Shown here: positions 1 through 64,000 of the stretch, piece by piece
How positions within the stretch are numbered: the first letter of the stretch is position 1
Layout: each line of letters starts with the position of its first letter
Source of the DNA: Kiritimatiellia bacterium
GTDB lineage: Bacteria > Verrucomicrobiota > Kiritimatiellia > RFP12 > UBA1067
DNA length: 64,000 nucleotides
Assembly (NCBI GenBank): GCA_017427485.1
Contig: JAFRSR010000142.1
Location: forward strand, 1,862 to 65,861
Reading direction: 5' to 3'
Notes under the pieces: generated by a model
Told to the model about the DNA's origin: nothing
The model's input: only the letters and a program-made list of their open reading frames with translations
Databases searched by the model: none
Program-made: the position numbers and the translations under genes

Positions 1-852
1 GACCAAGGACGGGCCCTCTTCACCCGCAAGCAGCTCCGCGTGGTGGCCGACGCGCCCATCGAATACATGAAGGACCGCGACCCGAAGCCGTATGCGGGGA
101 AGGTGCTGGCCTGTCCGTTCCTTTCGGAGCACGACGTCGAGGGGTTCCTCGCGCTCGCTGCGAAGAAGGACCCGTCGCTCGCGGACCCCGATCTGCAGCG
201 GCGGCTCAAGAACATCTTCATGGGCGTCTCGCGCAACGGGAAGACCGTCTGCCACGGCATGTTGCCGGGCGCGTTCTTCGGGTTCAAGCGGGGACGCGAC
301 TTCGAATGCAAGGGCGGTTCACTCGGGACTCTAAGGCGCCGGCGGCTGGGCGTCGACAAGGCCATGACCTGGGACGAATACGACGAGGAGGTCGCGCGCA
401 ACGGAAGCCTCCTAAACGCCTGCTCCACCGATTTGAGCGCCTTCCGCGACCGAGGCGGGAAGCTGATCGTCCTGTGCGGCTGGGAGGACCAGACGACGCC
501 GAGTCCGGAGACCGTGGCCTGGTACGAGATGCTCGCCGAACGGAACGGCGGCTACGGCAAGACCGGCGAGTTCTGCCGTCTTTTCGCCTTGCCCGGCCAT
601 GCGCACGGCGGTGGGAAGGGGCGCATCAGCACGGCGGGCGGCTACACGATCAAGCACCTTGACCTGCTTCGCAAGTGGGTCGAGGAGGGGAAGGCGCCGG
701 ATACTTATCCGCAGCTGTGGAGGGAGATGAACCTGACGATTCCCAATCCGCCGTATCCGTTCATGTGCTACCAGGACAACAGCGGCAACTGGAAGACGAA
801 GCGGTATCCCGAGGGCATGGTGCGTCGTCCCGATCCTGCGTACATGCCGTGA
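1..852 (+). CDS. tannase/feruloyl-esterase-family alpha/beta hydrolase, C-terminal part (5' end lies off the window)
   Basis: Frame 1 is open from base 1, so the listed GTG at 40 is internal. The C-terminal block GGKLIVLCGWEDQTTPSPETVAWY...FCRLFALPGHAHGGGKG has the layout of the tannase/feruloyl esterase family C-terminus. GC3 bias is strong. Confidence 0.5.
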   Translation, partial: DQGRALFTRKQLRVVADAPIEYMKDRDPKPYAGKVLACPFLSEHDVEGFLALAAKKDPSLADPDLQRRLKNIFMGVSRNGKTVCHGMLPGAFFGFKRGRDFECKGGSLGTLRRRRLGVDKAMTWDEYDEEVARNGSLLNACSTDLSAFRDRGGKLIVLCGWEDQTTPSPETVAWYEMLAERNGGYGKTGEFCRLFALPGHAHGGGKGRISTAGGYTIKHLDLLRKWVEEGKAPDTYPQLWREMNLTIPNPPYPFMCYQDNSGNWKTKRYPEGMVRRPDPAYMP

Positions 853-863
853 GCGCGGGAGTG

Positions 864-950
864 GTCGCGCGTGTCGCCTGTCAGGCAAGGCTGGATTTCG
901 ACGCGCGACATGCGACATGCGACACGCGCGACCGACATGCGACACGCGAC
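864..950. repeat. TGTCGC-type heptad repeat hairpin, possibly a terminator for the upstream gene
   Basis: Left arm gtcgcgcgtgtcgcctgtc (864-882) pairs with right arm gacatgcgacacgcgcgac (914-932) at 18 of 19 positions. A further gacatgcgacacgcgac copy runs to 950. The element starts 12 nt after the stop at 850-852. Confidence 0.65.
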
Positions 951-1160
951 GGAATTGTAACGGTTCTGTTACATTTCTTAGACAATCTTTTGACAGTTTC
1001 ACATCTAGGAATTAGCGCTGAAAGGTGCTATTCTTTTCGCGTGACGTGCCCGTAGGTGCGCTCCGAGCGGTTCGGGGTGCGCGGGCGCACGAAATTGGCG
1101 ATAGCGCGAGGAGTCAAGAGGCGATGAAAATAGTCGTGCAGAAGTGGAATCGGATGTGCT

Positions 1161-1223
1161 CCACGCGCATGTCGCAAGGTCGAAATGTCGCCGCGCCTGT
1201 CGCCTGTCGCGTGTCGCTTGTCA
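1161..1223 (+). repeat. 63-nt direct repeat, copy A, flanking the four-helix-bundle gene (TGTCGC heptad family)
   Basis: ccacgcgcatgtcgcaaggtcgaaatgtcgccgcgcctgtcgcctgtcgcgtgtcgcttgtca is identical at 60 of 63 positions to 2075-2137. Confidence 0.9.
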
Positions 1224-1263
1224 AAAACAACATCTCAAAAGCAAAGCAAAAGGAGTCTATGAA

Positions 1264-2058
1264 ATGACCACAAACGCCCCATCCCTTGCACCGAACGGTC
1301 CTACGCCGATTATCGGAAAGTCAGGCGGTTTTCGTAAAACACTTTCCTTCGGGCTGACTTGCCTCGTGTATTACGCCACGGAGCTTTTCTGCCGCAGAAA
1401 CTTTAACCTCAAGAGTGACCCTCTCGGCAAGACATTTGGCCAGATGATTGGTGCAGCGAGAAGCGCGAAGCAGAATATCGTGGAGGGATCGGCGCGTGCC
1501 GGAACGAGTCGCGAGACGGAACTGCGTCTTTATGATGTCGCGAAGGGTTCTCTCGAGGAACTGGCCGGAGACTATGAGGATTTCTTGATCGTACGGGGCG
1601 AGGTGCCGTGGAGTGAGAAAGATCCAAAGGCCATCAAGGCGCGTAACATTGCGTTTGACGAATTCACGGCACACGACGACTTGAGGCATAATTTCGGAGT
1701 CCATTTGATGTCGATGCGCAAGCGCTTTGCGTCCGCACTTGAAAATGAGGATCCAGTAGTCGCAGCGAATGCACTTCTGGTGATAATCGACAGGGCCTGT
1801 TCGCTGTTGAGGCGGCAGATGGATCGTCTCGGCGAAACATTTCGCGAGCAGGGAGGTTTTACAGAGCATCTCACAAAGGTCCGGTTGGAGCACCGCAACG
1901 AAACACTCGCCAAGGACCCTGATGCGCCGAAGTGCCCGAAGTGCGGCGGGCCGATGCGAAAGGTGATGGCCAAGAAGGGGGCGAATGCCGGGAATCCGTT
2001 CTGGAGCTGCGCGGCGTACCCCAATTGCAACGGAACGCGGAACTGGAGTTGGAAGTGA
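1264..2058 (+). CDS. four-helix-bundle protein (23S rRNA intervening-sequence protein family) with a C-terminal topoisomerase-type C4 zinc ribbon
   Basis: ATG 1264 lies 8 nt after the SD aaaggag (1249-1255); the listed start at 1144 lies in or upstream of the repeat. QMIGAARSAKQNIVEGSARAGTSRETELRLYDVAKGSLEEL matches the four-helix-bundle signature. CPKCGGPM...FWSCAAYPNCNG is a C4 zinc ribbon. The gene is visibly more A/T-rich than its flanks. Confidence 0.75.
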   Translation: MTTNAPSLAPNGPTPIIGKSGGFRKTLSFGLTCLVYYATELFCRRNFNLKSDPLGKTFGQMIGAARSAKQNIVEGSARAGTSRETELRLYDVAKGSLEELAGDYEDFLIVRGEVPWSEKDPKAIKARNIAFDEFTAHDDLRHNFGVHLMSMRKRFASALENEDPVVAANALLVIIDRACSLLRRQMDRLGETFREQGGFTEHLTKVRLEHRNETLAKDPDAPKCPKCGGPMRKVMAKKGANAGNPFWSCAAYPNCNGTRNWSWK

Positions 2059-2074
2059 CACGCGGCTGCTGCCC

Positions 2075-2137
2075 CCACGCGCATGTCGCACGGTCGAAAT
2101 GTCGCCGCGCTTGTCGCCTGTCGCTTGTCGCTTGTCA
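2075..2137 (+). repeat. 63-nt direct repeat, copy B
   Basis: ccacgcgcatgtcgcacggtcgaaatgtcgccgcgcttgtcgcctgtcgcttgtcgcttgtca. Its last 3 nt (tca, 2135-2137) are the reverse complement of the tilS stop codon. Confidence 0.9.
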
Positions 2138-3283
2138 GGAACCACTAACCAGCGTGAAGCGCCAGCTGGGGGCGGTCGCCGACTCGACGGCGACCGACCG
2201 CGCGATCCGGTAGCCGGGCACCCACAGTACCTCGCCGGTCGCGGCGTCGCAGATAAGGGGCAGGTTGGCGCGCACGGAAGGCGGTACCTTCGACGTCACG
2301 AACACATCCTGCAGCTTGCGGCTGTGTCCGTTGAGTCCGGTCGGCGCGATGCGGTCGCCCGCGCGCCAGCGGCGCACCTCGAGAGTGTGCCCCGCGAGCG
2401 CGGCGCGGCTCATCTCGCAGGTGGCGGGAAGCGAGCCGACGGCTTCGGCGCGGGGCGTGTAGCCGGTGGCGGGGGAGATGGTGAGGAGGAAGGGAGCGTG
2501 TTTGAAGCGGCGAGACGCCGCTTCCCCCAGGGGAGGGTCGCGCTTCAGCGCGACCGTCGGCGCGAGTGGCGCCGGGGAGTGAACGGACTTGAAGCGGCGA
2601 GACGCCGCTTCCCCCAGGGAAGGGTCGCCGCGGAGGATGGCGGCCGACTTGCAGAGGTGTTCGGTGATGAGCGGGTCGAGGTGTTCGCGCAGGAAGGGGA
2701 GGATCACGTGGCGCACCTTGTTGCGCAGGATGGACGTGTCGGCGTTCGTGGCGTCCTCGCGCCACGTGAGGCCGCGGCGGCGGAGGTAGGCGCGCAGGTC
2801 GGAATCGCGCAGGCCGAGAAGGGGGCGGATGAACGTGATGCCGTCCACGTGTGAGACTGGTTTGAGCCCGGCGAGTCCTTCTGGTCCCGCGCCGCGCGCC
2901 ATGCGCATGATGAACGTCTCGGCCACGTCGTCGGCGTGGTGTCCGGTGGCGATGGCGTCGAGTCCGAGCTTGCGCGTCATGCGCGCGAAGAACGCGAGGC
3001 GCGTGCGGCGCGCGGCCATTTCGAGCGACTCGCGCGGCCGTCGCCGGATGCGCGCGCGGAGCGTATGGCAGGGGAGGCCGAAGCGCGCGGCGAGCGCCTC
3101 CACGAAGCGTGCGTCGTCGTGCGAGTCGGGGCGCAGCCCATGGTCGACGTGCAGCACGACGGCGTCGAAGTCCAGCGCGTCGCGGAGGTCGGCGAGCGCG
3201 GCGAGAAGGGCCGTGGAATCGGCCCCGCCCGACACGGCGAGGCCGAGCGTCCAGGTTCGTGGTGTCTTTCGGCTTGTTGGCAT
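2135..3283 (-). CDS. tilS: tRNA(Ile)-lysidine synthase
   Basis: N-terminal PP-loop LAVSGGADSTALL. HHADD motif region. C-terminal TilS_C-like block RRWRAGDRIAPTGLNGHSRKLQDVF...PLICDAATGEVLWVPGYRIA. Confidence 0.85.
   Translation of the reverse strand: MPTSRKTPRTWTLGLAVSGGADSTALLAALADLRDALDFDAVVLHVDHGLRPDSHDDARFVEALAARFGLPCHTLRARIRRRPRESLEMAARRTRLAFFARMTRKLGLDAIATGHHADDVAETFIMRMARGAGPEGLAGLKPVSHVDGITFIRPLLGLRDSDLRAYLRRRGLTWREDATNADTSILRNKVRHVILPFLREHLDPLITEHLCKSAAILRGDPSLGEAASRRFKSVHSPAPLAPTVALKRDPPLGEAASRRFKHAPFLLTISPATGYTPRAEAVGSLPATCEMSRAALAGHTLEVRRWRAGDRIAPTGLNGHSRKLQDVFVTSKVPPSVRANLPLICDAATGEVLWVPGYRIARSVAVESATAPSWRFTLVSGS
2502..2628 (-). repeat. two 40-nt hairpin-element copies inside the tilS coding sequence
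   Basis: ttgaagcggcgagacgccgcttcccccagggGagggtcgc (2502-2541) and the same sequence with one G>A change (2589-2628). The offset is 87 nt, which is in frame. Stem gaagcggcg/cgccgcttc surrounds an aga loop. The copies encode the duplicated peptide LGEAASRRFK. Confidence 0.85.
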
Positions 3284-3289
3284 GTGCGC

Positions 3290-3298
3290 ATTATACCA
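3290..3298 (-). promoter_or_regulatory. extended -10 box (TGGTATAAT) for tilS, leaderless geometry
   Basis: The minus strand reads tggtataatgcgcacATG, with 6 nt between the box and the start codon and no SD sequence. Confidence 0.5.
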
Positions 3299-3325
3299 TT
3301 TCCGTTTGACCCCGTGGGGGATGTT

Positions 3326-3334
3326 TGGTAATCT
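3326..3334 (+). promoter_or_regulatory. extended -10-like box (TGGTAATCT) for thiE, leaderless geometry
   Basis: tggtaatct is followed by 8 nt and then ATG 3343. It is divergent from the tilS promoter. Confidence 0.4.
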
Positions 3335-3342
3335 ACTCGCCC

Positions 3343-3951
3343 ATGAAGGATTTCGGTTTCTATCTGGTGATCACCAATCCGGTGGTCGGCTACGCGCGTT
3401 GCGCCGAAGCGGCGGTGCGCGCGGGCGTGAAGATCGTCCAGCTGCGGATGAAGCACGCGGCGCGCGAGGACATCCTGCGCGAGGCGCGGGAGATGCGCCG
3501 CGTGACGCAGGGCACGGAGACGCTGTTTATCGTGAACGACGACCCCGCGCTCGCCGCGGAGGCGGAGGCGGACGGCGTGCACGTGGGGCAGGACGACATG
3601 TCCCCCGTCGAGGTGCGCGCAAAGTTCCCCCAGCTGAGGGTGGTTGGGCTCTCCACGCACAACCTCGACCAAGTGCGCACGTCGTGGGACCAGCCGATCG
3701 ACTACATTGGCGTGGGGCCGGTGTACGCGACGCCCACGAAGGATATCCCCGACCCGACGCTCGGGCCGGAGATGGCGGGGCGGATGATCGCCGCCGCGCG
3801 CGTGCCGGCCGTCGCGATCGGCGGCATCAACGCCGAGACGCTTCCCCCCGTGCTCGCGGCGGGCGCGCGCAACTTCGCGGTCGTGCGCGCCGTGTGCCAG
3901 TCGCCCGACCCCTATTCGGCCATTTGCAAGCTCCTCGAGATCCATGCTTGA
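3343..3951 (+). CDS. thiE: thiamine-phosphate synthase
   Basis: YLVITNP...[10 protein letters not shown]...VHVGQDD...[12 protein letters not shown]...VAIGGI are ThiE TIM-barrel motifs. ATG 3343 is preferred over the listed TTG at 3325. Confidence 0.8.
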
Positions 3952-5974
3952 TTTTCAGAACATATCCGTCCACTACGGGCTCCAGGATGTCCTCACGAAC
4001 GTCAGCTTCCGCGTGAACAAGGGCGAGCGCGTGGGCGTGGTGGGGCCCAACGGCTCAGGAAAGTCCACGCTTTTCAAGATCATCCTCGGCGAGCTCTCCA
4101 CGGACCACGGCGAGCTCGTGATCGAGGAGAGCCCCACGATCGGGTCCACGCGCCAGCACCCCGAGCCGGACACGCCGGACGAGACGCTCCTCGAGTACGC
4201 GATGCGGGGCGTGCCGGGGTTCTGCGAGCTCGAGGCGAAGATGAAGACGCTCGAGGCGCGTCTCGACGCGGGCGAGACGTCCGTGCTGAAGGAGTACGGC
4301 GAGGTGCAGACCGCGTTCGAGCACCTCGGCGGCTACGACCTCGAGACGCGCGTGAAGGTGGCTCTCGGCGGACTCGGCTTCGCCGTGGAGGAGTTCGCGA
4401 AGCCGTTCGCGTCGTTCTCCGGCGGCTGGCGCATGCGCGCCGAGCTTTCGCGCGTGCTCGCGAGCGAGCCGGACCTCCTCCTGCTCGACGAGCCGTCCAA
4501 CTACCTCGACCTCCCCGCCGTCGACTGGCTCCAGCGCTTCCTCAAGCTCTACAGCGGCACGCTCATGCTCATCTCGCACGACCGCTACCTGCTCAAGACG
4601 CTCACGAGCATCATCGTGGAGGTGGATGCCGGCACGTGCACGCGCTACGAAGGCGACCTCGACTGGTACCTGCGCGAGCGCGAGGTGCGCTACCAGCAGC
4701 TCGTCCAGGCGAAGGCGAACCAGGACCACCACCGCGAGCAGCTGCAGCGGTTCGTGGACCGCTTCCGCGCGCAGGCCACGAAGGCCGCGCAGGCGCAGAG
4801 CCGCCAGAAGCTCATCGACAAGATCGACGAGGAGCGCATCGTGCTCCCGAAGCGCTACTCGCGCCGCGGGCGCCTGCGCCTCGCCGAGCCGCCGCCCTCG
4901 GGCATCGAGATGTTCCGCTGCGAGAACATGTTCTTCTCCTACGACGGCGTGAAGAATGTGCTGCACGACGTGACCTTCAACATCGCGCGCGGCGACAAGG
5001 TGGCGGTGATCGGCTACAACGGCCTCGGCAAGACCACGCTCATGCGCATCATTGCGGGGACGCGTCAGCCGACCGCCGGGAAGGCCGTGCTCGGGCACAA
5101 CGTGGTGTGCGGCTACCTCAGCCAGGAGTTCGCCGAGACGATCCCGCCCGACCTCACCGTGTACCGCAACGCGAAGAACGCGATCCCGCCGGGGATGAAC
5201 GAGAAGAACTTCCGCAACCAGCTCGGCGCGTTCGGGTTCGACGAGAACGACGTGGAGAAGCCGGCGGGCGTGCTCTCGGGCGGCGAGAAGATCCGCCTCG
5301 CGTTTCTGCGCCTGTTCCTGCAGTGCCCCAATTTCCTCCTCCTCGACGAGCCCACCACGCACCTCGACCTCGACGGGCGCGCGCTCCTGCAGGACGCGCT
5401 CCAGAAGTACAAGGGGACGATCCTCCTCGTCTCGCACGATATCGAGTTCGTGCGCGCCGTCGCGACGTCCGTGATCGAGATCACGCGCGAGGAGGTGCGA
5501 ACCTACCCGGGCGGCTACGACTACTACTGCGAAAAGAAGGCGCAGCGCGAGGCCGCCGGTAGGGCGGGGCGTCTCGACCCGCCGAACGGTAGGGCGGGGC
5601 GTCTCGACCCGCCGAACGGTAGGGCGGGGCGTCTCGACCCGCCGACTACGGCGCGTCCGGAGGCCGCGCCCTACCAGAATCCAACATCCGCAGCCCCAAA
5701 ACTCACCTCCAAGGAGCTGCGGCAGCAGCGTGCCGCCGAGCGCGCGAAGCTCGCGCCGCGCGTGAAGGAGCTGAAGCGGCGCGTGGAGACGGCCGAGCGT
5801 AAGCTCGACGAGCTGCAGAAGGCGCTCGACACCGCCTCGGAGGAGCTCTTCAACCCGAAGCCCACCACCAACTTCGCCGAGGTCAACCGCCAGGTGCGTA
5901 CGATCCAGTTCGAGATCGACCGCTACACGGCGGACTGGGAGGCCGCCGCGACGGAGCTCGAACAGCTTTCGTGA
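3944..5974 (+). CDS. ABC-F family ATPase (two ABC cassettes, no transmembrane domain)
   Basis: Walker A motifs GPNGSGKST and GYNGLGKTT. ABC signatures LSGGWRMR and LSGGEKIR. Charged inter-domain linker and C-terminal coiled coil. Confidence 0.85.
   Translation: MLDFQNISVHYGLQDVLTNVSFRVNKGERVGVVGPNGSGKSTLFKIILGELSTDHGELVIEESPTIGSTRQHPEPDTPDETLLEYAMRGVPGFCELEAKMKTLEARLDAGETSVLKEYGEVQTAFEHLGGYDLETRVKVALGGLGFAVEEFAKPFASFSGGWRMRAELSRVLASEPDLLLLDEPSNYLDLPAVDWLQRFLKLYSGTLMLISHDRYLLKTLTSIIVEVDAGTCTRYEGDLDWYLREREVRYQQLVQAKANQDHHREQLQRFVDRFRAQATKAAQAQSRQKLIDKIDEERIVLPKRYSRRGRLRLAEPPPSGIEMFRCENMFFSYDGVKNVLHDVTFNIARGDKVAVIGYNGLGKTTLMRIIAGTRQPTAGKAVLGHNVVCGYLSQEFAETIPPDLTVYRNAKNAIPPGMNEKNFRNQLGAFGFDENDVEKPAGVLSGGEKIRLAFLRLFLQCPNFLLLDEPTTHLDLDGRALLQDALQKYKGTILLVSHDIEFVRAVATSVIEITREEVRTYPGGYDYYCEKKAQREAAGRAGRLDPPNGRAGRLDPPNGRAGRLDPPTTARPEAAPYQNPTSAAPKLTSKELRQQRAAERAKLAPRVKELKRRVETAERKLDELQKALDTASEELFNPKPTTNFAEVNRQVRTIQFEIDRYTADWEAAATELEQLS
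5559..5648 (+). repeat. near-perfect 3 x 30-nt tandem repeat inside the ABC-F coding sequence
   Basis: ggtagggcggggcgtctcgacccgccgaac occurs three times (the last unit ends ..gact). Each unit can fold with stem ggcggg/cccgcc. The array encodes GRAGRLDPPN three times. Confidence 0.95.
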
Positions 5975-5995
5975 TTGACAGTCGGGGCCGTGCCG

Positions 5996-6004
5996 TGCTA
6001 AACT
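5996..6004 (+). promoter_or_regulatory. extended -10-like box (TGCTAAACT), leaderless geometry
   Basis: tgctaaact is followed by 6 nt and then ATG 6011, with no SD sequence. Confidence 0.4.
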
Positions 6005-6010
6005 TACGGC

Positions 6011-9000
6011 ATGAAATCACATGTATTCCTCTTTCTTGTGGTTGTCGCGGCTTGCGCGACCCTTCCGGCGCGGGCGGCGCTGACGGTGACGGCGACGAAC
6101 GGCGTGGAGTCGCTCACGCTGACCTTCGACGCAGCGGCGGACGTACGCGAGCTGTGGTGCGCGTGGGACGACGCCGACAAGGGCGCGGGTTTCGCCGACT
6201 GGGCGGAGAGCGAGCGCGTGGCGATCGTCGCGGCCGACGAGACCGCGCTCACGGTGGCGCTCCCGAACGACGCACGGCGCGCGGCCTACGCGCGGTTCTT
6301 CCTCTTCGAAGGCGGCGCGTCGTACCCCTGCGCGTTCATCCGCGGCACCGGCACGCAGTACCTCAACACGGGTTATTTCGCGACGCCGAAAACCTCCATC
6401 GGCATGGAATTCGAGCTGGAGGACCTGTTTACGGTGCAGCAGATCGTCTTCGGCTCGGAGGGCTCGACGTCCATCGTGCGCGCGTACATCAACGGAAACG
6501 GACTCTGGGCGTGGGCGTTCATCGACGGCGCGACCGGCAACTGGAAGTCGAGCGACGTTCCGTTCGATCATCGGCGGACGCTCATCACGCTGGACGGCTA
6601 CAACGACCTCTATTCCATTTCCGTGGACGGCGTGGCCGTTCATAGCGAGGCGATCTCCGCTGCCGTCGCCGACACCAAGCGCACGGCGACGTGCGACGTG
6701 CCGATCTACCTGCTCGCCAGCCGGAATACGCAAGGCGGCGACGTGGGGCAGATCATGAAGGCGAAGTTCTACGGAGCGACGATCGATGAGGAGGGCGTGC
6801 GCCAGCACACCTACGTGCCGTACGTCTCCGCCGGCGTGGCGGGCGCATATGACAGTGTGGCGGACGCGTTTCTCGGCAACGTGGGCACGGGCGAGTTCGT
6901 GCCGGGCGGCCGCGGCGGCGACGTCTCGGGCGCGGAGGCGGGCGAGGCGCTCGACCTCGACGCGGTGCGGGGCGGCTCGGCCGGGCCGGAAACGGTCTAC
7001 GTGAACGTCGGCAAGACAAAGACGGTGGTCTTCGACGGACCGGCGACGATCGACTACAGGCTGGTGAAGATCGGCGAAGGCACGCTCGTCCTGGAGGGGA
7101 CGCGCACGTTCAACCATGACGTGATCATCTCCAACGGCATCCTGCGCGCGAACTGGGCGACGAGCGGCCTCGCCGGCACGCATCTGGGAATCTGCAACGC
7201 CGGCTCAAACGCCAATCTCTGCTATTTCCAGGAGACGAGCGACTCGTTTACGGCGTCGGTGGCGGCGAGCGGTCCGGGCACCGTGGAACTGTACGGCTAT
7301 TCGGGCGTCATTCCGTTCCAGCAGGACCTTACCGTCAATTTCGGCGGCGACGGGCGGACGGTCACGCGCGGCGCGAACGGGTTCAACACGACCAGCTTCT
7401 GGCTGACCCACAGCAGCTCGACGAACAGCACGACATTCGTGAACAACATCGACTTCGCGGGCCTGAACCTCGAGAGCAAGGGCAGCGGCAGCGGCACGGC
7501 GTTCTACACGGGGTACATTACGAACTCGACTTCCACGACGGCGGGCGTCTGGAACTTCTGGGGCGGCAATATTGTACTTGTAGGCTCGAACGGCGGACGG
7601 ACGAGAGACGTCTATGGTTATCAGGTCAACAACCATGCCTCGACGCTCATCTTCTCGAACGCGACTATCGAGGTCACGCACGACTTCCTCGCGGGCGCCG
7701 ACAACAACCAAGTGTCGCACACGACGCTCGTGAACTGCAGGCGGTACGCGCAATCGGCGAACTGGGACTTCATCTCCGGCGCAGCCGGCACCACGCTGGT
7801 GATCGACGGTGGCTCGTTCGAGCGTCCGAACGCTTACATGATCGTCGGTTATACGAGCAACAGAAAGGGAACGTGCACCGTCACGAACGATGCCGTTGTC
7901 TCGAGCCAACAGATCCGGACATACCCCGACGGATGCTTCCGTCAATGCGGAGGAACTTCCTCGTTCCTACGCCTGATTCAGTACGGCGGGCTTGTGGAGT
8001 TGCACGGCGGCCGGATGAACCTGACGTCGGGCGAACAGCATGTGGGGTCTTCCAGTCCGCAAGGTCCCTCGACTTTCGCGATGTACGGCGGCACGCTGTA
8101 TGTCTCGGACGGACAGAACATGCAGATCGGTTCCTACTCGAAGGGCTGGTTCCATCAGGAGGGCGGAGAAGTGTCCGTCCCGAACTATTTCGCCGTGGGC
8201 CGATACGCGGCCGGCGACGGGCGACTGGACGTCCACGGCGGCACGTTCACGCACCGTAACCAGGGTGCTATCCGCATCGGGGAGGACGGTACGGGCACGG
8301 TGTCAGTGGCGAACGGCGGCACGTTCGTCGATCTGGCCGGCAACTCGCCGATGTCCGCGAACGCCAAAGGCGTGGGCACGCTCTTCCTCTCGCCCGACGG
8401 CGTATTTGAGACGCCCCAGCTCAAGGCCGGAGCGGCCGGGCGCGACAACGGCGTCGTTTTCAACGGTGGCACCCTGAAGCTGCGGACGAACGGCTCGCCG
8501 AGCGCGTTTCTCGACTCGACGCTCACGCGCGTGACGGTATCGCCCTACGGCGGCGCAATCGACACGAACGGCAAGGGCGACTTCACGCTGAACCGCGCGC
8601 TGGGTCCGACGACGGACGCGGGCGACCTCTCGGAGGCGCTGGCGCACCGCTGGAGCTTCAAGGGCGGCTCGCTCGTGGACAGCGTCGGCGGCCTGACGGC
8701 GACGGTGGGCGGCACCGTGGACCTGGAGGACGGCGCGGTGCGTCTGAAGGGGACATCCCGAGGAACGAGCTGCGTCAACCTCGGCACGGACCTGCTGCCG
8801 ACGGACGGGCGCGGCGCGACGATCGAGGTGTGGGTGACGCCGCTTTCGTTCAAGAGCTGGGCACGCGTGATCGACTTCGGCCCGGGAAGCGAGGGCACCG
8901 GAAAGGACCTCTACTTCTCGTTCAACGACGGAAATAACACGGCAGAGGCCCGGGCTCACTTCCGCACCATCAATGCGACTCTTAACTGCTATATCCCGTC

Positions 9001-9874
9001 GGCTGCCATCGCGCCGGGACGCACCTACCACATCGCGCTCGTGTTCGCGCCGCAGCCGGACCGCAAGATGCTCTGCACGGCGTACATCCGCGACGCAGAT
9101 ACGGGCGACCTGCTGAACACGGGCAGCGGGACACAGGCCCTAGACTGGACGCTGGGTGACATCCCGCAGACGAACGGATGCTGGCTGGGCCATTCGAGCT
9201 ACGCCAGCAACAACGACCCCGACGCGCGCTACCACGAGGTGCGCATCCACCACCGCCCGATGTCGGCCGCGCAGGCAGAGGCGAGCTGTCTGGCGGGTCC
9301 TGACGCCGTGTACTACTTCCGCAAGAAGGGCGCGGGCACGCTCACGATGACGGGCGCGAACACGTACACGACCGGCACGGCCGTGGACGGCGGCACGCTG
9401 AAGCTCGCGAGCGGCGCGACGCTGCCCGCGACGGAGATGTGGGCGGGCTCGGGGGCGACGCTCGACCTGAACGGCACCTTGCAGACGGCCCGCGAGCTGG
9501 GCGGCACGGGCACGGTCAAGGGCGGCACGCTCGCCGTAACGGACACGATCCAGCCGGGCGGACGCAAGACCGTCGGCACGCTCACGGTGGACGGCACGTC
9601 GCTCACGTCTGGCACCCTCGTCGTGGACACCGGTGCGGACGGTACGTGCGACTGCCTCGCGGCGACGGGCACGCTCGACCTCTCGAACCTCTCGCTCGCG
9701 CTCAGCGACGTGACGGCGCTCGACGAAACGAAAATCTACACGATTGCCACGGCGCCGAGCTTCACGGGTTCGTTCGCCGGCGTAACGCTCCCGAACCGAA
9801 AGTGGCGCGTCTCCGTCGCCGATACGAAGGTGAAGCTCGTCTACGCCAACGGAACGGTACTATATTTCAGGTAG
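6011..9874 (+). CDS. giant secreted beta-helix protein with autotransporter-associated beta-strand (PATR) repeats and a LamG/ConA-like domain
   Basis: Signal peptide MKSHVFLFLVVVAACATLPARA. PATR-type repeat KKGAGTLTMTGANTYTTGTAVDGGTLKL. LamG-like block HRWSF...IEVWVTPLSF...WLGHSSY...YHEVRIHHRPMS. It is a paralogue of 16366-19947 and ends ...NGTVLYFR. Confidence 0.8.
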   Translation: MKSHVFLFLVVVAACATLPARAALTVTATNGVESLTLTFDAAADVRELWCAWDDADKGAGFADWAESERVAIVAADETALTVALPNDARRAAYARFFLFEGGASYPCAFIRGTGTQYLNTGYFATPKTSIGMEFELEDLFTVQQIVFGSEGSTSIVRAYINGNGLWAWAFIDGATGNWKSSDVPFDHRRTLITLDGYNDLYSISVDGVAVHSEAISAAVADTKRTATCDVPIYLLASRNTQGGDVGQIMKAKFYGATIDEEGVRQHTYVPYVSAGVAGAYDSVADAFLGNVGTGEFVPGGRGGDVSGAEAGEALDLDAVRGGSAGPETVYVNVGKTKTVVFDGPATIDYRLVKIGEGTLVLEGTRTFNHDVIISNGILRANWATSGLAGTHLGICNAGSNANLCYFQETSDSFTASVAASGPGTVELYGYSGVIPFQQDLTVNFGGDGRTVTRGANGFNTTSFWLTHSSSTNSTTFVNNIDFAGLNLESKGSGSGTAFYTGYITNSTSTTAGVWNFWGGNIVLVGSNGGRTRDVYGYQVNNHASTLIFSNATIEVTHDFLAGADNNQVSHTTLVNCRRYAQSANWDFISGAAGTTLVIDGGSFERPNAYMIVGYTSNRKGTCTVTNDAVVSSQQIRTYPDGCFRQCGGTSSFLRLIQYGGLVELHGGRMNLTSGEQHVGSSSPQGPSTFAMYGGTLYVSDGQNMQIGSYSKGWFHQEGGEVSVPNYFAVGRYAAGDGRLDVHGGTFTHRNQGAIRIGEDGTGTVSVANGGTFVDLAGNSPMSANAKGVGTLFLSPDGVFETPQLKAGAAGRDNGVVFNGGTLKLRTNGSPSAFLDSTLTRVTVSPYGGAIDTNGKGDFTLNRALGPTTDAGDLSEALAHRWSFKGGSLVDSVGGLTATVGGTVDLEDGAVRLKGTSRGTSCVNLGTDLLPTDGRGATIEVWVTPLSFKSWARVIDFGPGSEGTGKDLYFSFNDGNNTAEARAHFRTINATLNCYIPSAAIAPGRTYHIALVFAPQPDRKMLCTAYIRDADTGDLLNTGSGTQALDWTLGDIPQTNGCWLGHSSYASNNDPDARYHEVRIHHRPMSAAQAEASCLAGPDAVYYFRKKGAGTLTMTGANTYTTGTAVDGGTLKLASGATLPATEMWAGSGATLDLNGTLQTARELGGTGTVKGGTLAVTDTIQPGGRKTVGTLTVDGTSLTSGTLVVDTGADGTCDCLAATGTLDLSNLSLALSDVTALDETKIYTIATAPSFTGSFAGVTLPNRKWRVSVADTKVKLVYANGTVLYFR

Positions 9875-9888
9875 CAACGGACGAATTG

Positions 9889-9897
9889 TGCTATAAT
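9889..9897 (+). promoter_or_regulatory. extended -10 box (TGCTATAAT) of a reused promoter/5' module
   Basis: tgctataat is followed by 7 nt and then ATG 9905, which opens an 8-codon mini-ORF. The module is homologous to 15025-15060 and 16335-16365. Confidence 0.5.
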
Positions 9898-9927
9898 TTT
9901 CGCCATGAAAAAGAAGGATCGTACCGC

Positions 9928-10098
9928 ATGACGGAACTGGACAAGAAACTGGCGAAGGCCGCGCGCGAATGCAGCGCGGATGCTGTCCGTCGTACCTTTG
10001 AGGCAGGGCGTCCCATTACGATCCTGGTCGGGAACAGGGTCGTCCGCAGATGGGCTGACGGGCATGAGGAACTGGTTGAGGAGCTGCCGCCGCGATGA
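9928..10098 (+). CDS. small putative antitoxin (56 aa) paired with the zeta-toxin-like kinase
   Basis: MTELDKKLAKAARECSADAVRRTFEAGRPITILVG... The stop overlaps the next start (ATGA at 10095-10098). Size and position are typical of a type II antitoxin. Confidence 0.55.
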   Translation: MTELDKKLAKAARECSADAVRRTFEAGRPITILVGNRVVRRWADGHEELVEELPPR

Positions 10099-10835
10099 TC
10101 AGCCGCTTTCGAATGGTCGCCGGGCCGAACGGCTCCGGAAAATCAACGCTTGCGGCGTGGCTTGCGCGCGATTACGCGGTCAACTTCTACACGATGCTCA
10201 ACGCCGACGACGTCTATGCCCTCGTGCAGCGCACGCGGGCGTACTTCGCGCCATTTCCGATTGACGGCGCATCGCTCGCCGCGTATGCCGGGAGCACGAG
10301 CTACGCGGACGCGGAGAAGGGGCGGTTTTCGTCGGGCGAGATTTCGGTCGATGCGGACTGCGTGCGCTTTGCCACGGCGGAGTCGGTCAATTCATACACC
10401 GTTGCCCTGCTCGTCAACTTCCTGCAGGACGAATGCATCAACCGCGGCATCAGCTTTTCGCAGGAGACCGTGTTCTCCCATCCGTCCAAGGTGGCCGCGC
10501 TTGCCAAGGCGAAGGCGGCGGGATTCCGTACGTATCTGTACTATGTTGCCACGGACAGCGCGTCCATCAACGCCGACCGCGTCGCCGAACGGTACGCGCT
10601 CGGCGGTCACGACGTGCCGCCGGACAAGATCGTCGCCCGATACGTCCGTTCACTTGCGAACCTGCCAGATGCAATGCCGCATCTTTCGCGGGCTTTTTTC
10701 TTCGACAACTCCGGCGCGGAAATGCGCTACCTCGCAAGTTATTCCAAAGATTCCGGTATAGACATCCTCGTGCCTGAAGCCGATTTGCCGCAGTGGTTCA
10801 AGAAGTCTGAGATTGTGAAGAAGGTGCAACTATGA
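10095..10835 (+). CDS. zeta-toxin family / COG4185-type P-loop kinase
   Basis: Walker A VAGPNGSGKST. Downstream SFSQETVFS...AGFRTYLYYVATDS...ADRVAERYALGGHDVPPDKIVARY...FFFDNS matches the zeta-toxin/COG4185 layout. Confidence 0.7.
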   Translation: MISRFRMVAGPNGSGKSTLAAWLARDYAVNFYTMLNADDVYALVQRTRAYFAPFPIDGASLAAYAGSTSYADAEKGRFSSGEISVDADCVRFATAESVNSYTVALLVNFLQDECINRGISFSQETVFSHPSKVAALAKAKAAGFRTYLYYVATDSASINADRVAERYALGGHDVPPDKIVARYVRSLANLPDAMPHLSRAFFFDNSGAEMRYLASYSKDSGIDILVPEADLPQWFKKSEIVKKVQL

Positions 10836-13420
10836 AGCGACTGATGTTGTTTGCAGTTTTGGCGGTCGGGGCAAGCATGCCCATCATGGCGGCGATGCTG
10901 GACCTGGCGGGGACGGACATGACCGTCTCCGACGTGACGGCTCTCGCGTCGTACGACGGCGTGACGAACTCGTCCGCAACCGCCGCCACGCTCACGTTCA
11001 ACATCGCCGACGACCAGTCGTACGACCTGACCATCGGCGGCAACGTCGCGGTTGTGAAGGCTGGCGCGGGCACGCTCTCGCTCGGCAAGGCCGACCGCAC
11101 CTTCACGGGCGGCACGACGGTCTCGCAGGGCAAGCTCGTCCTTGCCGAAAACAACGCCAAGGCCCTCGGCACGGGCACCGTCACCGTCGCGGACGGCGCG
11201 ACGCTCGACTTCAACGGCGCGTTGAGCGGGGCGCACGGCGCCATTTCATCGGTCTACGCCGAGGGCGCCGGCGTCGACGGCAACGGCGCGCTCGTCAACT
11301 CGGGCGCGAATCACGTCAACAAGTACCTGTCGTCATCCGGCGCATTGTACCTGACGGGCGACCTGCTCTTCAACCCCTCGAACCGCCTTGATGTTGGGAA
11401 CATCTACCCGCAAGGGCATACGTTCCGGCTCAAGGGCACGGGCACGAATTCAATTACGGCACGCGTCAACCACTACTACAACCCACAGGGTGGCGACATC
11501 AGCATCGAGCATGGCACGTATCTGGCGTACGAGGGGGATTCGTTCGGCAATACCGCGAACAAGAGCACGGTCTATCTGCGCGGCGGCGTATTGTGTGTTT
11601 GGCGTGACGGCGACACCTCCCTCAGCGCAAGCCCGGTCGTGGTCGAGCAGGCTTCGACGGTTCAGTCGTTGGCCAGAAACGCCAACCGCAACATGTACTT
11701 CGCAAAGCCTGTTACCGTGAATGCGCCGTTGACGCTTGCCCGTGCATCTGGCAGTACGACTGGGCATATCGCCACCATCGGCGTCAACAACAGCGAGAAC
11801 GCACTGGCCGGCACAGGTCCAATCACGGTCGAGGGGGGCGTGAAGTTCACGTACGCGGTCGCGTACACGTCGGCGAAGAACACGTATTCGGGTCCAATCA
11901 TTGTCAAAAACACCGGAACGCTGGGCATCGGCGCGGGGAAACGCGGTGCGCTGACCTCGGGATCGGTCACCAACAACGGCACGGTCGCCTACAACTGCAC
12001 GAAGGACGTAACGGTCTCGCCGAGGGAGATTGTCGGCGGCAAGTTCACGCTCCCGACGGACCTTGTGCCGGCCGACGGCGCGCAGTCCGTGACGCTGACC
12101 GTGAACGGAACCGTTCTCACGAACGTGGCGACGACGGTCTACCGCAATGCCTTGACGCTGGACGGCGGCGCGAAGGTGGACGGTGGCTCGATCATCCTGG
12201 GGGAGTCGTCGGACTATGCCGGACAGCTGACGCTCAAGAACTGCCTGGTGACGAACATGACGGCGAACTCGTCAATCTACCGCGGCGTGCTGACGCTCGG
12301 CAACGGCGCACGCTGGGTCGCGCCTGAGCAGCGCATGAACCTCTCTTGGCAGTCCAAGTGGGAATACACCAACACGGTCGCCACGCTTAACATCGAAGAG
12401 GGGAGCGACACGACGATCGGGTATCTCAACTGCGGCCATAACGGCGGATTCCCGTACACCAACATCGTCGACGGCGCGGAGGTCATCTATCATGTGAACA
12501 TGACGGGTATCGTGAACCAGGCGGGCGGCACGTTCCGTACGACGGGTGCCTATCCGGCCAATGGCGAGCCGGACGGCATCCGCCTCGGCCACTACACGTA
12601 TGCGCGGACGTTCTGGAACATGACGGGCGGCAAGCTGATCGTCGGCGAGCCCTACCGCCTCAACATGGCCATCGCCGGACAGTCCACGTTTAACCTGTCG
12701 GGCGGCGAAGTGTTCACCACCGAACTGAACCTAAGCGGACGTTCGAACGACACCGGGTATGGCATCTGGAACATGACCGGCGGCGAGCTGAACATCGGCA
12801 CGAACGGCATCCGCATCTCGACTTCGAAGAACGTCGCCTATCAAGTTAACCTCGGCGGCGGCATTGTGCGGGCCTCGTCGGAGCGGGGCTTCTCGTCCAA
12901 CTTGAGGATGAACCTCACCGGCGCGAGCGGAACGAACGTGACGTTCGACACGACGAACGCGACGGTGACGCTCTCGGGCGTCCTCTCCGGCGCAGGCGGC
13001 CTCGCGAAGGCGGGCACGGGCACGCTCACGCTCTCTGGCGCGAACACCTACGCGGGCGCGACGCGTCTCCTGGACGGCACGGTCGCCTTCACACAGGCGT
13101 ATCCGGGCGGGGACCTGGAGCTGCCCGCCGCCGCGACGGGCGGAACGTCCGCACCGCTTCTCACAGCGCCATCCTTCGCGTTCGCCGCCGGGAAGGGCGT
13201 GCGCGTGACGGAGGCGGACGCGCTCGACGCCTCCACTTTCGGCCCGTCGAAGACGCTCGTCTCGTCCTCTGCGGCGCTGGCGGCGCTGCCGTCGCTCACG
13301 CTGGTGGCCGCGGACGGCACGCCGCTCGCGAACGACGGCAAGTGGATGCTCTACCTGACGAACGGCGGCAAGACGCTGAAGTTCGGTCCCGTGCGCGGCA
13401 CAAAGATTCTTCTGCGGTAG
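10832..13420 (+). CDS. secreted beta-helix protein with PATR repeats
   Basis: Signal peptide MKRLMLFAVLAVGASMPIMAA. Repeats VKAGAGTLSLGKADRTFTGGTTVSQGKLVL and LAKAGTGTLTLSGANTYAGATRLLDGTVAF. The start overlaps the toxin stop (ATGA at 10832-10835). It ends ...RGTKILLR. Confidence 0.8.
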   Translation: MKRLMLFAVLAVGASMPIMAAMLDLAGTDMTVSDVTALASYDGVTNSSATAATLTFNIADDQSYDLTIGGNVAVVKAGAGTLSLGKADRTFTGGTTVSQGKLVLAENNAKALGTGTVTVADGATLDFNGALSGAHGAISSVYAEGAGVDGNGALVNSGANHVNKYLSSSGALYLTGDLLFNPSNRLDVGNIYPQGHTFRLKGTGTNSITARVNHYYNPQGGDISIEHGTYLAYEGDSFGNTANKSTVYLRGGVLCVWRDGDTSLSASPVVVEQASTVQSLARNANRNMYFAKPVTVNAPLTLARASGSTTGHIATIGVNNSENALAGTGPITVEGGVKFTYAVAYTSAKNTYSGPIIVKNTGTLGIGAGKRGALTSGSVTNNGTVAYNCTKDVTVSPREIVGGKFTLPTDLVPADGAQSVTLTVNGTVLTNVATTVYRNALTLDGGAKVDGGSIILGESSDYAGQLTLKNCLVTNMTANSSIYRGVLTLGNGARWVAPEQRMNLSWQSKWEYTNTVATLNIEEGSDTTIGYLNCGHNGGFPYTNIVDGAEVIYHVNMTGIVNQAGGTFRTTGAYPANGEPDGIRLGHYTYARTFWNMTGGKLIVGEPYRLNMAIAGQSTFNLSGGEVFTTELNLSGRSNDTGYGIWNMTGGELNIGTNGIRISTSKNVAYQVNLGGGIVRASSERGFSSNLRMNLTGASGTNVTFDTTNATVTLSGVLSGAGGLAKAGTGTLTLSGANTYAGATRLLDGTVAFTQAYPGGDLELPAAATGGTSAPLLTAPSFAFAAGKGVRVTEADALDASTFGPSKTLVSSSAALAALPSLTLVAADGTPLANDGKWMLYLTNGGKTLKFGPVRGTKILLR

Positions 13421-13431
13421 TCGAAGATAAT

Positions 13432-13471
13432 AAATGTCGCGAAATTGAGAAAACGGAATTTCGCGACATTT
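13432..13471 (+). terminator. perfect 15-bp inverted repeat (hairpin) after the surface-protein gene
   Basis: aaatgtcgcgaaatt (13432-13446) and aatttcgcgacattt (13457-13471) flank a 10-nt loop. The element starts 12 nt after the stop and is followed by the T-containing tract tttctaattt. Confidence 0.55.
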
Positions 13472-13494
13472 CTAATTTACAACTCAGAAAAACG

Positions 13495-13503
13495 TGGTAT
13501 ACT
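13495..13503 (+). promoter_or_regulatory. extended -10 box (TGGTATACT), leaderless geometry
   Basis: tggtatact is followed by 7 nt and then the in-frame ATG 13511, with no SD sequence. Confidence 0.45.
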
Positions 13504-13510
13504 ACATGCC

Positions 13511-14989
13511 ATGTTGAAGAAACAAAATATTGAAACGCATAATTCCGTTCAATTCATCGGTCGCAAGGAGTATCTTGAAGACTTGGAATCGCTCTGGCGG
13601 AAAGCGACGAGTTCGCTAATCGCCTGTCGCGGGAGACGGCGAATTGGCAAGTCGACCCTGATACGCGAGTTCGCCCGCCGGACATCCAGCGCCTACATCG
13701 AGATTGAAGGGTTGCCGCCGGACAAGGAGATGACCAACCAGCGGCAGCTGGACCATTTCGCGGAGGCGCTTGCCGCACAGTCGGACGCGCCGAACGAACC
13801 GTTGTCGAACTGGATCGAGGCGTTCCACCGGCTTGACGGGCAAATAGGCGATGACCGGCGCACCGTGGTTCTTCTGGACGAGATTTCATGGATGGGCGGA
13901 TACGACATCAACTATCCGGGCGCGCTGCGCACGGCATGGGAGACGTTCTTCCACCGCCACCCACGGCTTGTCGTTGCCATCTGCGGTTCCGTTTCGGCGT
14001 GGATCAAGGAGAACATCCTCGACAACACCGGCTTTACCGGGAGATTCTCGCGCGACTACGTTCTGCCGGAACTGGACCTTGCGGAATGTGCCGCATTCTG
14101 GCGAAGTGCGAAGGACCGGGTGTCGGTTCGCGAGATATTCGACGTGCTGTCCGTCACGGGCGGCATCCCGCGTTACCTCGAAGAGATAGATCCCGGACTC
14201 TCGGCAGAGGAGAACATCAGGCGAATGTGCTTTTCCACGAGCGGCGAGCTCTACAAGGATTTCGATGCGATATTCAGTCCGATATTCGGCGAGGACGCCG
14301 TGCTGAAGCGTCGCGTGCTGGAGGCGTTGGCGGACGGCCCGATGTCCGGCGTGGAAATCTCCAATCGCCTCGAGTTGAAGCGCAACGGCCGCGTGTCGTC
14401 CGTGCTTCGGGAACTGAAGGAGGGCGGGTTCGTGTCCGACGATCCTGGCCTCAACCCCGAGACGGGCAAGGATATGCGGACGGGCAAATACCGCCTGAAG
14501 GACAACTACACCCGCTTTTACCTGAAGTACGTCCAGCCGCGCAAGACGCAGATCGAGTCCGGCAGTTTCCGCTTCGCGTCGCTTGGCACGCTGCCTGAAT
14601 GGAATGCGGTCATGGGACTCCAGTTCGAGAACCTGATCGTCAACAACGCCATGTCGCTGATTCCGTACCTGCATCTCGGCAATTCCATCGTGGAGTCCGC
14701 CGCTCCCTACCGCAACGCACGGCGAGACGCGGAAGGCAACAAGGGCGGATGCCAGATAGACCTGTTGATACAGACGCCCATGACGGCGTATGTCGTGGAG
14801 GTCAAGCGGAAACGCGAGATTGACGAGTCGATCATCTCCGAAATGCAAGGCCGCATCGCGCGGCTGCCGTTGCGCAGGGGCATGACGGCGCGTCCCGTCC
14901 TGGTGTACGAAGGCGAGCTCGCGCCCTACGTCGAAGGTTCGGGATATTTCGACGCCGTCATCCCCGCCGCGAAGCTTCTTGGCCGATAG
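13511..14989 (+). CDS. Arch-ATPase (ATPase_2)-type P-loop NTPase with a DUF234-like C-terminal region
   Basis: FIGRKEYLEDLESLW...GRRRIGKSTLIREF (Walker A). VVLLDEISWM (Walker B). C-terminal winged-helix/DUF234-like part. The gene is visibly more A/T-rich than its neighbours. ATG 13511 is preferred over the listed 13445. Confidence 0.65.
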   Translation: MLKKQNIETHNSVQFIGRKEYLEDLESLWRKATSSLIACRGRRRIGKSTLIREFARRTSSAYIEIEGLPPDKEMTNQRQLDHFAEALAAQSDAPNEPLSNWIEAFHRLDGQIGDDRRTVVLLDEISWMGGYDINYPGALRTAWETFFHRHPRLVVAICGSVSAWIKENILDNTGFTGRFSRDYVLPELDLAECAAFWRSAKDRVSVREIFDVLSVTGGIPRYLEEIDPGLSAEENIRRMCFSTSGELYKDFDAIFSPIFGEDAVLKRRVLEALADGPMSGVEISNRLELKRNGRVSSVLRELKEGGFVSDDPGLNPETGKDMRTGKYRLKDNYTRFYLKYVQPRKTQIESGSFRFASLGTLPEWNAVMGLQFENLIVNNAMSLIPYLHLGNSIVESAAPYRNARRDAEGNKGGCQIDLLIQTPMTAYVVEVKRKREIDESIISEMQGRIARLPLRRGMTARPVLVYEGELAPYVEGSGYFDAVIPAAKLLGR

Positions 14990-15024
14990 CCCCCCATTGG
15001 TGGTTTGCCCATTCGGGCGAACTT

Positions 15025-15033
15025 TGCTATACT
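15025..15033 (+). promoter_or_regulatory. extended -10 box (TGCTATACT) of the second copy of the promoter/5' module
   Basis: gctatactttccgcaaaggaaaaggtgacgg is homologous to gctataatttgcggcaaggagaagctgacg at 16336. Confidence 0.4.
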
Positions 15034-15070
15034 TTCCGCAAAGGAAAAGGTGACGGAAGGAGCACGCCGC

Positions 15071-15121
15071 ATGACGGAACTGGACAAGAAACTGGCAAAG
15101 GCCGCCCCGAAGGCGCTGTGA
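15071..15121 (+). pseudogene. 5' relic of the antitoxin gene (16 codons, then TGA)
   Basis: atgacggaactggacaagaaactggcAaaggccgc matches 9928-9962 with one difference. It encodes MTELDKKLAKAAPKAL followed by a stop. Confidence 0.7.
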
Positions 15122-15157
15122 TTCTCGTTCGCTAGATAAACGACAACGGAGATAAAA

Positions 15158-16249
15158 ATGAAAAGACGCGAATTCCTGAGACTTGGAACTGTGGCGGCGG
15201 CGCTGCCGGCCGTGCGGTCGTTTGGTGCGGTGGCGGGCGGCGAACTTCCGCCGTGGGCCGAGGCTAAGATCGACGAGGCCGTGGCCCGGTTCCGCGCGTG
15301 GAAGGGCGCGGACGAGGTGGTGTCGTTCACGTTCGTGACGGACGTCCATTCCCATCTGCTGGAAATCGCGTCCAAGCCGGACTTCTCCAATTCGCGTTAC
15401 CACGTACTCTTCGCGCAGGCCGTGGCGGACCGCGCGGAATGCGATTTCCTCGTGGACGGCGGCGACCACGACTACGACAACGGCAACCCCTCGCCGGAGA
15501 ACGCCCTGAAACGCATGGCCGTGACCAAGCACGTCTACGAGGGCTATGCGGCCAAGCCCGTGCTCTTCTGCCTCGGCAACCACGACCACGGTTCGTACCC
15601 GGCCGACAAGAAGTCCCCGCGCCCCATCTCCTCGGCGCTGTTCGGCGACACCTTCAACGGCCTTGCGGAGAAGCACGGGTTCAAGCTCGCGTTCGGCGAG
15701 AACAAGTCTTGGGGCTTCTACGACGTGCCCGGCAAGAAGTTCCGCGCCATCTTCTGCAACACCTCCGACGACGGCTACTACGGGGTCTCGGTCTCCCAGC
15801 TCGACTTCCTGAAGAAGGCGCTGGAAACGATGCCGGAGGGCTGGACCGCCGCCGCGTTCGGTCACTACTGCGTGTTCAGCGAGATCGGGCACTGGAAGAA
15901 TCCCAACATGACGCTCTTCTCGTGCAAGCGCCGCAAGGAGTTCATGGACGTTCTCGAGTCGTTCGTGCAGAAGCGCCCGAACGCGCTCGCGGGGTATTTC
16001 TGCGGCGACAGCCACTTCGACAACGAGATGGAGCTGCGGGGCGTGAACTGGACGATCTTCCAGGGGTACGGCGGCGTGGGCCGCGCGAACAAGCCGTGGG
16101 GCGCGCGCACGGTGTCGTTCAGCCGCGCGAAGGACATGCTGTTCGACATCGTGGCCGTCAAGCCGTCCGTCGGCGAGTTCAAGATCTTCCGCGTCGGGGC
16201 GGGCGGCCCGGTCTGCGACCGTCTCTGCGTCTTCCACAACAGGTTTTAG
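15158..16249 (+). CDS. Tat-signal metallophosphoesterase (calcineurin-like)
   Basis: Twin-arginine N-terminus MKRREFLRLGTVAAALPAV. Metallophosphoesterase motifs DVHSH, DGGDHDYDNG and GNHDH. Confidence 0.7.
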   Translation: MKRREFLRLGTVAAALPAVRSFGAVAGGELPPWAEAKIDEAVARFRAWKGADEVVSFTFVTDVHSHLLEIASKPDFSNSRYHVLFAQAVADRAECDFLVDGGDHDYDNGNPSPENALKRMAVTKHVYEGYAAKPVLFCLGNHDHGSYPADKKSPRPISSALFGDTFNGLAEKHGFKLAFGENKSWGFYDVPGKKFRAIFCNTSDDGYYGVSVSQLDFLKKALETMPEGWTAAAFGHYCVFSEIGHWKNPNMTLFSCKRRKEFMDVLESFVQKRPNALAGYFCGDSHFDNEMELRGVNWTIFQGYGGVGRANKPWGARTVSFSRAKDMLFDIVAVKPSVGEFKIFRVGAGGPVCDRLCVFHNRF

Positions 16250-16334
16250 TGATATTTAGAAAAGTCTAGTCCTTCGTGTCGGTCGCGACAAGCGCGACCG
16301 CTCCCGCTGGCGGTTTGCCCAAGAGGGCGATGTA

Positions 16335-16343
16335 TGCTATAAT
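16335..16343 (+). promoter_or_regulatory. extended -10 box (TGCTATAAT), third copy of the promoter/5' module
   Basis: tgctataat is followed by a short leader carrying the SD aaggag (16351-16356) and then ATG 16366. Confidence 0.5.
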
Positions 16344-16365
16344 TTGCGGCAAGGAGAAGCTGACG

Positions 16366-19300
16366 ATGAAAGCAAAGGCATTCGTTTCTTGTTTTGTGGC
16401 GGCGATGGCGGCGGGCGCGTTCGCGGCGGACGCCTATATCGAGGGCGACGGCACGCAGGCGATCGTCACGGACTACTATCCGAACCCCGCGACGAAGATT
16501 GTGGCGGACTACGCCTACACGGCGACGACGCCAACGCAGATGGCCGTGTTCGGCTGCGAGGGCAACCTCGTCGTCCGCCACTACATCAACGGCAGCGGCG
16601 GCTACGCGTTCGCGTTCAGGGATTCGAGCGGCGACTGGCTTCCCGTAGTCCCCTCTGGACAGCTCACGGTGACGACCGACCGGCGGACGTTCGTGCTGGA
16701 CGGCCCGAACAAGACGGCGACGCTTTACACGGACGGCGAAGTGACCGCCACGCGCGCGACGGCCACCGCCACGAAGACGGCCAGCATGCCGCTCGCCATC
16801 TTCGCCTACACCTCCTCGTGGTACCTCAGCGGGCAGTCCGGCTGCGCCAAGCTGCGCCTCTACTCGCTCGCCATCTACGAGAACGACGCCATCGTCCACT
16901 ACTACAAGCCCTACCGTTCCATCGACGGGAAGTTCTCGGGCCTGAAGGACCTTTGCACGGGGAAGATACTGATCGACTACCTCAGCTTCGCGCCGTTCGC
17001 GTGCGGCGGCGACATTTCGGACGATCCGACATGGGATCTCGACGGCGTGGCGCAGCCCGCGTACAACACGCCGACCTACGTTGACGACACCGGCGACGAT
17101 CTCGTGATCGACGCGCCGCTCGGCGCATGGGTGCTGGAAACGCCCATCAGCACGACGAAGCGCACGGTGAAGACGGGGCGCGGCGCGGTGGTGCTGCCGA
17201 ACGGCAACACGTTCGGCGACGAGTTCGCCGTCACCAACGGATTCGTGGCGGCGGACTACGCGGCGAGCGGACTTTCGTCGACGCACATCACCCTCTTCGG
17301 CACGAACAACATGTTCCCCGGCATGCTCGTGCCGTTCGGCAGCACGTTCACGGCGCCCGTGGCCGCGAGCGGCGCGGGCACGATCAGGATCACCGGCTGG
17401 GCCGGCTTCAGGCCGTTCGACGCCGACCTCACGGTGAACCTCGGCGGCGACGGACGGCTGCTGACGAACGGAGAGGACGGCTTCACGCCCACCGAGTTCG
17501 ACCTCTGCTGGTCGCGGCACCACACCCTGACGTTCGAGAACGACCTCGCGCTGAACGCGCGGTCGTTCATCCTCAAGAACAGCCTGATGTCGAATCAGAA
17601 GCCGATGTACCTCACGGGCCGGATCACGGACACGTATCCCACCGGCAACGGGTCGGACATCAAGTACTACGACGGCCCGGCCGTGTTCGTGGGGCGGGAG
17701 GGGCGCGTGGACATCGAGGGCCTGCGCGGCTGGTTGATGTACAGCGGGTCGCAGTATTTCTCCAACATCACGTTCCGCGCGCGCAAGGACGTCAATTTCG
17801 GCGGAGGCGCCGCCTTGGCCGTCGCGACGTTCAAGGACTGCGACAAGTGGGGCACGGACGCCTGGGACTTCATCAACGGAAATCCGGGCACGATGTTGAC
17901 CGTCGACGGCGGACGCTGGTCGTCGCCGCTTCGCTTCAACATTGGCTATACGACGGCCGGTAAAACGGGAACGCTCATCATCACGAACGACGCGCAGTTC
18001 AGCTTGTCGTGTCTCCGCCAGAACAGCGGCGTCATCAACATGTATTCCGGCATGTTCGCGATCACCAATTCCGGCGACAACAGCGATTCCGCCATCGGCA
18101 GGCGCGGAGACAACAACGAGCAGGCGCCCCTTTCCTCCTCCGCCGATTCCGTGTTCAACCTCTACGGCGGCACGCTGCGCGTGCGCGACGGTATCAACTT
18201 CCAGATCGGGGGAACGCACAGGGGAACGCTCAACCAGACGAGCGGAACGTTCAGCGCGAACGCTTGGATGTGCGTGGGGCGGTATGCGGCCGGCAACGGC
18301 CTCTACAACCTCCATGGGGGCGAGTACGTCAGGCGCGGGGACGGCTATTCGGACGTCATCGTGGGCGAGCTCGGCACGGGCGTCGTCTCCGTGGCGAACG
18401 GCGGCGTGTTCTCCGGCCGGGCGACGGCCGGCGTGCGGATCGGGCAGAACGCGGGCTCCATGGGCGCGTTCATCGTCTCGCCGGACGGCACCGTGACGAC
18501 GCGCAAGTTCTACGGCGGAAGCGGCGCGGGTTCGCTCGTCTTCAACGGCGGCACGGTGAAGGCATACGACGCGAGCGCCTCTTCGGCGTTCATCGCGAGT
18601 GACCTCGCCCGCGCCACGGTCACGCACTACGGCGGCACGTTCGACACGGACGGGAAGGGCGACTTCACGTTCGCCAAGCCGCTCCTGGCCGCCGCAAACG
18701 CGAACGAGGTTTCCGAGACGCTGGCGCACCGCTGGACGTTCGACGGAGCATCGCTCGCCGATCCGCTCGGCGGCGCCGACGCGACGACGGTGGGCAACGT
18801 GACGTGGACGAACGGCGCGATCCGCCTGACCGGCGGCGCGAACGGCTCCAGCCAGGTCAACCTGGGCACGGACATTTTCCCGAAGGACGGGCGCGGCGCG
18901 ACGATCGAGATGTGGGTGACGCTGAAGGCGTTTTCCAAGTGGGCGCGTCTCGTGGAGTGCGGCTACTCGAGGGGCGAGGGTGCGAACACGAACTTCTTCA
19001 TCTCCGCCAACGTCGGGTCGTCGACGAATCCGTGGCGGTTCAGAGTCGGGTTTGTCGGCGAAATCACCGCCACGCACGTGATGCAGATGAACCGCATGTA
19101 CCATGTGGCGGCCACGTTCGACCCGCGGCCGGACGGACGCTGGATCTGCCGCGCCGCGCTGCACGACCCCGCGACGGGCGCGCTGATCGACGAGCTCGTC
19201 TACACCTCCGCTGTCGGATGGAAGTTCCAGAACATGCGCTTCAATGACGGGTGCTGGCTCGGTCATTCGTCGTATGACGCCGACAATGACCCGAACGCAG

Positions 19301-19947
19301 AGTACCACGACATTCGCATCCACCACCGCGCGCTGACGGAGGCGCAGCTCACGGCGAGCGCCACGAACGGACCCGCATACCGCTTCGCGTTCCGCAAGAA
19401 GGGCACGGGCATGCTCACGCTCACGGGCGCGAGCACATACAAGGCGGACACGGCGGTGGACGGCGGCGCGCTGAAGCTCGCCTCGGGCGCGACGCTGCCC
19501 GCGACGGGAATGTCCGTGGCCAGTGGCGCGACGCTCGACCTGAACGGTGCGACGCAGGCGGCGGAGCGGCTGGAGGGCGCGGGCACGGTGAAGGGCGGTA
19601 CGCTCGCCGTGGCGGGTCCGATCCTGCCGGGCGGCGAAGGGACGATCGGCACGCTCACGGTGGACGGTACGGCGCTCACGTCCGGCACGCTCGTCGTCGA
19701 TGCGGCGTCGGACGGCACGTGCGACTGCCTGGCGTCGACGGGCGCGCTCGACCTCTCGCACCTCTCGTTCGCGCTGGGCGAGGGCTCTTCGCTCGACGAG
19801 ACGAAGATCTACACCGTCGCCACGGCGCCGAGTTTCACGGGCGCATTCTCAGACGCGGAGCTGCCGAACTTCAAGTGGCGCCTCGTCGTTGTCGGCACGA
19901 AGGCCAAGCTCGTCTACTCCAACGGCACGGCCGTGATTTTTAGGTAA
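16366..19947 (+). CDS. giant secreted beta-helix / LamG protein, paralogue of 6011-9874
   Basis: Signal peptide MKAKAFVSCFVAAMAAGAFA. It is colinear with 6011-9874, including the LamG block HRWTF...IEMWVTLKAF...WLGHSSY...YHDIRIHHRALT and the PATR repeat KKGTGMLTLTGASTYKADTAVDGGALKL. It ends ...NGTAVIFR. ATG 16366 is preferred over the listed 16276. Confidence 0.8.
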   Translation: MKAKAFVSCFVAAMAAGAFAADAYIEGDGTQAIVTDYYPNPATKIVADYAYTATTPTQMAVFGCEGNLVVRHYINGSGGYAFAFRDSSGDWLPVVPSGQLTVTTDRRTFVLDGPNKTATLYTDGEVTATRATATATKTASMPLAIFAYTSSWYLSGQSGCAKLRLYSLAIYENDAIVHYYKPYRSIDGKFSGLKDLCTGKILIDYLSFAPFACGGDISDDPTWDLDGVAQPAYNTPTYVDDTGDDLVIDAPLGAWVLETPISTTKRTVKTGRGAVVLPNGNTFGDEFAVTNGFVAADYAASGLSSTHITLFGTNNMFPGMLVPFGSTFTAPVAASGAGTIRITGWAGFRPFDADLTVNLGGDGRLLTNGEDGFTPTEFDLCWSRHHTLTFENDLALNARSFILKNSLMSNQKPMYLTGRITDTYPTGNGSDIKYYDGPAVFVGREGRVDIEGLRGWLMYSGSQYFSNITFRARKDVNFGGGAALAVATFKDCDKWGTDAWDFINGNPGTMLTVDGGRWSSPLRFNIGYTTAGKTGTLIITNDAQFSLSCLRQNSGVINMYSGMFAITNSGDNSDSAIGRRGDNNEQAPLSSSADSVFNLYGGTLRVRDGINFQIGGTHRGTLNQTSGTFSANAWMCVGRYAAGNGLYNLHGGEYVRRGDGYSDVIVGELGTGVVSVANGGVFSGRATAGVRIGQNAGSMGAFIVSPDGTVTTRKFYGGSGAGSLVFNGGTVKAYDASASSAFIASDLARATVTHYGGTFDTDGKGDFTFAKPLLAAANANEVSETLAHRWTFDGASLADPLGGADATTVGNVTWTNGAIRLTGGANGSSQVNLGTDIFPKDGRGATIEMWVTLKAFSKWARLVECGYSRGEGANTNFFISANVGSSTNPWRFRVGFVGEITATHVMQMNRMYHVAATFDPRPDGRWICRAALHDPATGALIDELVYTSAVGWKFQNMRFNDGCWLGHSSYDADNDPNAEYHDIRIHHRALTEAQLTASATNGPAYRFAFRKKGTGMLTLTGASTYKADTAVDGGALKLASGATLPATGMSVASGATLDLNGATQAAERLEGAGTVKGGTLAVAGPILPGGEGTIGTLTVDGTALTSGTLVVDAASDGTCDCLASTGALDLSHLSFALGEGSSLDETKIYTVATAPSFTGAFSDAELPNFKWRLVVVGTKAKLVYSNGTAVIFR

Positions 19948-19955
19948 GGATTGAC

Positions 19956-21290
19956 ATGAAGCTCATTATCACCATCGCCGGGCTCGGCGGATTCCTCTAC
20001 GGCGTCGACTTCGGCGTGATTGCCGCGGCCGAGCCGTACATGAAGGCGATGGGCGTCTATACGGACGGCCAGATCAGCCACATCGTCGGCGCGGTGCTGC
20101 TCGGCGGTTTGGTTTCCTCCATCACGGCGGGCTGGTTGAGCAATTTCTTCGGGCGCAAGAAGATGATCGTCGCCTCGGCCGCGATGTTCCTCATCGCGAT
20201 TCCCGTCGTGAGTCTGTCTCTCGGCTCGTATCTAGCCCTTTACGCCGGACGCGTTCTGCAGGGCATGAGCGCCGGATACATGGCCGTCGTGATGCCGATG
20301 TACCTCACCGAGACGCTGCCGCCGGCGATTCGCGGGCGCGGCACGGGCGTGTTCCAGTTCTGTCTCGGACTCGGTCTCGTGGTCGCCGCTGGCGCGGGGT
20401 GCCTCGTCGCGACTTGGTATGGCGCGTCCGACACGGCCGACGCCGCCGGACGCGTCGCCGCCTGGGGCGCGAACTTCTGGTGGACGATGCTGCCCGTCGC
20501 GGTGCTGTTTCTGGGGAGCCTGAAGTTGCCCGAGAGCCCGGTGTGGCTTTCTCGTGGTTCGCGGCTCGCGGTTCGTGATTCGTGTGATGACACGACCCAC
20601 GACCTACGAACCACGAACCACGAACCACGAACCACGCTTCTCCAGCGGCGTTACGTGGTGCCGTTCCTGCTGGCCTGCCTCGTGCTCACGTTCAACAAGA
20701 CGACGGGGATGAGTTCGTTCACGAGCTATCTCGTGACGATCCTCCACAGCGCCGGTTTCGAGGGCATCTTCGCCAACTGGGGACAGCTCGCGGTGAAGCT
20801 CACGAACATGCTCGTGACGCTCGCGGCCGCCGCGCTCGTGGACCGCAAGGGGCGCACGTGGCTCTTGAAAGTGGGTACGGGCGGCATGACGATCGGCCTT
20901 GCGGCCATCGGAGGCGTGTTTCTCGCCATCGAGCGCTTCGGCGTGCATGCGAATAACTTCACGGGGCTTCTCACGCTCTTCTCGTTCTTCTTCATGCAGG
21001 TGTTCTATGCGCTCGGCCCGGGGCTCTGCGTGTGGCTCGTGCTTTCCGAGCTGATGCCGCACAGGATCCGCGCGAACGGCATGGCGATCGCGCTTTTCAT
21101 GAACCAGCTCGTCGCGTGGGGGCTCGCCTCCTGGTTCCGTCCGTGGGTGGCCGCGTGGGGCTGGTCCTCGATGTTCTTCTTCTTCGCCGTGAACGGCGTC
21201 TTGTACTTCATCACCGTGCTCTTCATCCCCGAGACGAAGGGCAAGTCGCTAGATGAGCTGGAGACCCTTTTCGAAAAAACAAAGAACTAG
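19956..21290 (+). CDS. MFS sugar-porter family transporter
   Basis: Multiple hydrophobic segments. Sugar-porter motifs PESPVWL and PETKGKSLDELE. Confidence 0.8.
   Translation: MKLIITIAGLGGFLYGVDFGVIAAAEPYMKAMGVYTDGQISHIVGAVLLGGLVSSITAGWLSNFFGRKKMIVASAAMFLIAIPVVSLSLGSYLALYAGRVLQGMSAGYMAVVMPMYLTETLPPAIRGRGTGVFQFCLGLGLVVAAGAGCLVATWYGASDTADAAGRVAAWGANFWWTMLPVAVLFLGSLKLPESPVWLSRGSRLAVRDSCDDTTHDLRTTNHEPRTTLLQRRYVVPFLLACLVLTFNKTTGMSSFTSYLVTILHSAGFEGIFANWGQLAVKLTNMLVTLAAAALVDRKGRTWLLKVGTGGMTIGLAAIGGVFLAIERFGVHANNFTGLLTLFSFFFMQVFYALGPGLCVWLVLSELMPHRIRANGMAIALFMNQLVAWGLASWFRPWVAAWGWSSMFFFFAVNGVLYFITVLFIPETKGKSLDELETLFEKTKN
20553..20636 (+). repeat. 84-nt inverted array of CGTGGTT-type heptads inside the MFS coding sequence
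   Basis: Five forward units (cgtggtt cgcggct cgcggtt cgtgatt cgtgtga) are followed by seven inverted units (...acgaacc acgaacc acgaacc acgaacc acg). Twelve units of 7 nt give 84 nt, or 28 codons. The array encodes the central loop RGSRLAVRDSCDDTTHDLRTTNHEPRTT. Confidence 0.85.
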
Positions 21291-21306
21291 AAAGTTGAGG
21301 TACTAC

Positions 21307-23601
21307 ATGTCGTCTGTCCATCGTCGTCCGTCCTGCATCCTTCGTCTTCTGTCCTCCGTCCTCTGTCCTCTCATCGCCCTAGGAACATTCTCGGCAACCG
21401 CCTTGCAGATCGTGTTGCCGCCCGAATGCGGCGAGAAGGCGCATTGGATCGCCGCGCAGGAGCTGTCGCGCTACTGGCAGGAAATCTGCGGCGAGCGGCT
21501 GGCGATCGTTCCCGCCGCGACGTCGGGCGAGAAGGCGATCCGCTTCGCCGCGTTGCCGCCGACGAAGGATGGGTACGACGCGTACCGGATGAAGTCGGAC
21601 GCGGCCGGACTGGAGCTCGCCGCCGTCAACGGACGCAGCGCGCTCTACGCCGTATACGACTTCCTCGAGCGGCGCGGCGGCTGCCGTTGGTTCTGGGACG
21701 GCGACGTGGTGCCGAAGGGGCCTGCGCCGGACATCACGGGCCTCGACGTGCTTGAACACTCCTCCTTCGAGTTCCGCGGCCTCCGCTACTTCGCGCACCG
21801 CGGCCTCACGCGCTTCCAGGCGGAGCACTGGGGCCTCGAGGACTGGAAGCGCGAGATCAACTGGTGCGTCAAGCGCCGCCTCAACCTCATCATGCCGCGC
21901 ATCGGCATGGACGACGCGTTCCAGAAGGCGTATCCCGATGTCGTTGATTATCCTGACCCTGCCAAGCCCCTCCCCGAGGCGATGCCAGGTTACGACAACC
22001 GCTCGCTCTTCTGGTCCCTCCAGTTCCGCGGCCTCCTGCGCAAGTCCGTGTTTGACTACGCCTTCGACCGCGGCGTGATGGTGCCCGAGGACTTCGGCAC
22101 GATGAGCCACTGGTACTCCCGCACGCCGTACCAGTTCCTCGACACTGTTAAGCCGGACTTCCTGCCGCAGGAGGGCGGGTGCTACGGACACCCCACGGAC
22201 CGCGTGTGGGACGTGCGCGAGGACAAGTGGCTCGACGCCTACTGGAAGCTCACCGAGGCGTCCATCTCCGCCTACGGAAAGCCCGACCTCCTCCACACGA
22301 TCGGCCTCGGCGAGCGCCTCTGCTACAAGGATCGCGCAGCCAACCTGCGCCTGAAGGTGGACGTCCTGAAGCGCCTGATCGCGAAGGCGAAATCCCATTA
22401 CCCCGACAGCCGCATCCTCCTCGCCGGCTGGGACTTCTACCTCACCTGGCACCCGGAAGAGGTCTCCGGGCTTCTCAAGGAGCTCGACCCCAAGTCCACC
22501 ATCATCTGGGACTACGAGGTGGACGCCGTGAGCAACGACCTGCTCGGCAACAAGATCAAGGGCGCGAACAACTTCACGCGCTGGGACGTGATCGGCAAGT
22601 TCCCCTACACGTTCGGACTCTTCATCGCCTACGAGAAGGCGCTCGACGTCCGCGCCAACTACCCGCTCATTCTCGAACGCCAGCGCGCGATCGCCGGCGA
22701 CCCGTTCTGCAAGGGGTACATCTTCTGGCCCGAGTCGTCGCACACGGACATCCTTCTCCTGCGCTACTTCACCGCCAACGCCTGGCGGGCGGACAAGATG
22801 GATGTTGACGCTATCCTGTCCGAGTTCTGCCACGACCGCTACGGCAAGCAGGCGGATGCCTTCGCCGCGATCTGGAAGGACGTGATCCCGCTCGCGCGTC
22901 TGCTCGGCTGGGGCGGCGGATGCATCACGGACGCCGTGGACGGTTGTCCGAAGCGCAACGACCCCGCCGCCTGGAAGAAGTCGTTCCCCGCCGAACTCGC
23001 CTGCACGCCGCGTCTCTTTGAGGCGCTCGCCGCACTTGACTGGGAAGGGGACTTCGTCCGCCGCGACGCCGTGGACCTCGCCCGCACGGCCGCTGACCGT
23101 CTCATTTCCGCCGCGCGCGGCAAGCTGCTTTCCACCTACCACGGTTGGAAGGCAGGCAAGGCGTCCGCCGCAGATGTCAAGAAAACCGCCGACGCCTACG
23201 TCGCCCTCGGGCGCGCCTTTGCCGATCTTCTCGCGCTCCACACGGACTACTCGCTCTACGAATCCTATCTGCGGCTCGACGCGGTGGAGAAGATCCGCAA
23301 CCCGGACTTCGAGCACGTGCTCTACGACAACGCCTCGTGCGGCTACTGCCGTTCGCACCAGTACGAGGTCGCGCGGCATTGGGCCGTGCCCGCAATGACG
23401 GATCTCGCGAACATGCTCGCGGAGCGCGCCGCGGCGGGCGATAAGTCGCCCATTCCGCCACTCAACCAGGACCGCTACCGCGTGCGGAGCCTCCATCGGC
23501 CGCTCGCCGAGATGCGCCCCGCGCTCCCGCGCACGCCGGAGAACTGGCGCCGCGTGCTCGGCGACCTCTCGGCCGCGGCGCGCTTCTTCACGACCCGCTG
23601 A
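21307..23601 (+). CDS. secreted glycoside hydrolase, distantly alpha-N-acetylglucosaminidase (GH89/NAGLU)-like
   Basis: N-terminal signal-like segment. YAVYDFLERRGGCRWFWDGD. WGLEDWKREINWCVKRRLNLIM and ILLAGWDFYLTW resemble the NAGLU TIM-barrel layout. The family call is tentative. Confidence 0.4.
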   Translation: MSSVHRRPSCILRLLSSVLCPLIALGTFSATALQIVLPPECGEKAHWIAAQELSRYWQEICGERLAIVPAATSGEKAIRFAALPPTKDGYDAYRMKSDAAGLELAAVNGRSALYAVYDFLERRGGCRWFWDGDVVPKGPAPDITGLDVLEHSSFEFRGLRYFAHRGLTRFQAEHWGLEDWKREINWCVKRRLNLIMPRIGMDDAFQKAYPDVVDYPDPAKPLPEAMPGYDNRSLFWSLQFRGLLRKSVFDYAFDRGVMVPEDFGTMSHWYSRTPYQFLDTVKPDFLPQEGGCYGHPTDRVWDVREDKWLDAYWKLTEASISAYGKPDLLHTIGLGERLCYKDRAANLRLKVDVLKRLIAKAKSHYPDSRILLAGWDFYLTWHPEEVSGLLKELDPKSTIIWDYEVDAVSNDLLGNKIKGANNFTRWDVIGKFPYTFGLFIAYEKALDVRANYPLILERQRAIAGDPFCKGYIFWPESSHTDILLLRYFTANAWRADKMDVDAILSEFCHDRYGKQADAFAAIWKDVIPLARLLGWGGGCITDAVDGCPKRNDPAAWKKSFPAELACTPRLFEALAALDWEGDFVRRDAVDLARTAADRLISAARGKLLSTYHGWKAGKASAADVKKTADAYVALGRAFADLLALHTDYSLYESYLRLDAVEKIRNPDFEHVLYDNASCGYCRSHQYEVARHWAVPAMTDLANMLAERAAAGDKSPIPPLNQDRYRVRSLHRPLAEMRPALPRTPENWRRVLGDLSAAARFFTTR
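21311..21373 (+). repeat. direct array of nine 7-nt units (CCTCTGT type) encoding the N-terminus of the glycosidase
   Basis: cgtctgt ccatcgt cgtccgt cctgcat ccttcgt cttctgt cctccgt cctctgt cctctca. It is the reverse complement of the GGACAGA units at 38174 and 49848. The 63 nt equal 21 codons. Confidence 0.8.
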
Positions 23602-23604
23602 GGC

Positions 23605-25083
23605 TCACCCGAGGTACGCGCCCTGTTTCTTGAGCGTGTCCACCAGCGTCGCCGCGTCAAGCGCGCGCGGCGCCACGGTGTTCTTCACGCACAGAGCGGC
23701 CGCCGTGCCGGCCGCCTGCCCCATCGCCATCACGGGCGGCATCACGCGCACCGCGCCGGCGGCCTCGCTCGTCGCCGAGAGGCAGCGCCCCGCGACGAGC
23801 AGGCCGTCCACGGCCTTCGGCACGAGGCAGCGGTACGGCACGCCGTACCAGTTGCCGTTCTTCACGGTCACGTACTGGTTGCTCATGGGGCCAAAGCGTC
23901 CGTGGATGTCCACGGAGTTCGCGGCCAGCAGGATCGAATCTGCCGGCACGCGTCCCTCCAGGCAGTCGTCGACCGTGAGACGGTATTCGCCGAAGATGTG
24001 GCGCGACTCGCGCACGCCGACCGTCGAGCCCGTGCAGAGGAGGCGCGCATCGGCGCAGCCCGGCACGTACTTCTTGAAGAAGCGGAAGATCTGGTCCACC
24101 TGCGCGCGTCCGGCGGATTCCGCCGCGCTCCAGCTTTCGGGATCGGTGGAGTTGACGCCCATGATGCGCGAGGTGTTGATGAACCACTCGTCCTCCTTCA
24201 CGCCGCGGAAGAGGCCGATCGAGACGCGCTTGAGGTTCCAGTCGCCGGCGGCGCGCGCCTCCGCGACGCGCCAGTGGAGCGAGCGGTAGTTGACGCCGTC
24301 CTTGCGGTAGAAGTTGTCCTTGTTCGCCTCGATGTCCGCCGTGATGGCCTTGAGGTCGCAGTTGCCGATGCGGAAGAACATCGTCGCGGGCTGCACGCGC
24401 TTGCCCTGCGGGTCGCCGAACTCCGTCGGCACGCCCGCGCGGAACGCGACGTCGCCGTCGCCCGTCGCGTCAATCACCACCTTCGCGCGCACGTCGCGGA
24501 AACCGGCCTTCGTGAAGAGCGTCGCGCCCGCGACGCGCGTCCCGTCCATGAGCGGCTTCACGAAGTCCGCGTGGAAGAGAACCTTCACGCCGGCCTCCGC
24601 GCACATCTCGTCGAGGAGGAGCTTCAGCGCCTCCGGTTCGAATGGCGTGCAGTGGTCGTGTCCGACCTTGATCCAGCTCGTGAACGCCGTGCCGGCGCGG
24701 CAGTCCTTCGGGTGGATCGCGCCGCCGCGCGCGACGAGGCGCTCGACGATCTCGTTGAAGAGACCGCGGATGATCTGCACGGAGCCCGTCTTGTCGTAGC
24801 ACGTCATGAACGGCCCCACGAGGCCGCGCGTCGCCATGCCGCCAAGGCAGTTCCCGCGCTCCACCACCAGCACGCGTGCGCCGTTCCGCGCGGCGGCAAT
24901 GGCGGCGCACGCGCCGGCCGGCCCGCCCCCCGCCACCAGCACGTCAACATCCCCACTGGGAGAACGGACATCTTGTCCGTTGCAACTGGGAGAACGGGCG
25001 TCTTGTCCGTTCCCGGCCGTCGCCGCGCCCACCACGGCGGCCAGCGACGCGCTTTTCAAGAAACCTCTTCTGTTGCATTCCAT
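23605..25083 (-). CDS. Tat-signal FAD-dependent oxidoreductase
   Basis: Twin-arginine motif NRRGFLKSASLAAVVGAATAG. Dinucleotide-binding fold DVLVAGGGPAGACAAIAAARNGARVLVVER. Confidence 0.75.
   Translation of the reverse strand: MECNRRGFLKSASLAAVVGAATAGNGQDARSPSCNGQDVRSPSGDVDVLVAGGGPAGACAAIAAARNGARVLVVERGNCLGGMATRGLVGPFMTCYDKTGSVQIIRGLFNEIVERLVARGGAIHPKDCRAGTAFTSWIKVGHDHCTPFEPEALKLLLDEMCAEAGVKVLFHADFVKPLMDGTRVAGATLFTKAGFRDVRAKVVIDATGDGDVAFRAGVPTEFGDPQGKRVQPATMFFRIGNCDLKAITADIEANKDNFYRKDGVNYRSLHWRVAEARAAGDWNLKRVSIGLFRGVKEDEWFINTSRIMGVNSTDPESWSAAESAGRAQVDQIFRFFKKYVPGCADARLLCTGSTVGVRESRHIFGEYRLTVDDCLEGRVPADSILLAANSVDIHGRFGPMSNQYVTVKNGNWYGVPYRCLVPKAVDGLLVAGRCLSATSEAAGAVRVMPPVMAMGQAAGTAAALCVKNTVAPRALDAATLVDTLKKQGAYLG
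24955..25014. repeat. 2 x 30-nt hairpin elements in frame inside the FAD oxidoreductase gene
   Basis: actgggagaacggacatcttgtccgttgca and actgggagaacgggcgtcttgtccgttccc, each with stem aacgg(a/g)c/gtccgtt. They encode NGQDARSPSC and NGQDVRSPSG between the Tat signal and the Rossmann fold. Confidence 0.9.
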
Positions 25084-25146
25084 TGTCTTGTTCCTTCCTT
25101 TGGACGAAGATTGTCCTTCGCGCAGGATTTCTCCCGTCGGCAGTCA

Positions 25147-25155
25147 TTTTAGCAA
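25147..25155 (-). promoter_or_regulatory. extended -10 box (TGCTAAAAT) for the FAD oxidoreductase gene
   Basis: The minus strand reads tttgctaaaatgactgcc, followed by an about 60-nt leader with the SD aaggaagg before ATG 25083. Confidence 0.35.
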
Positions 25156-25272
25156 ACCCCCTGCGTACGGTCAATTTCGGTTCTTGCCGTGCCAACAGAA
25201 TCTTGGTAATATGTCTTTTGCTGAAAAAGGAAAAACTGGCAACAAGTAAAATTTTCAAGGAGACAAGTCAAT

Positions 25273-25329
25273 GACAGGCGACACGCGACATGCGACAGGC
25301 GGGACGATGGACACGCGACATGCGACAGG
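25273..25329. repeat. TGTCGC-heptad repeat copy, reverse orientation
   Basis: gacaggcgacacgcgacatgcgacaggcgggacgatggacacgcgacatgcgacagg belongs to the same heptad family as 864-950, 1161-1223 and 2075-2137. Confidence 0.8.
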
Positions 25330-25353
25330 TTGCTCTCTGAAAGGAGTTGCTTT

Positions 25354-28300
25354 GTGAAAATCAGATGTGCTCTGACACTGTTTGTCCTTGCCGTGGTGGC
25401 AACACTTCGCGCGGCGGACATCACACTCGAGAACGAGGCGTTCCGGCTCGTGCTCGCGCACAACGGCGAGGCGAAATCGCTCGTCGTCAAGAAGACCGAC
25501 ACCGAATGCCTGATGCCGGGCGTGCGCGTGCCGTTCGTCACGATCGTGCAGAGCCGTCCCTACGACAACGAGTACAAGCTGATCCTCCCCGCAAAGCCGT
25601 GGCGCATTCCCTCAACGGGCATCGTGCAGCGCGGCAACTGCCTGGAGGTTCGCTTCAAGGACGAGTTCTTCGTTTTGAAGCTGCGCGTGAGGAAGGCGGC
25701 GGACTACATGCTCTTCACGCCCGAAGGCGTGGGCTACGAGATCGAGGCGTTCGGCGACAAGCGTCCCACGGAAATCGACGCGCTTGAGTTCCTGCGCCTG
25801 CCCGTGCGGGAGCGCGCGCATTTCGGAAAGTGCGCGAACGTGGCGTGGGACGAGCCTGCGGCCGTGGCGGTGATGGCCGAGGAGCCGTCCGTGGAGGTCG
25901 ACGCGCGGCGTTCGGAGGGGACGGAAGGCTGGCGTGTCTTCCAGGCCGGGACGATCACGCCGCTGGGTCTGTGGGAGAAGGGGGCCGCGCTGATGGCGAC
26001 GCCCGCCAAGGGCTTTCTGACGGCGGTTGATTCTTTCGAGCGCGACTGCTCGTTGCCGCGCGGCGCCGCCATGCGGCGCGACCCGCTCGCGGCGGCAAGC
26101 TACTGGATGATGGGCGCCGTCAATCCCGCGAACGTCGACGAGCACATCCGCCTGATGAAGAAAGGCGGGTTTCGCATCGGAATGGTCTCCTATTCGGCGT
26201 TTGCGTCCACGTGCGGCCACTTCGCCTGGCGGAAGACCTACCCCAACGGGCTCGCGGACCTGCGCGCCGTGGCGGACAAGATGCGCGCCGCCGGCATCGT
26301 GCCGGGGCTCCACTTCCACTACAACAAGGTCTCGACGGACGACGCGTACGTGAGCGGCGGCGTCCCCGATCCGCGTCTCGCGACCGTGCAGCACGTGGTG
26401 CTCGCGCGGGACGCGTCGCCGACCGACACGACGCTCTGCGTGGAGGGCAACCTGGCGGCGCTGCGGCGGGAACGCGGGCGGCGGCTCGTGCTGTTCGGGC
26501 AGGAGCTCGTCTCCTTCGAAGGCGTGTCCTCGAACCTGCTTGTCGGCGTCCGGCGCGGCGTGTACGGCTCGCGTCCCGCGGCGCATCCCCGCCATGCGTA
26601 CGGACGGCACCTCGACGTGGACGACTGGCCGCGCTTCATCCGCATCGACCAGGACACGGACCTGCAGGACGAGATTGCCGGCCGCCTGGCGGAGCTGATC
26701 AACGGCGCGGGGTTCCGTCTCTTCTACTTCGACGGGGCGGAGGACACGCCCCAGCCGTTCTGGCACTACGTGCCGTTCGCCCAGCGCCGAGTGTGGGAGA
26801 AGGTCAAGACGCCGGTCATCGCCGCGGAGACCGCGCAGAAGAGCCATTGGGGCTGGCACATGTTCGCGCGCGGGAACGCGTTCGACGTGTTCGCGCCCGA
26901 GTACACGCGCGCGGCGATGGAGAAGTACGTGCTGCGGTGCGCGCGCGACGCGGCGGACGACTTCTCGACGGTCAACTTTGGGTGGATCGGGGTGCGGGCG
27001 CCCGGCGACCGCATCCGCGTGGCGGATTTCCTGGCGCGCAGCGGGAAAGTCCAGACGACGGCCGGCACGCAGGTGGACCAGATCGAGTACATCGCCTGCA
27101 AGGCGCTTGCGTGGAACGCGCCACTTTCCGTCATGGGCAACCTGGACGTCTTCAAGCGGCATCCGCGCGCGGACGAGCTGCTGGCGGCGCTGAAGCGGTG
27201 GGAGGACGCGAAACTGGCGGGTACGATCGCGCCCGAGGTGCGCGAGGCGATGAAGGACCCGAAGCGCGAATGGTCGCTCCGTCCCGCGAAGGACGGCGGC
27301 GTGGAGCTCGTCGAGACGACGAGAGCCTGCTGGTTCGGTGTGCCGCTTCGTCTCGCCGTGTATGTCGGCGACGGCGCGCGGTCCGGCGGCGTGTTCCGCT
27401 GGCTTGAACTGACGGCCTGCGCGCGCGGGACGGAGACCGTGCCCGTGGACGCCCCCGCGATCAGGGCCGGCGCGCTTGACGGCGTGGACGTGCTTGTCGT
27501 GCCGGGCGGCAAGTCCGTCTTGATGGCGAAGTCCCTCGGCGCGGACGGCCGGTCGAAGGTCAAGTCGTTCGTGGAGCGCGGCGGCGGCTACGTCGGCACG
27601 TGCGCGGGATGCTGCCTCATGATGGAGCCGACGAAGGACCATCCCGACATGCTGAACATGATACCGTTCACGTTCGGTCCGCAGGGCGGGAAGGACGTGG
27701 CGGATCTGCTCCTCGATTTCAACGACCGGGCCGAGGCCCTGACGGGCATCAAGAAAGGCAAAAAGCGCGTCAAGTTCAGCAGAGGCCCCGTGCTGATTCC
27801 GTCCAAGCCCGTCTCGAACGCGGTGGTGGAGGTGGTCGCGACGTACGCAAGCGACGTCAATTCGACGGGTGAGGGTCCGCTTCCCTCAAAGGCCGGCCAG
27901 GTCGTGGCGGTCGCAGGGACCTACGGCCGGGGACGGCTCTTCGTCCTCGGCGTGCATCCCGAAAACGACGCGGCCGACCACGACATCCTGCGCGGCGCGT
28001 TCAAGTACGTGACGGGCCGGGCCGTCGAATGGGACGTCCCGCAACGGCGGCGCGGACAGCTCGCCGTGGGCGTCGTGACCGACGACTCGTTCGGCGTGGG
28101 GTCCGCGAAGTTCATCCAGCGTCTGGTGCGCGCGGGGGAGTTCGAGCTCGTGCCGCTGAGCTCCCTAATCGTCTCCAGCGGGACGTTGCGCCATCTTGAC
28201 GCGGTGCTGATTCCCGATTGCATGATGGGGGATAAACCGAGGACGGGACTTTTCGGCGACAATCTCGAGCGGACGCGCGAGTTCGTCGACCGCGGCGGGC

Positions 28301-29502
28301 GCATTATCGCGTGGGGCCGCGCGGCGGAACCGGCGCGGCGCATCGAGCCGCGCATCGAACTTGTCGCCGACGGAGACTCCGCCCTCGCCGCGTTGCGGGC
28401 GTTCGCGGCGGAACCCGTCCCCGCCCCGCCGCCGCTTCCCGGCAAAACCGCAAAACCGCTCCGCGCGGCGATCTACGCCGACAAGGGTGGGTCGAACGTC
28501 GCCGTGGCGGAGATGCTGTCCCTCGCCCCGGAGTACGACCTGAAGGTGCTCAGCGCGGAAGACTACCGCAAAGGGGCTTTGGATGGCGTCGACCTCCTCG
28601 TCCAGCCAGGGGGCGGTTGCCATTCGCAGTACACCAACCTGGGGCCTGACGGCGTGGCGGCGCTGAAGCGGTACGTCATGGGCGGCGGACGCTATTATGG
28701 CATCTGCGCGGGTGCGTTCCTCGCCTCCCAGCCCGTGCCGACGACGAAGCGCGGACCCTCGCGCGTCGGTCTGATTCCGTTCAAGGACGACACGCCCCAG
28801 CACTATCGCGGATGGGCGCCGATCAAGGTGTCTTTCACCGACGAGGGACGCGAGGCGCTGGGACTGTCCATCACGAACAGCACGGTGATGTACTGGGGCG
28901 GCCCGGCGCTTGTGGCCAGCGAGGCCGTTCCCGATTCGGACGTGAAGGTGTGGGGGAAGTACGCCGGACAGCTCATCAACACGTGCTCGTCGAAACCCGT
29001 GAAGGAGATGGCGGGCAAGGCGGCGTTCGTCGGCGGCCGCGTCGGGAAGGGGCGCGTGTTCCTCACCTGCCCGCATCCCGAAAAGAGCGAAGCCAACTTC
29101 GGCATCGTGCGGGGCGGGATCAAGTACCTGACGGGCGTTGCGCCCACGCCGGTCAACCACGACAGGGTGCGTGGCGCGGTGTCGGTGTACTTCCGGGCGG
29201 CGAAGGAGAAGTCCGCGGCCGAGTTCTACCTCGGGACGCTGCTCCGCGACAGGCGTTTCGACGCGACTGCGGGGTCGGGGCTTGAAGCGGACCAACTTCG
29301 GCATCTCGACGCCGTGGTGATTCCCGCGCTGCGCGAGAAGAATGACGAGGACATCCCTCTGCTGAAGAAATTCGCTGCGAAAGGCGGTCGCGTGGTGATC
29401 GTGGCCGACACGGAGAAGGAGCGCGAGCTGTCCGGCGCGATCCCCGGCGCGGTCGAGGTCGGCACCTACGGCGAGGTGTTGGACGCGATTCTCCGCAACT
29501 GA
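25354..29502 (+). CDS. large secreted multidomain protein: N-terminal unknown (possibly TIM-barrel-like) region plus four class-I glutamine-amidotransferase-like / BPL_N-like modules
   Basis: GTG 25354 lies 8 nt after the SD gaaaggag. Signal peptide VKIRCALTLFVLAVVATLRAA. Repeated modules such as LDGVDVLVVPGGKSVLMAKSLGADGRSKVKSFVERGGGYVGTCAGCCL and LDGVDLLVQPGGGCHSQY...YVMGGGRYYGICAGAFL. Confidence 0.55.
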   Translation: MKIRCALTLFVLAVVATLRAADITLENEAFRLVLAHNGEAKSLVVKKTDTECLMPGVRVPFVTIVQSRPYDNEYKLILPAKPWRIPSTGIVQRGNCLEVRFKDEFFVLKLRVRKAADYMLFTPEGVGYEIEAFGDKRPTEIDALEFLRLPVRERAHFGKCANVAWDEPAAVAVMAEEPSVEVDARRSEGTEGWRVFQAGTITPLGLWEKGAALMATPAKGFLTAVDSFERDCSLPRGAAMRRDPLAAASYWMMGAVNPANVDEHIRLMKKGGFRIGMVSYSAFASTCGHFAWRKTYPNGLADLRAVADKMRAAGIVPGLHFHYNKVSTDDAYVSGGVPDPRLATVQHVVLARDASPTDTTLCVEGNLAALRRERGRRLVLFGQELVSFEGVSSNLLVGVRRGVYGSRPAAHPRHAYGRHLDVDDWPRFIRIDQDTDLQDEIAGRLAELINGAGFRLFYFDGAEDTPQPFWHYVPFAQRRVWEKVKTPVIAAETAQKSHWGWHMFARGNAFDVFAPEYTRAAMEKYVLRCARDAADDFSTVNFGWIGVRAPGDRIRVADFLARSGKVQTTAGTQVDQIEYIACKALAWNAPLSVMGNLDVFKRHPRADELLAALKRWEDAKLAGTIAPEVREAMKDPKREWSLRPAKDGGVELVETTRACWFGVPLRLAVYVGDGARSGGVFRWLELTACARGTETVPVDAPAIRAGALDGVDVLVVPGGKSVLMAKSLGADGRSKVKSFVERGGGYVGTCAGCCLMMEPTKDHPDMLNMIPFTFGPQGGKDVADLLLDFNDRAEALTGIKKGKKRVKFSRGPVLIPSKPVSNAVVEVVATYASDVNSTGEGPLPSKAGQVVAVAGTYGRGRLFVLGVHPENDAADHDILRGAFKYVTGRAVEWDVPQRRRGQLAVGVVTDDSFGVGSAKFIQRLVRAGEFELVPLSSLIVSSGTLRHLDAVLIPDCMMGDKPRTGLFGDNLERTREFVDRGGRIIAWGRAAEPARRIEPRIELVADGDSALAALRAFAAEPVPAPPPLPGKTAKPLRAAIYADKGGSNVAVAEMLSLAPEYDLKVLSAEDYRKGALDGVDLLVQPGGGCHSQYTNLGPDGVAALKRYVMGGGRYYGICAGAFLASQPVPTTKRGPSRVGLIPFKDDTPQHYRGWAPIKVSFTDEGREALGLSITNSTVMYWGGPALVASEAVPDSDVKVWGKYAGQLINTCSSKPVKEMAGKAAFVGGRVGKGRVFLTCPHPEKSEANFGIVRGGIKYLTGVAPTPVNHDRVRGAVSVYFRAAKEKSAAEFYLGTLLRDRRFDATAGSGLEADQLRHLDAVVIPALREKNDEDIPLLKKFAAKGGRVVIVADTEKERELSGAIPGAVEVGTYGEVLDAILRN

Positions 29503-29504
29503 AG

Positions 29505-30998
<1,494 letters not shown>

Positions 30999-31020
30999 TT
31001 CCTTGCCTATAACTTGTTGA

Positions 31021-31103
31021 GACAGGATTACAGGATTTGCAGGATTTACAGGATTCTTCTGATTTCATAATCTTGTTAATCCTGATAATCCTGAAATCCT
31101 GTC
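31021..31103. repeat. inverted array of CAGGATT(T/A) 8-9-nt units between glpF and glpK
   Basis: Left arm gacaggattacaggatttgcaggatttacaggatt (31021-31055). Right arm aatcttgttaatcctgataatcctgaaatcctgtc (31069-31103). The arms are imperfectly complementary. Confidence 0.85.
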
Positions 31104-31112
31104 TAAAACCAC

Positions 31113-31841
31113 TCAAGACCACGGGAACACCTTGTACAGCCACACGGCGGCGAGCGCTCCGACGAGCGGTCCAAGCACGGGCACCCATGCGTAGCGCCAG
31201 TTCGCCGGCGCCTTGTTCGCCATCGGCAGAAGGGCGTAGACGATCCGCGGGCCGAGGTCGCGGGCGGGGTTGATGGCGTAGCCCGTGAGTCCGCCCAGGG
31301 ACATGCCGATCGAGACGATGATGGCGAACACGAAGAGGTATTTCAGGCCGCCGGCGATTTCCGGCACCTGGGCGATTCCCTTGATCGCGAACACAAGCAC
31401 GAACGTGCCGAGGGCCTCGGCGAGGAAGTTGAACGGAATGCACGGGATACTCGGCGTCGTGCAGAAACAGGCCCGCTTGGCCTCGCCATCGGTTGTTGCG
31501 GCGAAATGCTTGCAGTAGAGCGCCCACACGAGGAACGCGCCGAGCATGCCGCCGAGCATCTGCCCGGCCACGTACCAGCCGACGAGTCCCGGCGCAAGGC
31601 TGCCGTCCACCGCGAACGCGATCGTGAGCACGGGGTTGAAGTGCGCGCCCGTCGTTTCGCCGAAGATGAACGCCGGCAGCAGCACCGCGAGGCCCCACGC
31701 GATGGTGATCTGCACCGTGCCGCCGTCCTTCATGCCGGATTTCTCCAGTTTCACGTTCGCCACCACTCCGTTGCCGAGCAGGATGAGGATCGCAGTCCCC
31801 ACGAGCTCCGCGAGAAAACAAGTTGTTCCGCACGTTGTCAT
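31113..31841 (-). CDS. glpF: aquaglyceroporin / glycerol uptake facilitator (MIP family)
   Basis: MTTCGTTCFLAELVGTAILILLGNG... with NPx boxes HFNPVLT and INPARDLGPR. ATG 31841 is preferred over the long listed ORF that extends to 32282. Confidence 0.8.
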   Translation of the reverse strand: MTTCGTTCFLAELVGTAILILLGNGVVANVKLEKSGMKDGGTVQITIAWGLAVLLPAFIFGETTGAHFNPVLTIAFAVDGSLAPGLVGWYVAGQMLGGMLGAFLVWALYCKHFAATTDGEAKRACFCTTPSIPCIPFNFLAEALGTFVLVFAIKGIAQVPEIAGGLKYLFVFAIIVSIGMSLGGLTGYAINPARDLGPRIVYALLPMANKAPANWRYAWVPVLGPLVGALAAVWLYKVFPWS

Positions 31842-31878
31842 TTCGCTTCTCTCCAGTTTTGCCGTTGCTGTTGCTGAA

Positions 31879-31887
31879 AGTATACCA
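31879..31887 (-). promoter_or_regulatory. extended -10 box (TGGTATACT) for glpF-glpK
   Basis: The minus strand reads atgtggtatactttcagc, followed by an about 37-nt leader with a ggagag SD before ATG 31841. Confidence 0.4.
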
Positions 31888-31949
31888 CATTCCCCGACAT
31901 CGGCGCAAATGTCCATTATCGTGAAGTTGCGCTGCGGCGTGTGATTCTG

Positions 31950-31958
31950 TGGTATAAT
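31950..31958 (+). promoter_or_regulatory. extended -10 box (TGGTATAAT), leaderless geometry
   Basis: tggtataat is followed by 7 nt (atcggcc) and then ATG 31966, with no SD sequence. Confidence 0.5.
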
Positions 31959-31965
31959 ATCGGCC

Positions 31966-33435
31966 ATGAAAACAAAGAAACTCCTCCTCGCCGTCGCGGC
32001 GCTCCTCGCCGCGGGAACCGCATTCGGCGCGATCCGCGCCGTCACCCCCGTCGCCTGGAAGGGCGACCCCGCCTGCTGGCAGCAGAAGCGCCATGCCGAG
32101 AAGATGGCCGCCGTCAAGGGCGGCGGCGCGAAGGTGGTGTTCATCGGCGACTCCATCACCCACTTCTGGGAAAGCAAGGGCAAGGAGCAGGCGCAGAAGT
32201 ACTTCTCCGAGGGCGACATGAAGATGCTGAACCTCGGCACGAGCGCCGACCGTACGGAGCACGTCCTGTGGCGCCTCGACAACGGCGAACTCGACGGCTA
32301 CGAGGCGAAGTGCGTGCTGCTGATGATCGGCACGAACAACTCCGGCCACTTCAAGAACTTCTCGGACGAGCCGCCTGCCGACACGATCCTCGGCATCAGC
32401 GAGATCCTGAAGAGAATCCGCGCGAAGCAGCCGAAGGCCGTGGTGGTGCTCACGGCGATCTTCCCGCGCGGCGCCGGCGAGACGGATCCGTACCGTCTCC
32501 GCAACGACGTGGTGAACGCGCAGATCCGCAAGTTCTGCGACGGCAAGACCGTGTTCTGGTGCGACTTCACCGATCGGTTCCTCGACAAGGACGGCGATAC
32601 CAAGTGGGTGATGCCGGACCGTCTGCACCCGGGGGCGCAGGGCTACGAGATCTGGTACGAGGAGGTGAAGCCCTACATCGACTACGCGCTTTCGGACGGC
32701 AAGCTGCCGTGTCCGAAAAACCGTTTCTCGAAGGCGAAGACGCACTTCGAGAAGGCCAACGAGAGTAAGCCGGCGCCCGTCGTCCCCGCCACGCGCATCG
32801 AGGGCGCAAAGGTGAAGAACCCGAAGCGCGGCGACTGGTGGCTGAATCGCCTGCGGCAGAAGCGCGACCAGATCGCGGCGTCGAACGGCGAAATCGACCT
32901 CGTGTTCTTCGGCGATTCCATCACGCACAACTGGGAGCGTTCCGGCAAGGGGTGGCTCGCCAAGCTCTCCGAGACGTATTCCATTCTCGACATCGGCTAC
33001 GGCGGCGACCGCACGCAGCATCTCGTGTGGCGCGGCGAGAACGGCGAGCTCGACGGCTACAAGGCCAAGTGCGTCATGCTGATGATCGGCACGAACAACC
33101 GCGAGCCGGTGGAGGACGTCGCGAAGGGCGTGCGCGAGGTGCTGGACGTCATCGCCCGGAAGCAGCCGCAGGCGAAGACGCTCCTGTTGCCGATCTTCGT
33201 GCGCGGGGAGGGCCCGAACAACGCGCGGCGCATCGCGAACGAGCAGGTGAACGCCATCATCAAGGGCTATGCCGACGGCGACAAGGTGATCTGGTGCGAC
33301 TTCAACGCCAAGTTCCTCGACGAGAAGGGCGACACCCAGTGGATCATGCGCGACCGTCTGCATCCCGGCGACGCGGGCTACAAGATCTGGACCGAGTCCG
33401 TGTTGCCGTACTTCAAGAAGATTTGCGGCAAGTAG
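31966..33435 (+). CDS. secreted tandem SGNH/GDSL hydrolase (two esterase domains)
   Basis: Signal peptide MKTKKLLLAVAALLAAGTAFGA. Duplicated block I motifs VVFIGDSITHFWE and LVFFGDSITHNWE, each followed by MIGTNN and DRLHPG. Confidence 0.8.
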   Translation: MKTKKLLLAVAALLAAGTAFGAIRAVTPVAWKGDPACWQQKRHAEKMAAVKGGGAKVVFIGDSITHFWESKGKEQAQKYFSEGDMKMLNLGTSADRTEHVLWRLDNGELDGYEAKCVLLMIGTNNSGHFKNFSDEPPADTILGISEILKRIRAKQPKAVVVLTAIFPRGAGETDPYRLRNDVVNAQIRKFCDGKTVFWCDFTDRFLDKDGDTKWVMPDRLHPGAQGYEIWYEEVKPYIDYALSDGKLPCPKNRFSKAKTHFEKANESKPAPVVPATRIEGAKVKNPKRGDWWLNRLRQKRDQIAASNGEIDLVFFGDSITHNWERSGKGWLAKLSETYSILDIGYGGDRTQHLVWRGENGELDGYKAKCVMLMIGTNNREPVEDVAKGVREVLDVIARKQPQAKTLLLPIFVRGEGPNNARRIANEQVNAIIKGYADGDKVIWCDFNAKFLDEKGDTQWIMRDRLHPGDAGYKIWTESVLPYFKKICGK

Positions 33436-33516
33436 CCGATGCGCGCCAGTCGCGCTACGATTGGACGGACTTGCGGTAATGTTTTGCGTCAATGCCTGAA
33501 TGCGTTCGGGATTCTG

Positions 33517-33525
33517 TGATATAAT
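33517..33525 (+). promoter_or_regulatory. extended -10 box (TGATATAAT)
   Basis: tgatataat is followed by a leader carrying the strong SD aaaaggagg and then ATG 33558. Confidence 0.45.
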
Positions 33526-33557
33526 AGGCGAAATCTTGAAAAGGAGGATTCCTCGAT

Positions 33558-35975
33558 ATGAACGCGAGAAAGACGATAGGCCTTGTTTGGGCGGTGGCAA
33601 TCGCCGTCGTCGCGCAGGGAGCCGAAGTCGAATCAGTCAAGAGCGCAACCGGGCAAGGCGTCTCGATCTTTGACCCTGCCACATGGGGCATTTCAGGAGT
33701 CCTGTCGTCCGCCGACGACTACATCCTCAAGCACAACGGCATTTCCGTGAGCCCGAGCCGCTACATGGACGCGACGACGAAAGTCGCCACGTTCCCTGGC
33801 AACTCGCTGCACCTGCGCGCATCGTTCCAGCCGGATAGCAGGGGGTATGTCCTTGAATTCCCGCGCGCGGGACTCTTCTTCGACCAGAATGGCATCTTCC
33901 GTACGTGGGATACGTCCACGACGCCGGGAACGATAGGCGTGACGGGAACGGCCATCACCGTGACGAGTCCGGATTCCGCACCGGCGAAAATCATGTCCAC
34001 GGCCGCGCCCCCCGGGGTCATGACATGTGATTTCTGCGCGCCGCTGAACGGCGCGGCCGGGACGCGGCTGCAGGTGCAGCGATACTCAAACTCAACCTAT
34101 CCGGGCACCATGACGCTCCGTCTCCTGAACGCTTGCACGAACTTCTTCGGCACGATCCGCCTGGAAGGCAACAAGAGCACGCTGGTGCTGGGAACGCCAG
34201 AGTTCCCGGGGACGGTGCGGCTGTGCTACACGACGGCGGGCGGCACCAGCACCCTGACGGCGCTGGACGGCGTGAACGCGTCGGTCAAGGCGGTCATCGG
34301 CGAGAACGCCCCCGTGACGATTGCCGTGCCGCAGGCGGATTCGTTTGAGATAGGCGACCTGACGCTGGCGGGCGGCACGATTTCGTTTGCGGCCGTGGGC
34401 TCGGGCACGAACACGCATGCCGCCGTGCTGGCGGTGACCAATTCGCTCGCCCTTTCGTCGCCCGTGACGATCGCGTATCCGGCGGGCGCGGCGGCGTTCC
34501 GCGCGGCGCCGCTCGACGACCTGGCGGCGGCCGTGACCGTGCTGACGCTGCCGGTCGGGAAGGGGACGCTTTCCGCGAGCGACTTCACGCTTGCCATCGA
34601 GGCGCAGCCTGACGTCTGCGGCGCGCTTCCGCATAGCCCGTATCTAGCGGTGCGGACGGTCGATGGCCTCCAGCGGCTCGTGGTGGCCTACGACCAGCCG
34701 GTTGTTGTTCAGACGTTTCCCGATTACTCCAATAACGGAGGGTCGTCTTTCCTGGAGGCGAACAAGGGTCGGTGGTCGGACGGGCAGCTGCCGGGACCCG
34801 GCAAGCACTACTTCGTGCCGGCGAATGTCCAGCTCATGACGGTGAACAACGTGCCGTTCACCGGCGAGTCGTTGACGGTGCGCGGAACGCTGGCGATCTG
34901 CGCGCAGCGCTTCACGGTGACGGCCATTTCGTTTGTGGGCGGGGCGGTCATCTACGAATACTCAAGCAATCCTGTCCTTGACGGGCCGGTGACGACTTAC
35001 GGCACGGATGCCGTCCGCGTGCGCCCGTCGCCGGGCAACACGCTCACGTTCACCGGCGAGCTTTCGGGCACGGCGCCTTTCCGCCTCCTCTACTACGAGG
35101 CAAACGGCGTCGGGAGAAACACCGGCGTGAGGTTTTCGCACGACAACACGCCGTATGCCGGAAAGTTTGAATTCGGCGTGGCGAACACGAGCGGACTCAG
35201 CAGCGACTACGCAGACGGGAACACAAGCGTGAAGCTTCAGGTTGCCGACCAGCGGGAGTTGGGCGGCCCGCTTCCCGCCTTTGCGTACGACGCGATCACG
35301 CTCAACAGCCGCATGGGCGTGGCGGCAGTCGATTCACTGGTGTTTGACGAACCGACGCGCGGGCTCTATGTCTACGGGGCCGGGCGCGTGGACGTGCCGG
35401 CCGGGAAGCAACTGGCATTCGCCCAGCCCATTACCTGGCGCGGGAGCCTGATGAAATACGGCGCGGGCACACTGGCGTTCGGAGGCGTCTCCGCCCCGAG
35501 GTTCTACTATCAGAGCGCGATTCACGACACGCCGATGACGACGGCGGACAAGATCATGCGGACGACCGTGCTGGAAGGCGGCGTGAAGGCGCTCACGACG
35601 AATGCCCTGGACGGCTGCGAGCTGGAGATCTGCTCGGGTGCGTCGCTCGTGCTGGACGCCGCCCCGACGAACGCGGACCTGCGGGCGTACGGGTTCGTCA
35701 ACGCGAAGTGGGGCACGCCGTTCGTGCTGCCCGAGGGGATGACGACGGTGCCGGTGACGTTCGACTTCGGCGGCGGGGAACCGGATTTCGCGGTGCGCAC
35801 GCTCGGCATCTGCACGGTGAGGTCGGACGCGACGGGCGTTTCGAATGCGCTGTTCGCGCCGGTGCCGCCGAGCCGCTACGGCGCGCGGGTCCTGTCGGCG
35901 GTCGACGCCGCAACGGGCCTGACGACCTACTCCGTGCAGATCGCCCGGAGCGGCCTCACGATCATCTTCAAGTAA
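33558..35975 (+). CDS. secreted large surface protein (beta-helix-like, no named domain recognised)
   Basis: Signal peptide MNARKTIGLVWAVAIAVVAQGA. Gly/Thr/Ala-rich repetitive strands. It ends ...RSGLTIIFK. Confidence 0.65.
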   Translation: MNARKTIGLVWAVAIAVVAQGAEVESVKSATGQGVSIFDPATWGISGVLSSADDYILKHNGISVSPSRYMDATTKVATFPGNSLHLRASFQPDSRGYVLEFPRAGLFFDQNGIFRTWDTSTTPGTIGVTGTAITVTSPDSAPAKIMSTAAPPGVMTCDFCAPLNGAAGTRLQVQRYSNSTYPGTMTLRLLNACTNFFGTIRLEGNKSTLVLGTPEFPGTVRLCYTTAGGTSTLTALDGVNASVKAVIGENAPVTIAVPQADSFEIGDLTLAGGTISFAAVGSGTNTHAAVLAVTNSLALSSPVTIAYPAGAAAFRAAPLDDLAAAVTVLTLPVGKGTLSASDFTLAIEAQPDVCGALPHSPYLAVRTVDGLQRLVVAYDQPVVVQTFPDYSNNGGSSFLEANKGRWSDGQLPGPGKHYFVPANVQLMTVNNVPFTGESLTVRGTLAICAQRFTVTAISFVGGAVIYEYSSNPVLDGPVTTYGTDAVRVRPSPGNTLTFTGELSGTAPFRLLYYEANGVGRNTGVRFSHDNTPYAGKFEFGVANTSGLSSDYADGNTSVKLQVADQRELGGPLPAFAYDAITLNSRMGVAAVDSLVFDEPTRGLYVYGAGRVDVPAGKQLAFAQPITWRGSLMKYGAGTLAFGGVSAPRFYYQSAIHDTPMTTADKIMRTTVLEGGVKALTTNALDGCELEICSGASLVLDAAPTNADLRAYGFVNAKWGTPFVLPEGMTTVPVTFDFGGGEPDFAVRTLGICTVRSDATGVSNALFAPVPPSRYGARVLSAVDAATGLTTYSVQIARSGLTIIFK

Positions 35976-35995
35976 AACAGAAAAGGAACAGGCAA

Positions 35996-37027
35996 ATGGC
36001 AATCGAGCAGACGGGCATCAGCTACTACGGGCTGAACTACGTGGAGCACGCGGAGGCGGACTTCTCCGAGATGAAGGCGCACGGGGTCACGCAGGTGATC
36101 CTCGCCGTCACGGAGTTCGACTTCGACTTCTGGCGTCCGAACATCCCGAAGATCGTCGAGAAGGCGCACGAGCTGGGGCTGCGCGTCCTCATCGACCCGT
36201 GGGGCAACGGCAAGTACTTCGGCGGCGAGCAGGTGTCGAAGTTCCTGCAGGACAACGTGGAGAACCGCCAGGTCTCCGCCCTCACCGGCGAGAGGCTGCC
36301 CTACGCCTGCTTCAACACGAACAGCTACCGCGACTACTTCCGCAACTTCTGCACCACGCTCGCGCGCGAGACGGCGTGCGATGGCTTCTTCTGGGACGAG
36401 CCGCACTACGCCTTCCCGAAGGGCATCGCCTCCATCACGGGCGGCGTGGCGGACGACTGGACGTGCTTCTGCCCCGTCTGCCGCAAGCGCTTCCTCGACT
36501 ACTACGGCTACGAGATGCCGCGCTACATGACGAACGACGTGAAGCAGTTCCGCTGGCGCGAGGCGCTCGTGGTGCTGAGCGGCACGTCGAAGGCCATCAA
36601 GGAGATCCGCGAGGACTGCGAGATCACCTGCTGCGTGCACGCCACGCAGAACGGCTACTACGTGAGCGAGTACCGCGGCTACGACAACTGGGACCTCGTG
36701 GGCGCGTGCCCGTACTTCGACGTGTTCTCGACCACGATCGTCAACTGGGCTCTCCCCGAGGACTTCTTCCGCGAGATCACGCGCCGCACGGTGGCGATCG
36801 CGAAGAAGTACGGCAAGCAGTCCGAGCGCTGGCTCATGGGCTACTACAAGCAGCCGAAGGACTTCTCGCAGATCGACCGCTGGGTGGACATCGCCGTGGA
36901 GGAGGGCGTGGACCGCCTCTCGGCCTGGACCTACCGCGGCGGCTACGGCACGGTCGTGGGCGCCCCCGACGCGCTCAGGCTGTGGGATCGGATCGGCGAG
37001 AACTACAGACGCGTGCTGGACGCGTAG
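35996..37027 (+). CDS. cytoplasmic hypothetical protein, possibly a (beta/alpha)8 glycosidase-like fold
   Basis: ATG 35996 is in frame with listed ORF 35708-37027. High GC3. No signal peptide. Motifs FFWDEPHY and CFCPVCRKRF. No confident family assignment. Confidence 0.45.
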   Translation: MAIEQTGISYYGLNYVEHAEADFSEMKAHGVTQVILAVTEFDFDFWRPNIPKIVEKAHELGLRVLIDPWGNGKYFGGEQVSKFLQDNVENRQVSALTGERLPYACFNTNSYRDYFRNFCTTLARETACDGFFWDEPHYAFPKGIASITGGVADDWTCFCPVCRKRFLDYYGYEMPRYMTNDVKQFRWREALVVLSGTSKAIKEIREDCEITCCVHATQNGYYVSEYRGYDNWDLVGACPYFDVFSTTIVNWALPEDFFREITRRTVAIAKKYGKQSERWLMGYYKQPKDFSQIDRWVDIAVEEGVDRLSAWTYRGGYGTVVGAPDALRLWDRIGENYRRVLDA

Positions 37028-37047
37028 GAGGGTTGCGCGAAGCGCGG

Positions 37048-37077
37048 CCGTATGGAGAGCCGCCATCTGGACGGCGC
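37048..37077 (+). repeat. degenerate copy of the CCATATGGGGAG-type hairpin element
   Basis: ccgtatggagagccgccatctggacggcgc compares with ccatatggggagccgccgtctcggcggc at 49760 and 53819. Confidence 0.55.
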
Positions 37078-37198
37078 ATGACCGCGAACATCGCTTGAAT
37101 TTCCCCACGCGTCTCCTACAAAAGGTGTGCGGGGGACTAGATTTTTTCCGCCATTTCGTGTAAAATACACTCTCACATACACCCGAATAGGAGACCGA

Positions 37199-38155
37199 AT
37201 GAACAGACGAGACTTTTTGAAGGGCGGCGCGGTGGCCGGACTGGCCGCAGCCTGCGCGACGGCCCGCGGCGAGGGCTGTTGCGGGAACGGCATGCCGAAG
37301 CTGACGCCGCCCGCGAAACCGGCCCAGCTGAACCTCTGCCTCCAGTGGTGGCTGATCCCCACGAAGGACGACATCAACGCGAAGCTCGACTATCTTGAGG
37401 CGAACGATTTCCAGGCTGTCGAGATCACCTCCAAGCTCGACTGGCTCCGCGAGCAGGGGCCGAAGCTCGTGGACGCGCTCAAGGGGCGCAAGCTCTTCCT
37501 CACCACCGCGTGCGGCCCCTCCCGCTTCGACTACGCCGACAAGGCGAAGAACGACGCCGAGGTGGAGCGTTTCATGCCGGTTCTCGAGATCCTCGGCCAG
37601 ATGAAGGCCATCGGCCTCATCATCTGTCCGGCGCGCGGCAAGCCCGAGGTGGGGTTGAAGGAGCTACGCGAGGACTTCGTGACCAACACGGGCAAGCGCC
37701 TCGCGGAAAAGGCGGCGGCGTGCGGCACGTCCATCGTGCTGGAGCCCCTGCGCCGCGGCGAGACGCCGTTCCTCCGCCAGGTGGCGGACGGCGCGAAGAT
37801 GGCGCAGGAGATTGGCGCGGGCTGCACGGTGATGGGCGACTTCTGGCACATGATGTGGGAGGAGCCGAGCTACTTCGCCGCGTTCGTGGCGGCCGGCAAG
37901 CTGCTCACGCACGTGCACATCGCCTCGCTCGGCAACCGCAAGGTGCCGGGCACGGACGGCGCGCTCGACAACTACGTGGACGGCTTCAAGGGGCTCAAGT
38001 TCATCGGCTACCGCGGCGCGGTGTCGATGGAATGCGGCTTCCCGGCCAAGGGCAAGGACGCCAAGGGCAAGCCGATCATGCCCAACGAGGCCGAGCGGCA
38101 TGTCCTCATCCAGAACATGGTCAGGCTCCTGCGCCAGCAGTGGGCGGAGGCGTGA
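37199..38155 (+). CDS. Tat-signal sugar phosphate isomerase/epimerase (xylose-isomerase-like TIM barrel)
   Basis: SD aggag followed by ATG 37199. Twin-arginine N-terminus MNRRDFLKGGAVAGLAAACATARG. TIM-barrel layout with IVLEPL...HVHIAS. Confidence 0.65.
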   Translation: MNRRDFLKGGAVAGLAAACATARGEGCCGNGMPKLTPPAKPAQLNLCLQWWLIPTKDDINAKLDYLEANDFQAVEITSKLDWLREQGPKLVDALKGRKLFLTTACGPSRFDYADKAKNDAEVERFMPVLEILGQMKAIGLIICPARGKPEVGLKELREDFVTNTGKRLAEKAAACGTSIVLEPLRRGETPFLRQVADGAKMAQEIGAGCTVMGDFWHMMWEEPSYFAAFVAAGKLLTHVHIASLGNRKVPGTDGALDNYVDGFKGLKFIGYRGAVSMECGFPAKGKDAKGKPIMPNEAERHVLIQNMVRLLRQQWAEA

Positions 38156-38173
38156 GGAAAGACCGATGAGGAA

Positions 38174-38247
38174 GGACAGAGGACAGATGACAAAGGACAA
38201 AGGATCGCTGTTCCAGCCTTTGTCTGCTGTCCTTTGTCCTTTGTCCT
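38174..38247. repeat. GGACAGA/GGACAAA heptad inverted-repeat hairpin
   Basis: Left arm ggacaga ggacaga tgacaaa ggacaaa gga. Right arm cctttgtctgctgtcctttgtcctttgtcct. It lies directly after the stop at 38155, so it may act as a terminator or intercistronic structure. Confidence 0.85.
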
Positions 38248-38278
38248 AAAAATTTTGAAAACCAATAAGGAAAAACAA

Positions 38279-39679
38279 ATGAAAAGAAGAGACTTCATCA
38301 AGACGGGCGCGGTGGCGGCAGTTGCGGCTGCGGCGCAGGGCGTGCACGCGCAGGGCGCGGGGCGCGAGATCCGCGTGGCGGTCGTCGGTTGCGGCGGACG
38401 CGGCACGGGCGGCGGCTACAAGCAGCTCAATGAAAACGACTTCTATCGCCAGGGCGCGCTCGGCAACCTCCTGGAGGCGGCGAAGATCCTCCGCGGCGAG
38501 GGCGTGAACGTGACGGTGAAGCCCGTCGCCTTCGCGGACTACTTCCTCGAAAAGGCACAGGGTGCGGCGAAGAAGTTCGGCGTGGACGAGAAGAACGCCT
38601 ACGGCGGCGCGAACGGCTACAAGGAGATCATGAAGCGCGCCGACGTGGACGTGGTGATCCTCACGACGCCGCTCAACTTCCGTCCGATCCACACGATGGC
38701 GGCCATCCAGGCCGGCAAGCATGTGTTCGCCGAGAAGGGCGTGGCCGTGGACGGCCCTGGCGTGCGCCTCATGATCGCGGCGTCGAAGCTCGCGGCGGAG
38801 AAGAAGCTCACGATCGTGTGCGGCACGCAGCGCCGCCACCAGAAGGGCTATCTGATGGTGAAGAAGGCCCTCGACGAGGGCAAGCTCGGCACGATCCTCG
38901 GCGGCGAGGTGTACTGGAACGGCCGCGTGCCGTGGGTGCGCGCCCGCCAGCCGGGACAGTCGAACAAGGACTACCTCTGCAACAACTGGCTGAACTTCGC
39001 CGAGCTCTCGGGCGACCACATCTGCGAGCAGCACGTCCACAACATCGACGTGGCGAACTGGTTCCTCGGCCGCTATCCGAAGACCGTGGTGGCCTTCGGC
39101 GCCCGTTCCCGCCGCGTGAGCGGCAACCAGTACGACTGCTTCAGCGGCGACTTCGACTACGGCGACGGCGTGCACATCCACTCCATGTGCCGTCAGGTCG
39201 AGGCCTGCGCGAGCAACGTGAGCGAGCTGTTCCGCACCGAGAAGGCGGTCCTCACCGGCACCACCGCGAAGACGCCCGACGGCAAGCGCATCGAGCTTGA
39301 CGAGTCCAATTTCCGCGGCGAGAGTCCCTATGTGGTGGAGCACATCGACATGCTGAAGTCGATCCTCGGCTGCGGTCCCTACTACAACGAGGGCGAGGCG
39401 TGCGCGATTTCCACCGCCTGCGGCGTGATGATCCGCATCTCCGCCTACACGGGCCAGATGGTGGCGCTGAACCAGCTCCTCTCGAACGAGAAGAGCCCCT
39501 GGTACAACTTCGCCTGCACGCCCACGCCCGAGGACTTCGAGAAGGCCGGCGACGTGGCGATGCCCGAATGCGGCGACAACGAGTGGGCGCTCCCCGGCAA
39601 GCCGTGGCGCGACCTGCCGAAGGGCACGCCGACCTCGGACAAGGCCACGCAAGGCGCACCGCTGGGGTACAGGGTGTAG
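38279..39679 (+). CDS. Tat-signal Gfo/Idh/MocA family oxidoreductase
   Basis: Twin-arginine N-terminus MKRRDFIKTGAVAAVAAAAQGVHA. Rossmann motif IRVAVVGCGGRGTG. Typical AEKGVAV and EQHVHNIDV blocks. Confidence 0.8.
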   Translation: MKRRDFIKTGAVAAVAAAAQGVHAQGAGREIRVAVVGCGGRGTGGGYKQLNENDFYRQGALGNLLEAAKILRGEGVNVTVKPVAFADYFLEKAQGAAKKFGVDEKNAYGGANGYKEIMKRADVDVVILTTPLNFRPIHTMAAIQAGKHVFAEKGVAVDGPGVRLMIAASKLAAEKKLTIVCGTQRRHQKGYLMVKKALDEGKLGTILGGEVYWNGRVPWVRARQPGQSNKDYLCNNWLNFAELSGDHICEQHVHNIDVANWFLGRYPKTVVAFGARSRRVSGNQYDCFSGDFDYGDGVHIHSMCRQVEACASNVSELFRTEKAVLTGTTAKTPDGKRIELDESNFRGESPYVVEHIDMLKSILGCGPYYNEGEACAISTACGVMIRISAYTGQMVALNQLLSNEKSPWYNFACTPTPEDFEKAGDVAMPECGDNEWALPGKPWRDLPKGTPTSDKATQGAPLGYRV

Positions 39680-39713
39680 TTGATAATGACGAATGACGAG
39701 TTGAGAAAGGGAG

Positions 39714-41066
39714 ATGATTGATTCGGTTTGGCTGAAGGCGCGCGCCGACGACGTGCGGCGCGTGGACGCGATCGACCCCGCGTTGTACCAGAAGTACAAC
39801 GTGAAGCGCGGGCTTCGCAACACAGACGGCACGGGCGTGCTGGTGGGCTTGACGACCATCGGCAACGTCCACGGCTACGTCGTCTCGGAAGGGGAGAAGC
39901 AGGCCGTCCCCGGCCAGCTCTTCTACCGGGGAATCGACGTGGTCGACCTCGTGCGCGCCTGTGAACGCGAGAAGCGCTTCGGGTTCGAGGAATGCGCCTA
40001 CCTGCTGCTCTTCGGCGAGCTGCCCACGGCGGCGCAGCTCGCGGAGTGGCAGGGGCTGCTGGCCGAACACCGACGTCTTCCCGACGGCTTCAAGGAAAAG
40101 GCGATCGTGCACGCGCCGGGCATGGACCTCATGAACTCCATCGCCCGCGCGGTGCTGACCGCCTACACCTACGACACCACGCCGGACCTCCTCGACATCG
40201 AGACGAACCTCCGCCAGGCCGTGGAGCTGATCGCGGGCTTCCCCACGATCGCCGCGTACGCCTACCAGGCCAAGGCCCACTACCACCTCGGGCGCGCGCT
40301 CATGATGCGCTATCCCGACCCCACGCACGGCACGGCGGAGAACATCCTCACGCTCATCCGTGAAGACGGCACCTACTCGCGGCTCGAGGCCGAGACGCTC
40401 GACCTCGCGCTGATCCTCCACGCCGAGCACGGCGGCGGCAACAACTCGAGTTTCGTGACGCATGTCATCACCTCCTCGTTCTCGGACATGTACTCCACCG
40501 TGGCCGCCGCCACGCTCTCCCTCAAGGGCAGCCGCCACGGCGGCGCGAACCTCCGCACGATGCGGCAGATGGCCGAGATGAAGCGGAACATCCGCACGTG
40601 GACGGATGCCGACGAGGTGGCCGACTACATCGCGAAGATCGTGCGCCGCGAGGCGGGCGACGGAACGGGGCTCGTCTACGGCCTCGGACACGCCGTGTAC
40701 ACCATCTCCGACCCGCGCGCCCAGCTCCTCAAGGAGAAGGCGAAGATGCTCGCCGAGGCGAACGGCCGCATGGACGAGTTCGTGCTCTACGACGCGATCG
40801 AGACGCTTGGCCCCGGCATCATCCAGCAGATCCATCCCGGCGCGCGCGACGTGTGCGCCAACGTGGACCTCTACAGCGGTTTTGTCTACGACATGCTCGG
40901 CATCCCGCATGACCTCTACACGCCGCTCTTCGCCGTCGGCCGCGTCGTGGGCTGGTGCGCGCACCGCATGGAGGAGCTCGTAAACGGCGGGCCGATCATC
41001 CGTCCCGCCTACAAGCCCGTCTACAAGCGGGCCCGGCCCTACGAACCGATGGAGGCGCGCGGGTGA
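39714..41066 (+). CDS. gltA: citrate synthase
   Basis: LILHAEHGGGNNSSF, GSRHGGAN and GLGHAVYTISDPR are citrate synthase signature regions. Confidence 0.85.
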   Translation: MIDSVWLKARADDVRRVDAIDPALYQKYNVKRGLRNTDGTGVLVGLTTIGNVHGYVVSEGEKQAVPGQLFYRGIDVVDLVRACEREKRFGFEECAYLLLFGELPTAAQLAEWQGLLAEHRRLPDGFKEKAIVHAPGMDLMNSIARAVLTAYTYDTTPDLLDIETNLRQAVELIAGFPTIAAYAYQAKAHYHLGRALMMRYPDPTHGTAENILTLIREDGTYSRLEAETLDLALILHAEHGGGNNSSFVTHVITSSFSDMYSTVAAATLSLKGSRHGGANLRTMRQMAEMKRNIRTWTDADEVADYIAKIVRREAGDGTGLVYGLGHAVYTISDPRAQLLKEKAKMLAEANGRMDEFVLYDAIETLGPGIIQQIHPGARDVCANVDLYSGFVYDMLGIPHDLYTPLFAVGRVVGWCAHRMEELVNGGPIIRPAYKPVYKRARPYEPMEARG

Positions 41067-42358
41067 CCGCCGCCGCCGAGGGCGGAACGCCACCGGGACG
41101 GATCTATTCCGTCACGGCACTGACCAAGTCGATCCGAAAGAACCTGCTGTCCAACAACGCCAAGCTCGCCGGGTTCTGGATCGAAGGCGAGGTCTCCGGC
41201 AACAAAATCTACGGCTCCGGACATCGGTATTTCGCGCTCAAGGACGCGAACGCGACGATTTCCTGCGTGCTGTTCGCCTTCAACGTCGGCAACTGCGACG
41301 AGGTTTTCCTTGCCGCGCTCCGGCAGGGAGAGTCGGCCGTCAACGGTCTGAAGGTGCAGGCGCAGGGCGAGCTCGACCTCAACATGGGTCGTGGGCAGTA
41401 CTCCTTCAAGGTGAAACGCCTGCGCATCGCCGGCCAGGGCGACAAGATGGCCGCCTTCAACGCGCTCAAGGCGAGGCTCGAGGCCGAAGGCCTCAACAAG
41501 CTCGACCACCCCGACCTCCGGCGCCCCCTGCCGTTCCTGCCGCATCGGATCGCCATCGTCACGTCGCCTTCCGGCGCCGTGATCCACGACATGTGCACGG
41601 TCCTCACGCGCCGTTTCCCCAACCTCGAGATCCGCCTTTTCCCCGTGAAGGTGCAGGGCGAGGGCGCGGCGGCGGAGATCGTGGGCGGAATCGAGTTCTT
41701 CAACACGAGCGCGTGGGTGCCCGACGTGCTGATCGTCGGGCGCGGCGGCGGGTCGGTGGAGGACCTCTGGGCCTTCAACGAGGAGCCCGTCGTGCGGGCC
41801 GTGGCCGCGTCGCGGGTTCCCGTGATCAGCGCCGTGGGGCACGAGTCCGACACGACGCTGTGCGACTACGTGGCGGACCTCCGCGCCGGCACGCCGTCCA
41901 TCGCCGCCGAATGCGCCGTGCCCGTGAAGGCGGAACTCCTGGCGCGCGTGCAGGAGCTCGCGGCGCGCCTTGAGAAGGCGCCCCAGCAGGCGCATGAATC
42001 GCTTGTGCAGCGCATCGACGACCTTTCTTTCCGCCTCGGCGCGCACCTGCGGGAAGTGTCGGCCGCGTTCGAGCGCCGTCTCCAGCGCGTGGAGCTGCGC
42101 CTCTCCCCGGCGATGTCGGCGGCTTACCAGCGCGCGGAGAGCCGGTTGAAAAGCGCCGCCGCCGGCCTGCGCCATCTTTCGCCGTACGGCGTCCTCGAGC
42201 GCGGGTATTCGATCACGCTCAACGCGGAGGGACGCGTGGTGCGCGGCGTGGACGGCCTTGCGCCGGGGACGCGTCTCGCGACGCGCCTCGCGGACGGCAC
42301 GGCGACGTCCGTCGTCGAGTCGGTCGACCGCGAGCCGCAACGGGAGAGCGCGGCATGA
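41063..42358 (+). CDS. xseA: exodeoxyribonuclease VII large subunit
   Basis: GTG 41063 overlaps the gltA stop (GTGA). OB-fold FWIEGEVSGNK...HRYFALKD. Core IVGRGGGSVEDLWAFNEE. SAVGHESD. C-terminal helical region. Confidence 0.85.
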   Translation: MTAAAEGGTPPGRIYSVTALTKSIRKNLLSNNAKLAGFWIEGEVSGNKIYGSGHRYFALKDANATISCVLFAFNVGNCDEVFLAALRQGESAVNGLKVQAQGELDLNMGRGQYSFKVKRLRIAGQGDKMAAFNALKARLEAEGLNKLDHPDLRRPLPFLPHRIAIVTSPSGAVIHDMCTVLTRRFPNLEIRLFPVKVQGEGAAAEIVGGIEFFNTSAWVPDVLIVGRGGGSVEDLWAFNEEPVVRAVAASRVPVISAVGHESDTTLCDYVADLRAGTPSIAAECAVPVKAELLARVQELAARLEKAPQQAHESLVQRIDDLSFRLGAHLREVSAAFERRLQRVELRLSPAMSAAYQRAESRLKSAAAGLRHLSPYGVLERGYSITLNAEGRVVRGVDGLAPGTRLATRLADGTATSVVESVDREPQRESAA

Positions 42359-43173
42359 CGGGCCTGTGCGCATGGCTGGCCGCGCGTTTCGGGCGCGGGG
42401 GCGAGGCCGCGGCGCAGGGACCGCTGCGCTTCGACGTGGCGGCGGCGTCGGACCGCGGGCTCGTGCGGCCGGAGAACGAGGATTCCTACCTGATGCGTCC
42501 GGACGACTTCTTCCTCGCCGTCGCGGACGGCATGGGCGGCGGCGCGGACGGGGCGCTTGCGAGCGCCTGGATCAGCGAGGCGTTCAAGGAGTTGCTGGCG
42601 GATCCCCCGGCGGGGTTCCGCAGGCGCGTGAAGGGCGTGGGGGCGGCGCTGGACGCGGCCAACGCGCGCATCCGCGCGTACATGAAGGAGCGCGGCATCA
42701 AGATGATGGGGTCCACGGCGGCGGCGCTGCTGGCGGACCCGGCGCGTCCCGCGCGCGCCGTGATCGCGCACGTGGGCGACAGCCGCATCTACCGGTGGCG
42801 GAGGGGGAAGGGCTCGCTGCTCACGCGCGACCACACGGTGGGAGACGAGCTCGGCCGCGCGCACGTGAGCGACTCGGAGGCGGCGGCGCTCAAGAGCCGG
42901 AAGAACCCGCTTTCGCACATTCTCACGCGGGCCGTCGGCACGGGGTTCAAGGTGCGCCCCGACTGGCGCAAGATCGACCTCCGCGCCGGCGACCGCTACC
43001 TGCTCTGCACGGACGGCGTGCACGACGTCCTGAGCGACGAGCAGGTGTCCGCGCTCCTCGGCCGCGCGAAGACGCCCGCGGAAGCGGTGAAGGCGTTCGC
43101 GCGCGACGTGATCGCGCGCGGCGCCCCCGACAACTACACGCTCGTCTGCGCCTTCGTGAAAAAAGGCGGCTGA
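42355..43173 (+). CDS. PP2C-family Ser/Thr protein phosphatase
   Basis: ENEDSYL, AVADGMGGGADG, AHVGDSRIY and LLCTDGV motifs. The start overlaps the xseA stop (ATGA). Confidence 0.8.
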   Translation: MTGLCAWLAARFGRGGEAAAQGPLRFDVAAASDRGLVRPENEDSYLMRPDDFFLAVADGMGGGADGALASAWISEAFKELLADPPAGFRRRVKGVGAALDAANARIRAYMKERGIKMMGSTAAALLADPARPARAVIAHVGDSRIYRWRRGKGSLLTRDHTVGDELGRAHVSDSEAAALKSRKNPLSHILTRAVGTGFKVRPDWRKIDLRAGDRYLLCTDGVHDVLSDEQVSALLGRAKTPAEAVKAFARDVIARGAPDNYTLVCAFVKKGG

Positions 43174-43199
43174 CCGTTCAACATCCAGGAGAAACGAAA

Positions 43200-44276
43200 A
43201 TGGCAAAACTGACCGACATCTCGTGGGAGGCGTTCGAGAACCTGCCCCTCGAGGCGAAACGCCCCTATCTGGAAAACGCCACGATCCCCAACACGCCCTA
43301 CCACACGCTTTTCGCGCAGCAGTTCGACCGCGACCTGCTGGAGCGCCTCGCGGCGCTCGCGAACCGCATCCGCTTCATGGCGAAGAGCAAGGAGGGCGCG
43401 CTCTACCTGAAGTCACTCCTTCCGCACAAGCGCGCGATGCTCTACTTCTCCCAGCCCAGCTCCCGCACGTTCCTCAGCCACCTCGCCGCCTGCCAGATCC
43501 TGGGGCTCACGACGGGCAGCGTGCGCGACGCCGCCACGTCGAGCGAGTTCAAGGGCGAGTCGCGCGAGGACTCCATCCGCACCTTCTCCAGCTACTTCGA
43601 CATGATCATCATGCGCACGCCGGAGAAGGGCCTCGCCGAGCACATGGCGTGGGAGCTGTCGAACTCGTCGCGTCCGATCCCGATCATCAACGCGGGCTCC
43701 GGCAAGGACCAGCACCCCACGCAGGCGCTGCTCGACATCTACACGCTCCTCCGTTCCTTCGAGACGAAGGGCGGCCTGCACGACCGCACCGTCACGTTCT
43801 GCGGCGACCTCCTGCGCGGCCGCACGGTGCGCTCGCTCAGCTACCTCCTCACGAACTTCGCCAACATCCGCCAGGTGTTCGTGGCGCCGCCGCAGCTGCA
43901 GGTGCCGGCGGACGTGCTGGAGATCCTCGACGCGAAGGGCGTGTCGTACGAGGTGTCGGAGGACCTCCGCGCCGCCGTGAAGGTGTCGGACGCCGTCTAC
44001 ATGACGCGCATCCAGGACGAGTGGGACCAGTCGAAGGGCGAGTCGGCGCGGATCGACACGCATCTCTTCAAGTTCGGCGCGGAGGAGCTGAAGCTCCTGC
44101 CGCCCGACGGCATCATCATGCACCCGCTGCCGCGCCGCGACGAAATCGCCACGTGCTGCGACCACGACCCGCGCGCGATGTACTGGCGCCAGATGCGCAA
44201 CGGCATGTGGGTGAGGTCGGCGCTGATCGCGATGACGTTCGGCTTCGAGAAGCAGATCATGTGCTTCGGGGCGTAG
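43200..44276 (+). CDS. pyrB: aspartate carbamoyltransferase-like protein with an N-terminal extension
   Basis: SSRT (carbamoyl-phosphate site, variant of STRTR), IIMRTP, QHPTQALLD, GDLLRGRTVRSL, TRIQDEW and HPLPRRDEI. Confidence 0.6.
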   Translation: MAKLTDISWEAFENLPLEAKRPYLENATIPNTPYHTLFAQQFDRDLLERLAALANRIRFMAKSKEGALYLKSLLPHKRAMLYFSQPSSRTFLSHLAACQILGLTTGSVRDAATSSEFKGESREDSIRTFSSYFDMIIMRTPEKGLAEHMAWELSNSSRPIPIINAGSGKDQHPTQALLDIYTLLRSFETKGGLHDRTVTFCGDLLRGRTVRSLSYLLTNFANIRQVFVAPPQLQVPADVLEILDAKGVSYEVSEDLRAAVKVSDAVYMTRIQDEWDQSKGESARIDTHLFKFGAEELKLLPPDGIIMHPLPRRDEIATCCDHDPRAMYWRQMRNGMWVRSALIAMTFGFEKQIMCFGA

Positions 44277-44277
44277 G

Positions 44278-45003
44278 ATGCCGACGGCATACGAGATGCG
44301 CGCGGCGGCGTGGCGCAAGATGAAGGAAGGCGCGCTGCTGCCCCTGCTCGCCGGCTTCGCGCTGCTCTTCCTGCTGGGTTCGTTGTTCGACGCGGCGGTC
44401 AACCTGTTCGGCAAGTGGCAGGGCTGGATCACGGCGGTTCCGATTCTCGACGTTGTGGACCAGCTGGGCATCACGCTGGAACCCGACCAGGAGAAGGCGT
44501 TGGCGGCCGTCACCATCTCGCAGGCCACGCCTGCCTACCAGGCGGCCACTCTCGTGGTGAACGCCCTTTGGGAGGGCGTCCTCGCGTTCGGCGGTTCCGT
44601 AATCGCCATCGCCGCCATGCGCGGAGGCGCAACGGCGTTCCAGGCTCTGTCCGGATTCCGCTGGCCGTTCCGCACCGCCGGACTCGGGTTCCTGCGCATG
44701 TTGCTGGTTTTCCTCTGGTCGCTTCTGCTCGTCGTTCCGGGCATCCGCGCGGCCTACTCCTACCGGATGGCGTTCTACCTGCTCGCGGACCATCCGGACT
44801 GGGCGCCAGGGCAGGCGATCGCCGAGTCAAAACGCCTCATGCACGGCCACCGGTGGCGGCTGTTCTGCCTTGACGTCTCTTTCTTGGGCTGGTTCCTGCT
44901 CGTAGGCGTCACGCGCGGACTGGCCGGCATCTTCGTGATGCCCTATTTCGCGACTGCGAACGCCGCGTTCTACGAAGACCTCCTCGACCGGGACGGGCGC
45001 TAA
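44278..45003 (+). CDS. integral membrane protein, DUF975-like
   Basis: Several hydrophobic helices. The N-terminal ...AWRKMKEGALLPLLAGF... and overall size resemble DUF975 proteins. The call is tentative. Confidence 0.4.
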   Translation: MPTAYEMRAAAWRKMKEGALLPLLAGFALLFLLGSLFDAAVNLFGKWQGWITAVPILDVVDQLGITLEPDQEKALAAVTISQATPAYQAATLVVNALWEGVLAFGGSVIAIAAMRGGATAFQALSGFRWPFRTAGLGFLRMLLVFLWSLLLVVPGIRAAYSYRMAFYLLADHPDWAPGQAIAESKRLMHGHRWRLFCLDVSFLGWFLLVGVTRGLAGIFVMPYFATANAAFYEDLLDRDGR

Positions 45004-45015
45004 TACGCGATGTGG

Positions 45016-45034
45016 CAAGGCCGCCTCGGCCTTG
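45016..45034. terminator. short GC hairpin between convergent genes
   Basis: caaggcc gcctc ggccttg has a 7-bp stem and lies between the stops at 45003 (+) and 45042 (-). Confidence 0.45.
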
Positions 45035-45041
45035 TTGCGTG

Positions 45042-46055
45042 TTAGAGCTCGATCTCGGCCGTGACGGGGAAGTGGTCCGACGGATAGAGCTGCGTGCCGG
45101 GACGCGGATCGGCGTGCGTGGCGTAGCGCTTGACCTTCACGCCGGGCGACACGTAGATGTAGTCGATGCGCGGGCCGCAGTCCTCCCACACGTAACCGCC
45201 GTTCTTCTTCTTGTCGGCGTCGGGCGACCCCTTGCGGGCGTTGCGGACGTTCGGCTGCAGCTTCATCGCGTCGACGGCGGGGTACTCGCGGTCGCGCCAC
45301 TTCCAGCCGGAGAACGTGCGCCAGGGACCCTCGGGCGGCGTCTCGGAGACGTAGAGGGCGTTCTTCAGAATCTTCGAGACGGCCTGCGCCGGCTCCTCCG
45401 TCTCGCGGCAGTTGTGGTCGCCGGTGAACACGATGGGCGTGCCGGCCGGCGCGAACTCCTTCATGCGCTTGATGATGAGCAGCATGCCCTCCTTGCGCGC
45501 GAGGGCCGAGACGTGGTCCGTGTGTGTGTTCGCGAAGCAGAACTGCTTGCCGGTGCGGCGGTCCTTGAGGAGCGCCCAGCTGCAGACGCGCGGGCAGGCC
45601 GCGCCCCAGCCCTTGAGACCGGGGACGTCGGGCGTTTCGGAAAGCCAGAACGTGCCGCCCTTGACGCATTCGAAGCGGTTCGTGCGGAAGTAGATCGAGG
45701 AGGCCTCGTCGCTCTTGCGGTCCGCGCCGCGGTGCTCGCCGTACTTCGCGTAGTCGGGGAAGTTTTTGTCGAGGAACTCGGCCTGGTCGGGCTTGACCTC
45801 CTGGAGCCCGAACGCATCGAGGTCGAGCTTGCGGATGAGGGCGATGAGGTCGTTCTTGCGGTTCGCCCACGCGTTGGGCGTGCCTTTGTCGCCGGACGAG
45901 AGGCGGATGTTGTAGGAGGCCACGCGTACGGTGGCGGCGGGCTGGGGCGCGGTTGCCGCCGGGGCCTGGCCACGGGATTCGGCATGTTGGGAGGTTCCGC
46001 AGCCGACCTGCAGGAGGGCGGCTGCGACTGCGGCGATCAAGGGAAGCTTTTTCAT
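45042..46055 (-). CDS. endonuclease/exonuclease/phosphatase (EEP) family lipoprotein
   Basis: Lipobox LLQVGCG. N-terminal VASYNIR and C-terminal YPSDHFPV are EEP motifs. Confidence 0.75.
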   Translation of the reverse strand: MKKLPLIAAVAAALLQVGCGTSQHAESRGQAPAATAPQPAATVRVASYNIRLSSGDKGTPNAWANRKNDLIALIRKLDLDAFGLQEVKPDQAEFLDKNFPDYAKYGEHRGADRKSDEASSIYFRTNRFECVKGGTFWLSETPDVPGLKGWGAACPRVCSWALLKDRRTGKQFCFANTHTDHVSALARKEGMLLIIKRMKEFAPAGTPIVFTGDHNCRETEEPAQAVSKILKNALYVSETPPEGPWRTFSGWKWRDREYPAVDAMKLQPNVRNARKGSPDADKKKNGGYVWEDCGPRIDYIYVSPGVKVKRYATHADPRPGTQLYPSDHFPVTAEIEL

Positions 46056-46084
46056 GTTGTTTTTCCTTCTTGTTGACGGCGGAA

Positions 46085-46093
46085 ATTATACCA
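46085..46093 (-). promoter_or_regulatory. extended -10 box (TGGTATAAT) for the EEP gene
   Basis: The minus strand reads ctatggtataatttccgcc, followed by a short leader with the SD aaggaaaaa before ATG 46055. Confidence 0.45.
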
Positions 46094-46250
46094 TAGTTTT
46101 CCGAAGAGTCCAAGTGGCATGGCGTCTTCAGTTAGGCAGAAGAGAATCAATCGATGATCGGAAGTTTGCAAAAAAGTCTAGACCATTGGACGAGACGGGG
46201 GGGAATTCGGGTATAATAATGGCAATGTTGCCTGGAGGAAGGAAGAAGCC

Positions 46251-49200
46251 ATGAACAACAAGAAATTGATTCGAGCATTTTTGTTGCTGTCCGCGCTTGT
46301 CGCCTGCGGCGCCGCGCGCGCGAAGACGGTCGCGCTGTGGCCGCTGGAGGTGGACTCGAACAACATTGGCCTGCGCTGCGTGGTCAACCCAGCGAACGAC
46401 CTCAGCAAGGTCGATACGAATTTCGTAAACACCGTCACGGACGTCGAATGGGAGTTGCCGCCCAACCCCGATACCGACCGCCATGCCCTTGTGCCGCTCA
46501 ATCGCTCGGCCGTGCACGAGAAGTGGAGAGGGACGCCAAACGGATTCCTCTACAACACCTACAGCGGCCGTCACCTGCGGCGTGACAAGGCATTTACCAT
46601 CGAGGGATACATGAAGGTCCTGGAACTGCCCGCCAGCAACACATGGGCCTGTATCCTCTGTGCCTACGGCGTGGCTGCGCCAGGCGGCGCGGACAACAAC
46701 CGTTGGACGTTCTCCCTGCGTCGCCGGCCCGAGGAAAACTACGCCTGCAGCTGGATTTTCTGGGGAAACAATGCAGGCACGGATGCCGTGGTTAGCCGGT
46801 ATGTGGACGAAGAGGCTTCCTACGCAATCACCAACACATGGCTCCATATCGCGATTACCCACTCGCCTCTTGTGAACGGAAAAGACAACTGGGCATTCTA
46901 TATCAACGGCGAAAAGATCGGCGAACTGACCAAGACCGGGAACGTGATCGACACCTACACGAACCACCGTTTTGATCTCGGTGCCCGCAGCGGCAGTCAG
47001 GGCAATCCGATCAATGCCGTTTTTGACTACTGGCGCATTTCGGACAAGGTTCTGGAACCGTCGGAATTTCTCTGCGCGGGAGGGAGCGGTACGGCGGCAC
47101 CGACGAATTCCACGGTGGCGTATTGGCCGCTCGGCGTGACCGAGACGGGCGGCATCGACTGCCGTGACGCGGTGGGGAATGCGCCGCTTACAGGCGGTTT
47201 TTATGGAACGGTGTTCCATGAGAACTGCATGACGCCGATCGAGGACTGCGCGTTCGCGGGCAACCCGCCCAATACCACGGTCACGCTTTCGGAGGGCAAC
47301 GTGGGTTCTTTCCAGGGGTGCGCGACGTCCGCATGCTTGCGACAGGACACCGTGGGTGCCAGCCTCAACGTAACGAGCAACTTCACGGTGGAAGGCTGGT
47401 TCTGCCCCCGTATCTGCGAACGTGCAACCAAGACGCTTGGCGGGGAGGCCTGCTGCTATCTTTTCGGCACGCGCCTCGACTACGGCAAGGGCTGGGCGCT
47501 CCAGTACCGCGCGAAAGGGATCGACAAGTTTCAATTCGATCTCTACTGCGTGGACGGAGCGACCAATACGCTGATCAACAACGTCAAGTTGTCCGGATCG
47601 TTCGACATGAACAGCTGGTACGATACGTGGCGACATGTGGCGCTCTCGTACAACGCGGCGGGCGGCGCGAACGGCAACGGGCTGTGGACTCTTTACATCG
47701 ATGGCGTGCAGATCGGTTCTGCGGCAAACAGCCGCGCGCCGACGGCCATCACCGATTTCCGTCCTTTCATCCTGGGCGGTCGTGCAGCGATCGCCAATCA
47801 TAGTTTTCAGGGCAAGGTCGACTGCGTGCGCGTGAGTGCGACGGTGCTCTCTCCCAACCAGTTCCTCAATGCCACCAGCAACCCGGCGGTCGCGACGGAT
47901 GTCGTGGGCTTCTGGCCGCTTAACGTCATCAACGGCGTGTTCCCCGACCTGCGCGACGTTTCCGGGAAGAGCAACCATTTCGCCAGTCTGGACAACTATC
48001 CGATCTCGCTTGTCACGCCGGATCCGGACAACCAGCCCACGATTTCCAATCCTGATCGGACGCCCACGTTCCGCGGCGATCCGTCCAAAGTGAAAGGAAG
48101 CACCCGTTTCCGCGACCCGGATGCCTCCACCGACATCCACAAAGCCAACCTCATCACGGGTAGTAAGGCCCTCATGACAAGCCTTGCTGCCGGTGATTTC
48201 ACGTATGAGTTCTATTACTTGCGGCGAAGCACGGCCAAAAATGTCAGCGGAGACCAGGAAGTGTTCTTTATGCCCGCGGGTTCAAACAATGGTGCGTATA
48301 TCAGGTTCTTCAGAAAGAAAGAGGGCTTCTTTATTTGGGAGACACTCTATGTTTCTTCTGCCCTGGCAGACACGTGCGTTCTGCCCGATACTGACGGAAG
48401 TGGTCTGAAATACGATCAGTGGCAGCATATTGCGCTCGTCCATACCATCGAGCCCGTCGACGGCGTAGCGAAATCCGTCTGGCGCCTCTACCTCGATGGC
48501 GTATTGAAGGGGACGGCGTCGCAAAACGCGAAGACCAGTGCCATCACGGTGCCGAGCAGATTGTTCGTCGGTGGACGTCATTATACTAACAAAAACTCAG
48601 TCATTGGCAACCTTTCGTCAATCCGCCTGAGCAACCGCGCGCTCGATCCGTCGGAGTTCCTCTGCGCCACGCCTGCGGCGGGCGAGAAGCCGGAGCCGAC
48701 CGTCGGCTACTGGCCGATCGACTCCGTCCAGCCTGGCCTGGCGAACCTCGCCGACGAGGAGTACCCGCTCGTCGCGGACGGCACGGCCGCCGGGCAGGCC
48801 GATAAGGCGCGTCTCTCGATTCCCAACAAGAGCGCGCTCACGAATGTCGTGACGGGGGCGGCACGGCAGAACCATGGTTCTTACGCGCTGGGCGCGGGCG
48901 GCACGCTCGCGGCCGCGAGCATCGGATTTGACATGGCGGGGCCGAAGCCGTTCACGGCGGAGGGGTGGCTGAAGTGGACGCCGGCCGAGGGAACGGCGGA
49001 CGAAGACCTCATCACCGTGGGCGATGCGCTGACCGGTAACGGTGGCCTGCGCATCTTCTTCGACAAAACAGGCGAGACGCCGAAGCTGCGCGTGTTCGCA
49101 CGCGGCGCGTGGCCGTGCACGCCGTACGTGGACGGCGCGTTCGATGCGGACCTCACGTTCTTGGTGGGCACATGGGCGCATGTGGCCATCGCCTACGATA

Positions 49201-49436
49201 TCAGCGACGGAGAAGGAACTTGGACGCTGTACATTGAAGGGAAGCAGGTCGGCCAGGTGAAGAACTTCTACCACCCGACGTCCATCGACTACAGCCGTGG
49301 CGGCGACTTCACCCTCGGCTCGGCGGCGCATCCGCTTTCGGCTGCGGTCGACATGTGGCGCGTGAGCACGGTCGCGTACGCGTCGGAGGACCTCCTCTAC
49401 GCGCCGCCGGCCGGCATGACGATTCTCTTCCGGTGA
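46251..49436 (+). CDS. secreted (possibly lipoprotein) protein with four LamG/ConA-like (Laminin_G_3) domains
   Basis: Signal with possible lipobox LSALVACG. A repeated module recurs four times, for example WLHIAITHS...FYINGEKIG...WRISDKVLEPSEFL, WRHVALSY...LYIDGVQIG...VRVSATVLSPNQFL and WAHVAIAY...LYIEGKQVG. It ends ...AGMTILFR. Confidence 0.75.
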   Translation: MNNKKLIRAFLLLSALVACGAARAKTVALWPLEVDSNNIGLRCVVNPANDLSKVDTNFVNTVTDVEWELPPNPDTDRHALVPLNRSAVHEKWRGTPNGFLYNTYSGRHLRRDKAFTIEGYMKVLELPASNTWACILCAYGVAAPGGADNNRWTFSLRRRPEENYACSWIFWGNNAGTDAVVSRYVDEEASYAITNTWLHIAITHSPLVNGKDNWAFYINGEKIGELTKTGNVIDTYTNHRFDLGARSGSQGNPINAVFDYWRISDKVLEPSEFLCAGGSGTAAPTNSTVAYWPLGVTETGGIDCRDAVGNAPLTGGFYGTVFHENCMTPIEDCAFAGNPPNTTVTLSEGNVGSFQGCATSACLRQDTVGASLNVTSNFTVEGWFCPRICERATKTLGGEACCYLFGTRLDYGKGWALQYRAKGIDKFQFDLYCVDGATNTLINNVKLSGSFDMNSWYDTWRHVALSYNAAGGANGNGLWTLYIDGVQIGSAANSRAPTAITDFRPFILGGRAAIANHSFQGKVDCVRVSATVLSPNQFLNATSNPAVATDVVGFWPLNVINGVFPDLRDVSGKSNHFASLDNYPISLVTPDPDNQPTISNPDRTPTFRGDPSKVKGSTRFRDPDASTDIHKANLITGSKALMTSLAAGDFTYEFYYLRRSTAKNVSGDQEVFFMPAGSNNGAYIRFFRKKEGFFIWETLYVSSALADTCVLPDTDGSGLKYDQWQHIALVHTIEPVDGVAKSVWRLYLDGVLKGTASQNAKTSAITVPSRLFVGGRHYTNKNSVIGNLSSIRLSNRALDPSEFLCATPAAGEKPEPTVGYWPIDSVQPGLANLADEEYPLVADGTAAGQADKARLSIPNKSALTNVVTGAARQNHGSYALGAGGTLAAASIGFDMAGPKPFTAEGWLKWTPAEGTADEDLITVGDALTGNGGLRIFFDKTGETPKLRVFARGAWPCTPYVDGAFDADLTFLVGTWAHVAIAYDISDGEGTWTLYIEGKQVGQVKNFYHPTSIDYSRGGDFTLGSAAHPLSAAVDMWRVSTVAYASEDLLYAPPAGMTILFR

Positions 49437-49757
49437 GTTGCGGCGTGGGGAAGAACGGATAGTGGTTAAGGTAACTAAGATTTTTTCTGGCGGCGGTTCT
49501 TGCTGCCGGCGCTTCATGGTCGCGGGCTGGCGAAGAGACGCTGATGTGGGACGATCCGGCGGCGCATGTGACGATTCGCGGGACGCTCTCGTTCACACGG
49601 GAGAAAGATGCGCTGTCATTCGTGAAATGTCCGGAGGGCTTCCCCGAGGACCGTCTTGCGCTGATGAGCGCGCGCGGCGAGATATGCGGGTACCTCACGC
49701 GCCGCGCTCCGAGACCGTGTCTCGAACCATTCCCCTGTCGGTGCGTTAGGTGTGGCG

Positions 49758-49790
49758 CTCCATATGGGGAGCCGCCGTCTCGGCGGCGCG
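49758..49790 (+). repeat. CCATATGGGGAG-type GC hairpin element
   Basis: ctccatatggggagccgccgtctcggcggcgcg has stem gccgcc/ggcggc around a gtctc loop. It is near-identical to 53817-53851. Confidence 0.85.
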
Positions 49791-49820
49791 AATTTCGGCT
49801 TGCGGGAAAAGGCCGGAGTG

Positions 49821-49829
49821 TGTTATGAT
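49821..49829 (+). promoter_or_regulatory. extended -10 box (TGTTATGAT), leaderless geometry onto an upstream ORF
   Basis: tgttatgat is followed by 6 nt and then ATG 49836. Confidence 0.35.
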
Positions 49830-49835
49830 AGCGCA

Positions 49836-49985
49836 ATGTTTGGAAAAGGACAGAGGACAGAAGACGGCGGACAAAGGATGGAAGCACAATCCTTTGTCAT
49901 TTCGTCCTTTGTCCTCAAACAAGAGTGTACATCCTGCGCGCCGCGAGAGCGGTGCGCGCCGAAGGAGAAGGAGAGCGGAATATGA
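49836..49985 (+). other. candidate 49-codon upstream ORF ending in an ATGA overlap with the start of the 49982 gene
   Basis: MFGKGQRTEDGGQRMEAQSFVISSFVLKQECTSCAPRERCAPKEKESGI. It spans the heptad hairpin at 49848-49915. Its TGA at 49983-49985 overlaps ATG 49982. Confidence 0.25.
49848..49915. repeat. GGACAGA heptad inverted-repeat hairpin, second copy
   Basis: The left part is ggacagaggacagaagacggcggacaaagga and the right part is tcctttgtcatttcgtcctttgtcct. It belongs to the same family as 38174-38247. Confidence 0.85.
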
Positions 49986-52900
49986 AGAAGTTGATTGTTT
50001 ACTTGGCAGCAATGGGAATTGCTGGGGGGACGGGGTTGTCGGTCAGGGCAGCCAACGGCACGTGGAACTGGTTCACGGAAAGCTACACGAACGGCCTCTC
50101 CATCGAGGCTGCCGCCGACTGGAACGACACGGCCAACTGGGTGGAAGGGGTGGTGCCCGAGGGGGAGAGCCCGACGGCATACATCGTGCCGTCTGACCGC
50201 ACTTCGTCAATGGCCTCTTTCCCCGCGCGCTGGATCAAGGTGCCGGACGCGGGCGTCACGCTCGGCTACCTCTCCACGCGCCAGGCCGCGAAGGTGTACC
50301 TTTTGGGCGGGCCGATATCGTTCGGCGACACGTCAACCTACAATGCCTCGTTCAGCGCCCTGCGCGACGAAGTGCAGAACTCAAGCACATGTCCCGTGTG
50401 GATCTACAACGCCATCACGTTCCCCAACCTCACGGCCAGGAACACCGGCACGCTCGTGAACCGCGTGAACATCTGCGCGCCGGTGACGTGTCCGCCCCCC
50501 GCGCGCATCCAGATCTCCGCCGACTACCGCCACTACATGAACCGCTACGCCACGTCCACGTCCGAGCAGGTGGTCGACGAGGGGGTGACGGGCCGTCTCT
50601 CGCCCGGTTCCGGCGGCGTGCGCCTCTACGCGCGCATGAGTGCACCGGAACAGACCGGCGTATGGATCACCACCGACCAGTCTCCCTATCTCCGCCGCGT
50701 GGGCGCGGCGCACGACCTCACGCCCGGCTGCGCCGTGACCGGCCCCGGCATCCCGGACGGCGCATGGCTGAAGCGCATCTTCGCCGCCGACCTGATCGAG
50801 ATTTCCGCCCCCGCCACGGCCGACTCCGGCGACGACGGCGCCACACTCACATTCGGCGCGTTCAACCCGACCACGATCCAGCACATGGATTCCTTCGCCA
50901 ACCAGGGTGCCGCCAACGCGGAAGTCGCGCTTTACGCGACCAAGTTCCGGAAGGACGACGTGTTCCGCGTGGAGATCACGAATCTCGTCTGCATCTCCAG
51001 CTATGCCGTAACCTTCAATCTCGACACGGACACAACCGCCTCCAACAACTTCGCGACGAACAAGACGTACTATCCGGGGACGGTCGTTCTGCACAAGACC
51101 CCTGCGAACGACAGTACCCTGATCCGCCTCCGAAAGGCGCACGTCGAGTTCGCCGGCGGCGGCTGCCGCCGGATCGACATCAGCGACAACGCCCGCATCA
51201 CGGCGCCTGCCGGGACCACGGCAGTCGTGAAGATCGTCCACGGCTGGACGGCGCCCCTCACAAAGGACGGCGCGGGCACGCTCGACATCGCCTCGACGAA
51301 TTCGACCCATTCGGGCCTCGTGGTGGAGGAAGGGAACTTCATCTTCCGTCCGTCGTATTCCGGCACGGCGACGATGGGGACGCTCGCCGTCTCCAACAAC
51401 GCCACGTTCACGCTCGCGGCAGGGACGTCGCTCAAGGTGACGTCGGCCCCCGCGCTCCAGGCGGGCGCGCGCATCGTGATCGAGGAGGGCGCGCGGCTCC
51501 TCTTGCCGGGGTCGTACGTGTTGCCGTCCGGCGTGACGTTCGACGGCGCGGGGACTTTGGTCTCGGCCTACAGCACGGGCGGTCTCGACGGCGGGCCGAT
51601 CCGCTCCACGCCCCCTGCGGGCGCGGTCGTGGGAAATCCCGCGTTCTGGGTGACGGCGGAATCCCTCACGAACGCCGTGCCGTCGGGGACGCTCGTCGTC
51701 GAGGACGGTACGCGCTTCGTCACGCGCCTCAACGACTGCCGCGGTGGCGCGGAGGACGGCTACCATTTCTGCACGAACGTGTACAACCGGCCGTGGCTCG
51801 TCACGGACGGCGCGGTGCCGTACATCCAGTTCAAGACAGGAACCAGCGGCGGAAGCGAGAGCGCGAACAACTACGGCCTCGCGTGGGACGTGCCGCTCAC
51901 GAACATCCGCGCGGTCTTCGCCGTCCTCTCTTCACCCTCATCGGGCATGGGATGCCTCCTGGGCGCGACGAAGCGCCTCACGCCCTGCGACTACCTTCGC
52001 GGCAGCACGGGCTCCGGTTCAAATATCTTCTATTGGAACGGCTCGGGTTCGAGTCCCAACGTCCATGACGCCCCCATCTACCGCAATGGAGTCGAGATAA
52101 AGTACAACTCCAACTACAATGGCTGCTCCGACACGACGATCATTGAGGTGGATACGCTCGGCGACACGTCCGCCGACGCCTTCAGCATCTGCCATTCGGG
52201 ACAGTGGGGCAAACGTTGGGACCTCTGCGGTGGTCGTCTCGTGGAGTACATCATCTACACGAACGCGCTCACGTACGCCGAGCGGCTGCAGGTGAGCGAT
52301 TACCTGATGCGCAAGTGGCGCGGGGAGCCTTCGCCCCACAAGTTCGCCGACCAGCGCCAGCGCGTCAGCGCCGTCACGTTCCCGCAGGGCGACGCCGCCT
52401 ACGGGATGTACGTCGCGTCCGGCGAGGCCGTCACGGCGCTGGGCGTGGAAACCGGTGGCGTTCTCGGAAAGACGGGCGGCGGCACGTTGCACTTGATGGA
52501 CTATTCGGATCCGACCGGCACGCTCCGCGTCGAGGAAGGCACGGTCGTGGTGCAGTCGGTTGATCCCGCCGCGTTCGCCCTGCCGCCCGGGGCGTACCTC
52601 CACCTCGACGCCTCCGCCGACGCCACGCTCACCAAGACGACGAGCGGCGGGATCACGCGCGTGACGGCCTGGTCCGACCCCGACGGCGGACTCACGGCGA
52701 CGCTGAAGGCGGCTGCTTCAACGAACGCGCCGCGCCTTGTGGAGAATGTCCTGAACGGACGGCCCGTCCTCGACTTCGGCGCGGCGCAGGGCAGCCAGGC
52801 GCAAGGGGCCAAGAATGATCCGACCATGCGCTTCCCCCTTTCACGCGACATCCGCACGGTGTTCTCCGTCCTTGGCTCGAAGGGCGGCGGCAACACGATT

Positions 52901-53743
52901 TTGGGCGGAACCGCCGGGCGTAATGACGCGCTCTCTCTTCGAACCAGCAACAATACCGCCATCGGCATCTGGCGCGACGTGCAGGCGCATCCGGGCGATC
53001 CGTCGCTCCCGCTCGTCACCACGAGCGGCAACACCAGCAGCCAAATGGGCAGCATCGCGGATCCCACGAAGACGGAATTCCACAAGAACGGCGTGGTGGT
53101 GAACCAGAAGACGGAGCCGATGGGCGGAGGATACGACCTTTATTCGGTGAAGACGATCACCGCGCACAGCATGGAGTCGGACACGCTCGGCGGCATCCAC
53201 TACGCGCAGTCCTGGGGCGGCGTGGAGCTGGGCGAGATCGCCTACTACGAGCGCGTCCTCACGCCGGACGAGGTCGCCGACGCGGAGAGCCATCTTCTCC
53301 TCAAGTGGTTCAACCACGGGGGACCGTACCGCCGTCCAGCGGCGGTGGGAACGCTTGCCGTCTCCGCCGGTGCCACCCTCTCCCTGTTCGGCGGCGCGCC
53401 GATGACGGTTTCCGCGCTTTCCGGTTCCGGGACGGTCGACGGCGACGTGAAGTTCGCCTCCGGCGGCGGGTTGACGGCCGTGGTGGCGGCGGACGGCTCG
53501 ATCGCCTCGCTGACGGTCACGGGCGCGTTTGACGCGTCGGCCGGCGGCGTGGTGACGTTCACTGGCGCGACGGAGAACCTGCAGATCGGGAACTATCCCC
53601 TCGTCACGGCGGCGGAGTTGACGTTCGGCGGCCAATGGACATGCGTCTCGCCAGACGCCTCTCGGACCGCCTTCCTGCGCAAGGAAGGCAACACGTTGAC
53701 GCTCGTCGTCGCTTCGCGCGGCACGATTCTCATCTTCCGCTGA
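49982..53743 (+). CDS. giant secreted beta-helix protein with LamG-like modules
   Basis: SD aaggagaaggag followed by ATG 49982. Signal peptide MKKLIVYLAAMGIAGGTGLSVRA. LamG-type ends ...YIIYTNALTYAERLQVSDYLMRKW and ...IAYYERVLTPDEVADAESHLLLKW. It ends ...RGTILIFR. Confidence 0.75.
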   Translation: MKKLIVYLAAMGIAGGTGLSVRAANGTWNWFTESYTNGLSIEAAADWNDTANWVEGVVPEGESPTAYIVPSDRTSSMASFPARWIKVPDAGVTLGYLSTRQAAKVYLLGGPISFGDTSTYNASFSALRDEVQNSSTCPVWIYNAITFPNLTARNTGTLVNRVNICAPVTCPPPARIQISADYRHYMNRYATSTSEQVVDEGVTGRLSPGSGGVRLYARMSAPEQTGVWITTDQSPYLRRVGAAHDLTPGCAVTGPGIPDGAWLKRIFAADLIEISAPATADSGDDGATLTFGAFNPTTIQHMDSFANQGAANAEVALYATKFRKDDVFRVEITNLVCISSYAVTFNLDTDTTASNNFATNKTYYPGTVVLHKTPANDSTLIRLRKAHVEFAGGGCRRIDISDNARITAPAGTTAVVKIVHGWTAPLTKDGAGTLDIASTNSTHSGLVVEEGNFIFRPSYSGTATMGTLAVSNNATFTLAAGTSLKVTSAPALQAGARIVIEEGARLLLPGSYVLPSGVTFDGAGTLVSAYSTGGLDGGPIRSTPPAGAVVGNPAFWVTAESLTNAVPSGTLVVEDGTRFVTRLNDCRGGAEDGYHFCTNVYNRPWLVTDGAVPYIQFKTGTSGGSESANNYGLAWDVPLTNIRAVFAVLSSPSSGMGCLLGATKRLTPCDYLRGSTGSGSNIFYWNGSGSSPNVHDAPIYRNGVEIKYNSNYNGCSDTTIIEVDTLGDTSADAFSICHSGQWGKRWDLCGGRLVEYIIYTNALTYAERLQVSDYLMRKWRGEPSPHKFADQRQRVSAVTFPQGDAAYGMYVASGEAVTALGVETGGVLGKTGGGTLHLMDYSDPTGTLRVEEGTVVVQSVDPAAFALPPGAYLHLDASADATLTKTTSGGITRVTAWSDPDGGLTATLKAAASTNAPRLVENVLNGRPVLDFGAAQGSQAQGAKNDPTMRFPLSRDIRTVFSVLGSKGGGNTILGGTAGRNDALSLRTSNNTAIGIWRDVQAHPGDPSLPLVTTSGNTSSQMGSIADPTKTEFHKNGVVVNQKTEPMGGGYDLYSVKTITAHSMESDTLGGIHYAQSWGGVELGEIAYYERVLTPDEVADAESHLLLKWFNHGGPYRRPAAVGTLAVSAGATLSLFGGAPMTVSALSGSGTVDGDVKFASGGGLTAVVAADGSIASLTVTGAFDASAGGVVTFTGATENLQIGNYPLVTAAELTFGGQWTCVSPDASRTAFLRKEGNTLTLVVASRGTILIFR

Positions 53744-53746
53744 CCG

Positions 53747-53851
53747 CTACGGGCGAGACGCCCGTTGTCCCAGTGGTAGGGCGCGGCGTCCTCGACGCGC
53801 CGCCAAGATGGCGGCGTTCCATATGGGGAGCCGCCGTCTCGGCGGCTCCCC
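53747..53851. repeat. cluster of three GC hairpin elements of the CGTCTCG-loop family
   Basis: ctacgggcgagacgcccgttgtcccagtgg (53747-53776, inverted orientation). tagggcgcggcgtcctcgacgcgccgcc (53777-53804). ttccatatggggagccgccgtctcggcggctcccc (53817-53851), which has a perfect 11-bp stem. Confidence 0.85.
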
Positions 53852-53871
53852 TTGCATGAAACCAAACGGTA

Positions 53872-53880
53872 TGATACAAT
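53872..53880 (+). promoter_or_regulatory. extended -10 box (TGATACAAT), leaderless geometry
   Basis: tgatacaat is followed by 8 nt and then ATG 53889, with no SD sequence. Confidence 0.45.
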
Positions 53881-53888
53881 ATAGCACC

Positions 53889-55016
53889 ATGAAAAAACAC
53901 CTTCAGGGCATCAACCCGTTCAGGTACGGGTGCGTGGTCGAGGATAGCTTCTACTGTCCGAGACCGTCGCTTGAACGTCAGCTCGCCGGATTTATCCGTT
54001 CCGGGCAGAACGTCGTCGTCCACGGCGAACGGCGCATGGGCAAGACGTCGCTGATCAACGCGGTTGTGCGCGGCATGCGCGGGTGGCGGATGCTCTACGT
54101 GGACCTGTTGCACGTCCAGACCGTCGGCGACGTCTGCCGCCGGATCGTCTCGTCCGTGCGCAACCTGGAGCGGAAGGCATCCCTCTTCGAGAAGGCACTG
54201 AAGCTTCTGCCGAGGTTGCGGCCGGTGATGAAGGTGGATCCCGCAACGGGGGAATTCGGGTTCGGGCTTGACGCGCGCGCGGCGGAGGATCCGTATGCCG
54301 TGGAGGAGGTGCTGGACATGCTCGCCAAGGTCGCGGCCAACGGTCGGACGGTCGTCGTGTTCGACGAGTTCCAGGACGTCGGCAATCTCTCGGGCGCGCA
54401 GACCGTGCTTGCCCTCATGCGCGGACGCATCCAGTTCCAGGGCGACGTACCGTACGTGTTCACCGGCAGCGTCAGAAGCAGGATGGTCGAGTTGTTCGAC
54501 AATCCCGACAGCGCCTTCTACAAGTCCGCGCTCACCCTGTGCGTCGGGGAGATCGACAGGGATTCCTTCGCGAGCTTCCTCCAGAGCCGCTTTGAAACCG
54601 GACGACGGCGCGTCTCCGACGAGACGGTGAGCGCCATCATGGACACCGTCGCGGACGTTCCGGGCGACGTGCAGCAGCTGTGCGAGGCGGCCTGGGGCGT
54701 GACGTCGGGTAGCGTGGGGGTCGAGGACATCGAGGCGGCGCTTCAGGTCGTGTTCATGCGCGAGGGAGACAAGTTCGAAAGTTTCTGCGAACGGCTTTCG
54801 CCCGTGCAGTTCAAGTTGCTGATGGGCATCGCGCGGCTGGGCGGCCGCGAAATCCAGTCGCGCGCGTTCCTCGACGAGGCGGGAATCGGTAATGCGGCGT
54901 CCGCGCGGAAGGCCGCGATCAGGCTTTGCGAACTCAGGTACGTCTATTCGTTCAGGGGCGAGTACCGATTCTCCAGCATGTTCTTCAGGGCTTGGCTTTT
55001 GCGCCGTGACTATTGA
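53889..55016 (+). CDS. Arch-ATPase (ATPase_2)-type P-loop NTPase
   Basis: Walker A GERRMGKTSLINAV. Walker B VVVFDEFQDV. ATG 53889 is preferred over the listed 53808, which begins inside the hairpin repeat. Confidence 0.65.
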   Translation: MKKHLQGINPFRYGCVVEDSFYCPRPSLERQLAGFIRSGQNVVVHGERRMGKTSLINAVVRGMRGWRMLYVDLLHVQTVGDVCRRIVSSVRNLERKASLFEKALKLLPRLRPVMKVDPATGEFGFGLDARAAEDPYAVEEVLDMLAKVAANGRTVVVFDEFQDVGNLSGAQTVLALMRGRIQFQGDVPYVFTGSVRSRMVELFDNPDSAFYKSALTLCVGEIDRDSFASFLQSRFETGRRRVSDETVSAIMDTVADVPGDVQQLCEAAWGVTSGSVGVEDIEAALQVVFMREGDKFESFCERLSPVQFKLLMGIARLGGREIQSRAFLDEAGIGNAASARKAAIRLCELRYVYSFRGEYRFSSMFFRAWLLRRDY

Positions 55017-55107
55017 ACTAGAAATATGGGCGCATCTGCGTTTTTCACCAAGGCGCATTGAGATTGGAAACAACCAGAACAACTGGTAAAAACAACTTTA
55101 AAGAAGT

Positions 55108-55135
55108 GCGCGGGCTAACTCGCCCGCGCTTTTTC
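55108..55135 (+). terminator. rho-independent terminator
   Basis: gcgcgggc taactc gcccgcgc has an 8-bp GC stem and is followed by tttttct. Confidence 0.7.
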
Positions 55136-55204
55136 TGTCTTCTGCCCATCGTAGCTGATGGATTTTTGGTATGCTTGCGCCATCGCCACCGCGAAGGAAA
55201 TTCC

Positions 55205-55519
55205 ATGATGGATGCAACAGAACTGAAAAACCACGTCTATGACATTGTGGGCGCACTGCATTCCGTTCGCGACGAGCTCGGGCCCGGCATCAACGAATAC
55301 TGCTACCAAGAAGCGCTTGCGATGGAATTGTCCGACAGGGGCATCCCGTTTGTTCGCCACAATCGAGCGGTATTTCTACGACACGGACAACCGCGAGATC
55401 CTGACCTCCGACGGGAAGCCGTTCCAGGATCGGCAAATGGGCTCGGGCGAGTTAGCCCGTGCGCCAAAGGCAAGTTGTTTCAAATAGTTGTTTCCATTCA
55501 TCAGAAGGCTCGGCGGTGA
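55205..55519 (+). pseudogene. GxxExxY-family (PD-(D/E)XK-like) gene, apparently truncated or frameshifted
   Basis: The N-terminal half MMDATELKNHVYDIVGALHSVRDELGPGINEYCYQEALAMELSDRGIPF matches the GxxExxY family (GINEYCY). After that no frame continues the expected second half. The region is more A/T-rich than its flanks. Confidence 0.5.
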
Positions 55520-55626
55520 ATTACGCAGATGCGCCCCCGCAATCCACCCCCAGTATTTTCTCCTTGCGCCAGACGCATGGATTTGGCATAATTGACGCGC
55601 ATTTATGGCGTAAAAGAGGAGTGAAG

Positions 55627-57735
55627 ATGGTCTGCAAAAAAACGATTGGTCTTTTTTCGGCGTTTCTCGCCGTTGCCTGCGCCCATGGCGCCGCGCTGGA
55701 TATCGCGCCGTTCTCGCACACCTGCGCGTTCACGGTGTCGGGGTACACCGGCGCAAGCGCGTTGGAAGACTTTCCCGTCCTGATCCGCATCTCGCAGTCG
55801 ATCGCTGGATTCTCGTACGCCGACTGCGCGGCGAACGGCGCCGATCTGCGGTTCACGGACGCCAGGGGCGAACTGCTGCAGCACGAGATCGAGTCGTGGA
55901 ACACGTCGGGGGAATCCGTCGTGTGGGTGAAGGTGCCCCGCCTCTCCGGAACTACGACCGCCGTGCACATGTACTACGGCGCAGGCGCCTCCGCGACGTT
56001 GCCGGCGGTCACGGCGAGAAACGTGTGGACGAAGTACGTCACGGTGATCCACGGCGGTTCCGGCATCAGCGACTCTTCGCCCAAGGCGCTTGCCGTCGCG
56101 AACGGCGGCGGCGTGACCGCCACGGCGGGCAGCGGCGTCGTGGGCGGCGGCTTGAACAAGTCCGCCCGAAACACGATCGGCGTGAACATTCCCAATCTCG
56201 TGAAGAACAACAAGCTTTCCGACCCGGGGCTTTTCACCTTCTCCGGATGGTTCAAGCGCGATGCCACGGGAACAACGTCGATTCTGGCGGCAAGCAAGAA
56301 CGCGTGGAACGGGACGGGCTTTCTGCTCCTCTGCGAAGCTGGGAAGCACATGGACGTCGCCGTTCAAACCACCCATCAAGGCACTGGCGGCAAGGGCGCG
56401 CTCGTCATCGGGCAATGGGCGCACGTGGCGTTCTCGTACGACGCGGTCGGCAAGCTGAACACGTATTTCAACGGCGCGCAGATTTATTCGAACGCGTCGG
56501 CGAAGGCGCTGAGCCATGAAGACAGAGCTTCCTGGTCTGTCGGGTCGTACGCGATGAAGGCCTCGACCGACAGCTTCGCGGGCGACATGGACGAAATCCG
56601 CTTCTACGACGGCATCGCGTCCGCCGACTGGGTGAAGGCCGAGAACGACTCCGTGACGAACGCCAGCTTCGCGGTGGCGGGCGCGGCGACGGCGAACACC
56701 GCCTGGGACTGTGCGGGCGGCGTCGTGTCCGCCCGCCAGACGCCCGACGGCATTCTGGTCAACGGCACGCTCGCGCGCATCGACTCGTCGGCTTCGCGCG
56801 TTTCGGTTTCGCTCAAGTGGGGCGAGACGGAGGCTCTGGAGGGCGGGACCGTCACGGTGGGCGTGTTCACCGAGCCGGTGGCGCTCTCGGCGACCTTCCC
56901 CGGCACGACGGCGGACGCGACGTACCATTTCGCCTTCGTGCTGACGCCCAACCAGGGGAACGTGGTGACCTCGCCGGAGTCGACGTTCCGCAGGATCGGA
57001 ACCGAGGCGCTCTGGCGTCCGCAGTCGGCCCATGACACGTGGGACACCGAGTCGTGGCAGCTGGGCGCGCAGATAACCGGGTTCTCGGACGGTTGGCCCG
57101 TGGCGTTCGACGGCGCGGAGCAGAACTACATGGCGACGGTCAAGGTGCCCAGCGCGGTGTCGTCGTCTTCCATGACCGTGGGCGGCGCGAAGAACTATGT
57201 GTTCACGGGCAACAGCCTCATCCTGGCCGACGTGCTGGTGAAGACCGGTTCCGGCACGCTGAAGCCGCAGACGGCGTTTGCGGAACCGCTCAACTTCGTC
57301 GTGCGCGAGGGCGTGGTCGCGTACGACGCCACGTTCAACTTCGGCAGCATCGCCACGGCGGGCACGTCCACGCTCGTCGTCGTCGGCGGGGAATCCGCGG
57401 CGCGCCTCTCCACCACCAAGGAGTTTTCCTTCGGCAGGGGCTCGGGCACTTCCGCGAACGTGACCGTCAAGACGAACGGCACGGTCGTCATGGAGTCGAG
57501 CGTATGGCTTCGCTTCGGCACCAGCCCCGGCTGCACCTGCGACGTCACGATCGAGCGGGGCGGCCTTTTGGAGAGCGGCTGGCTCATGTTCGGCTCGCAG
57601 GCGGCCGTCTGCAACGCACGGGTCGCCGGCACGGTCGTCGTGCGTTCGATGCCTCTTGGCGTGGGCGAGGGCAGCGACTCCTCGCTCGTGCTCGAGCCGG
57701 GCGGACGCATCAAGGCGCGCGGCGTGCAGATGTGA
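55627..57735 (+). CDS. N-terminal segment of a giant surface protein (signal peptide, DUF2341, LamG, beta-helix), ended by an in-frame TGA
   Basis: SD aagaggag followed by ATG 55627. Signal peptide MVCKKTIGLFSAFLAVACAHGA. DUF2341 block EDFPVLIRIS...DLRFTDARGELLQHEIESWNTSGESVVWVKVP...VHMYYG. LamG block WAHVAFSYD...MDEIRFYDG. TGA at 57733-57735. Confidence 0.75.
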   Translation: MVCKKTIGLFSAFLAVACAHGAALDIAPFSHTCAFTVSGYTGASALEDFPVLIRISQSIAGFSYADCAANGADLRFTDARGELLQHEIESWNTSGESVVWVKVPRLSGTTTAVHMYYGAGASATLPAVTARNVWTKYVTVIHGGSGISDSSPKALAVANGGGVTATAGSGVVGGGLNKSARNTIGVNIPNLVKNNKLSDPGLFTFSGWFKRDATGTTSILAASKNAWNGTGFLLLCEAGKHMDVAVQTTHQGTGGKGALVIGQWAHVAFSYDAVGKLNTYFNGAQIYSNASAKALSHEDRASWSVGSYAMKASTDSFAGDMDEIRFYDGIASADWVKAENDSVTNASFAVAGAATANTAWDCAGGVVSARQTPDGILVNGTLARIDSSASRVSVSLKWGETEALEGGTVTVGVFTEPVALSATFPGTTADATYHFAFVLTPNQGNVVTSPESTFRRIGTEALWRPQSAHDTWDTESWQLGAQITGFSDGWPVAFDGAEQNYMATVKVPSAVSSSSMTVGGAKNYVFTGNSLILADVLVKTGSGTLKPQTAFAEPLNFVVREGVVAYDATFNFGSIATAGTSTLVVVGGESAARLSTTKEFSFGRGSGTSANVTVKTNGTVVMESSVWLRFGTSPGCTCDVTIERGGLLESGWLMFGSQAAVCNARVAGTVVVRSMPLGVGEGSDSSLVLEPGGRIKARGVQM

Positions 57736-57813
57736 AACAACAACCCCACGTGGGGCGGACACACCGGACACGCCACGCTGCACGTCCATGACGGCACGCT
57801 CGAGCTCTATCCC

Positions 57814-60800
57814 GTGGCGGCGTACACCGACTATCCGATCATCAACACGACGATGCGCGTCACGTACGAGGACGCCATCACGTTCGACATCCCCGCCGGC
57901 GGCTCCTCTTTCCTCGCGGCATCGGTCACCAACGTGACCGCGGGCGCCACCGGGCACTTCGTGAAGACGGGCGGCGGCGACCTCACCGTCACGGGCGACG
58001 TGGGCGGTATCACCGGGGCGATCGACGTCCTCGCCGGGCGCCTCATCTTCAACCAGGCGTTCGCGGAGGGCGCGGACGTGACGGTCAACCTCTCGGAGGA
58101 GGGCGCCGTGGGCTGCAACGTCGCGGGCGGCGCCGTCGGCATCCTCAAGTACATTCCGAAGGACTCCCGCGGCACGCTCATAATCCACGACAACAACGCG
58201 AACGAGACGATCGACCTGAGCGAATACCCGTACCTCAAGGTGGCCGTTTGCGCGGGCGGCGGATTCAGCGGCACCGTCATCCCCTACGGGAACCACTACG
58301 TGTTCGACATGTTCGGCAGGGAAGGCGCGCTCAACGTGCCGCTGGCGGACGCGGACGGCGTGCCCGCGCGCATCACGCTGACCGATTCCCTCGGCGGCGG
58401 CGCGCTCGTGCTTGCGGCGGACAACTCCGGAATGTCAGGCCCCATCGAAGTCTCCGGCGACGTGCGCCTCCGCCTCGCCCATGCGCAGGCGGCCGGCACG
58501 GGCAACATCACGCTCGGCGAGGGATCGTCGATCGACATCGCCGCAGCAGTCGGCGCGAACTTCCTCTCGACGCGCGTGACGCAGGACTCGCGTCCGGCGT
58601 TCGTGTTCATCAGCGCGGGCGGCGAGGCGACCGACGTGGATCTCTCGCGCTTCCCGGGATGCCGCCTCGGCACGGTGGGCAGCGTCTCCGTCACGCAGAC
58701 CGGCGCCGTGACTCCGCGCGACGGCGAGTACGTCCTCGGCGGCGGCGACACGCCTCACACCTCCAACTACTCCGGCCTCACGCCCGGCGTTCTCGTTGAC
58801 GTTACGGGAGAATCCAGGAAGGTCGTGGTCGACCGCCCCGGAATGATCAACCTCTCGAACACGGCGAACGCCTACTCTGGCGGCACCGTGGTGACGAACG
58901 GCGGCAAGGTGTACGTGGCGGGTACGGACGGCTTCGGCGCCGTGCCTGCCGCGTTAGACGCGCACAACATCGAGGTGGACGGCGGCGTCGTGCGCCAAGG
59001 CAACATCAACACCACGCTCGACGCAAAGCGCGGCCTTTGGGTGGGCGCGGGCGGCATGACCCTTCATCCCTGGGGCGGCTACACGCTCACCATTCCCGGC
59101 GGACTGGGCGGCACGGGCCCAATCTCCATCACGGACAACGGACATCTCACGCTCCCCGGCCCGTACAACACCTACAACGGCGCGATAACCATGAGCAGAA
59201 CGGCCTCGATCCTCACGATCGGCGGCGCGGACGCGTTCTCCTGGGTGTCGACGGGCGGCATCTCCACGATCGGAACGGTCGCGTTGAACGCTTCGGGCGA
59301 CGCCACTTTCGCGGACACGGTGAGCGGCACCGGCGGGCTGAAGAAGCAAGGCGCGGGCACGCTCACGCTCACTCGCGCGCACGCCTTCACCGGCGCCACG
59401 ACGGTCGAGGCGGGCACGCTGCGGCTCGCCGACGGCGGACGGATCGCCTCGACCTCCGCGATCAACAACGATTCCGACATCTTCGTCGACTTCGCGGGCA
59501 GCGCAAAGGACGCCTTCGGCAACGCGCCCATCTACGGTCCCGGCACGGTCAGGTTCGCCGCCGGCAGCAACACGACGATCGACAGACCCTTGCCGGGCGT
59601 GGGGAATCTTGCCGCGGAGAACGGCGCGACGCTCGACTACAAGGTTGCCGGATCCGCGTCCGTCACGGTGGATGACGCCACGCTCGCGCTTTACGGAACC
59701 GGCGGCGGCACGGCCGTCTCGGGCTTCGCCGACTTCAAGCGGAACGGCACCGTGGAGATGGTTGGCGAGGACGGGAACGAGATACAGCTCTCGTCCGCGG
59801 AGACGTACAAGGGCGGCACCGCTTTCTGGCGGAAACGCGTGAGCGTGACGCGTCCGTGGGTCGCGAGCTTCACCTACAAGACCGTCGCCCCGCCGGCCAG
59901 CCCCGCGGACGGCTTTGCGTTCTTCCTCCACAACGATTCCAGGGGACTCAACGCGGCAGGGGGAACCGGCGGCGGCATCTGCGCGAACGGCATCACGCCG
60001 TCCATCGGCGCGGCGTACAACATCTACAATGCCGACACGGCGGGATGGCTCGTCAACGGCGCCAAGACGAGCATGACGAACCTGCACACGTCCGCCGGCG
60101 ACATCTCCATCCAGGACGGCATCGACGTATGCGTGACGTATGACGGCGCGGGCAAGCTCGTGCATCACGTCTACTCGGGTTTCAAGTACGCGGCGCGCAC
60201 GAATTCCGTCAACCTGCAGGAGGCGCTGGGCGCGCCCACCGCCTGGATCGGCTTCTCCGGCGCGACGGGCGGTTCCTACTGCGACCAGCGCATCGCGAAC
60301 TTCCGCTTCTCGCAGGCGGACGTCGCCGGCGCGGTCGACATCGAGCCGTCGGGCGACGCCTCGAAGTGGCGGCTCAACGGCAACGCCGCGTACGAGGCGG
60401 TCGAGGGCACGCCCGCGTTCCGGCTCACCGACACGTCCAATTACCAGACGAGCGCCGTGACGCGCCTCGAGCGCGTGTACGTGGGCGCGCCGTTTAAGAT
60501 CAGCGGCACATACCATTTCACCGCCCCCGCCGGCAACGCGGCCGACGGCGCGGCCGTGTTCCTGCACGTCAACTCGCCCATGACCGTCGCCGCGCACGGC
60601 GCTTCGCTGGGCGTGGGCGGGGCTGGCTTCAACAATGCGCGGTTCACCACCGCCTTTGGATGGGGGATCAAGATCTATCCTTCGCCTGCGATCGCGGCCA
60701 TCACGAACGGGGTGATCGGCACGGCCGTCGCGGACCTCAACGGCATCGATCCGAAGAACATGAATCCGGTGGACTTCACGGTCTCGTACGTGCCGGGACG

Positions 60801-61491
60801 GCTCTCGTTCGAAGTGACGCAGGACGGCAAGACGGCAACGTTCTCGCAGGACGTGAATCTCGTGCAGAAGTTCGGCGAGAATTTCGCCTACCTCTCGTTC
60901 TCCGGCGGCACCGGCGGGTACAATGCACGGCAGTACGTCTACGATCTTTCGCTGGAGTATGAGGCCGACGATTCGTACGGCGCGGCAGGCTACGGCGACG
61001 TGGCATTCAGGGGCAGCGACACGTTGCGCATCGCGGCCGGGACCAACGAGGTCGCCGAGGTGAGAACCGTCACGTTCGTGGACAATGCCATCGTGGGCGT
61101 GCGCGCGTCCGGCAATGCCAACCTGCCGTACGTCTTGCGGGCGGACCGCATCGAGTTCGACGTTACCGGCGACGGCGCCACTCCCTCCATCAACCTTGCG
61201 GCGAACGGTTCGGCGGCGGGCACGCTCCAGATCGGCGCGATTGCGTACGGCGCGAAGCCGTCCCTGCTCAAGATCACGGGCGCGGCGAGCGGAATCGACG
61301 GCGCGAAGGTGAGGATCGAGATGCCACTGTTCAACGGGATCGTGAAGCTCCTTGACCTCACGGACGCGACGGGTCTTTCGCTTGAGGACTTCGAGCTCGT
61401 CACCGAAACGCGGCCGCCGGTCAAGCTTGACCTGAAGGACGGCATCCTCAGCGCGATTCACGACTCCGGCACTCTCCTGTTCTTCCGCTGA
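57814..61491 (+). CDS. C-terminal segment of the same giant surface protein (beta-helix/PATR repeats plus two L-type-lectin-like domains)
   Basis: It is in the same frame as 55627-57735, and codons 57736-57813 are open. There is no signal peptide of its own. PATR repeat LKKQGAGTLTLTRAHAFTGATTVEAGTLRL. Lectin-like blocks ...ADGFAFFLHNDS... and ...ADGAAVFLHVNS... It ends ...SGTLLFFR. Confidence 0.7.
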   Translation: MAAYTDYPIINTTMRVTYEDAITFDIPAGGSSFLAASVTNVTAGATGHFVKTGGGDLTVTGDVGGITGAIDVLAGRLIFNQAFAEGADVTVNLSEEGAVGCNVAGGAVGILKYIPKDSRGTLIIHDNNANETIDLSEYPYLKVAVCAGGGFSGTVIPYGNHYVFDMFGREGALNVPLADADGVPARITLTDSLGGGALVLAADNSGMSGPIEVSGDVRLRLAHAQAAGTGNITLGEGSSIDIAAAVGANFLSTRVTQDSRPAFVFISAGGEATDVDLSRFPGCRLGTVGSVSVTQTGAVTPRDGEYVLGGGDTPHTSNYSGLTPGVLVDVTGESRKVVVDRPGMINLSNTANAYSGGTVVTNGGKVYVAGTDGFGAVPAALDAHNIEVDGGVVRQGNINTTLDAKRGLWVGAGGMTLHPWGGYTLTIPGGLGGTGPISITDNGHLTLPGPYNTYNGAITMSRTASILTIGGADAFSWVSTGGISTIGTVALNASGDATFADTVSGTGGLKKQGAGTLTLTRAHAFTGATTVEAGTLRLADGGRIASTSAINNDSDIFVDFAGSAKDAFGNAPIYGPGTVRFAAGSNTTIDRPLPGVGNLAAENGATLDYKVAGSASVTVDDATLALYGTGGGTAVSGFADFKRNGTVEMVGEDGNEIQLSSAETYKGGTAFWRKRVSVTRPWVASFTYKTVAPPASPADGFAFFLHNDSRGLNAAGGTGGGICANGITPSIGAAYNIYNADTAGWLVNGAKTSMTNLHTSAGDISIQDGIDVCVTYDGAGKLVHHVYSGFKYAARTNSVNLQEALGAPTAWIGFSGATGGSYCDQRIANFRFSQADVAGAVDIEPSGDASKWRLNGNAAYEAVEGTPAFRLTDTSNYQTSAVTRLERVYVGAPFKISGTYHFTAPAGNAADGAAVFLHVNSPMTVAAHGASLGVGGAGFNNARFTTAFGWGIKIYPSPAIAAITNGVIGTAVADLNGIDPKNMNPVDFTVSYVPGRLSFEVTQDGKTATFSQDVNLVQKFGENFAYLSFSGGTGGYNARQYVYDLSLEYEADDSYGAAGYGDVAFRGSDTLRIAAGTNEVAEVRTVTFVDNAIVGVRASGNANLPYVLRADRIEFDVTGDGATPSINLAANGSAAGTLQIGAIAYGAKPSLLKITGAASGIDGAKVRIEMPLFNGIVKLLDLTDATGLSLEDFELVTETRPPVKLDLKDGILSAIHDSGTLLFFR

Positions 61492-61779
61492 ACCTGCACC
61501 AGAGGTGAAGAAGCCCGCCGCCAAGCCCGTGGCAATGAAAAGAGTCGGAAAGTTTGAGAGCTTGAAACATTATAAAGGATGAAAATGGCCATGAGAAACA
61601 TATTCGTGATCGGAGCCGTTGCGACCGTGTCGGGGCTTGAGGAAGACCAGTGCGTCTGCGGACGGTTCCGCGCCGTGAACGCCTACGGCGAGGCGTGGTC
61701 GGCGCCGCTGGCCGGTCGGGCGTAGACGGAGCCGACCGGGCGTTTCGCGCGCATCGTCGTCACGAACCTCGCGGAGGGG

Positions 61780-62745
61780 GTGGCGCTGGCGGACTTTCCG
61801 CTGTGCGTCAAGCTGCCGGCGAGCGTCGGCCTGCCGGACGACCCTGCGGGGCTGCGCTTCGTCGGCTCCAACGGCAACGCGCTGGCTTTCGAGATCGAGA
61901 CGTGGGACGCGGCAGGCGAAAGCGTCGTGTGGGTGCGCGTGCCCAGCCTCGCGCAGGGGACGACCCTCCGCGCCCTCTGGAGCGCTACGACGGCGGCGCA
62001 CGGCGCGGCGCACGCCGACACCGTGTGGAACTCCGAATACAAGGCCGTCTACCATCTGGCGTCGGGGAACGACTCCTCTCCCAACGCGCGGCATTTCGAG
62101 ACCGACACGCTCAGCGTTGACGCGGCCGGTGCGGTCGGGCGCGGACGTTCGTTCGCGGGAACGGCTTCGAAGCACATGACACGGCATGCGCCGTGGTTGG
62201 CCGACCTTTCCGGCGCGTTCACCATCTCGGGATGGATCCGTCCGGCCGCGGATGCGACCGGGCAGGCATACATGATGCAGATGTACAACGACTATGCGCA
62301 GTTCGCCATCCTGTACAACTGGGACGGCGGGCGCGTGCTCCAGTTCTTCCATGGCTACGAAATGAACGCATACGGCAGCGGCGCCCAAGGCGAAGACATG
62401 CGCTACACGGCGTCGCCGATGACGATCCCCGACGACGGGGACTGGCACCACTTCGCCTATTCGTACGACCAGGAGGCGTTCAGCGTCTATCTGGACGGCG
62501 AGCTTCTGCGCTGCCTGCCGCGCGAATACGGCCTGGGTAGCGGGCAGCCCGGCCTGCAAAACGTCAACTTCGAACTGGGCCAGACGAGGGGAAGCGGCAA
62601 TCGGTTCAAGGGCGATCTCGACGAGATTCGTTTCGAGTCCGCGCGGCGTTCCGATGCCTGGCTCCGCGCGTGCTATCTGAGCCAGAAGGGCGCGTTGGTC
62701 TCGGTGAGGCCTGAGTCGGCCGGATTCAAGATCATCTTCCGCTAG
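61780..62745 (+). CDS. DUF2341 + LamG (Laminin_G_3) protein; the frame continues upstream to ATG 61585 across a TAG
   Basis: DUF2341 block LADFPLCVKL...GLRFVGSNGNALAFEIETWDAAGESVVWVRVP. LamG block WHHFAYSYD...LDEIRFESARRS. It ends ...AGFKIIFR. The listed GTG start has no signal peptide. Confidence 0.65.
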   Translation: MALADFPLCVKLPASVGLPDDPAGLRFVGSNGNALAFEIETWDAAGESVVWVRVPSLAQGTTLRALWSATTAAHGAAHADTVWNSEYKAVYHLASGNDSSPNARHFETDTLSVDAAGAVGRGRSFAGTASKHMTRHAPWLADLSGAFTISGWIRPAADATGQAYMMQMYNDYAQFAILYNWDGGRVLQFFHGYEMNAYGSGAQGEDMRYTASPMTIPDDGDWHHFAYSYDQEAFSVYLDGELLRCLPREYGLGSGQPGLQNVNFELGQTRGSGNRFKGDLDEIRFESARRSDAWLRACYLSQKGALVSVRPESAGFKIIFR

Positions 62746-62870
62746 CCGCGTTTTCGCTTGCGCGGGGTGGGGGATTATGGTATTATCGGGGCGTTCATTG
62801 GCGACACTATACCGTTCAGGTGGATTGTCGCCCGTGATGTCACCGGAATGTCACCTAAAGGGAGCTAGAG

Positions 62871-64000
62871 ATGAAAAGTGTGAAAATGCTCGCATGGGCG
62901 GTTGTGGCCGCGACAAGTGCGGCCCTCCCGGCCATGGCCGCGACGGTCACGGTCAACGCGCCGGCGGGCACGTCGACGAACGTGACGCAGGTGTTCAGCG
63001 GCGCGACGACCGTCGCCGTCAACACGGGCGCGACGGGCGGCACGGTGCGGCTCAGCCCGCACAACGCGCACACGGGCGGCACCACGCTCTCCTCCGGCAC
63101 GCTCGACGTGCAGCAGGAGTCGCAGCTCGGCGGATCGCTCAAGCTTCTCGGCGGCAACTTCCGCTACTCCGGCCCGGCGGGCGCCGTGTGGACGACCGCG
63201 ATCACGAACTCCGCGCCGAACGCGGCCGTGTCGCAGAACTGGCGCATCGACAGCGACCTCACGATGGCGGGCAACGTGTGGTCCACCGACGGCCTGTTCG
63301 TGAAGACAGGTCCCGCCACGCTCACGCTGACCAAGCCGTTCTACCTCGGCGCGGAGACGACCAACCACGGTTCGCGCGACACGCTCATCGACCTGAGCGA
63401 CGACCGTGCGCCCACGACTGGCATGTCCGGCGCGACGATCGCCGAGGGAACGGTCGTCATTGACACGCCCTACGACGAATCCGTCACCAACAAGTTCAGC
63501 AACAACGGCGGTGCCTCGATCATCGCCGCGCGCACCACGAACGCCGTCAACGAGGCCGCGCTCATCGTCTCGAACGGCATCACCCGCACACACGCCGCGC
63601 TCGTGGTCGGCGGGGGGTACGGCAAGGGCGCCGTCGGCGGTTCCTACGTGAAGGGACGGCTCGAGGTGTCGGGCGGCACGTTCATTGTCGGAAACACCGC
63701 GGCGAACATTCTCTACACGTGCGTCAACAACATTCCGAACGACTTGCGCGTGGAGGCCGTGGTGGACGTCTTCAGTGGGCAGCGGCTCTACTGCAAGGGC
63801 TACTGCCCCGCCTACAACAAGAACACGTACTCCCTGACGTGCGTCCACGACGGCGGTTATTTCTACAATCAGGACAACAGCATCGTCGCAGGCAATACCA
63901 GCACCGCCCCAGCCGACGCCTCCACCACGAACGAGGTCGTCATCACCGGCAGCGGGTCGCACCTCCTTTGCCAGAACTTCGAGAACGACCGCCAGAACGC
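62871..64000 (+). CDS. secreted beta-helix surface protein, N-terminal part (3' end off the window)
   Basis: SD agggag followed by ATG 62871. Signal peptide MKSVKMLAWAVVAATSAALPAMA. The frame is open to base 64000; I translated 63420-64000 without finding a stop. It is absent from the ORF track, probably because the ORF is open-ended. Confidence 0.7.
   Translation, partial: MKSVKMLAWAVVAATSAALPAMAATVTVNAPAGTSTNVTQVFSGATTVAVNTGATGGTVRLSPHNAHTGGTTLSSGTLDVQQESQLGGSLKLLGGNFRYSGPAGAVWTTAITNSAPNAAVSQNWRIDSDLTMAGNVWSTDGLFVKTGPATLTLTKPFYLGAETTNHGSRDTLIDLSDDRAPTTGMSGATIAEGTVVIDTPYDESVTNKFSNNGGASIIAARTTNAVNEAALIVSNGITRTHAALVVGGGYGKGAVGGSYVKGRLEVSGGTFIVGNTAANILYTCVNNIPNDLRVEAVVDVFSGQRLYCKGYCPAYNKNTYSLTCVHDGGYFYNQDNSIVAGNTSTAPADASTTNEVVITGSGSHLLCQNFENDRQN

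Follow-up and report, generated by a model that had tools for sequence, protein, structure and literature searches.

To our knowledge, the C-terminal sorting signals known to date (LPXTG, PEP-CTERM, GlyGly-CTERM, MYXO-CTERM and the T9SS CTD) have each led to a dedicated machine. The canonical OMP beta-signal has the spacing G-x-x-Φ-x-Φ. Processing by an endopeptidase is common to all known small C-terminal signals, and the tripartite design combines a Pro-Glu-Pro motif, a transmembrane (TM) helix and an Arg-rich cluster (10.1101/2023.06.07.544157). In the T9SS CTD, the last 22 residues (two strands) suffice for export, removal of the last few residues blocks it, and CTDs dimerise by swapping their terminal strands (PMC4804311). 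The last residue of OMP beta-signals is typically aromatic, any basic preference being found at the penultimate position (PMC3582582).

The window, i.e. the whole stretch of 64,000 nt analysed here, comes from a Kiritimatiellia MAG. Members of the Kiritimatiellia are poorly studied and mostly uncultured, are common in the rumen, the gut and digesters, and are specialists in glycan breakdown. Eight genes of the window, all on the + strand, encode proteins with a shared C-terminal tail. The C-termini and stop positions quoted for them in an earlier note on this DNA all proved correct in the sequence. A 1287-aa Sec-exported PATR beta-helix protein (6011..9874) ends with GTVLYFR (9851-9871; stop TAG 9872-9874), and its 41%-identical beta-helix paralogue (16276..19947), also a PATR protein, ends with GTAVIFR (19924-19944; TAA 19945-19947); translation of the latter probably starts with Met 16366, at the head of the signal peptide. 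Another Sec-exported PATR protein, of 862 aa (10832..13420), has the tail GTKILLR (13397-13417; TAG 13418-13420). The start of its gene overlaps the 3′ end of a kinase-like gene (10095-10835). An 805-aa Sec-exported protein with no Pfam domain (33558..35975) ends with GLTIIFK (35952-35972; TAA 35973-35975), a 1061-aa Sec-exported protein with four LamG domains (46251..49436) with GMTILFR (49413-49433; TGA 49434-49436), and a beta-helix protein of about 1250 aa (49925..53743; likely start Met at 49982) with GTILIFR (53720-53740; TGA 53741-53743).

These six carry clear Sec signal peptides, as the earlier note had stated, and the remaining two are joined to a signal peptide only across an in-frame stop. 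In the first of these, the N-terminal part (55627..57732), with a signal peptide and a region resembling DUF2341 by eye only, is separated by an in-frame TGA (57733-57735, + strand) from the C-terminal part (57736..61491), which contains PATR repeats and an L-type lectin domain and ends with GTLLFFR (61468-61488; TGA 61489-61491). A local tblastn search did not uncover any orthologue across this TGA, which may be genuine, a lesion in a pseudogene or an error of the assembly. The second is a disrupted gene (61579..62745), in which a TAG (61723-61725) terminates a short ORF that has a truncated signal peptide (61579-61722) and the gene resumes in frame as an ORF with DUF2341 and LamG (61726/61780-62745), ending with GFKIIFR (62722-62742; TAG 62743-62745).

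Eight + strand genes ending in G-x-x-[ILV]-Φ-[FL]-[RK]-stop were thus observed against about 0.25 expected by chance. For this comparison, the regular expression G..[ILVMFY].[FLIVMY][RK]$ was applied to the 278 stop-to-stop ORFs of at least 100 aa in the window; it matched nine of them, and its per-position frequency of 8.9e-4 predicts about 0.25 terminal matches. The ninth match (14824-15135) is a chance one, because its frame is non-coding (GC3 of 0.49, compared with 0.76 for the overlapping real gene). Selection on the tail works at the protein level, since the codons of the tail and the stop codons vary from gene to gene, which also rules out a conserved DNA element at the gene ends. BLAST and MAFFT comparisons of the eight C-terminal 160-aa segments revealed nothing common except the tail, and one common C-terminal domain or a recent duplication is thereby ruled out. 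The bodies differ (PATR, four Laminin_G_3, L-type lectin and DUF2341 according to Pfam) and are mostly not close paralogues, in line with the earlier note: the proteins of 6011 and 16276 are the only paralogue pair (41% identity), and other pairs share no more than a PATR repeat of 40 aa.

The consensus of the tail is (often Pro)-x-G-[T/L/M/F]-Φ-Φ-Φ-Φ-[R/K]-COOH, and in beta-helix proteins a short beta-strand often lies upstream, giving a hairpin. The 46251 protein belongs to a large family of proteins of about 1050 aa with four LamG domains, in which the tail is retained down to about 27% identity. Among 91 cluster representatives of the LamG family, Gly is found at -7 in 88% and R/K at -1 in 91%. 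The last residue in these relatives is R (76%) or K (15%), rarely Q or H, and position -2 is occupied by V, F, L or I. The basic terminus is not absolute, because variant endings (Q, H, Y, N, F, L) exist. In the consensus proposed at first, Phe at -2 and the basic end are therefore to be taken as strong preferences rather than strict rules. The strictest hydrophobic positions in the LamG-family representatives are -2 and -4, which suggests one face of a strand held in a groove. Thr is strongly preferred after the Gly, at a fixed distance from the end. Orthologues of the 33558 protein keep the tail at 47% identity, and homologues of the 10832 protein down to about 30%. In LamG proteins the tail begins 11-19 residues beyond the end of the domain, and in LamG-family relatives without the tail the sequence just stops after the LamG domain.

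Removal of the last 20 aa from 43 tail proteins left 15-25 unrelated clusters, with carrier domains including PATR, LamG, GDPD, LRR_5 and Flg_new_2. Judged from these sequences, the tail is independent of fold (at least 15 unrelated body families), and the carriers appear to be mostly non-enzymatic, adhesin- or lectin-like Kiritimatiellia proteins exported by Sec. In Kiritimatiellia of the gut and rumen, dozens of exported proteins of surface type, unrelated to one another, bear this tail of about 10 residues. The carriers are not always giant, with a size range of 132-1742 aa. A DNA pattern of the tail was searched against species-representative genomes. Among the 110 matches listed, 36 terminated long ORFs, and each of these 36 came from a Kiritimatiellia-type MAG. 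The remaining 74 were for the most part chance occurrences in short ORFs. Among these matches, the tail is restricted to one lineage and abundant there.

The link to export was examined in about 0.5 Mb of loci, partly picked for containing a tail. A crude signal-peptide rule (not SignalP) was passed by 12 of 13 tail proteins in these partly picked loci compared with 22 of 64 other proteins (Fisher p = 1.3e-4). Of 68 occurrences of the strict motif in about 0.36 million six-frame residues of Kiritimatiellia DNA, 40 were exactly at a C-terminus. Neither cytoplasmic proteins nor the secreted enzymes encoded nearby (GH20, GH39, sulfatase and Tat-dependent ones) had the tail. The earlier note had proposed a candidate C-terminal signal for sorting or anchoring, so far undescribed, together with three outcomes that would speak against it: a match to an existing sorting-domain model, a tail that is not terminal or not enriched in secreted proteins, and a single recently duplicated C-terminal domain. 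None of the three was found, and the proposal is supported, with a function that we infer.

In the AlphaFold2 (AF2) model of the 46251 LamG protein (mean pLDDT of 89.7), the last 11 residues average 62 and are without secondary structure. The model of the 33558 protein shows a beta-helix at residues 20-698, followed by 105 aa with pLDDT of 30-47. According to these models, the tail is an exposed peptide outside the folded body.

On balance, the tail is probably a short linear, lineage-specific C-terminal tag for post-Sec sorting or anchoring. The N-terminal signal peptide, recognisable in the sequences, would bring the protein to the periplasm. A receptor in the periplasm or the outer membrane, encoded elsewhere, would then read the tail as a terminal beta-strand whose C-terminus is free and basic. 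This receptor would move the tagged subset to or across the outer membrane or retain it on the surface, and exported enzymes without the tail would remain behind. The logic would be that of the last two T9SS CTD strands, or of the OMP beta-signal, shrunk to about 10-15 residues. We suggest more tentatively that the tail could be the address label of a novel Kiritimatiellia pathway for outer-membrane export or surface retention, parallel but unrelated to T9SS and exosortase. Such a pathway would serve about a hundred large adhesin- or lectin-like cargoes per genome, as extrapolated from how densely tail genes occur in the loci examined, and would use a minimal signal of about 10 residues without a TM segment or folded domain.

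Neither the full proteins (E up to 0.1) nor their isolated 60-aa tails (E up to 10) matched any sorting-domain model of NCBIfam release 20 or Pfam. Specifically, PEP-CTERM (TIGR02595 / PF07589) gave no HMM match with the eight proteins or their tails, and LPXTG, GlyGly-CTERM, MYXO-CTERM and related sorting domains of NCBIfam release 20 gave none on the tails. The exclusion of PEP-CTERM, LPXTG, GlyGly-CTERM and MYXO-CTERM made from the letters alone thus holds. The product names at NCBI are only “autotransporter-associated beta strand repeat-containing”, “LamG-like jellyroll fold domain-containing” and “hypothetical”. Our literature search found no paper tying “Kiritimatiell*” to PEP-CTERM or a C-terminal signal, and no description of the tail was found in the literature, Pfam or NCBIfam. 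Like PEP-CTERM, LPXTG, GlyGly-CTERM, MYXO-CTERM and PGF-CTERM, the tail is a short terminal sequence that is confined to one lineage, does not depend on the fold and is found on many cargoes in each genome. It also takes the position of PEP-CTERM on homologous PATR proteins of Verrucomicrobiota and Planctomycetota: distant PATR proteins have PEP-CTERM (PF07589) or an autotransporter barrel (PF03797) where their Kiritimatiellia homologues have the tail, so that PATR proteins appear to show a choice-of-anchor pattern at the C-terminus. However, the tail comprises 4-5 hydrophobic residues and a single R/K, and differs from PEP-CTERM and the tripartite signals by having no PEP motif, no TM helix of about 20 residues and no Arg cluster.

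The tail resembles the T9SS signal in being located at the extreme C-terminus of large, multi-domain, Sec-exported surface cargoes, tens to hundreds per genome, and presumably in the separation of machinery and cargo genes. However, the T9SS signal (Por_Secre_tail; TIGR04183 / PF18962) is a folded Ig-like domain of 70-100 aa, whereas the tail is modelled as about 10 unstructured residues. In the 46251 protein it is a coil beginning 11 residues past the last LamG domain, and in the 33558 protein the last 105 aa are not confidently folded (AF2) into a beta-sandwich of that size. The T9SS is a system of Bacteroidota in the FCB group, whereas the host of the tail belongs to the PVC group. The CTD models TIGR04183, TIGR04131 and PF18962 did not match the proteins or tails, and no T9SS component (PorV, Sov/SprA, PorU, GldKLMN) was found among the neighbour annotations of a small sample of scattered loci (about 0.5 Mb). 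Type 1 secretion, which uses no N-terminal Sec signal peptide, does not agree with the Sec signal peptides of the tail proteins.

The OMP beta-signal recognised by BamA/BamD is also a C-terminal strand with a Gly and hydrophobic residues at alternate positions, for which strand augmentation is the natural recognition model. The earlier note had set the tail apart from it by the basic residue following the aromatic one. The basic residue is indeed last, but the contrast is weaker than claimed, because the tail amounts to the identical spacing G-x-x-Φ-x-Φ plus one extra terminal basic residue. It is therefore conceivable, but unlikely, that the tail is the outer-membrane beta-signal of this lineage. 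Its carriers would then be BAM/TAM clients that use strand augmentation to dock on BamA, and the terminal strand or hairpin might keep them in the outer membrane, or a partner barrel might take them over. Besides the spacing, the PATR repeats are typical of autotransporter passengers, and a fold search with the 33558 beta-helix had the passengers Ag43 and IcsA as its best matches, which were not significant. The tail carriers share beta-helix passenger-like PATR bodies and Sec signal peptides with classical autotransporters (T5aSS). However, these end in a C-terminal 12-stranded barrel, for which the 110-155 residues beyond the last PATR repeat are too few. The barrel domain PF03797, present in proteobacterial PATR homologues, is absent from all eight proteins, and no barrel was detected by Pfam or in the AF2 models, where the four LamG domains or the beta-helix leave no more than about 105 residues for anything else. 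In addition, R/K is last in 91% of the LamG-family representatives, and the order of residues is reversed relative to OMPs, which typically have an aromatic end and show any preference for a basic residue at the penultimate position (PMC3582582). About a hundred such cargoes would also be costly. The cost follows because free beta-signal peptides inhibit BAM. No OMP homologues were detected by phmmer with E. coli BamA, TolC, LptD and BtuB in about 0.45 Mb of Kiritimatiellia loci, and no OMP-like ends were seen in the examined list of signal-peptide proteins without the tail.

Ranking just after this, and likewise improbable, is a role as a cleavage and attachment signal, in which a PorU- or sortase-like transpeptidase of the periplasm or outer membrane would cut near Gly-Thr and attach the protein by a covalent bond to an anchor of lipid, LPS or glycan. 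The conserved Gly and the strongly preferred Thr at a fixed distance from the end agree with this, as do the PEP-CTERM position of the tail in PATR proteins and the universal endopeptidase processing of known small C-terminal signals (10.1101/2023.06.07.544157). However, the Gly is equally explicable as a tight-turn residue, and the tail has no homology to any sorting-domain model. It also lacks the TM segment and Arg cluster that tripartite signals require for retention in the inner membrane (10.1101/2023.06.07.544157). The neighbour annotations contained no candidate enzyme near tail genes: no recurrent outer-membrane barrel or peptidase was found among the Pfam-annotated neighbours in 11 loci (about 195 kb) with the tail on called genes, nor among the families listed in Pfam summaries of ORFs in the 36 pattern-match loci.

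A purely structural element, such as a C-terminal cap or edge strand giving stability to beta-rich domains, or a strand-swap or aggregation segment that builds a surface layer, is less probable again. The sequence is strongly beta-prone, the preceding strand often gives a hairpin, and T9SS CTDs dimerise by swapping similar terminal strands (PMC4804311). However, the tail is found on 15 or more unrelated folds, the LamG model, which is confident, shows it as a coil outside the domain with lowered pLDDT, relatives from other lineages fold without the tail, and a cap needs neither an exact C-terminus nor a basic last residue. PDZ domains and tail-specific proteases bind free C-terminal strands, and the tail is exposed in the LamG model, but a quality-control or turnover tag for a periplasmic C-terminus reader (a PDZ protease or chaperone of the DegP/DegQ/Prc/Ctp type) is highly improbable, as canonical PDZ ligands end hydrophobic rather than with Arg/Lys, degrading about a hundred very large, costly secreted proteins is implausible, and nothing in the data favours it.

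The tail marks a large set of surface proteins of the Kiritimatiellia. If it is a sorting signal, as we favour, the surface proteome could be defined from sequence alone, and the tail would provide a clean handle for the discovery of the receptor by phylogenetic profiling. About ten residues without a membrane anchor or folded domain could then carry sorting information, and a new annotation model would be warranted for proteins labelled “hypothetical” or “autotransporter-associated repeat”.

One TonB-dependent receptor was seen across twelve contigs. Tail genes also occur in tandem runs, with up to four or five of them side by side.

Translation of the eight ORFs reproduced exactly the C-termini and stop positions quoted in an earlier note on this DNA. 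All eight use the high-GC3 coding frame of the + strand and end in the tail, G-x-x-[ILV]-Φ-[FL]-[RK]-stop. Nine of 278 window ORFs (stop-to-stop, at least 100 aa) match the loose expression G..[ILVMFY].[FLIVMY][RK] at the terminus; because this expression occurs anywhere at a frequency of 8.9e-4 per residue, about 0.25 terminal matches are expected by chance. The ninth match (14824-15135) was rejected as a chance match, since this Arg-rich ORF occupies a non-coding frame (GC3 0.49, against 0.76 for the true overlapping gene). The tail codons vary (GGA/GGC, ACG/ACA/ACT, TTC/TTT, AGG/CGG/CGC/AAG) and all three stop codons are used. Therefore, the conserved entity is the peptide, and a conserved DNA element at gene ends was ruled out.

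The note had assigned Sec signal peptides to six of the eight proteins and joined the other two to one only through in-frame stops. Six ordinary Sec signal peptides were found, and the remaining two genes are disrupted. In the first, an in-frame TGA (57733-57735, + strand) divides a signal peptide and an N-terminal part that is DUF2341-like by eye from a part with an L-type lectin domain and autotransporter-associated beta strand (PATR) repeats (57736-61491). In the second, an in-frame TAG (61723-61725, + strand) follows a shortened signal peptide upstream of the 61780 ORF, which has a DUF2341 and LamG body and ends at stop 62743-62745. These genes could represent pseudogenes, assembly errors or recoding; no orthologue was found in the local data. 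Another signal-peptide, beta-helix-like protein (MKSVKMLAWAVVAATSAALPAMAATV...) occupies 62871-64000 and runs past the window end.

The strictly terminal position held up beyond the window. Six-frame translation of Kiritimatiellia DNA (363,269 residues) contained the strict motif 68 times, 40 times exactly at a C-terminus, about 30 of these 40 having been picked by our own search pattern; within the window alone, eight occurrences were terminal and three internal. The association with export was likewise supported: by a crude rule applied to 77 called genes, signal peptides were positive in 12 of 13 tail proteins and in 22 of 64 others (Fisher’s exact test: p = 1.3e-4). The single negative tail protein appears to have been called from a wrong start. 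Exported proteins without the tail were mostly enzymes (GH20, GH39, sulfatase, GDSL esterase, Tat oxidoreductases), and therefore the tail marks a subset of exported proteins.

Pfam and NCBIfam bore out the different bodies (PATR repeats, four Laminin_G_3 domains, L-type lectin, DUF2341 with LamG). The proteins are also, as claimed, mostly not close paralogues: only 6011 and 16276 (named, like the others, by start coordinate) form a pair, with 41% identity, and beyond this pair no similarity was detected except a 40-residue PATR repeat. Nor do the eight share one duplicated C-terminal domain, since an alignment of the last 160 residues was conserved only in its final seven columns. Neither Pfam nor NCBIfam gave a domain at the C-termini, and scans restricted to the final 60 residues (E up to 10) gave none either. 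The distance from the end of the LamG domain to the tail is 11 residues in 46251 and 19 in 61780. In related genomes, 43 tail proteins (at least 200 aa, last 20 residues removed) formed 15 clusters by any BLAST match and 25 at 50% coverage; their domains included PATR, LamG, GDPD phosphodiesterase, BspA-type LRR and Flg_new_2, and most had no Pfam domain.

The AlphaFold2 model of 46251 (70-sequence alignment; mean pLDDT 89.7, pTM 0.87) closes the fourth LamG domain with a strand at residues 1031-1039, followed by a short helix and coil at 1048-1061, the final block having a mean pLDDT of 62. Its folded part resembles LG pairs of laminin and neurexin, as well as the domains by which clostridial neurotoxins bind gangliosides. 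In the 33558 model (15-sequence alignment), a beta-helix spans residues 20-698, the last 105 residues have a pLDDT of 30-47, and the tail appears as a low-confidence hairpin. These two models predict that the tail is a linear motif, exposed rather than built into the core of any domain.

The tail is retained among homologues. Orthologues of 33558 with 47-67% identity end in GFLVIFR, GFMVIFR, GLTILFR, GMTVIFR, GLTVIIR or GLVLVIK, and in homologues of 10832 the ending G-T-x-Φ-Φ-Φ-[RKH] persists to as little as about 30% identity. Proteins of about 1050 aa with four LamG domains and the mature N-terminus (K/R)TVALWPL make up a large family that includes 46251; 88 clusters had E < 1e-30 when 1.84 billion representatives were scanned in full with HMMER. 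In 91 representatives whose LamG domain ends inside the last 36 residues, Gly occupies -7 in 80 and R/K occupies -1 in 83; positions -2 and -4 are nearly always I/L/V/F/M, and -3 and -5 usually so. Remoter relatives without the tail end directly behind the LamG domain. Loci of this family on related contigs (L123, L129, L130-L132) carry genes for an AraC regulator, a DHDPS/NanA-like lyase, an SSF transporter and BNR sialidase-like proteins, and the modelled family may bind sialoglycans.

A scan of one genome per GTDB species with the pattern GGCACSNNNNTSNTSTTCCGSTGA (G-T-x-Φ-Φ-F-R-stop) gave at least 110 matches. Among the 110 listed, 36 close, in frame, a high-GC3 ORF that is long or cut short by its contig, in MAGs labelled Kiritimatiellae/Kiritimatiellia/Kiritimatiellaeota (14), ‘Lentisphaerae/Lentisphaeraceae’ (8), ‘Verrucomicrobia bacterium UBA3624’ (3), rumen or gut ‘uncultured bacterium’ or ‘bacterium’ bins (10) and a ‘Treponema’ bin contig (1). 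The other 74 listed are dispersed over unrelated taxa; 70 end ORFs of less than 180 aa (all but one less than 130) and only four end ORFs of more than 300 aa. Some tail contigs sit in bins labelled as other phyla (L033, ‘Treponema’; P0063, ‘Latescibacteria’; L006/L007 and others, ‘Lentisphaerae’), and L033 shares synteny with a contig from bin RUG10884. Wrong binning or naming may explain the non-Kiritimatiellia labels; the alternative is a wider distribution of the tag. Among the matches listed, single MAGs had up to four, with five further tails at the same loci outside the pattern selection, and four or five tail genes stand in tandem elsewhere. By extrapolation rather than counting, tail proteins may number on the order of a hundred per genome.

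Anchors were compared among proteins found by way of the 10832 PATR repeats. In Kiritimatiellia homologues the C-terminus is the tail; verrucomicrobial, planctomycetal and other proteins carry a textbook PEP-CTERM there (VPEPS...RRRR, PF07589), and proteobacterial ones an autotransporter barrel (PF03797) whose final residue is Phe or Trp. Thus, the tail fills the slot of known surface-anchoring or export modules in other lineages. Two other endings, G-T-Φ-Φ-R-V-N and G-T-Φ-F-Φ-x-[FL], occur in a small further group, and neighbouring genes of one wastewater contig have the canonical RWGTVLLLR and the Phe-ending variant WWGTLFLCF. Such variants (G-T-Φ-Φ-R-V-N, WWGTLFLCF, GTVLFVL) are found on PATR proteins of another high-GC lineage (L134 1-31 and 10001-12931; P0336, P0339, P0358, P0382, P0385), which suggests lineage versions of the same device. 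Signal-peptide BNR and LVIVD proteins (L123 5323-8013 and 13218-14783; L126 16846-18948) end in ...GKWAVPLYFGVR, ...GKWAVAFFIK and ...GYAGVLLQK, a hydrophobic run and basic terminus with Gly at other spacing, possibly a looser form of the tag.

As the note had supposed, no sorting-domain model in NCBIfam release 20 (June 2026) or Pfam matches the tail. NCBI product names of tail proteins carry no sorting-domain label, and no published description was found in the literature searched. These comparisons show a tail that is strictly terminal, apparently exposed and fold-independent, lineage-restricted among the matches listed and abundant there, on adhesin- or lectin-like, predicted Sec-exported proteins and not on enzymes. 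We rate it, from sequence, as a candidate C-terminal sorting signal whose architecture resembles none described so far. A post-Sec sorting or anchoring tag with a putative receptor is the reading we favour, by a modest degree of confidence; that the tail points to an entirely new pathway of export or anchoring is a tentative idea that we rather doubt. After Sec export via the signal peptide, the tail would be recognised as a terminal beta-strand whose free end is basic; such recognition would direct the protein to the outer membrane or across it, or retain it there. Hydrophobicity is strictest at -2 and -4, which, with Gly at -7, fits one strand face lying in a groove or paired to an edge strand.

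The closest working analogies are the OMP beta-signal and the last two strands of the T9SS CTD, of which the last 22 residues are enough for export and loss of the last few leaves cargo stuck in the periplasm (PMC4804311). However, membership in any known family fails: tail proteins have neither the CTD fold nor an HMM match to it, and lack the barrel of autotransporters and OMPs. A literal beta-signal is unlikely, the tail resembling one as a terminal strand but lacking the aromatic terminus; no Kiritimatiellia OMP turned up in about 0.45 Mb of loci for a comparison of endings. A cleaved attachment signal would suit the slot that PEP-CTERM occupies elsewhere, and is a somewhat poorer candidate; the tail has no tripartite design, the only kind in a 2023 survey of small C-terminal sorting signals (10.1101/2023.06.07.544157). 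A structural or self-association element is improbable, the hairpin of the 33558 model notwithstanding, and a PDZ or protease ligand, for all that the tail is terminal and predicted to be exposed, is very improbable.

No receptor or enzyme candidate for the tail was found among the neighbours of tail genes. The window (GC 62-69%) contains housekeeping genes (tilS, ABC-F ATPase, citrate synthase, xseA, pyrB), sugar-metabolism genes and two Tat-dependent oxidoreductases. A ‘Kiritimatiellae bacterium’ MAG (locus tag IJL17_) encodes a protein identical to that of 33558, and named homologues of the other window tail families likewise come from Kiritimatiellae or Kiritimatiellia MAGs. Archaeal-type ATPase genes (ATPase_2 / AAA_14-DUF4143) repeatedly adjoin tail genes, in the window (13445-14989) and on three related contigs (L119 1611-2708, L129 5334-6728, L138 5703-7145), and PF09820/PDDEXK_9 ATPases are also frequent among pattern-match loci. 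A Zeta-toxin / AAA_33-like kinase gene (10095-10835) overlaps the start codon of tail gene 10832, suggesting that the two are co-transcribed. Just upstream of citrate synthase, two adjacent genes encode Tat-signal proteins, a xylose-isomerase-like TIM barrel (37127-38155) and a GFO/IDH/MocA oxidoreductase (38234-39679), and this arrangement is kept on other contigs (L001).

Follow-up and report, generated by a model that had tools for sequence, protein, structure and literature searches.

A heptad-repeat hairpin translated in the central loop of a Kiritimatiellae sugar transporter is probably a gene-less copy of a dispersed repeat

A hairpin of twelve heptanucleotide units lies in frame in the central cytoplasmic loop of an MFS sugar transporter gene from a rumen-type Kiritimatiellae bacterium. 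The hairpin, at positions 20553-20636 of the window (the whole 64,000-nt stretch of DNA that was analysed), is probably a gene-less copy of a dispersed repeat that is accommodated in a tolerant loop, translated through and maintained as a frame-kept minisatellite. Arrays of the same unit are dispersed over the genome, enclose a gene for a four-helix-bundle protein and occur in frame in several housekeeping genes, and the orthologous transporter loops are filled with other repeat families in nearly every lineage.

Anatomy of the hairpin and its host gene

The host gene and the parts of the hairpin are located as follows.

19956-21290, + strand: host MFS sugar-porter gene, 444 amino acids (ORF; Pfam Sugar_tr 1.5e-63, residues 6-439)
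20529-20546, + strand: PESPVW motif, with which the conserved N-terminal half ends (comparison of 34 orthologues)
20553-20587, + strand: left arm, five CGTGGTT-like heptads, coding for RGSRLAVRDSCD
20588-20636, + strand: right arm, seven AACCACG-like heptads, coding for (D)DTTHDLRTTNHEPRTT; the arm with a varying unit number
20609-20636, + strand: four perfect AACCACG units, the sole uninterrupted run (exact match to G000:C76:22470-22497)
20637-20657, + strand: LLQRRYV, restart of the conserved C-terminal half

The units of the left arm are, in order, CGTGGTT, CGCGGCT, CGCGGTT, CGTGATT and CGTGTGA, and those of the right arm are TGACACG, ACCCACG, ACCTACG and four times AACCACG. The sequence therefore reads as an earlier note on this DNA had described it, with five heptads followed by seven inverted ones, twelve units and 84 nt in all. 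Tandem Repeats Finder (TRF) scored the right arm at 71, with 6.6 copies and 92% matches. The tract is translated in the context ...PESPVWLS-RGSRLAVRDSCDDTTHDLRTTNHEPRTT-LLQRRYV... and can be read as NHEPRTT repeats, in which three heptads make one seven-residue peptide repeat. All six frames of the CGTGGTT/AACCACG unit are free of stop codons.

The facing arms of five and seven units form a stem of ~31 pairs. The predicted RNA fold has an energy of -45.6 kcal/mol (z -6.2), equalled by none of 200 shuffles, and the DNA fold has a z of -5.1, in agreement with the proposed ability of the 84 nt to fold back on themselves. A reading of the hairpin as an intrinsic terminator was rejected, as the stem lies inside the ORF and is followed by CTTCTCCAGCGG, with no U run.

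The ORF and its Sugar_tr match bear out the in-frame position of the tract in an MFS sugar transporter. The host protein can be aligned from end to end with GlcP and XylE, and the alignment with the solved structure 4lds places the heptad-coded peptide at the cytoplasmic loop between TM6 and TM7, where it is shorter than the GlcP loop. The assignment of the tract to the central loop after the PESP motif is thus upheld. A structure predicted for the transporter from an alignment of 34 sequences was a poor model (mean pLDDT 46), from which nothing was concluded. An independent JGI assembly, P0001, is 97% identical and carries the same loop sequence, excluding an assembly artefact as the origin of the twelve-unit loop.

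Turnover of the loop and the allele series

DNA was read for 80 orthologous loci, all of which are in frame. Their loops comprise 68 distinct ones, with strong periodicity of 7, 8, 9 or 14 nt in 24 and hairpins with z < -3 in 26. Residues E193-W197 are invariant in 34 orthologues, and the segment from W197 to L228 is hypervariable throughout. Comparison of the 80 loci showed that the flanks of the loop are nearly invariant, while its repeat family differs in almost every lineage. The repeats filling these loops come from families dispersed in the respective genomes. None of the 80 loci presents an empty site; the occupant merely differs. For locus L009, the pattern (TCAAACT)4 had no match in the sister genomes, the unit of this loop being 8 nt and not 7; the 8-nt family was matched as the arms of a gene-bearing cassette in genome G005 (see below). 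Some repeat occupies exactly this loop in nearly every lineage, which is more than simple tolerance predicts.

Among close relatives the unit number varies, as the earlier note had anticipated, and totals of 9, 12, 15 and 24 units were found, each of them divisible by three. The left arm has five units throughout and is nearly constant among relatives with an AACCACG-type loop. The right arm has four units in L037, seven in the window and in L002, ten in the P0012 type and 19 in L112. The observed expansions are 21- or 42-nt blocks rather than single units. No off-frame allele of the AACCACG type was found in about 38 protein clusters and the 80 DNA loci. Five split or truncated alleles are present in all, every one with a loop of non-AACCACG repeats. 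Two of them, L110 (~19 CTCCAAG units) and L111 (CATCACT units), are split by a frameshift, with the ORF of the C-terminal half called separately, and three truncated proteins (P0151, P0152 and P0159) have tails that look out of frame. The copy number of the long L110 array could be misassembled.

Since frame-breaking unit counts in loops of other heptads split the gene, the twelve-unit tract is frameshift-prone in principle, and this part of the earlier suggestion of a contingency switch stands. The switch function itself does not, given that no off-frame AACCACG allele was seen. The proposed test for a bias towards multiples of 21 nt says nothing on function, since only frame-preserving inserts can persist in a gene that still works.

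The AACCACG family across the genome

Period-7 arrays lead the non-triplet repeats of the genome, with 243 arrays of at least four copies vs. 23 of period 5 and four of period 10. The window holds several further elements of this kind.

1264-2058, + strand: gene for a four-helix bundle and a zinc ribbon (the PF05635 match at 1438-1566 is weak and, with 24.1 bits, does not reach the cut-off)
905-950 (GCGACAT), 1186-1222 (TGTCGCC) and 2100-2136 (TGTCGCC/T): heptad arrays flanking the 1264-2058 gene
21311-21373, + strand: in-frame GGACAGA-family heptad array (complement) at the 5' end of the neighbouring NAGLU-like gene
31022-31101, no strand: hairpin of the 9-mer ACAGGATTT, member of a dispersed 84-nt family
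38161-38247, no strand: GGACAxA heptad hairpin, intergenic
49847-49915, no strand: GGACAxA heptad hairpin, member of a dispersed 75-nt family

The heptad unit of the transporter is indeed unlike those of the other hairpins in the window; genome-wide, though, AACCACG is the commonest heptad family, with 59 arrays, and forms 46 clusters. A search with (AACCACG)4 allowing up to two mismatches gave 161 genome matches, whereas the reversed control pattern gave none. All nine hairpins of the family share the polarity of the cassette described below, with variable unit numbers and differing central spacers. The differing spacers fit local growth as well as copy-and-paste. Shared flanks, target-site duplications and defined element ends were searched for in the 46 clusters, and none was found.

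Arrays or hairpins of the family lie in frame in the genes for UvrA, PurL (two), IleS (two), RNase HII, an RhlE-type helicase, KdtA and PMM, and a second MFS gene (PgtP-like) likewise carries an in-frame hairpin of the family in its central loop. These are solely the gene copies confirmed by family models. Genes were predicted with a crude caller written for this analysis (3,671 genes, 83% coding), which extends ORFs to the first start codon, so the 96 arrays scored inside genes are an overcount of the intragenic copies. The RNase HII site holds a short array in G012, a longer one in G019, a full hairpin in G000 and no array in G020 and G023.

Two other readings of these hairpins were rejected. 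The intergenic hairpins are not enriched at gene 3' ends above background, as terminators would be, and the heptad hairpins do not have the conserved REP-like head that a REP/RAYT system would show. The genome also contains seven weak Y1_Tnp matches (~30 bits).

Cassettes with a PF05635 gene between inverted arrays

A PF05635 gene (C240:2140-2451, E 5.5e-36, 125 bits) sits between (CGTGGTT)12 and (AACCACG)4.6. Its family is that of the 23S-rRNA-intervening-sequence protein, a four-helix bundle, which we take to be related to Avd of the diversity-generating retroelements. Of the seven PF05635 matches in the genome, six lie within inverted 7-9-nt arrays of the same family (up to 700 nt away), each bracketed match with its own repeat unit, and the seventh is flanked by an array on a single side. 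Such bracketing was found for 0.025-0.26% of random control segments.

The link between cassettes and arrays was examined in this genome and in four sister genomes, where 13 of 16 PF05635 matches are flanked by 7-9-nt arrays. The cassette arms are CGTGATT/CCACGAA in G012 and GCACCAA in G005 and G043, the latter unit being abundant in the respective genomes. A second G005 cassette has arms of the AGTTTGAA unit, the same as fills the MFS loop of G005 itself. An AACCACG-armed PF05635 gene was not found in G020 and G023 (75% and 89% complete) despite their many AACCACG arrays. With these two exceptions, the heptad unit that dominates in a species changes in parallel with the arms of its PF05635 cassettes.

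Probable origin and maintenance of the transporter copy

The 84 nt are probably a hairpin-forming, gene-less copy of a dispersed element whose arms are inverted CGTGGTT/AACCACG arrays. As arms of the same family bracket the PF05635 gene, the transporter copy can be likened to a miniature, non-autonomous version of the gene-bearing cassette. The copy sits in the TM6-TM7 cytoplasmic loop, which would be the only long stretch of the transporter where any sequence is tolerated. Translation would run through the copy and yield a hydrophilic, low-complexity linker, with the peptide probably acting as a spacer only. Its right arm may win and lose units by slippage in the manner of a minisatellite, and the alleles that persist would be solely those whose total length preserves the frame, as the 9, 12, 15 and 24 units seen suggest; the frame would then be kept by selection and not by mechanism. 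The copy presumably arrived by insertion, which is inferred and not seen at this locus as no empty orthologous site was found, and the four-helix-bundle protein may have had a part in spreading the arms.

A wider proposal is tentative and rather doubtful. PF05635 cassettes with heptad, octad or nonad arms could form an undescribed class of mobile elements, in which the protein, as a relative of Avd, would recognise its own unit and spread gene-less arm pairs. The copies might then be a main source of new linker sequence in the proteins of this Kiritimatiellae genus, and the repeated overwriting of the central loop of MFS transporters would point to a preferred target and not just to a tolerant one.

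Slippage of single heptads could instead toggle the transporter as a contingency locus of the NeuO type, with phase variation exploited by the population. NeuO of E. coli K1 works exactly so (PMC3046976), and the tract is likewise a coding-region heptad VNTR, whose own alleles of 9, 12, 15 and 24 units are all divisible by three; the frameshift-split L110 and L111, where the loop consists of other heptads, and the three truncated proteins with seemingly out-of-frame tails point the same way. However, a neutral single-unit switch predicts about two thirds of the alleles to be off, whereas no AACCACG-type allele is off frame and all 80 DNA loci are in frame. The tract has just four perfect units, its length changes are blocks of 21 or 42 nt rather than single units, and the long array of L110 was possibly assembled with a wrong copy number. 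The same arrays are also in frame in UvrA, IleS, PurL and RNase HII, which as essential housekeeping genes are implausible targets of a switch. A programmed contingency switch at the MFS loop is thus not supported, and this reading is improbable. An equally improbable reading takes the hairpin as a selected cis-acting stem-loop of the mRNA or DNA between the two six-helix halves, which would help membrane insertion by pausing translation or provide an RNase III site that tunes the mRNA level, for example. It would account for the occupation of the same inter-domain loop in two unrelated MFS genes of the genome and for the folding of 26 of the 68 orthologous loops (z < -3) despite unrelated sequences, and related 23S rRNA stems are RNase III substrates (PMC4990558). 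However, many orthologous loops are unfolded direct arrays (L058 and L060, dG 0 to -6) or non-repetitive, the one-sided expansion in L112 (five units vs. 19) does not preserve the stem, the same hairpins lie off domain boundaries in UvrA, PurL and IleS, and the intergenic copies have no positional bias towards gene ends.

The tract might also be a purely local microsatellite unrelated to the cassettes, grown by slippage in place from a chance seed, with the inverted arm arising through template switching. In many prokaryotes no long simple repeats are commoner than those of heptanucleotides, which have been put down to slippage of the polymerase (Mrazek 2007, cited in PMC4679880); the lack of common flanks or target duplications among the clusters and the stepwise growth of the array among relatives at the RNase HII site are in line with such an origin. 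Chance seeds, however, predict many units, whereas one unit is found at at least 46 loci. The dominant unit tracks the arms of the resident PF05635 cassettes species by species, the polarity is the same in nine of nine hairpins, and the repeats of the orthologous loops are drawn from families dispersed in the same genome, which together make local growth alone unlikely. Healing of double-strand breaks by templated addition of units would also yield inverted arrays of fixed polarity; it was judged less likely, given that a gene lies between the same arms, a better fit to the terminal repeats of an element.

If the reading as a translated copy of a dispersed element is true, selfish repeats with a unit that is not a multiple of three are translated inside essential bacterial genes, and one orthologous loop is wholly swapped for a different repeat family per species, with hardly any change elsewhere in the protein. 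It would connect three poorly understood matters: the high frequency of heptanucleotide repeats among prokaryotes, the S23p/PF05635 protein of rRNA intervening sequences, whose function is unknown, and the origin of disordered linkers. The arrays matter for the quality of metagenome-assembled genomes, since assemblies break at them and chimeric contigs result. As alleles in and out of frame can be counted at the MFS locus, it would make a simple system for tests.

Comparison with known systems

Heptamer arrays have been described in Beggiatoaceae and cyanobacteria (TAACTGA; PMC4679880), and heptanucleotide elements and paired 'class 3' sites, some of them inverted, in Geobacter metallireducens (PMC2700814). 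These repeats resemble those described here in being species-specific and in having tens to hundreds of sites, most of them between genes and some within. In contrast to the reading given here, they were interpreted as regulator binding sites or regulatory RNAs, and the excerpts of these papers report neither a link to a four-helix-bundle gene nor a systematic in-frame occupation of essential genes.

The poly-psi VNTR of NeuO (E. coli K1 prophage CUS-3) is likewise an in-gene heptad array in which three units code for a repeat of seven residues, the frame is preserved by multiples of three alone and the copy number varies between strains (PMC3046976). The array of NeuO lies at the 5' end and reaches 93 perfect direct units, switching occurs at high frequency and off alleles are common (PMC3046976), whereas the MFS tract is a degenerate inverted array in mid-gene, with four perfect units and no off allele seen.

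The 23S rRNA intervening sequences of Coxiella burnetii and Leptospira resemble the cassettes in having a PF05635-family gene within inverted repeats (PMC4990558). In the ORF-bearing forms, the ORF codes for the S23p four-helix bundle and the inverted terminal repeats form a long stem, and the arms in Coxiella contain tandem GACAGAT heptamers whose number varies between strains (PMC4990558). Dispersed gene-less copies such as those found here are not described in the literature on rRNA intervening sequences. Unlike these sequences, the MFS copy is gene-less, lies in a protein-coding gene and is translated, not excised.

In genic position the element resembles the Rickettsia palindromic elements (PMC10969869), also a short palindromic family in frame in many unrelated housekeeping genes. 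Both add a conserved peptide in tolerant places and have no transposase within the element. The Rickettsia elements are ~100-150 bp long with a fixed consensus, whereas the heptad element consists of 7-nt units in variable number without fixed ends and, unlike them, shares its genome with a gene-bearing relative.

A translated heptad hairpin in the transporter loop

The tract at 20553-20636 is built of twelve heptads, of which the first five run one way and the other seven are inverted (CGTGGTT CGCGGCT CGCGGTT CGTGATT CGTGTGA TGACACG ACCCACG ACCTACG and four AACCACG). It lies within the following host gene:

19956-21290, + strand, ORF of 444 aa, with the tract in frame between ...PESPVWLS and LLQRRYV...

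The ORF encodes a sugar-porter MFS protein (Pfam Sugar_tr, 1.5e-63, residues 6-439), and its alignment with GlcP and XylE, transporters of solved structure, spans the entire protein. RNA folding of 101 nt around the tract gave -45.6 kcal/mol (z -6.2), which none of 200 shuffles equalled, and DNA folding gave a z of -5.1. An independent JGI assembly (protein P0001) encodes the identical loop. Close homologues are Kiritimatiellae by their source names. Sequence, ORF, fold and independent assembly bear out the earlier note's description of an inverted twelve-heptad array in frame in the central loop; in the alignment with GlcP and XylE, the heptad-coded peptide stands where these have the TM6-TM7 cytoplasmic loop.

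Heptad families and their in-frame copies

Period 7 tops the non-triplet periods in the source genome (G000; 6.30 Mb, 446 contigs, 63.5% G+C; the window lies on contig C76), with 243 arrays of at least four copies in a whole-genome TRF search (period 8, 96; period 5, 23; period 10, 4; period 11, 7). The family of the tract, AACCACG/CGTGGTT, is the largest heptad family with 59 arrays; the GGACAAA and GGACAGA types come next. The pattern (AACCACG)4 with at most two mismatches matched 161 times, and its reversed control had no match. This control, GCACCAA x4, turned out by accident to be itself an abundant family in the sister genomes G005 (197 matches), G043 (150), G015 and G007; the dominant heptad units differ species by species in the genus. 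AACCACG/CGTGGTT units form 46 clusters that hold three or more exact copies. These clusters are mostly unidirectional, with about ten inverted pairs; no flanks common to them were found, and several lie at contig ends. Inverted pairs across the genome comprise 39 heptad, 5 octad and 23 nonad pairs.

In contrast to the AACCACG hairpins, the 75-nt GGACAxA and 84-nt ACAGGATTT hairpins (including window 49847-49915 and 31022-31101) keep a constant internal order of variant units and share a conserved one-sided flank of about 30 nt (such as TTTCATTGGATTACCTTTC..., whose other strand can be read as ribosome-binding site plus ATG). These hairpins are parts of longer reused modules. Immediately downstream of the AACCACG arrays at C299:15573-15640, C199:19975-20090 and C317:2050-2110 lie extended -10-like boxes (TGGTATAAT, TGGTATACT), followed within a few bases by start codons; thus, some arrays lie in the place expected of a -35 region. 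Seven weak Y1 transposase-domain matches (~30 bits, IS200/IS605 or RAYT type; contigs C114, C132, C258, C134, C140 and C425) might mobilise the 30-nt REP-like hairpins.

Intergenic sequence is strongly enriched in heptad arrays: by our own crude gene caller, at 83% coding density, 136 of 286 arrays are intergenic and 54 lie at gene edges. Many are still truly intragenic. The common heptads are free of stop codons in all six frames. In-frame AACCACG arrays or hairpins, confirmed by translation and NCBIfam models, encode peptides of the ...VVRDS... and NHEPRTT types and occur in the following genes, essential ones among them:

UvrA, copies at two sites
PurL (FGAM synthase), two hairpins
IleS, copies at two sites
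RNase HII
RhlE-type DEAD-box helicase
Kdo transferase KdtA
Phosphomannomutase
PgtP/GlpT-like MFS transporter, a hairpin, again in the central loop

At the RNase HII site, G000 alone has a full hairpin; G012 has a short array and G019 a longer one, and the sister genomes G020 and G023 have none. The PgtP/GlpT-like loop shows repeat turnover among relatives, as the sugar-porter loop does. A methyltransferase-like large ORF (C351:14777-17371) carries three in-frame inserts, namely an AACCACG array, a GGACAGA hairpin and a GGGGACATT 9-mer hairpin.

PF05635 cassettes share the arms

A profile search found seven matches in G000 to PF05635, the four-helix-bundle family of 23S-rRNA-intervening-sequence proteins:

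C240:2140-2451, E 5.5e-36, exactly between (CGTGGTT)12 at 2019-2102 and (AACCACG)4.6 at 2489-2520
C424, arms GTTAGGTG/AACCACCT
C62, arms of 8-mers
C241, arms GGACAGA
C76 (in the window), ORF about 1264-2058, arms TGTCGCC/GCGACAT
C103, arms ATGGGGACA/GTCCCCATC
C134, ATAGTGA array on one side only

Inverted arrays of one family bracketed three of the seven matches within 150 nt and six within 700 nt, compared with 0.025% and 0.26% of random 312-nt segments. In four sister genomes, 7-9-nt arrays flank 13 of 16 matches, so that the link is seen in five genomes. The C240 arms are of the MFS-hairpin family and in the same polarity, and all nine AACCACG-family hairpins in G000 likewise have the CGTGGTT arm first. 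The C240 cassette (C240:2019-2520), whose PF05635 gene is intact (a 132-aa open frame), is a candidate for an autonomous member of the family. Judged by the flanking sequence, its neighbours look like the start of a DUF58-type gene and the end of a MoxR-type ATPase gene.

The G012 cassette has CGTGATT/CCACGAA arms, and the MFS loop of that genome holds the CGTGGTT/AACCACG hairpin. The G005 and G043 cassettes have TTGGTGC/GCACCAA arms, the family abundant in precisely these genomes, and the AGTTTGAA/CTTTCAAA arms of a second G005 cassette are the unit filling G005's own MFS loop (locus L009). No cassette matching the abundant AACCACG arrays of G020 and G023 was found in these two incomplete genomes.

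Turnover and length variation at the orthologous loop

Orthologues at 70-92% identity occur in thirteen same-genus genomes. An alignment of 34 sequences has invariant residues nearly throughout and none between W197 and L228. Loop DNA was read at 80 loci from same-genus genomes and JGI metagenomes, and its length is divisible by three in all 80. Among 68 distinct loops, a strong period of 7, 8, 9 or 14 nt is present in 24, and the folding z falls below -3 in 26. Repeats of different families replace one another at this site: CGTGGTT, GGACAAA and AGTTTGAA hairpins, CTCCAAG direct arrays, 30-nt hairpin elements and TCCGGA-centred 9-mer loops (66, 93 and 102 nt in three species). Where checked, the loop repeat is a family dispersed in its own genome (CTCCAAG in G002; the ATCCGGAAA 9-mer, in G019 only). 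At less than about 65% identity, the loops of orthologues are mostly ordinary and lack repeats. Nearly all lineages have this one site occupied, more than tolerance of inserts alone would predict.

A second insert class consists of ~30-nt in-frame hairpin elements encoding QRARRPLSQ or GGTRSCAS...GRAGARPS, of the same family as the window elements 5557-5645 and 24955-25011. They fill the MFS loop in L008, L039, P0019, P0038, P0041 and P0136 and also occur in other G000 genes (C267, C199).

Relatives with the CGTGGTT/AACCACG loop have 23 to 58 loop residues, and DNA-level counts are 9 (L037), 12 (the window, L002), 15 (P0012 type) and 24 (L112) units. Growth is confined to the right arm, in blocks of 21 or 42 nt, and the left arm does not change; the tract is thus a variable-number repeat. 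Searching with the N-terminal half as query, which admits truncated products, found four further AACCACG-type fragments, all in frame, and no frameshifted AACCACG-type allele. Two alleles with other heptads are split, each with a separately called C-terminal-half ORF: P0147/L110 (~19 CTCCAAG units, with a W-to-RRYV distance of 143 nt, remainder 2 modulo three, and an assembled copy number that may be wrong for this long array) and P0131/L111 (CATCACT units, 71 nt, remainder 2). The protein sequences of P0151, P0152 and P0159 end in tails resembling a shifted C-terminal part. P0122 and P0124 were rejected as truncated alleles: both come from chimeric contigs in which the repeat joins the MFS N-terminal half to unrelated genes. 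Other contigs end in heptad arrays (G000 C5:80-233, C32:5-32, C122:1-28 and C377:27-75; metagenome L095, L096 and L100). Heptad repeats degrade metagenome assemblies.

Origin of the tract

Most likely, the tract is a CGTGGTT/AACCACG-family arm pair that lacks the cassette gene and is kept in frame by selection as a translated spacer. Such a pair would lodge in the permissive inter-domain loop and be translated as a hydrophilic spacer, whose length would change by slippage while purifying selection would hold it in frame. The MFS copy probably arrived by insertion, and an empty orthologous site was not seen among the loci read. The four-helix-bundle protein may have a role in spreading the arms, and the peptide and stem are probably neutral.

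The earlier note's suggestion of a contingency switch has a precedent in NeuO of E. coli K1, whose AAGACTC array often slips by single units and yields active enzyme only if the unit number is divisible by three (PMC3046976). The tract does vary in unit number among relatives, and the split orthologues indicate that the gene can be, and on occasion has been, disrupted by slippage in loops of other heptads. However, off alleles are rare and none was seen for the AACCACG family, only four AACCACG units of the tract are perfect, and the same arrays lie in genes that the cell cannot turn off. A cis role for the stem, as a translational pause or by RNase III control, could be suggested by analogy with rRNA intervening sequences, whose stem is under RNase III control (PMC4990558), but is unlikely, given that some orthologues carry direct arrays that cannot fold and that expansion is one-sided.

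Comparison with known systems

Related systems are known. The AACCACG hairpins resemble the RPE of Rickettsia, palindromic repeats in frame in housekeeping genes (PMC10969869), and the transporter tract resembles the coding heptanucleotide repeat of NeuO. Dispersed species-specific heptamers like the G000 families are described for Beggiatoaceae, cyanobacteria and Geobacter. The cassettes resemble the Coxiella IVS, a four-helix-bundle ORF between inverted repeats holding strain-variable heptamers (PMC4990558). The heptamer of the latter, GACAGAT, is also a unit of the G000 GGACAGA/GACAAAG family (GACAGATGACAAAGGACAAAG, window 38161-38204), which may be a coincidence or a widely shared unit type. 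One combination was not found in the literature searched: gene-less inverted 7-9-nt arrays, derived from PF05635 cassettes, are translated in many essential genes and replace one another at an orthologous transporter loop.

Follow-up and report, generated by a model that had tools for sequence, protein, structure and literature searches.

REP elements are imperfect stem-loop palindromes of 20-40 nt that lie mostly outside genes, occur in many copies dispersed over the genome and are presumably spread by a dedicated tyrosine transposase (RAYT); those of the GTAG superfamily have, at one end, an unpaired tetranucleotide GTAG, GTGG or GTRG. The REP/BIME elements of Escherichia coli and their transposase TnpA-REP, a RAYT, were reportedly treated by Ton-Hoang and colleagues in 2012, and the palindromic elements of Rickettsia (RPE) are said to go back to work by Ogata and colleagues in 2000; the classic RPE-1 measures some 100-150 nt. 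The E. coli enzyme needs both a 5′ GTAG and a mismatch in the stem for binding and cleavage (Messing et al. 2012, PMC3479197), and in the REPIN model of Pseudomonas fluorescens the RAYT mobilises inverted REP doublets in trans (Bertels & Rainey 2011, PMC3116915). Di Nocera, De Gregorio & Rocco (2013, PMC3733652) sorted REPs into two superfamilies, tagged by GTAG and by CGTC. Members of the CGTC superfamily, among which RPE-4 and RPE-6 are classed, have a terminal unpaired CGTC, stems of 8-9 bp that start with an A-T pair, a loop of 4-5 nt and a CCA tail (PMC3733652). GTAG REPs occur in the PVC superphylum, and several families are found together in Opitutus terrae, which has the most intragenic GTAG REPs, in genes for helicases, UvrA, ligase, ABC transporters and others (PMC3733652).

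The DNA studied here, which we call the window, is the whole stretch of 64,000 nt that was analysed. Its G+C content is about 65%, and it encodes, among others, giant PATR and LamG proteins, TilS, an ABC-F ATPase and a Tat-exported FAD oxidoreductase. The proteins of the window have their closest named relatives in MAGs called 'Kiritimatiellae bacterium'. Identical ABC-F genes occur on contigs with XIEF21 names, which presumably denote ruminant gastrointestinal metagenomes, as the names suggest. A preliminary description of the window had drawn attention to a set of short GC-rich hairpins. We consider, with a probability of roughly 85%, that these are GTAG-tagged REP elements of a rumen Kiritimatiellae (PVC) bacterium, moved in trans by a RAYT. 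REPs of this kind, in-frame copies within genes included, are already known in related bacteria. The units are RPE-like in their behaviour, with in-frame copies in coding sequence, and GTAG-type REPs in their architecture.

Two families of hairpin units at six loci

Two covariance models were built from outside sequences only: R1 from 27 A/C-type units taken from metagenome contigs, and R2 from 22 B-type units taken from contigs of the genome collection. Together they identify 14 REP copies at six loci (14 copies per 64 kb). R1 finds nine copies of a CTGGG- or ATGG-headed A/C family (E ≤ 3.4e-4, next match E = 0.027), and R2 finds five copies of a GGTAGGG-headed B family, or type B (E ≤ 0.006, next match E = 0.23). 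The similarity between copies, which the preliminary description had allowed might disappear under a proper background model, survives one, since the E-values of the covariance models separate copies from noise. Every copy that it had listed is present in the 64-kb window where it was placed, and two had been overlooked, a B copy at 5646-5680 (−) and an A/C copy at 53794-53828 (−).

Counts against simulated or expected values point the same way. Hairpins with a TCT/AGA loop number 13 in the window vs. 2.6 ± 1.5 in Markov-3 simulated sequences, while the head-plus-loop patterns of types A, B and C have five, five and two matches vs. 0.42, 0.43 and 0.00 expected, respectively. A looser grammar, with a T[AG]GG head followed by any hairpin, gave no clear enrichment (64 vs. 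44.6 ± 8), and we therefore regard the specific families alone as real. Other candidates, among them 40984-41009, 40518-40549 and 44520-44534, scored at noise level in the R1/R2 covariance searches and were set aside; GGAGGG-like matches at 6044-6065 and 62905-62928 correspond to signal-peptide codons (VAACATLP and AATSAALP, respectively) and were not counted as units.

In each unit, a short single-stranded head precedes a GC-rich hairpin, the loop of which has 3-4 nt. The units measure 26-35 nt, within the range of REP palindromes, their DNA folds have energies of −7 to −18 kcal/mol, and the expected hairpin was obtained for 10 of the 11 copies tested. The head of type B, GGTAGGG, contains the GTAG tag and is invariant in 22/22 diverse copies and in 5/5 window copies. 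In types A and C the heads read CTGGGR and ATGGRG; these CTGG(G) and ATGG(R) heads have TGG alone in common and lack the strict tag. Three head subtypes had been proposed initially. The variation in the heads is real, but it does not define three families: the alignment of A with C needs no gaps and puts the head's TGG 15 nt ahead of the loop centre (counted on alignments), and both have the stem class GCCGCC. This in-register alignment, the fixed distance from head to loop and the common stem class indicate that C is an A-type unit with a variant head, and hence that there are two families. Similarly, the (G)CGTCT(C/T)G motif first taken for the loop is present, but the C-G pairs that flank the loop in 'CGTCTCG' are part of the stem, leaving a true loop of 3-4 nt (TCT, TCC or TCCT). 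At outside loci the C unit (GTATGGAGAGCCGCCGTCTCGGCGGCTCA) often lies directly 5′ of an A unit. A partner hairpin with a GGAGGG head forms a further head subtype, absent from the first list.

The CGTCTCG core could suggest the CGTC-tagged class of REPs. We rejected this assignment because the tag of that class must be terminal, and CGTC lies here inside the stem-loop; the CCA tail is lacking too, and the loop-distal end of the stem is G/C in types B and C, unlike the A-T-starting stems of the CGTC class. CRISPR was rejected by inspection, as tandem units abut with constant spacers of 4 nt.

Units read in frame within protein-coding genes

The units face either way and lie within genes as well as between them, as had been noted before: eight of the 14 copies lie inside ORFs and six are intergenic, with copies on both strands. 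All eight intragenic units keep the reading frame, and they are located in the linkers of TilS and ABC-F and at the N-terminus of the FAD oxidoreductase, just after the Tat signal.

In TilS, two A-family units lie on the minus strand between the PP-loop domain and TilS_C (Pfam). The unit at 2501-2535 has a CTGGGGGAA head, a 9-bp stem GAAGCGGCG and a TCT loop (R1 30.4 bits, E 5.6e-7; DNA fold −12.7 kcal/mol, z −4.8) and is read in the sense direction and in frame. The second, at 2588-2622 (R1 30.2 bits, E 6.4e-7), is 87 nt (29 codons) away, and each unit encodes LGEAASRRFK. A GGAGGG-headed hairpin (TCGCGC-TTCA-GCGCGA) at 2532-2557 (+), detected by regular expression and a hairpin test, stands head to head with the 2501-2535 copy; its GGAGGGTCGC...GCGACC motif recurs beside A and B units in unrelated loci.

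The ABC-F units sit before the C-terminal coiled coil of the protein. Three 30-nt tandem B units with the GGTAGGG head, each encoding GRAGRLDPPN, are found on the plus strand at 5553-5582 (R2 E 0.0058; pattern match), 5583-5617 (R2 43.5 bits, E 7.3e-8) and 5618-5647 (R2 E 1.5e-5); the DNA fold of the second keeps the conserved internal mismatch of the family. They are followed by an inverted B unit at 5646-5680 (−; GGTAGGGCGCGGCCTCCGGACGCGCC), which also matches the pattern, is the best R2 match (46.6 bits, E 1.4e-8) and encodes TARPEAAPYQ; together with the unit before it, this copy makes up an inverted doublet.

Two A-family units lie antisense to the gene of the FAD-dependent oxidoreductase (23605-25083, −), in frame, past the Tat signal and ahead of the Rossmann fold; by Pfam, the FAD_oxidored domain begins at residue 47. 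The unit at 24951-24985 (+; R1 42.9 bits, E 1e-10) is translated as NGQDVRSPSG, and with its tandem 30-nt neighbour at 24986-25015 (+; R1 E 7.2e-5), the stem of which folds with two G.T pairs, the pair encodes NGQDARSPSC and NGQDVRSPSG.

Intergenic units and the 53744-53851 spacer

All six intergenic units are located between co-directional genes. A lone A/C copy with a CGTATGGAGAG head at 37046-37080 (+; R1 21 bits, E 3.4e-4), 19 nt after the stop codon of the ORF at 35708-37027, has lost the fold of the family hairpin (z = −0.85), in agreement with the degenerate copy first reported near 37048-37077. At 49758-49792 (+), upstream of a 1272-aa gene, an A/C unit has a CCATATGGGGAG head and the stem GCCGCCG (R1 39.2 bits, E 1.3e-9); its 28-mer is identical to that of the copy at 53819.

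The spacer cluster (53744-53851) begins 1 nt past the stop codon at 53743 and contains units in both orientations. An A-family unit at 53744-53778 (−; CTGGGACAACGGGCGTCTCGCCCGT; R1 42.5 bits, E 1.3e-10), which recurs in at least 120 metagenome contigs, stands head to head with a B-family unit at 53770-53805 (+; GGTAGGGCGCGGCGTCCTCGACGCGCC; R2 43.8 bits, E 6.2e-8). Beyond these are an A/C unit at 53794-53828 (−; CGCCGCCAAGATGGCGGCG on the plus strand; R1 35.3 bits, E 1.9e-8), the hairpin of which was confirmed by folding, and an A/C unit with a 12-bp stem at 53817-53851 (+; R1 41.2 bits, E 3.2e-10; DNA fold −17.7 kcal/mol, z −7.35). At 53819, two heads abut, that of the 53817-53851 unit and that of its inverted neighbour, and form the palindrome CCATATGG. 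The clustering of subtypes in this spacer had thus been recognised correctly, but the hairpin at 53794-53828 is a fourth that was overlooked, and the A and C units here belong to one family. The window has inverted doublets at 5618/5646, 53744/53770 and 53794/53817; units also often stand singly or in head-to-tail arrays.

[quoted passage not shown] Five intergenic copies between co-directional genes start 1-19 nt past a stop codon, a transcript of 53735-53870 would fold at −75.1 kcal/mol (z −4.4), and a 3′-proximal bias of REPs in general has been noted (PMC3733652). Yet a T-tract terminator is absent: no T-run follows any copy, and a scan of 53500-54000 detected no terminator-like site. Rfam 15 gave no match at gathering score anywhere in the window. 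Intergenic copies are found in both orientations in one spacer, eight copies lie inside ORFs, some of them antisense, copy number and type differ between close strains at one site, and the units flank RAYT genes (both described below). We consider a primarily RNA-based function improbable; the hairpins, as REPs, may have a secondary role at the RNA level on top of this identity. A candidate promoter, TTGCAT...TATGAT, was rejected, its spacer being just 12 nt; the promoter/terminator scan of 53.5-54.0 kb was empty.

Both families are dispersed outside the window

We scanned one genome per species for type B with the pattern GGTAGGGCGSGGCSTCN{2,3}GACSCGCC and found it on at least 98 contig stretches from many Verrucomicrobiota/Kiritimatiellae MAGs. 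The hosts listed include Kiritimatiellae rumen MAGs (RGIG2632, RGIG1307 and RGIG5952), Chthoniobacter, Opitutales, Verrucomicrobiae and Luteolibacter. A few MAGs with B hits are labelled Pirellulales, Acidobacteria or Firmicutes/Bacteroidota; these taxon labels are doubtful, and some of the MAGs are probably mis-binned. Among the matches listed, two stem positions left free by the pattern each pair with their partners in 122/123 cases, a purine-purine mismatch in the stem is conserved in the B copies (123 among the matches listed), and many of the listed matches are inverted doublets.

For type A, metagenomes were scanned with the pattern CTGGGANAACGGGCGTCTYG, from which the 3′ arm had been left out, and at least 120 metagenome contigs were recovered. 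Among the matches listed, the 3′ arm starts with CCCGTT or a one-base variant in about 129 of 134 units. The pair counts of alignment A1 are not independent evidence, since its units were chosen for perfect stems. In other Kiritimatiellae contigs, R1 finds seven A/C units in 141 kb. By a rough ORF test, about 24/96 A units and about 8/89 B units outside the window lie in coding-like ORFs. That units of these families lie in either orientation to transcription and are read in varied frames speaks for a DNA-level element.

The occurrence of both patterns on many outside contigs bears out the initial proposal of a dispersed REP/RPE-like family, for which confinement of the copies to the window had been named as the contrary outcome. 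It also bears on a reading in which the units arose by local duplication, or as peptide repeats under selection on the protein, with the DNA similarity as a by-product. Slippage could indeed yield the 30-nt tandems of ABC-F and of the FAD oxidoreductase and the 87-nt repeat of TilS, and it probably explains local changes in copy number, but not the family. The same units at the DNA level recur between genes, on both strands and in different frames, read for example as GRAGRLDPP in the window and as VGRGVPDAP in L076 and L081; they occur on hundreds of unrelated contigs; and conservation tracks base pairing, not codons. As a full explanation, local duplication is already refuted by the dispersal and stem-pairing data, and we find it hardly credible.

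Units turn over at linker sites among relatives

A comparison of orthologous loci, suggested in the preliminary description, proved informative at the ABC-F and TilS linkers, where both the number and the type of units differ between relatives. No repeat variation was seen among the same-species contigs L001-L005, so that more distant relatives were needed to observe turnover. What looks like a 155-nt insertion when L001 is compared with the window is a run of Ns at a scaffold gap and not a polymorphism.

The ABC-F linker is hypervariable between the constant flanks YDYYCEKKAQ and LTSKELRQQRAAE in 120 orthologues. We compared its DNA in close relatives. The window has three B units and one inverted unit; L110 (94% identical protein) has one B unit and one inverted; L111 (95% identical) has three B units, whose stems are not those of the window; and L112 (92% identical) has two inverted A units and an A unit with a TTCCA loop. 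In the TilS linker, the window contains two LGEAASRRFK units vs. one in the 88% identical orthologue P0243, and other TilS relatives have MGSRHLGGSHWDNGHLARCK (a C+A composite read in frame), RTGTTGVSPVA or nothing at this site. Units thus turn over at the strain level inside the linkers of essential genes.

One way to read this pattern is that REPs of Kiritimatiellae/Verrucomicrobia are directed to a few recurrent sites, with exchange of families there. The sites would be the disordered linkers of ABC-F and TilS and one RAYT loop directly after the HUH motif, at which units would be gained, lost and swapped between families among strains with 92-96% identical proteins. We regard such targeting as rather unlikely.

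RAYT genes in relatives are flanked by the units

In line with what had been stated at the outset, no transposase was found in the window itself: tblastn detected no RAYT/Y1 homologue in it, and Pfam found no transposase among the 18 ORFs scanned. The search for a RAYT proposed at the same time was successful in relatives, where RAYT genes with B units were found in L076, L014, L104, L106 and L109. In L076, a Kiritimatiellia MAG contig, a 172-aa ORF (5843-6358) has the motifs PDHIHMLV and YICQNP; its full length matches the NCBIfam family NF047646, REP-associated tyrosine transposase (E 5e-21, 75.1 bits vs. a cut-off of 80). Arrays of B units lie on both sides of this gene, and one unit is in frame within the ORF. 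In L014, a RAYT homologue is found about 100 nt from a B unit. A total of 159 RAYT homologues were found, of which three were examined in context (L104, L106 and L109); all three are flanked and interrupted by GGTAGGG units with contig-specific stems. A 29-mer of the window copy at 53775 (in 53770-53805) is identical to a unit flanking the RAYT of L104.

L141, recovered through its A unit, encodes a different Y1 protein with the motif VMPNHVHVLV (Pfam Y1_Tnp 39.4 bits vs. a cut-off of 23; NF047646 67.1 bits), and inverted doublets of type A lie on both sides of its gene. The presence of a RAYT gene flanked by its REP family is therefore seen repeatedly for B in relatives, at the single locus L141 for A, and nowhere in the window. 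The NF047646 scores (75.1, 71.3, 67.1 and 66.7 bits) fall just under the curated cut-off of 80, plausibly because REP units interrupt the ORFs. A Pfam search did not recognise the RAYTs of L076 and L109, both of which were recognised by NCBIfam.

The nature of these enzymes helps to judge a further proposal, that the units derive, as MITE- or RPE-like remnants, from an insertion sequence of the DDE type, and that a conventional transposase moved them via terminal inverted repeats with target-site duplication. In-frame insertion into housekeeping genes, seen here, is a hallmark of Rickettsia RPEs, and the units are short and palindromic. They are nevertheless single hairpins of 26-35 nt with an asymmetric head, not elements of 100-150 nt with terminal inverted repeats; the unit itself forms tandem and inverted arrays; and the adjoining transposase genes encode HUH/Y1 enzymes. 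We rejected the RPE-1 type and MITEs on these grounds and consider a DDE-type origin very improbable. The B units carry the sequence prerequisites for RAYT binding and cleavage, namely a GTAG head and a conserved purine-purine mismatch in the stem. We infer that the units are mobilised, and that a RAYT would do so for the copies of the present genome; an effect at the RNA level would be conjectural in the same way. By extrapolation from relatives, the present organism would have a RAYT, and the density of units, also extrapolated, would amount to hundreds of copies per genome in this lineage of rumen Kiritimatiellae.

Relationship to described systems

The units most resemble the GTAG REPs of O. 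terrae. Like families GTAG-17 to GTAG-20, they have a head tetranucleotide, a GC stem of 6-13 bp and a loop of 2-4 nt. In both organisms, several families coexist, units often form clusters and dimers of the head-to-head or tail-to-tail kind, intergenic copies tend to lie 3′ of the upstream gene and close to it, and many copies lie in frame in housekeeping genes, where they encode 7-30 residues. By our own back-translation, the O. terrae GTAG-19 peptides WHGRLARV and HGRDARAT would correspond to GTGGCACGGGCGTCTCGCCCGTG, which would have the GGGCGTCTCGCCC stem-loop core of type A.

Some features depart from textbook REPs. The CTGG and ATGG heads of A/C do not fit the canonical GTAG/GTGG tag, a point against the REP reading, and these CTGGG/ATGG heads stand 3-4 nt off the stem, whereas the GTAG/GTGG heads of the REPs in PMC3733652 abut it. 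Head-to-tail tandem arrays of 30 nt are frequent here, while head-to-tail dimers are rare there. The intragenic share in the window (8/14) is higher than in that survey and far above that of classical REP genomes, and this too counts against the REP reading; it does not exclude membership, since O. terrae shows a like departure (PMC3733652). The host, a rumen Kiritimatiellae lineage, is outside the sample of that paper.

Compared with the REP/BIME elements of E. coli, type B likewise combines a 5′ GTAG head with an imperfect hairpin in which an internal mismatch is conserved, orientation alternates among units of different subtypes as in BIMEs, and the RAYT gene is flanked by its own REPs. The stem and loop sequences are unrelated, and the E. 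coli copies are essentially extragenic; in addition, the RAYTs described here bear REP units within their own ORFs. As in REPINs, inverted doublets with short spacers are common for B, and for A they flank the L141 transposase. They differ from REPINs in that symmetric doublets are no more frequent than singlets, tandem arrays and mixed-family clusters, and in that the two halves of B doublets usually have different stems (GGGG vs. GCGC). With Rickettsia RPEs, the units have in common that palindromes are inserted in frame into genes for conserved proteins, where the fold tolerates them, and that they differ from one relative to another. The GTAG-like heads and the link to RAYTs set the units apart from RPEs; RPE-4 and RPE-6 have a CGTC tag and stems starting with A-T, and are not known to have a dedicated transposase.

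A possible route of mobilisation and its consequences

By analogy with work on the E. coli TnpA-REP, the hairpin would form on single-stranded DNA, where a RAYT (HUH/Y1) encoded elsewhere in the genome could bind the head and the imperfect stem. Cutting and rejoining of single strands by this enzyme would copy, invert, move and arrange the units in tandem. They would persist where they are harmless, either just downstream of stop codons, where the hairpins might also stabilise or end transcripts, or in disordered protein linkers, where a length that is a multiple of three would allow their translation as short peptides (e.g. GRAGRLDPPN and LGEAASRRFK). Local tandem expansion would proceed in multiples of three bases.

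If insertion were targeted, for example beside resident units, and if the units inside RAYT genes fed back on them, the system would generate in-frame variation of protein linkers and regulate itself. Such feedback would act on the expression or the activity of the transposase, and the units would then not be just passive parasites of the genome. The findings leave the established view of REPs as it is, since PVC GTAG REPs and the intragenic copies of O. terrae have been reported already (PMC3733652). The present data add a rumen Kiritimatiellae lineage to the REP-RAYT systems, with two REP families paired with two different Y1 transposases.

There are also consequences for annotation. Units are translated inside real genes and probably also give rise to spurious small ORFs; the R1 and R2 covariance models allow them to be masked or counted. 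The units coincide with short MAG contigs, and most of the RAYT contigs found are shorter than 5 kb.

REP units within RAYT genes

Within ORFs encoding REP-associated tyrosine transposases (RAYTs), REP units occur in frame at a single fixed site, a loop immediately past the HUH motif. RAYT genes with such an internal unit lie on four contigs from outside the window: L076, from a Kiritimatiellia MAG (5843-6358), L104 (4001-4567), L106 (4001-4720) and L109 (4001-4861). The loop was recognized in the homologous RAYT proteins P0121-P0240, where PDHxHxxV and IGDFK are 11 aa apart in the shortest members and as much as 63 aa apart in others, the added residues reading as REP-like peptides (VGRGVPDAP, GVPGGHALP and GGRPLP). 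The RAYT genes of L106 and L109 have further REP units in their N-terminal part.

A probable further head subtype and longer composites

The TilS gene of the window contains a hairpin, TCGCGC-TTCA-GCGCGA, with a GGAGGG head (2532-2557, plus strand), which forms a head-to-head pair with an A unit. The motif GGAGGGTCGC...GCGACC was found again adjoining A and B units on unrelated contigs, and the GGAGGG-headed hairpin looks like a fourth head subtype.

Many A units sit within conserved flanking sequence on both sides, in the order CCATTGGCC...GCGAAGCCA [A unit] GCGTGGGCGGGCCATTGGCGGTCCATGCAACGCG. Unit and flanks together form a composite, about 100 nt long, that recurs on contigs L118, L122, L130, L150, L162 and L165, and on L141, where A units flank a Y1 transposase gene. 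On Chthoniobacter-type contigs (L006, L022, L024, L029, L037, L054, L061, L082 and L092), the B doublet is preceded by some 35 nt of conserved sequence (...GTAACTCGAAGTGTTATGCGGCCGCGTTGTCA), which suggests a larger composite element in this lineage.

B-type units are also carried by contigs L016, L018, L032, L036 and L074, from MAGs labelled Muribaculaceae, Gemmiger and Faecalibacterium. These are probably mis-binned Kiritimatiellae DNA, since the ABC-F gene on L036 shares 82% DNA sequence identity with that of the window.

Other repeats and non-coding segments of the window

Two TGTCGC-rich direct repeats of 71 nt each (1161-1231 and 2075-2145; 92% identical) bracket a lower-GC ORF (1144-2058) with 23S_rRNA_IVP and Zn_ribbon_Top1 domains. 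Visual inspection shows a similar stretch at 25262-25330, GCGACA-rich and oppositely oriented, upstream of the 1390-aa gene. These features may reflect either a distinct family of repeats or the insertion of a cassette.

Long intergenic hairpins made of short GGACA/AAGGAC-type repeats are found immediately ahead of genes at 38165-38245 and 49838-49913, and both match contig L049, from another Kiritimatiellae MAG, with 81-86% identity. Two short non-coding segments, 55027-55100 and 55455-55516, match contig L015, from the rumen MAG RUG14821, with 83% and 95% identity, respectively; between them is a lower-GC stretch of about 350 nt containing only a short ORF.
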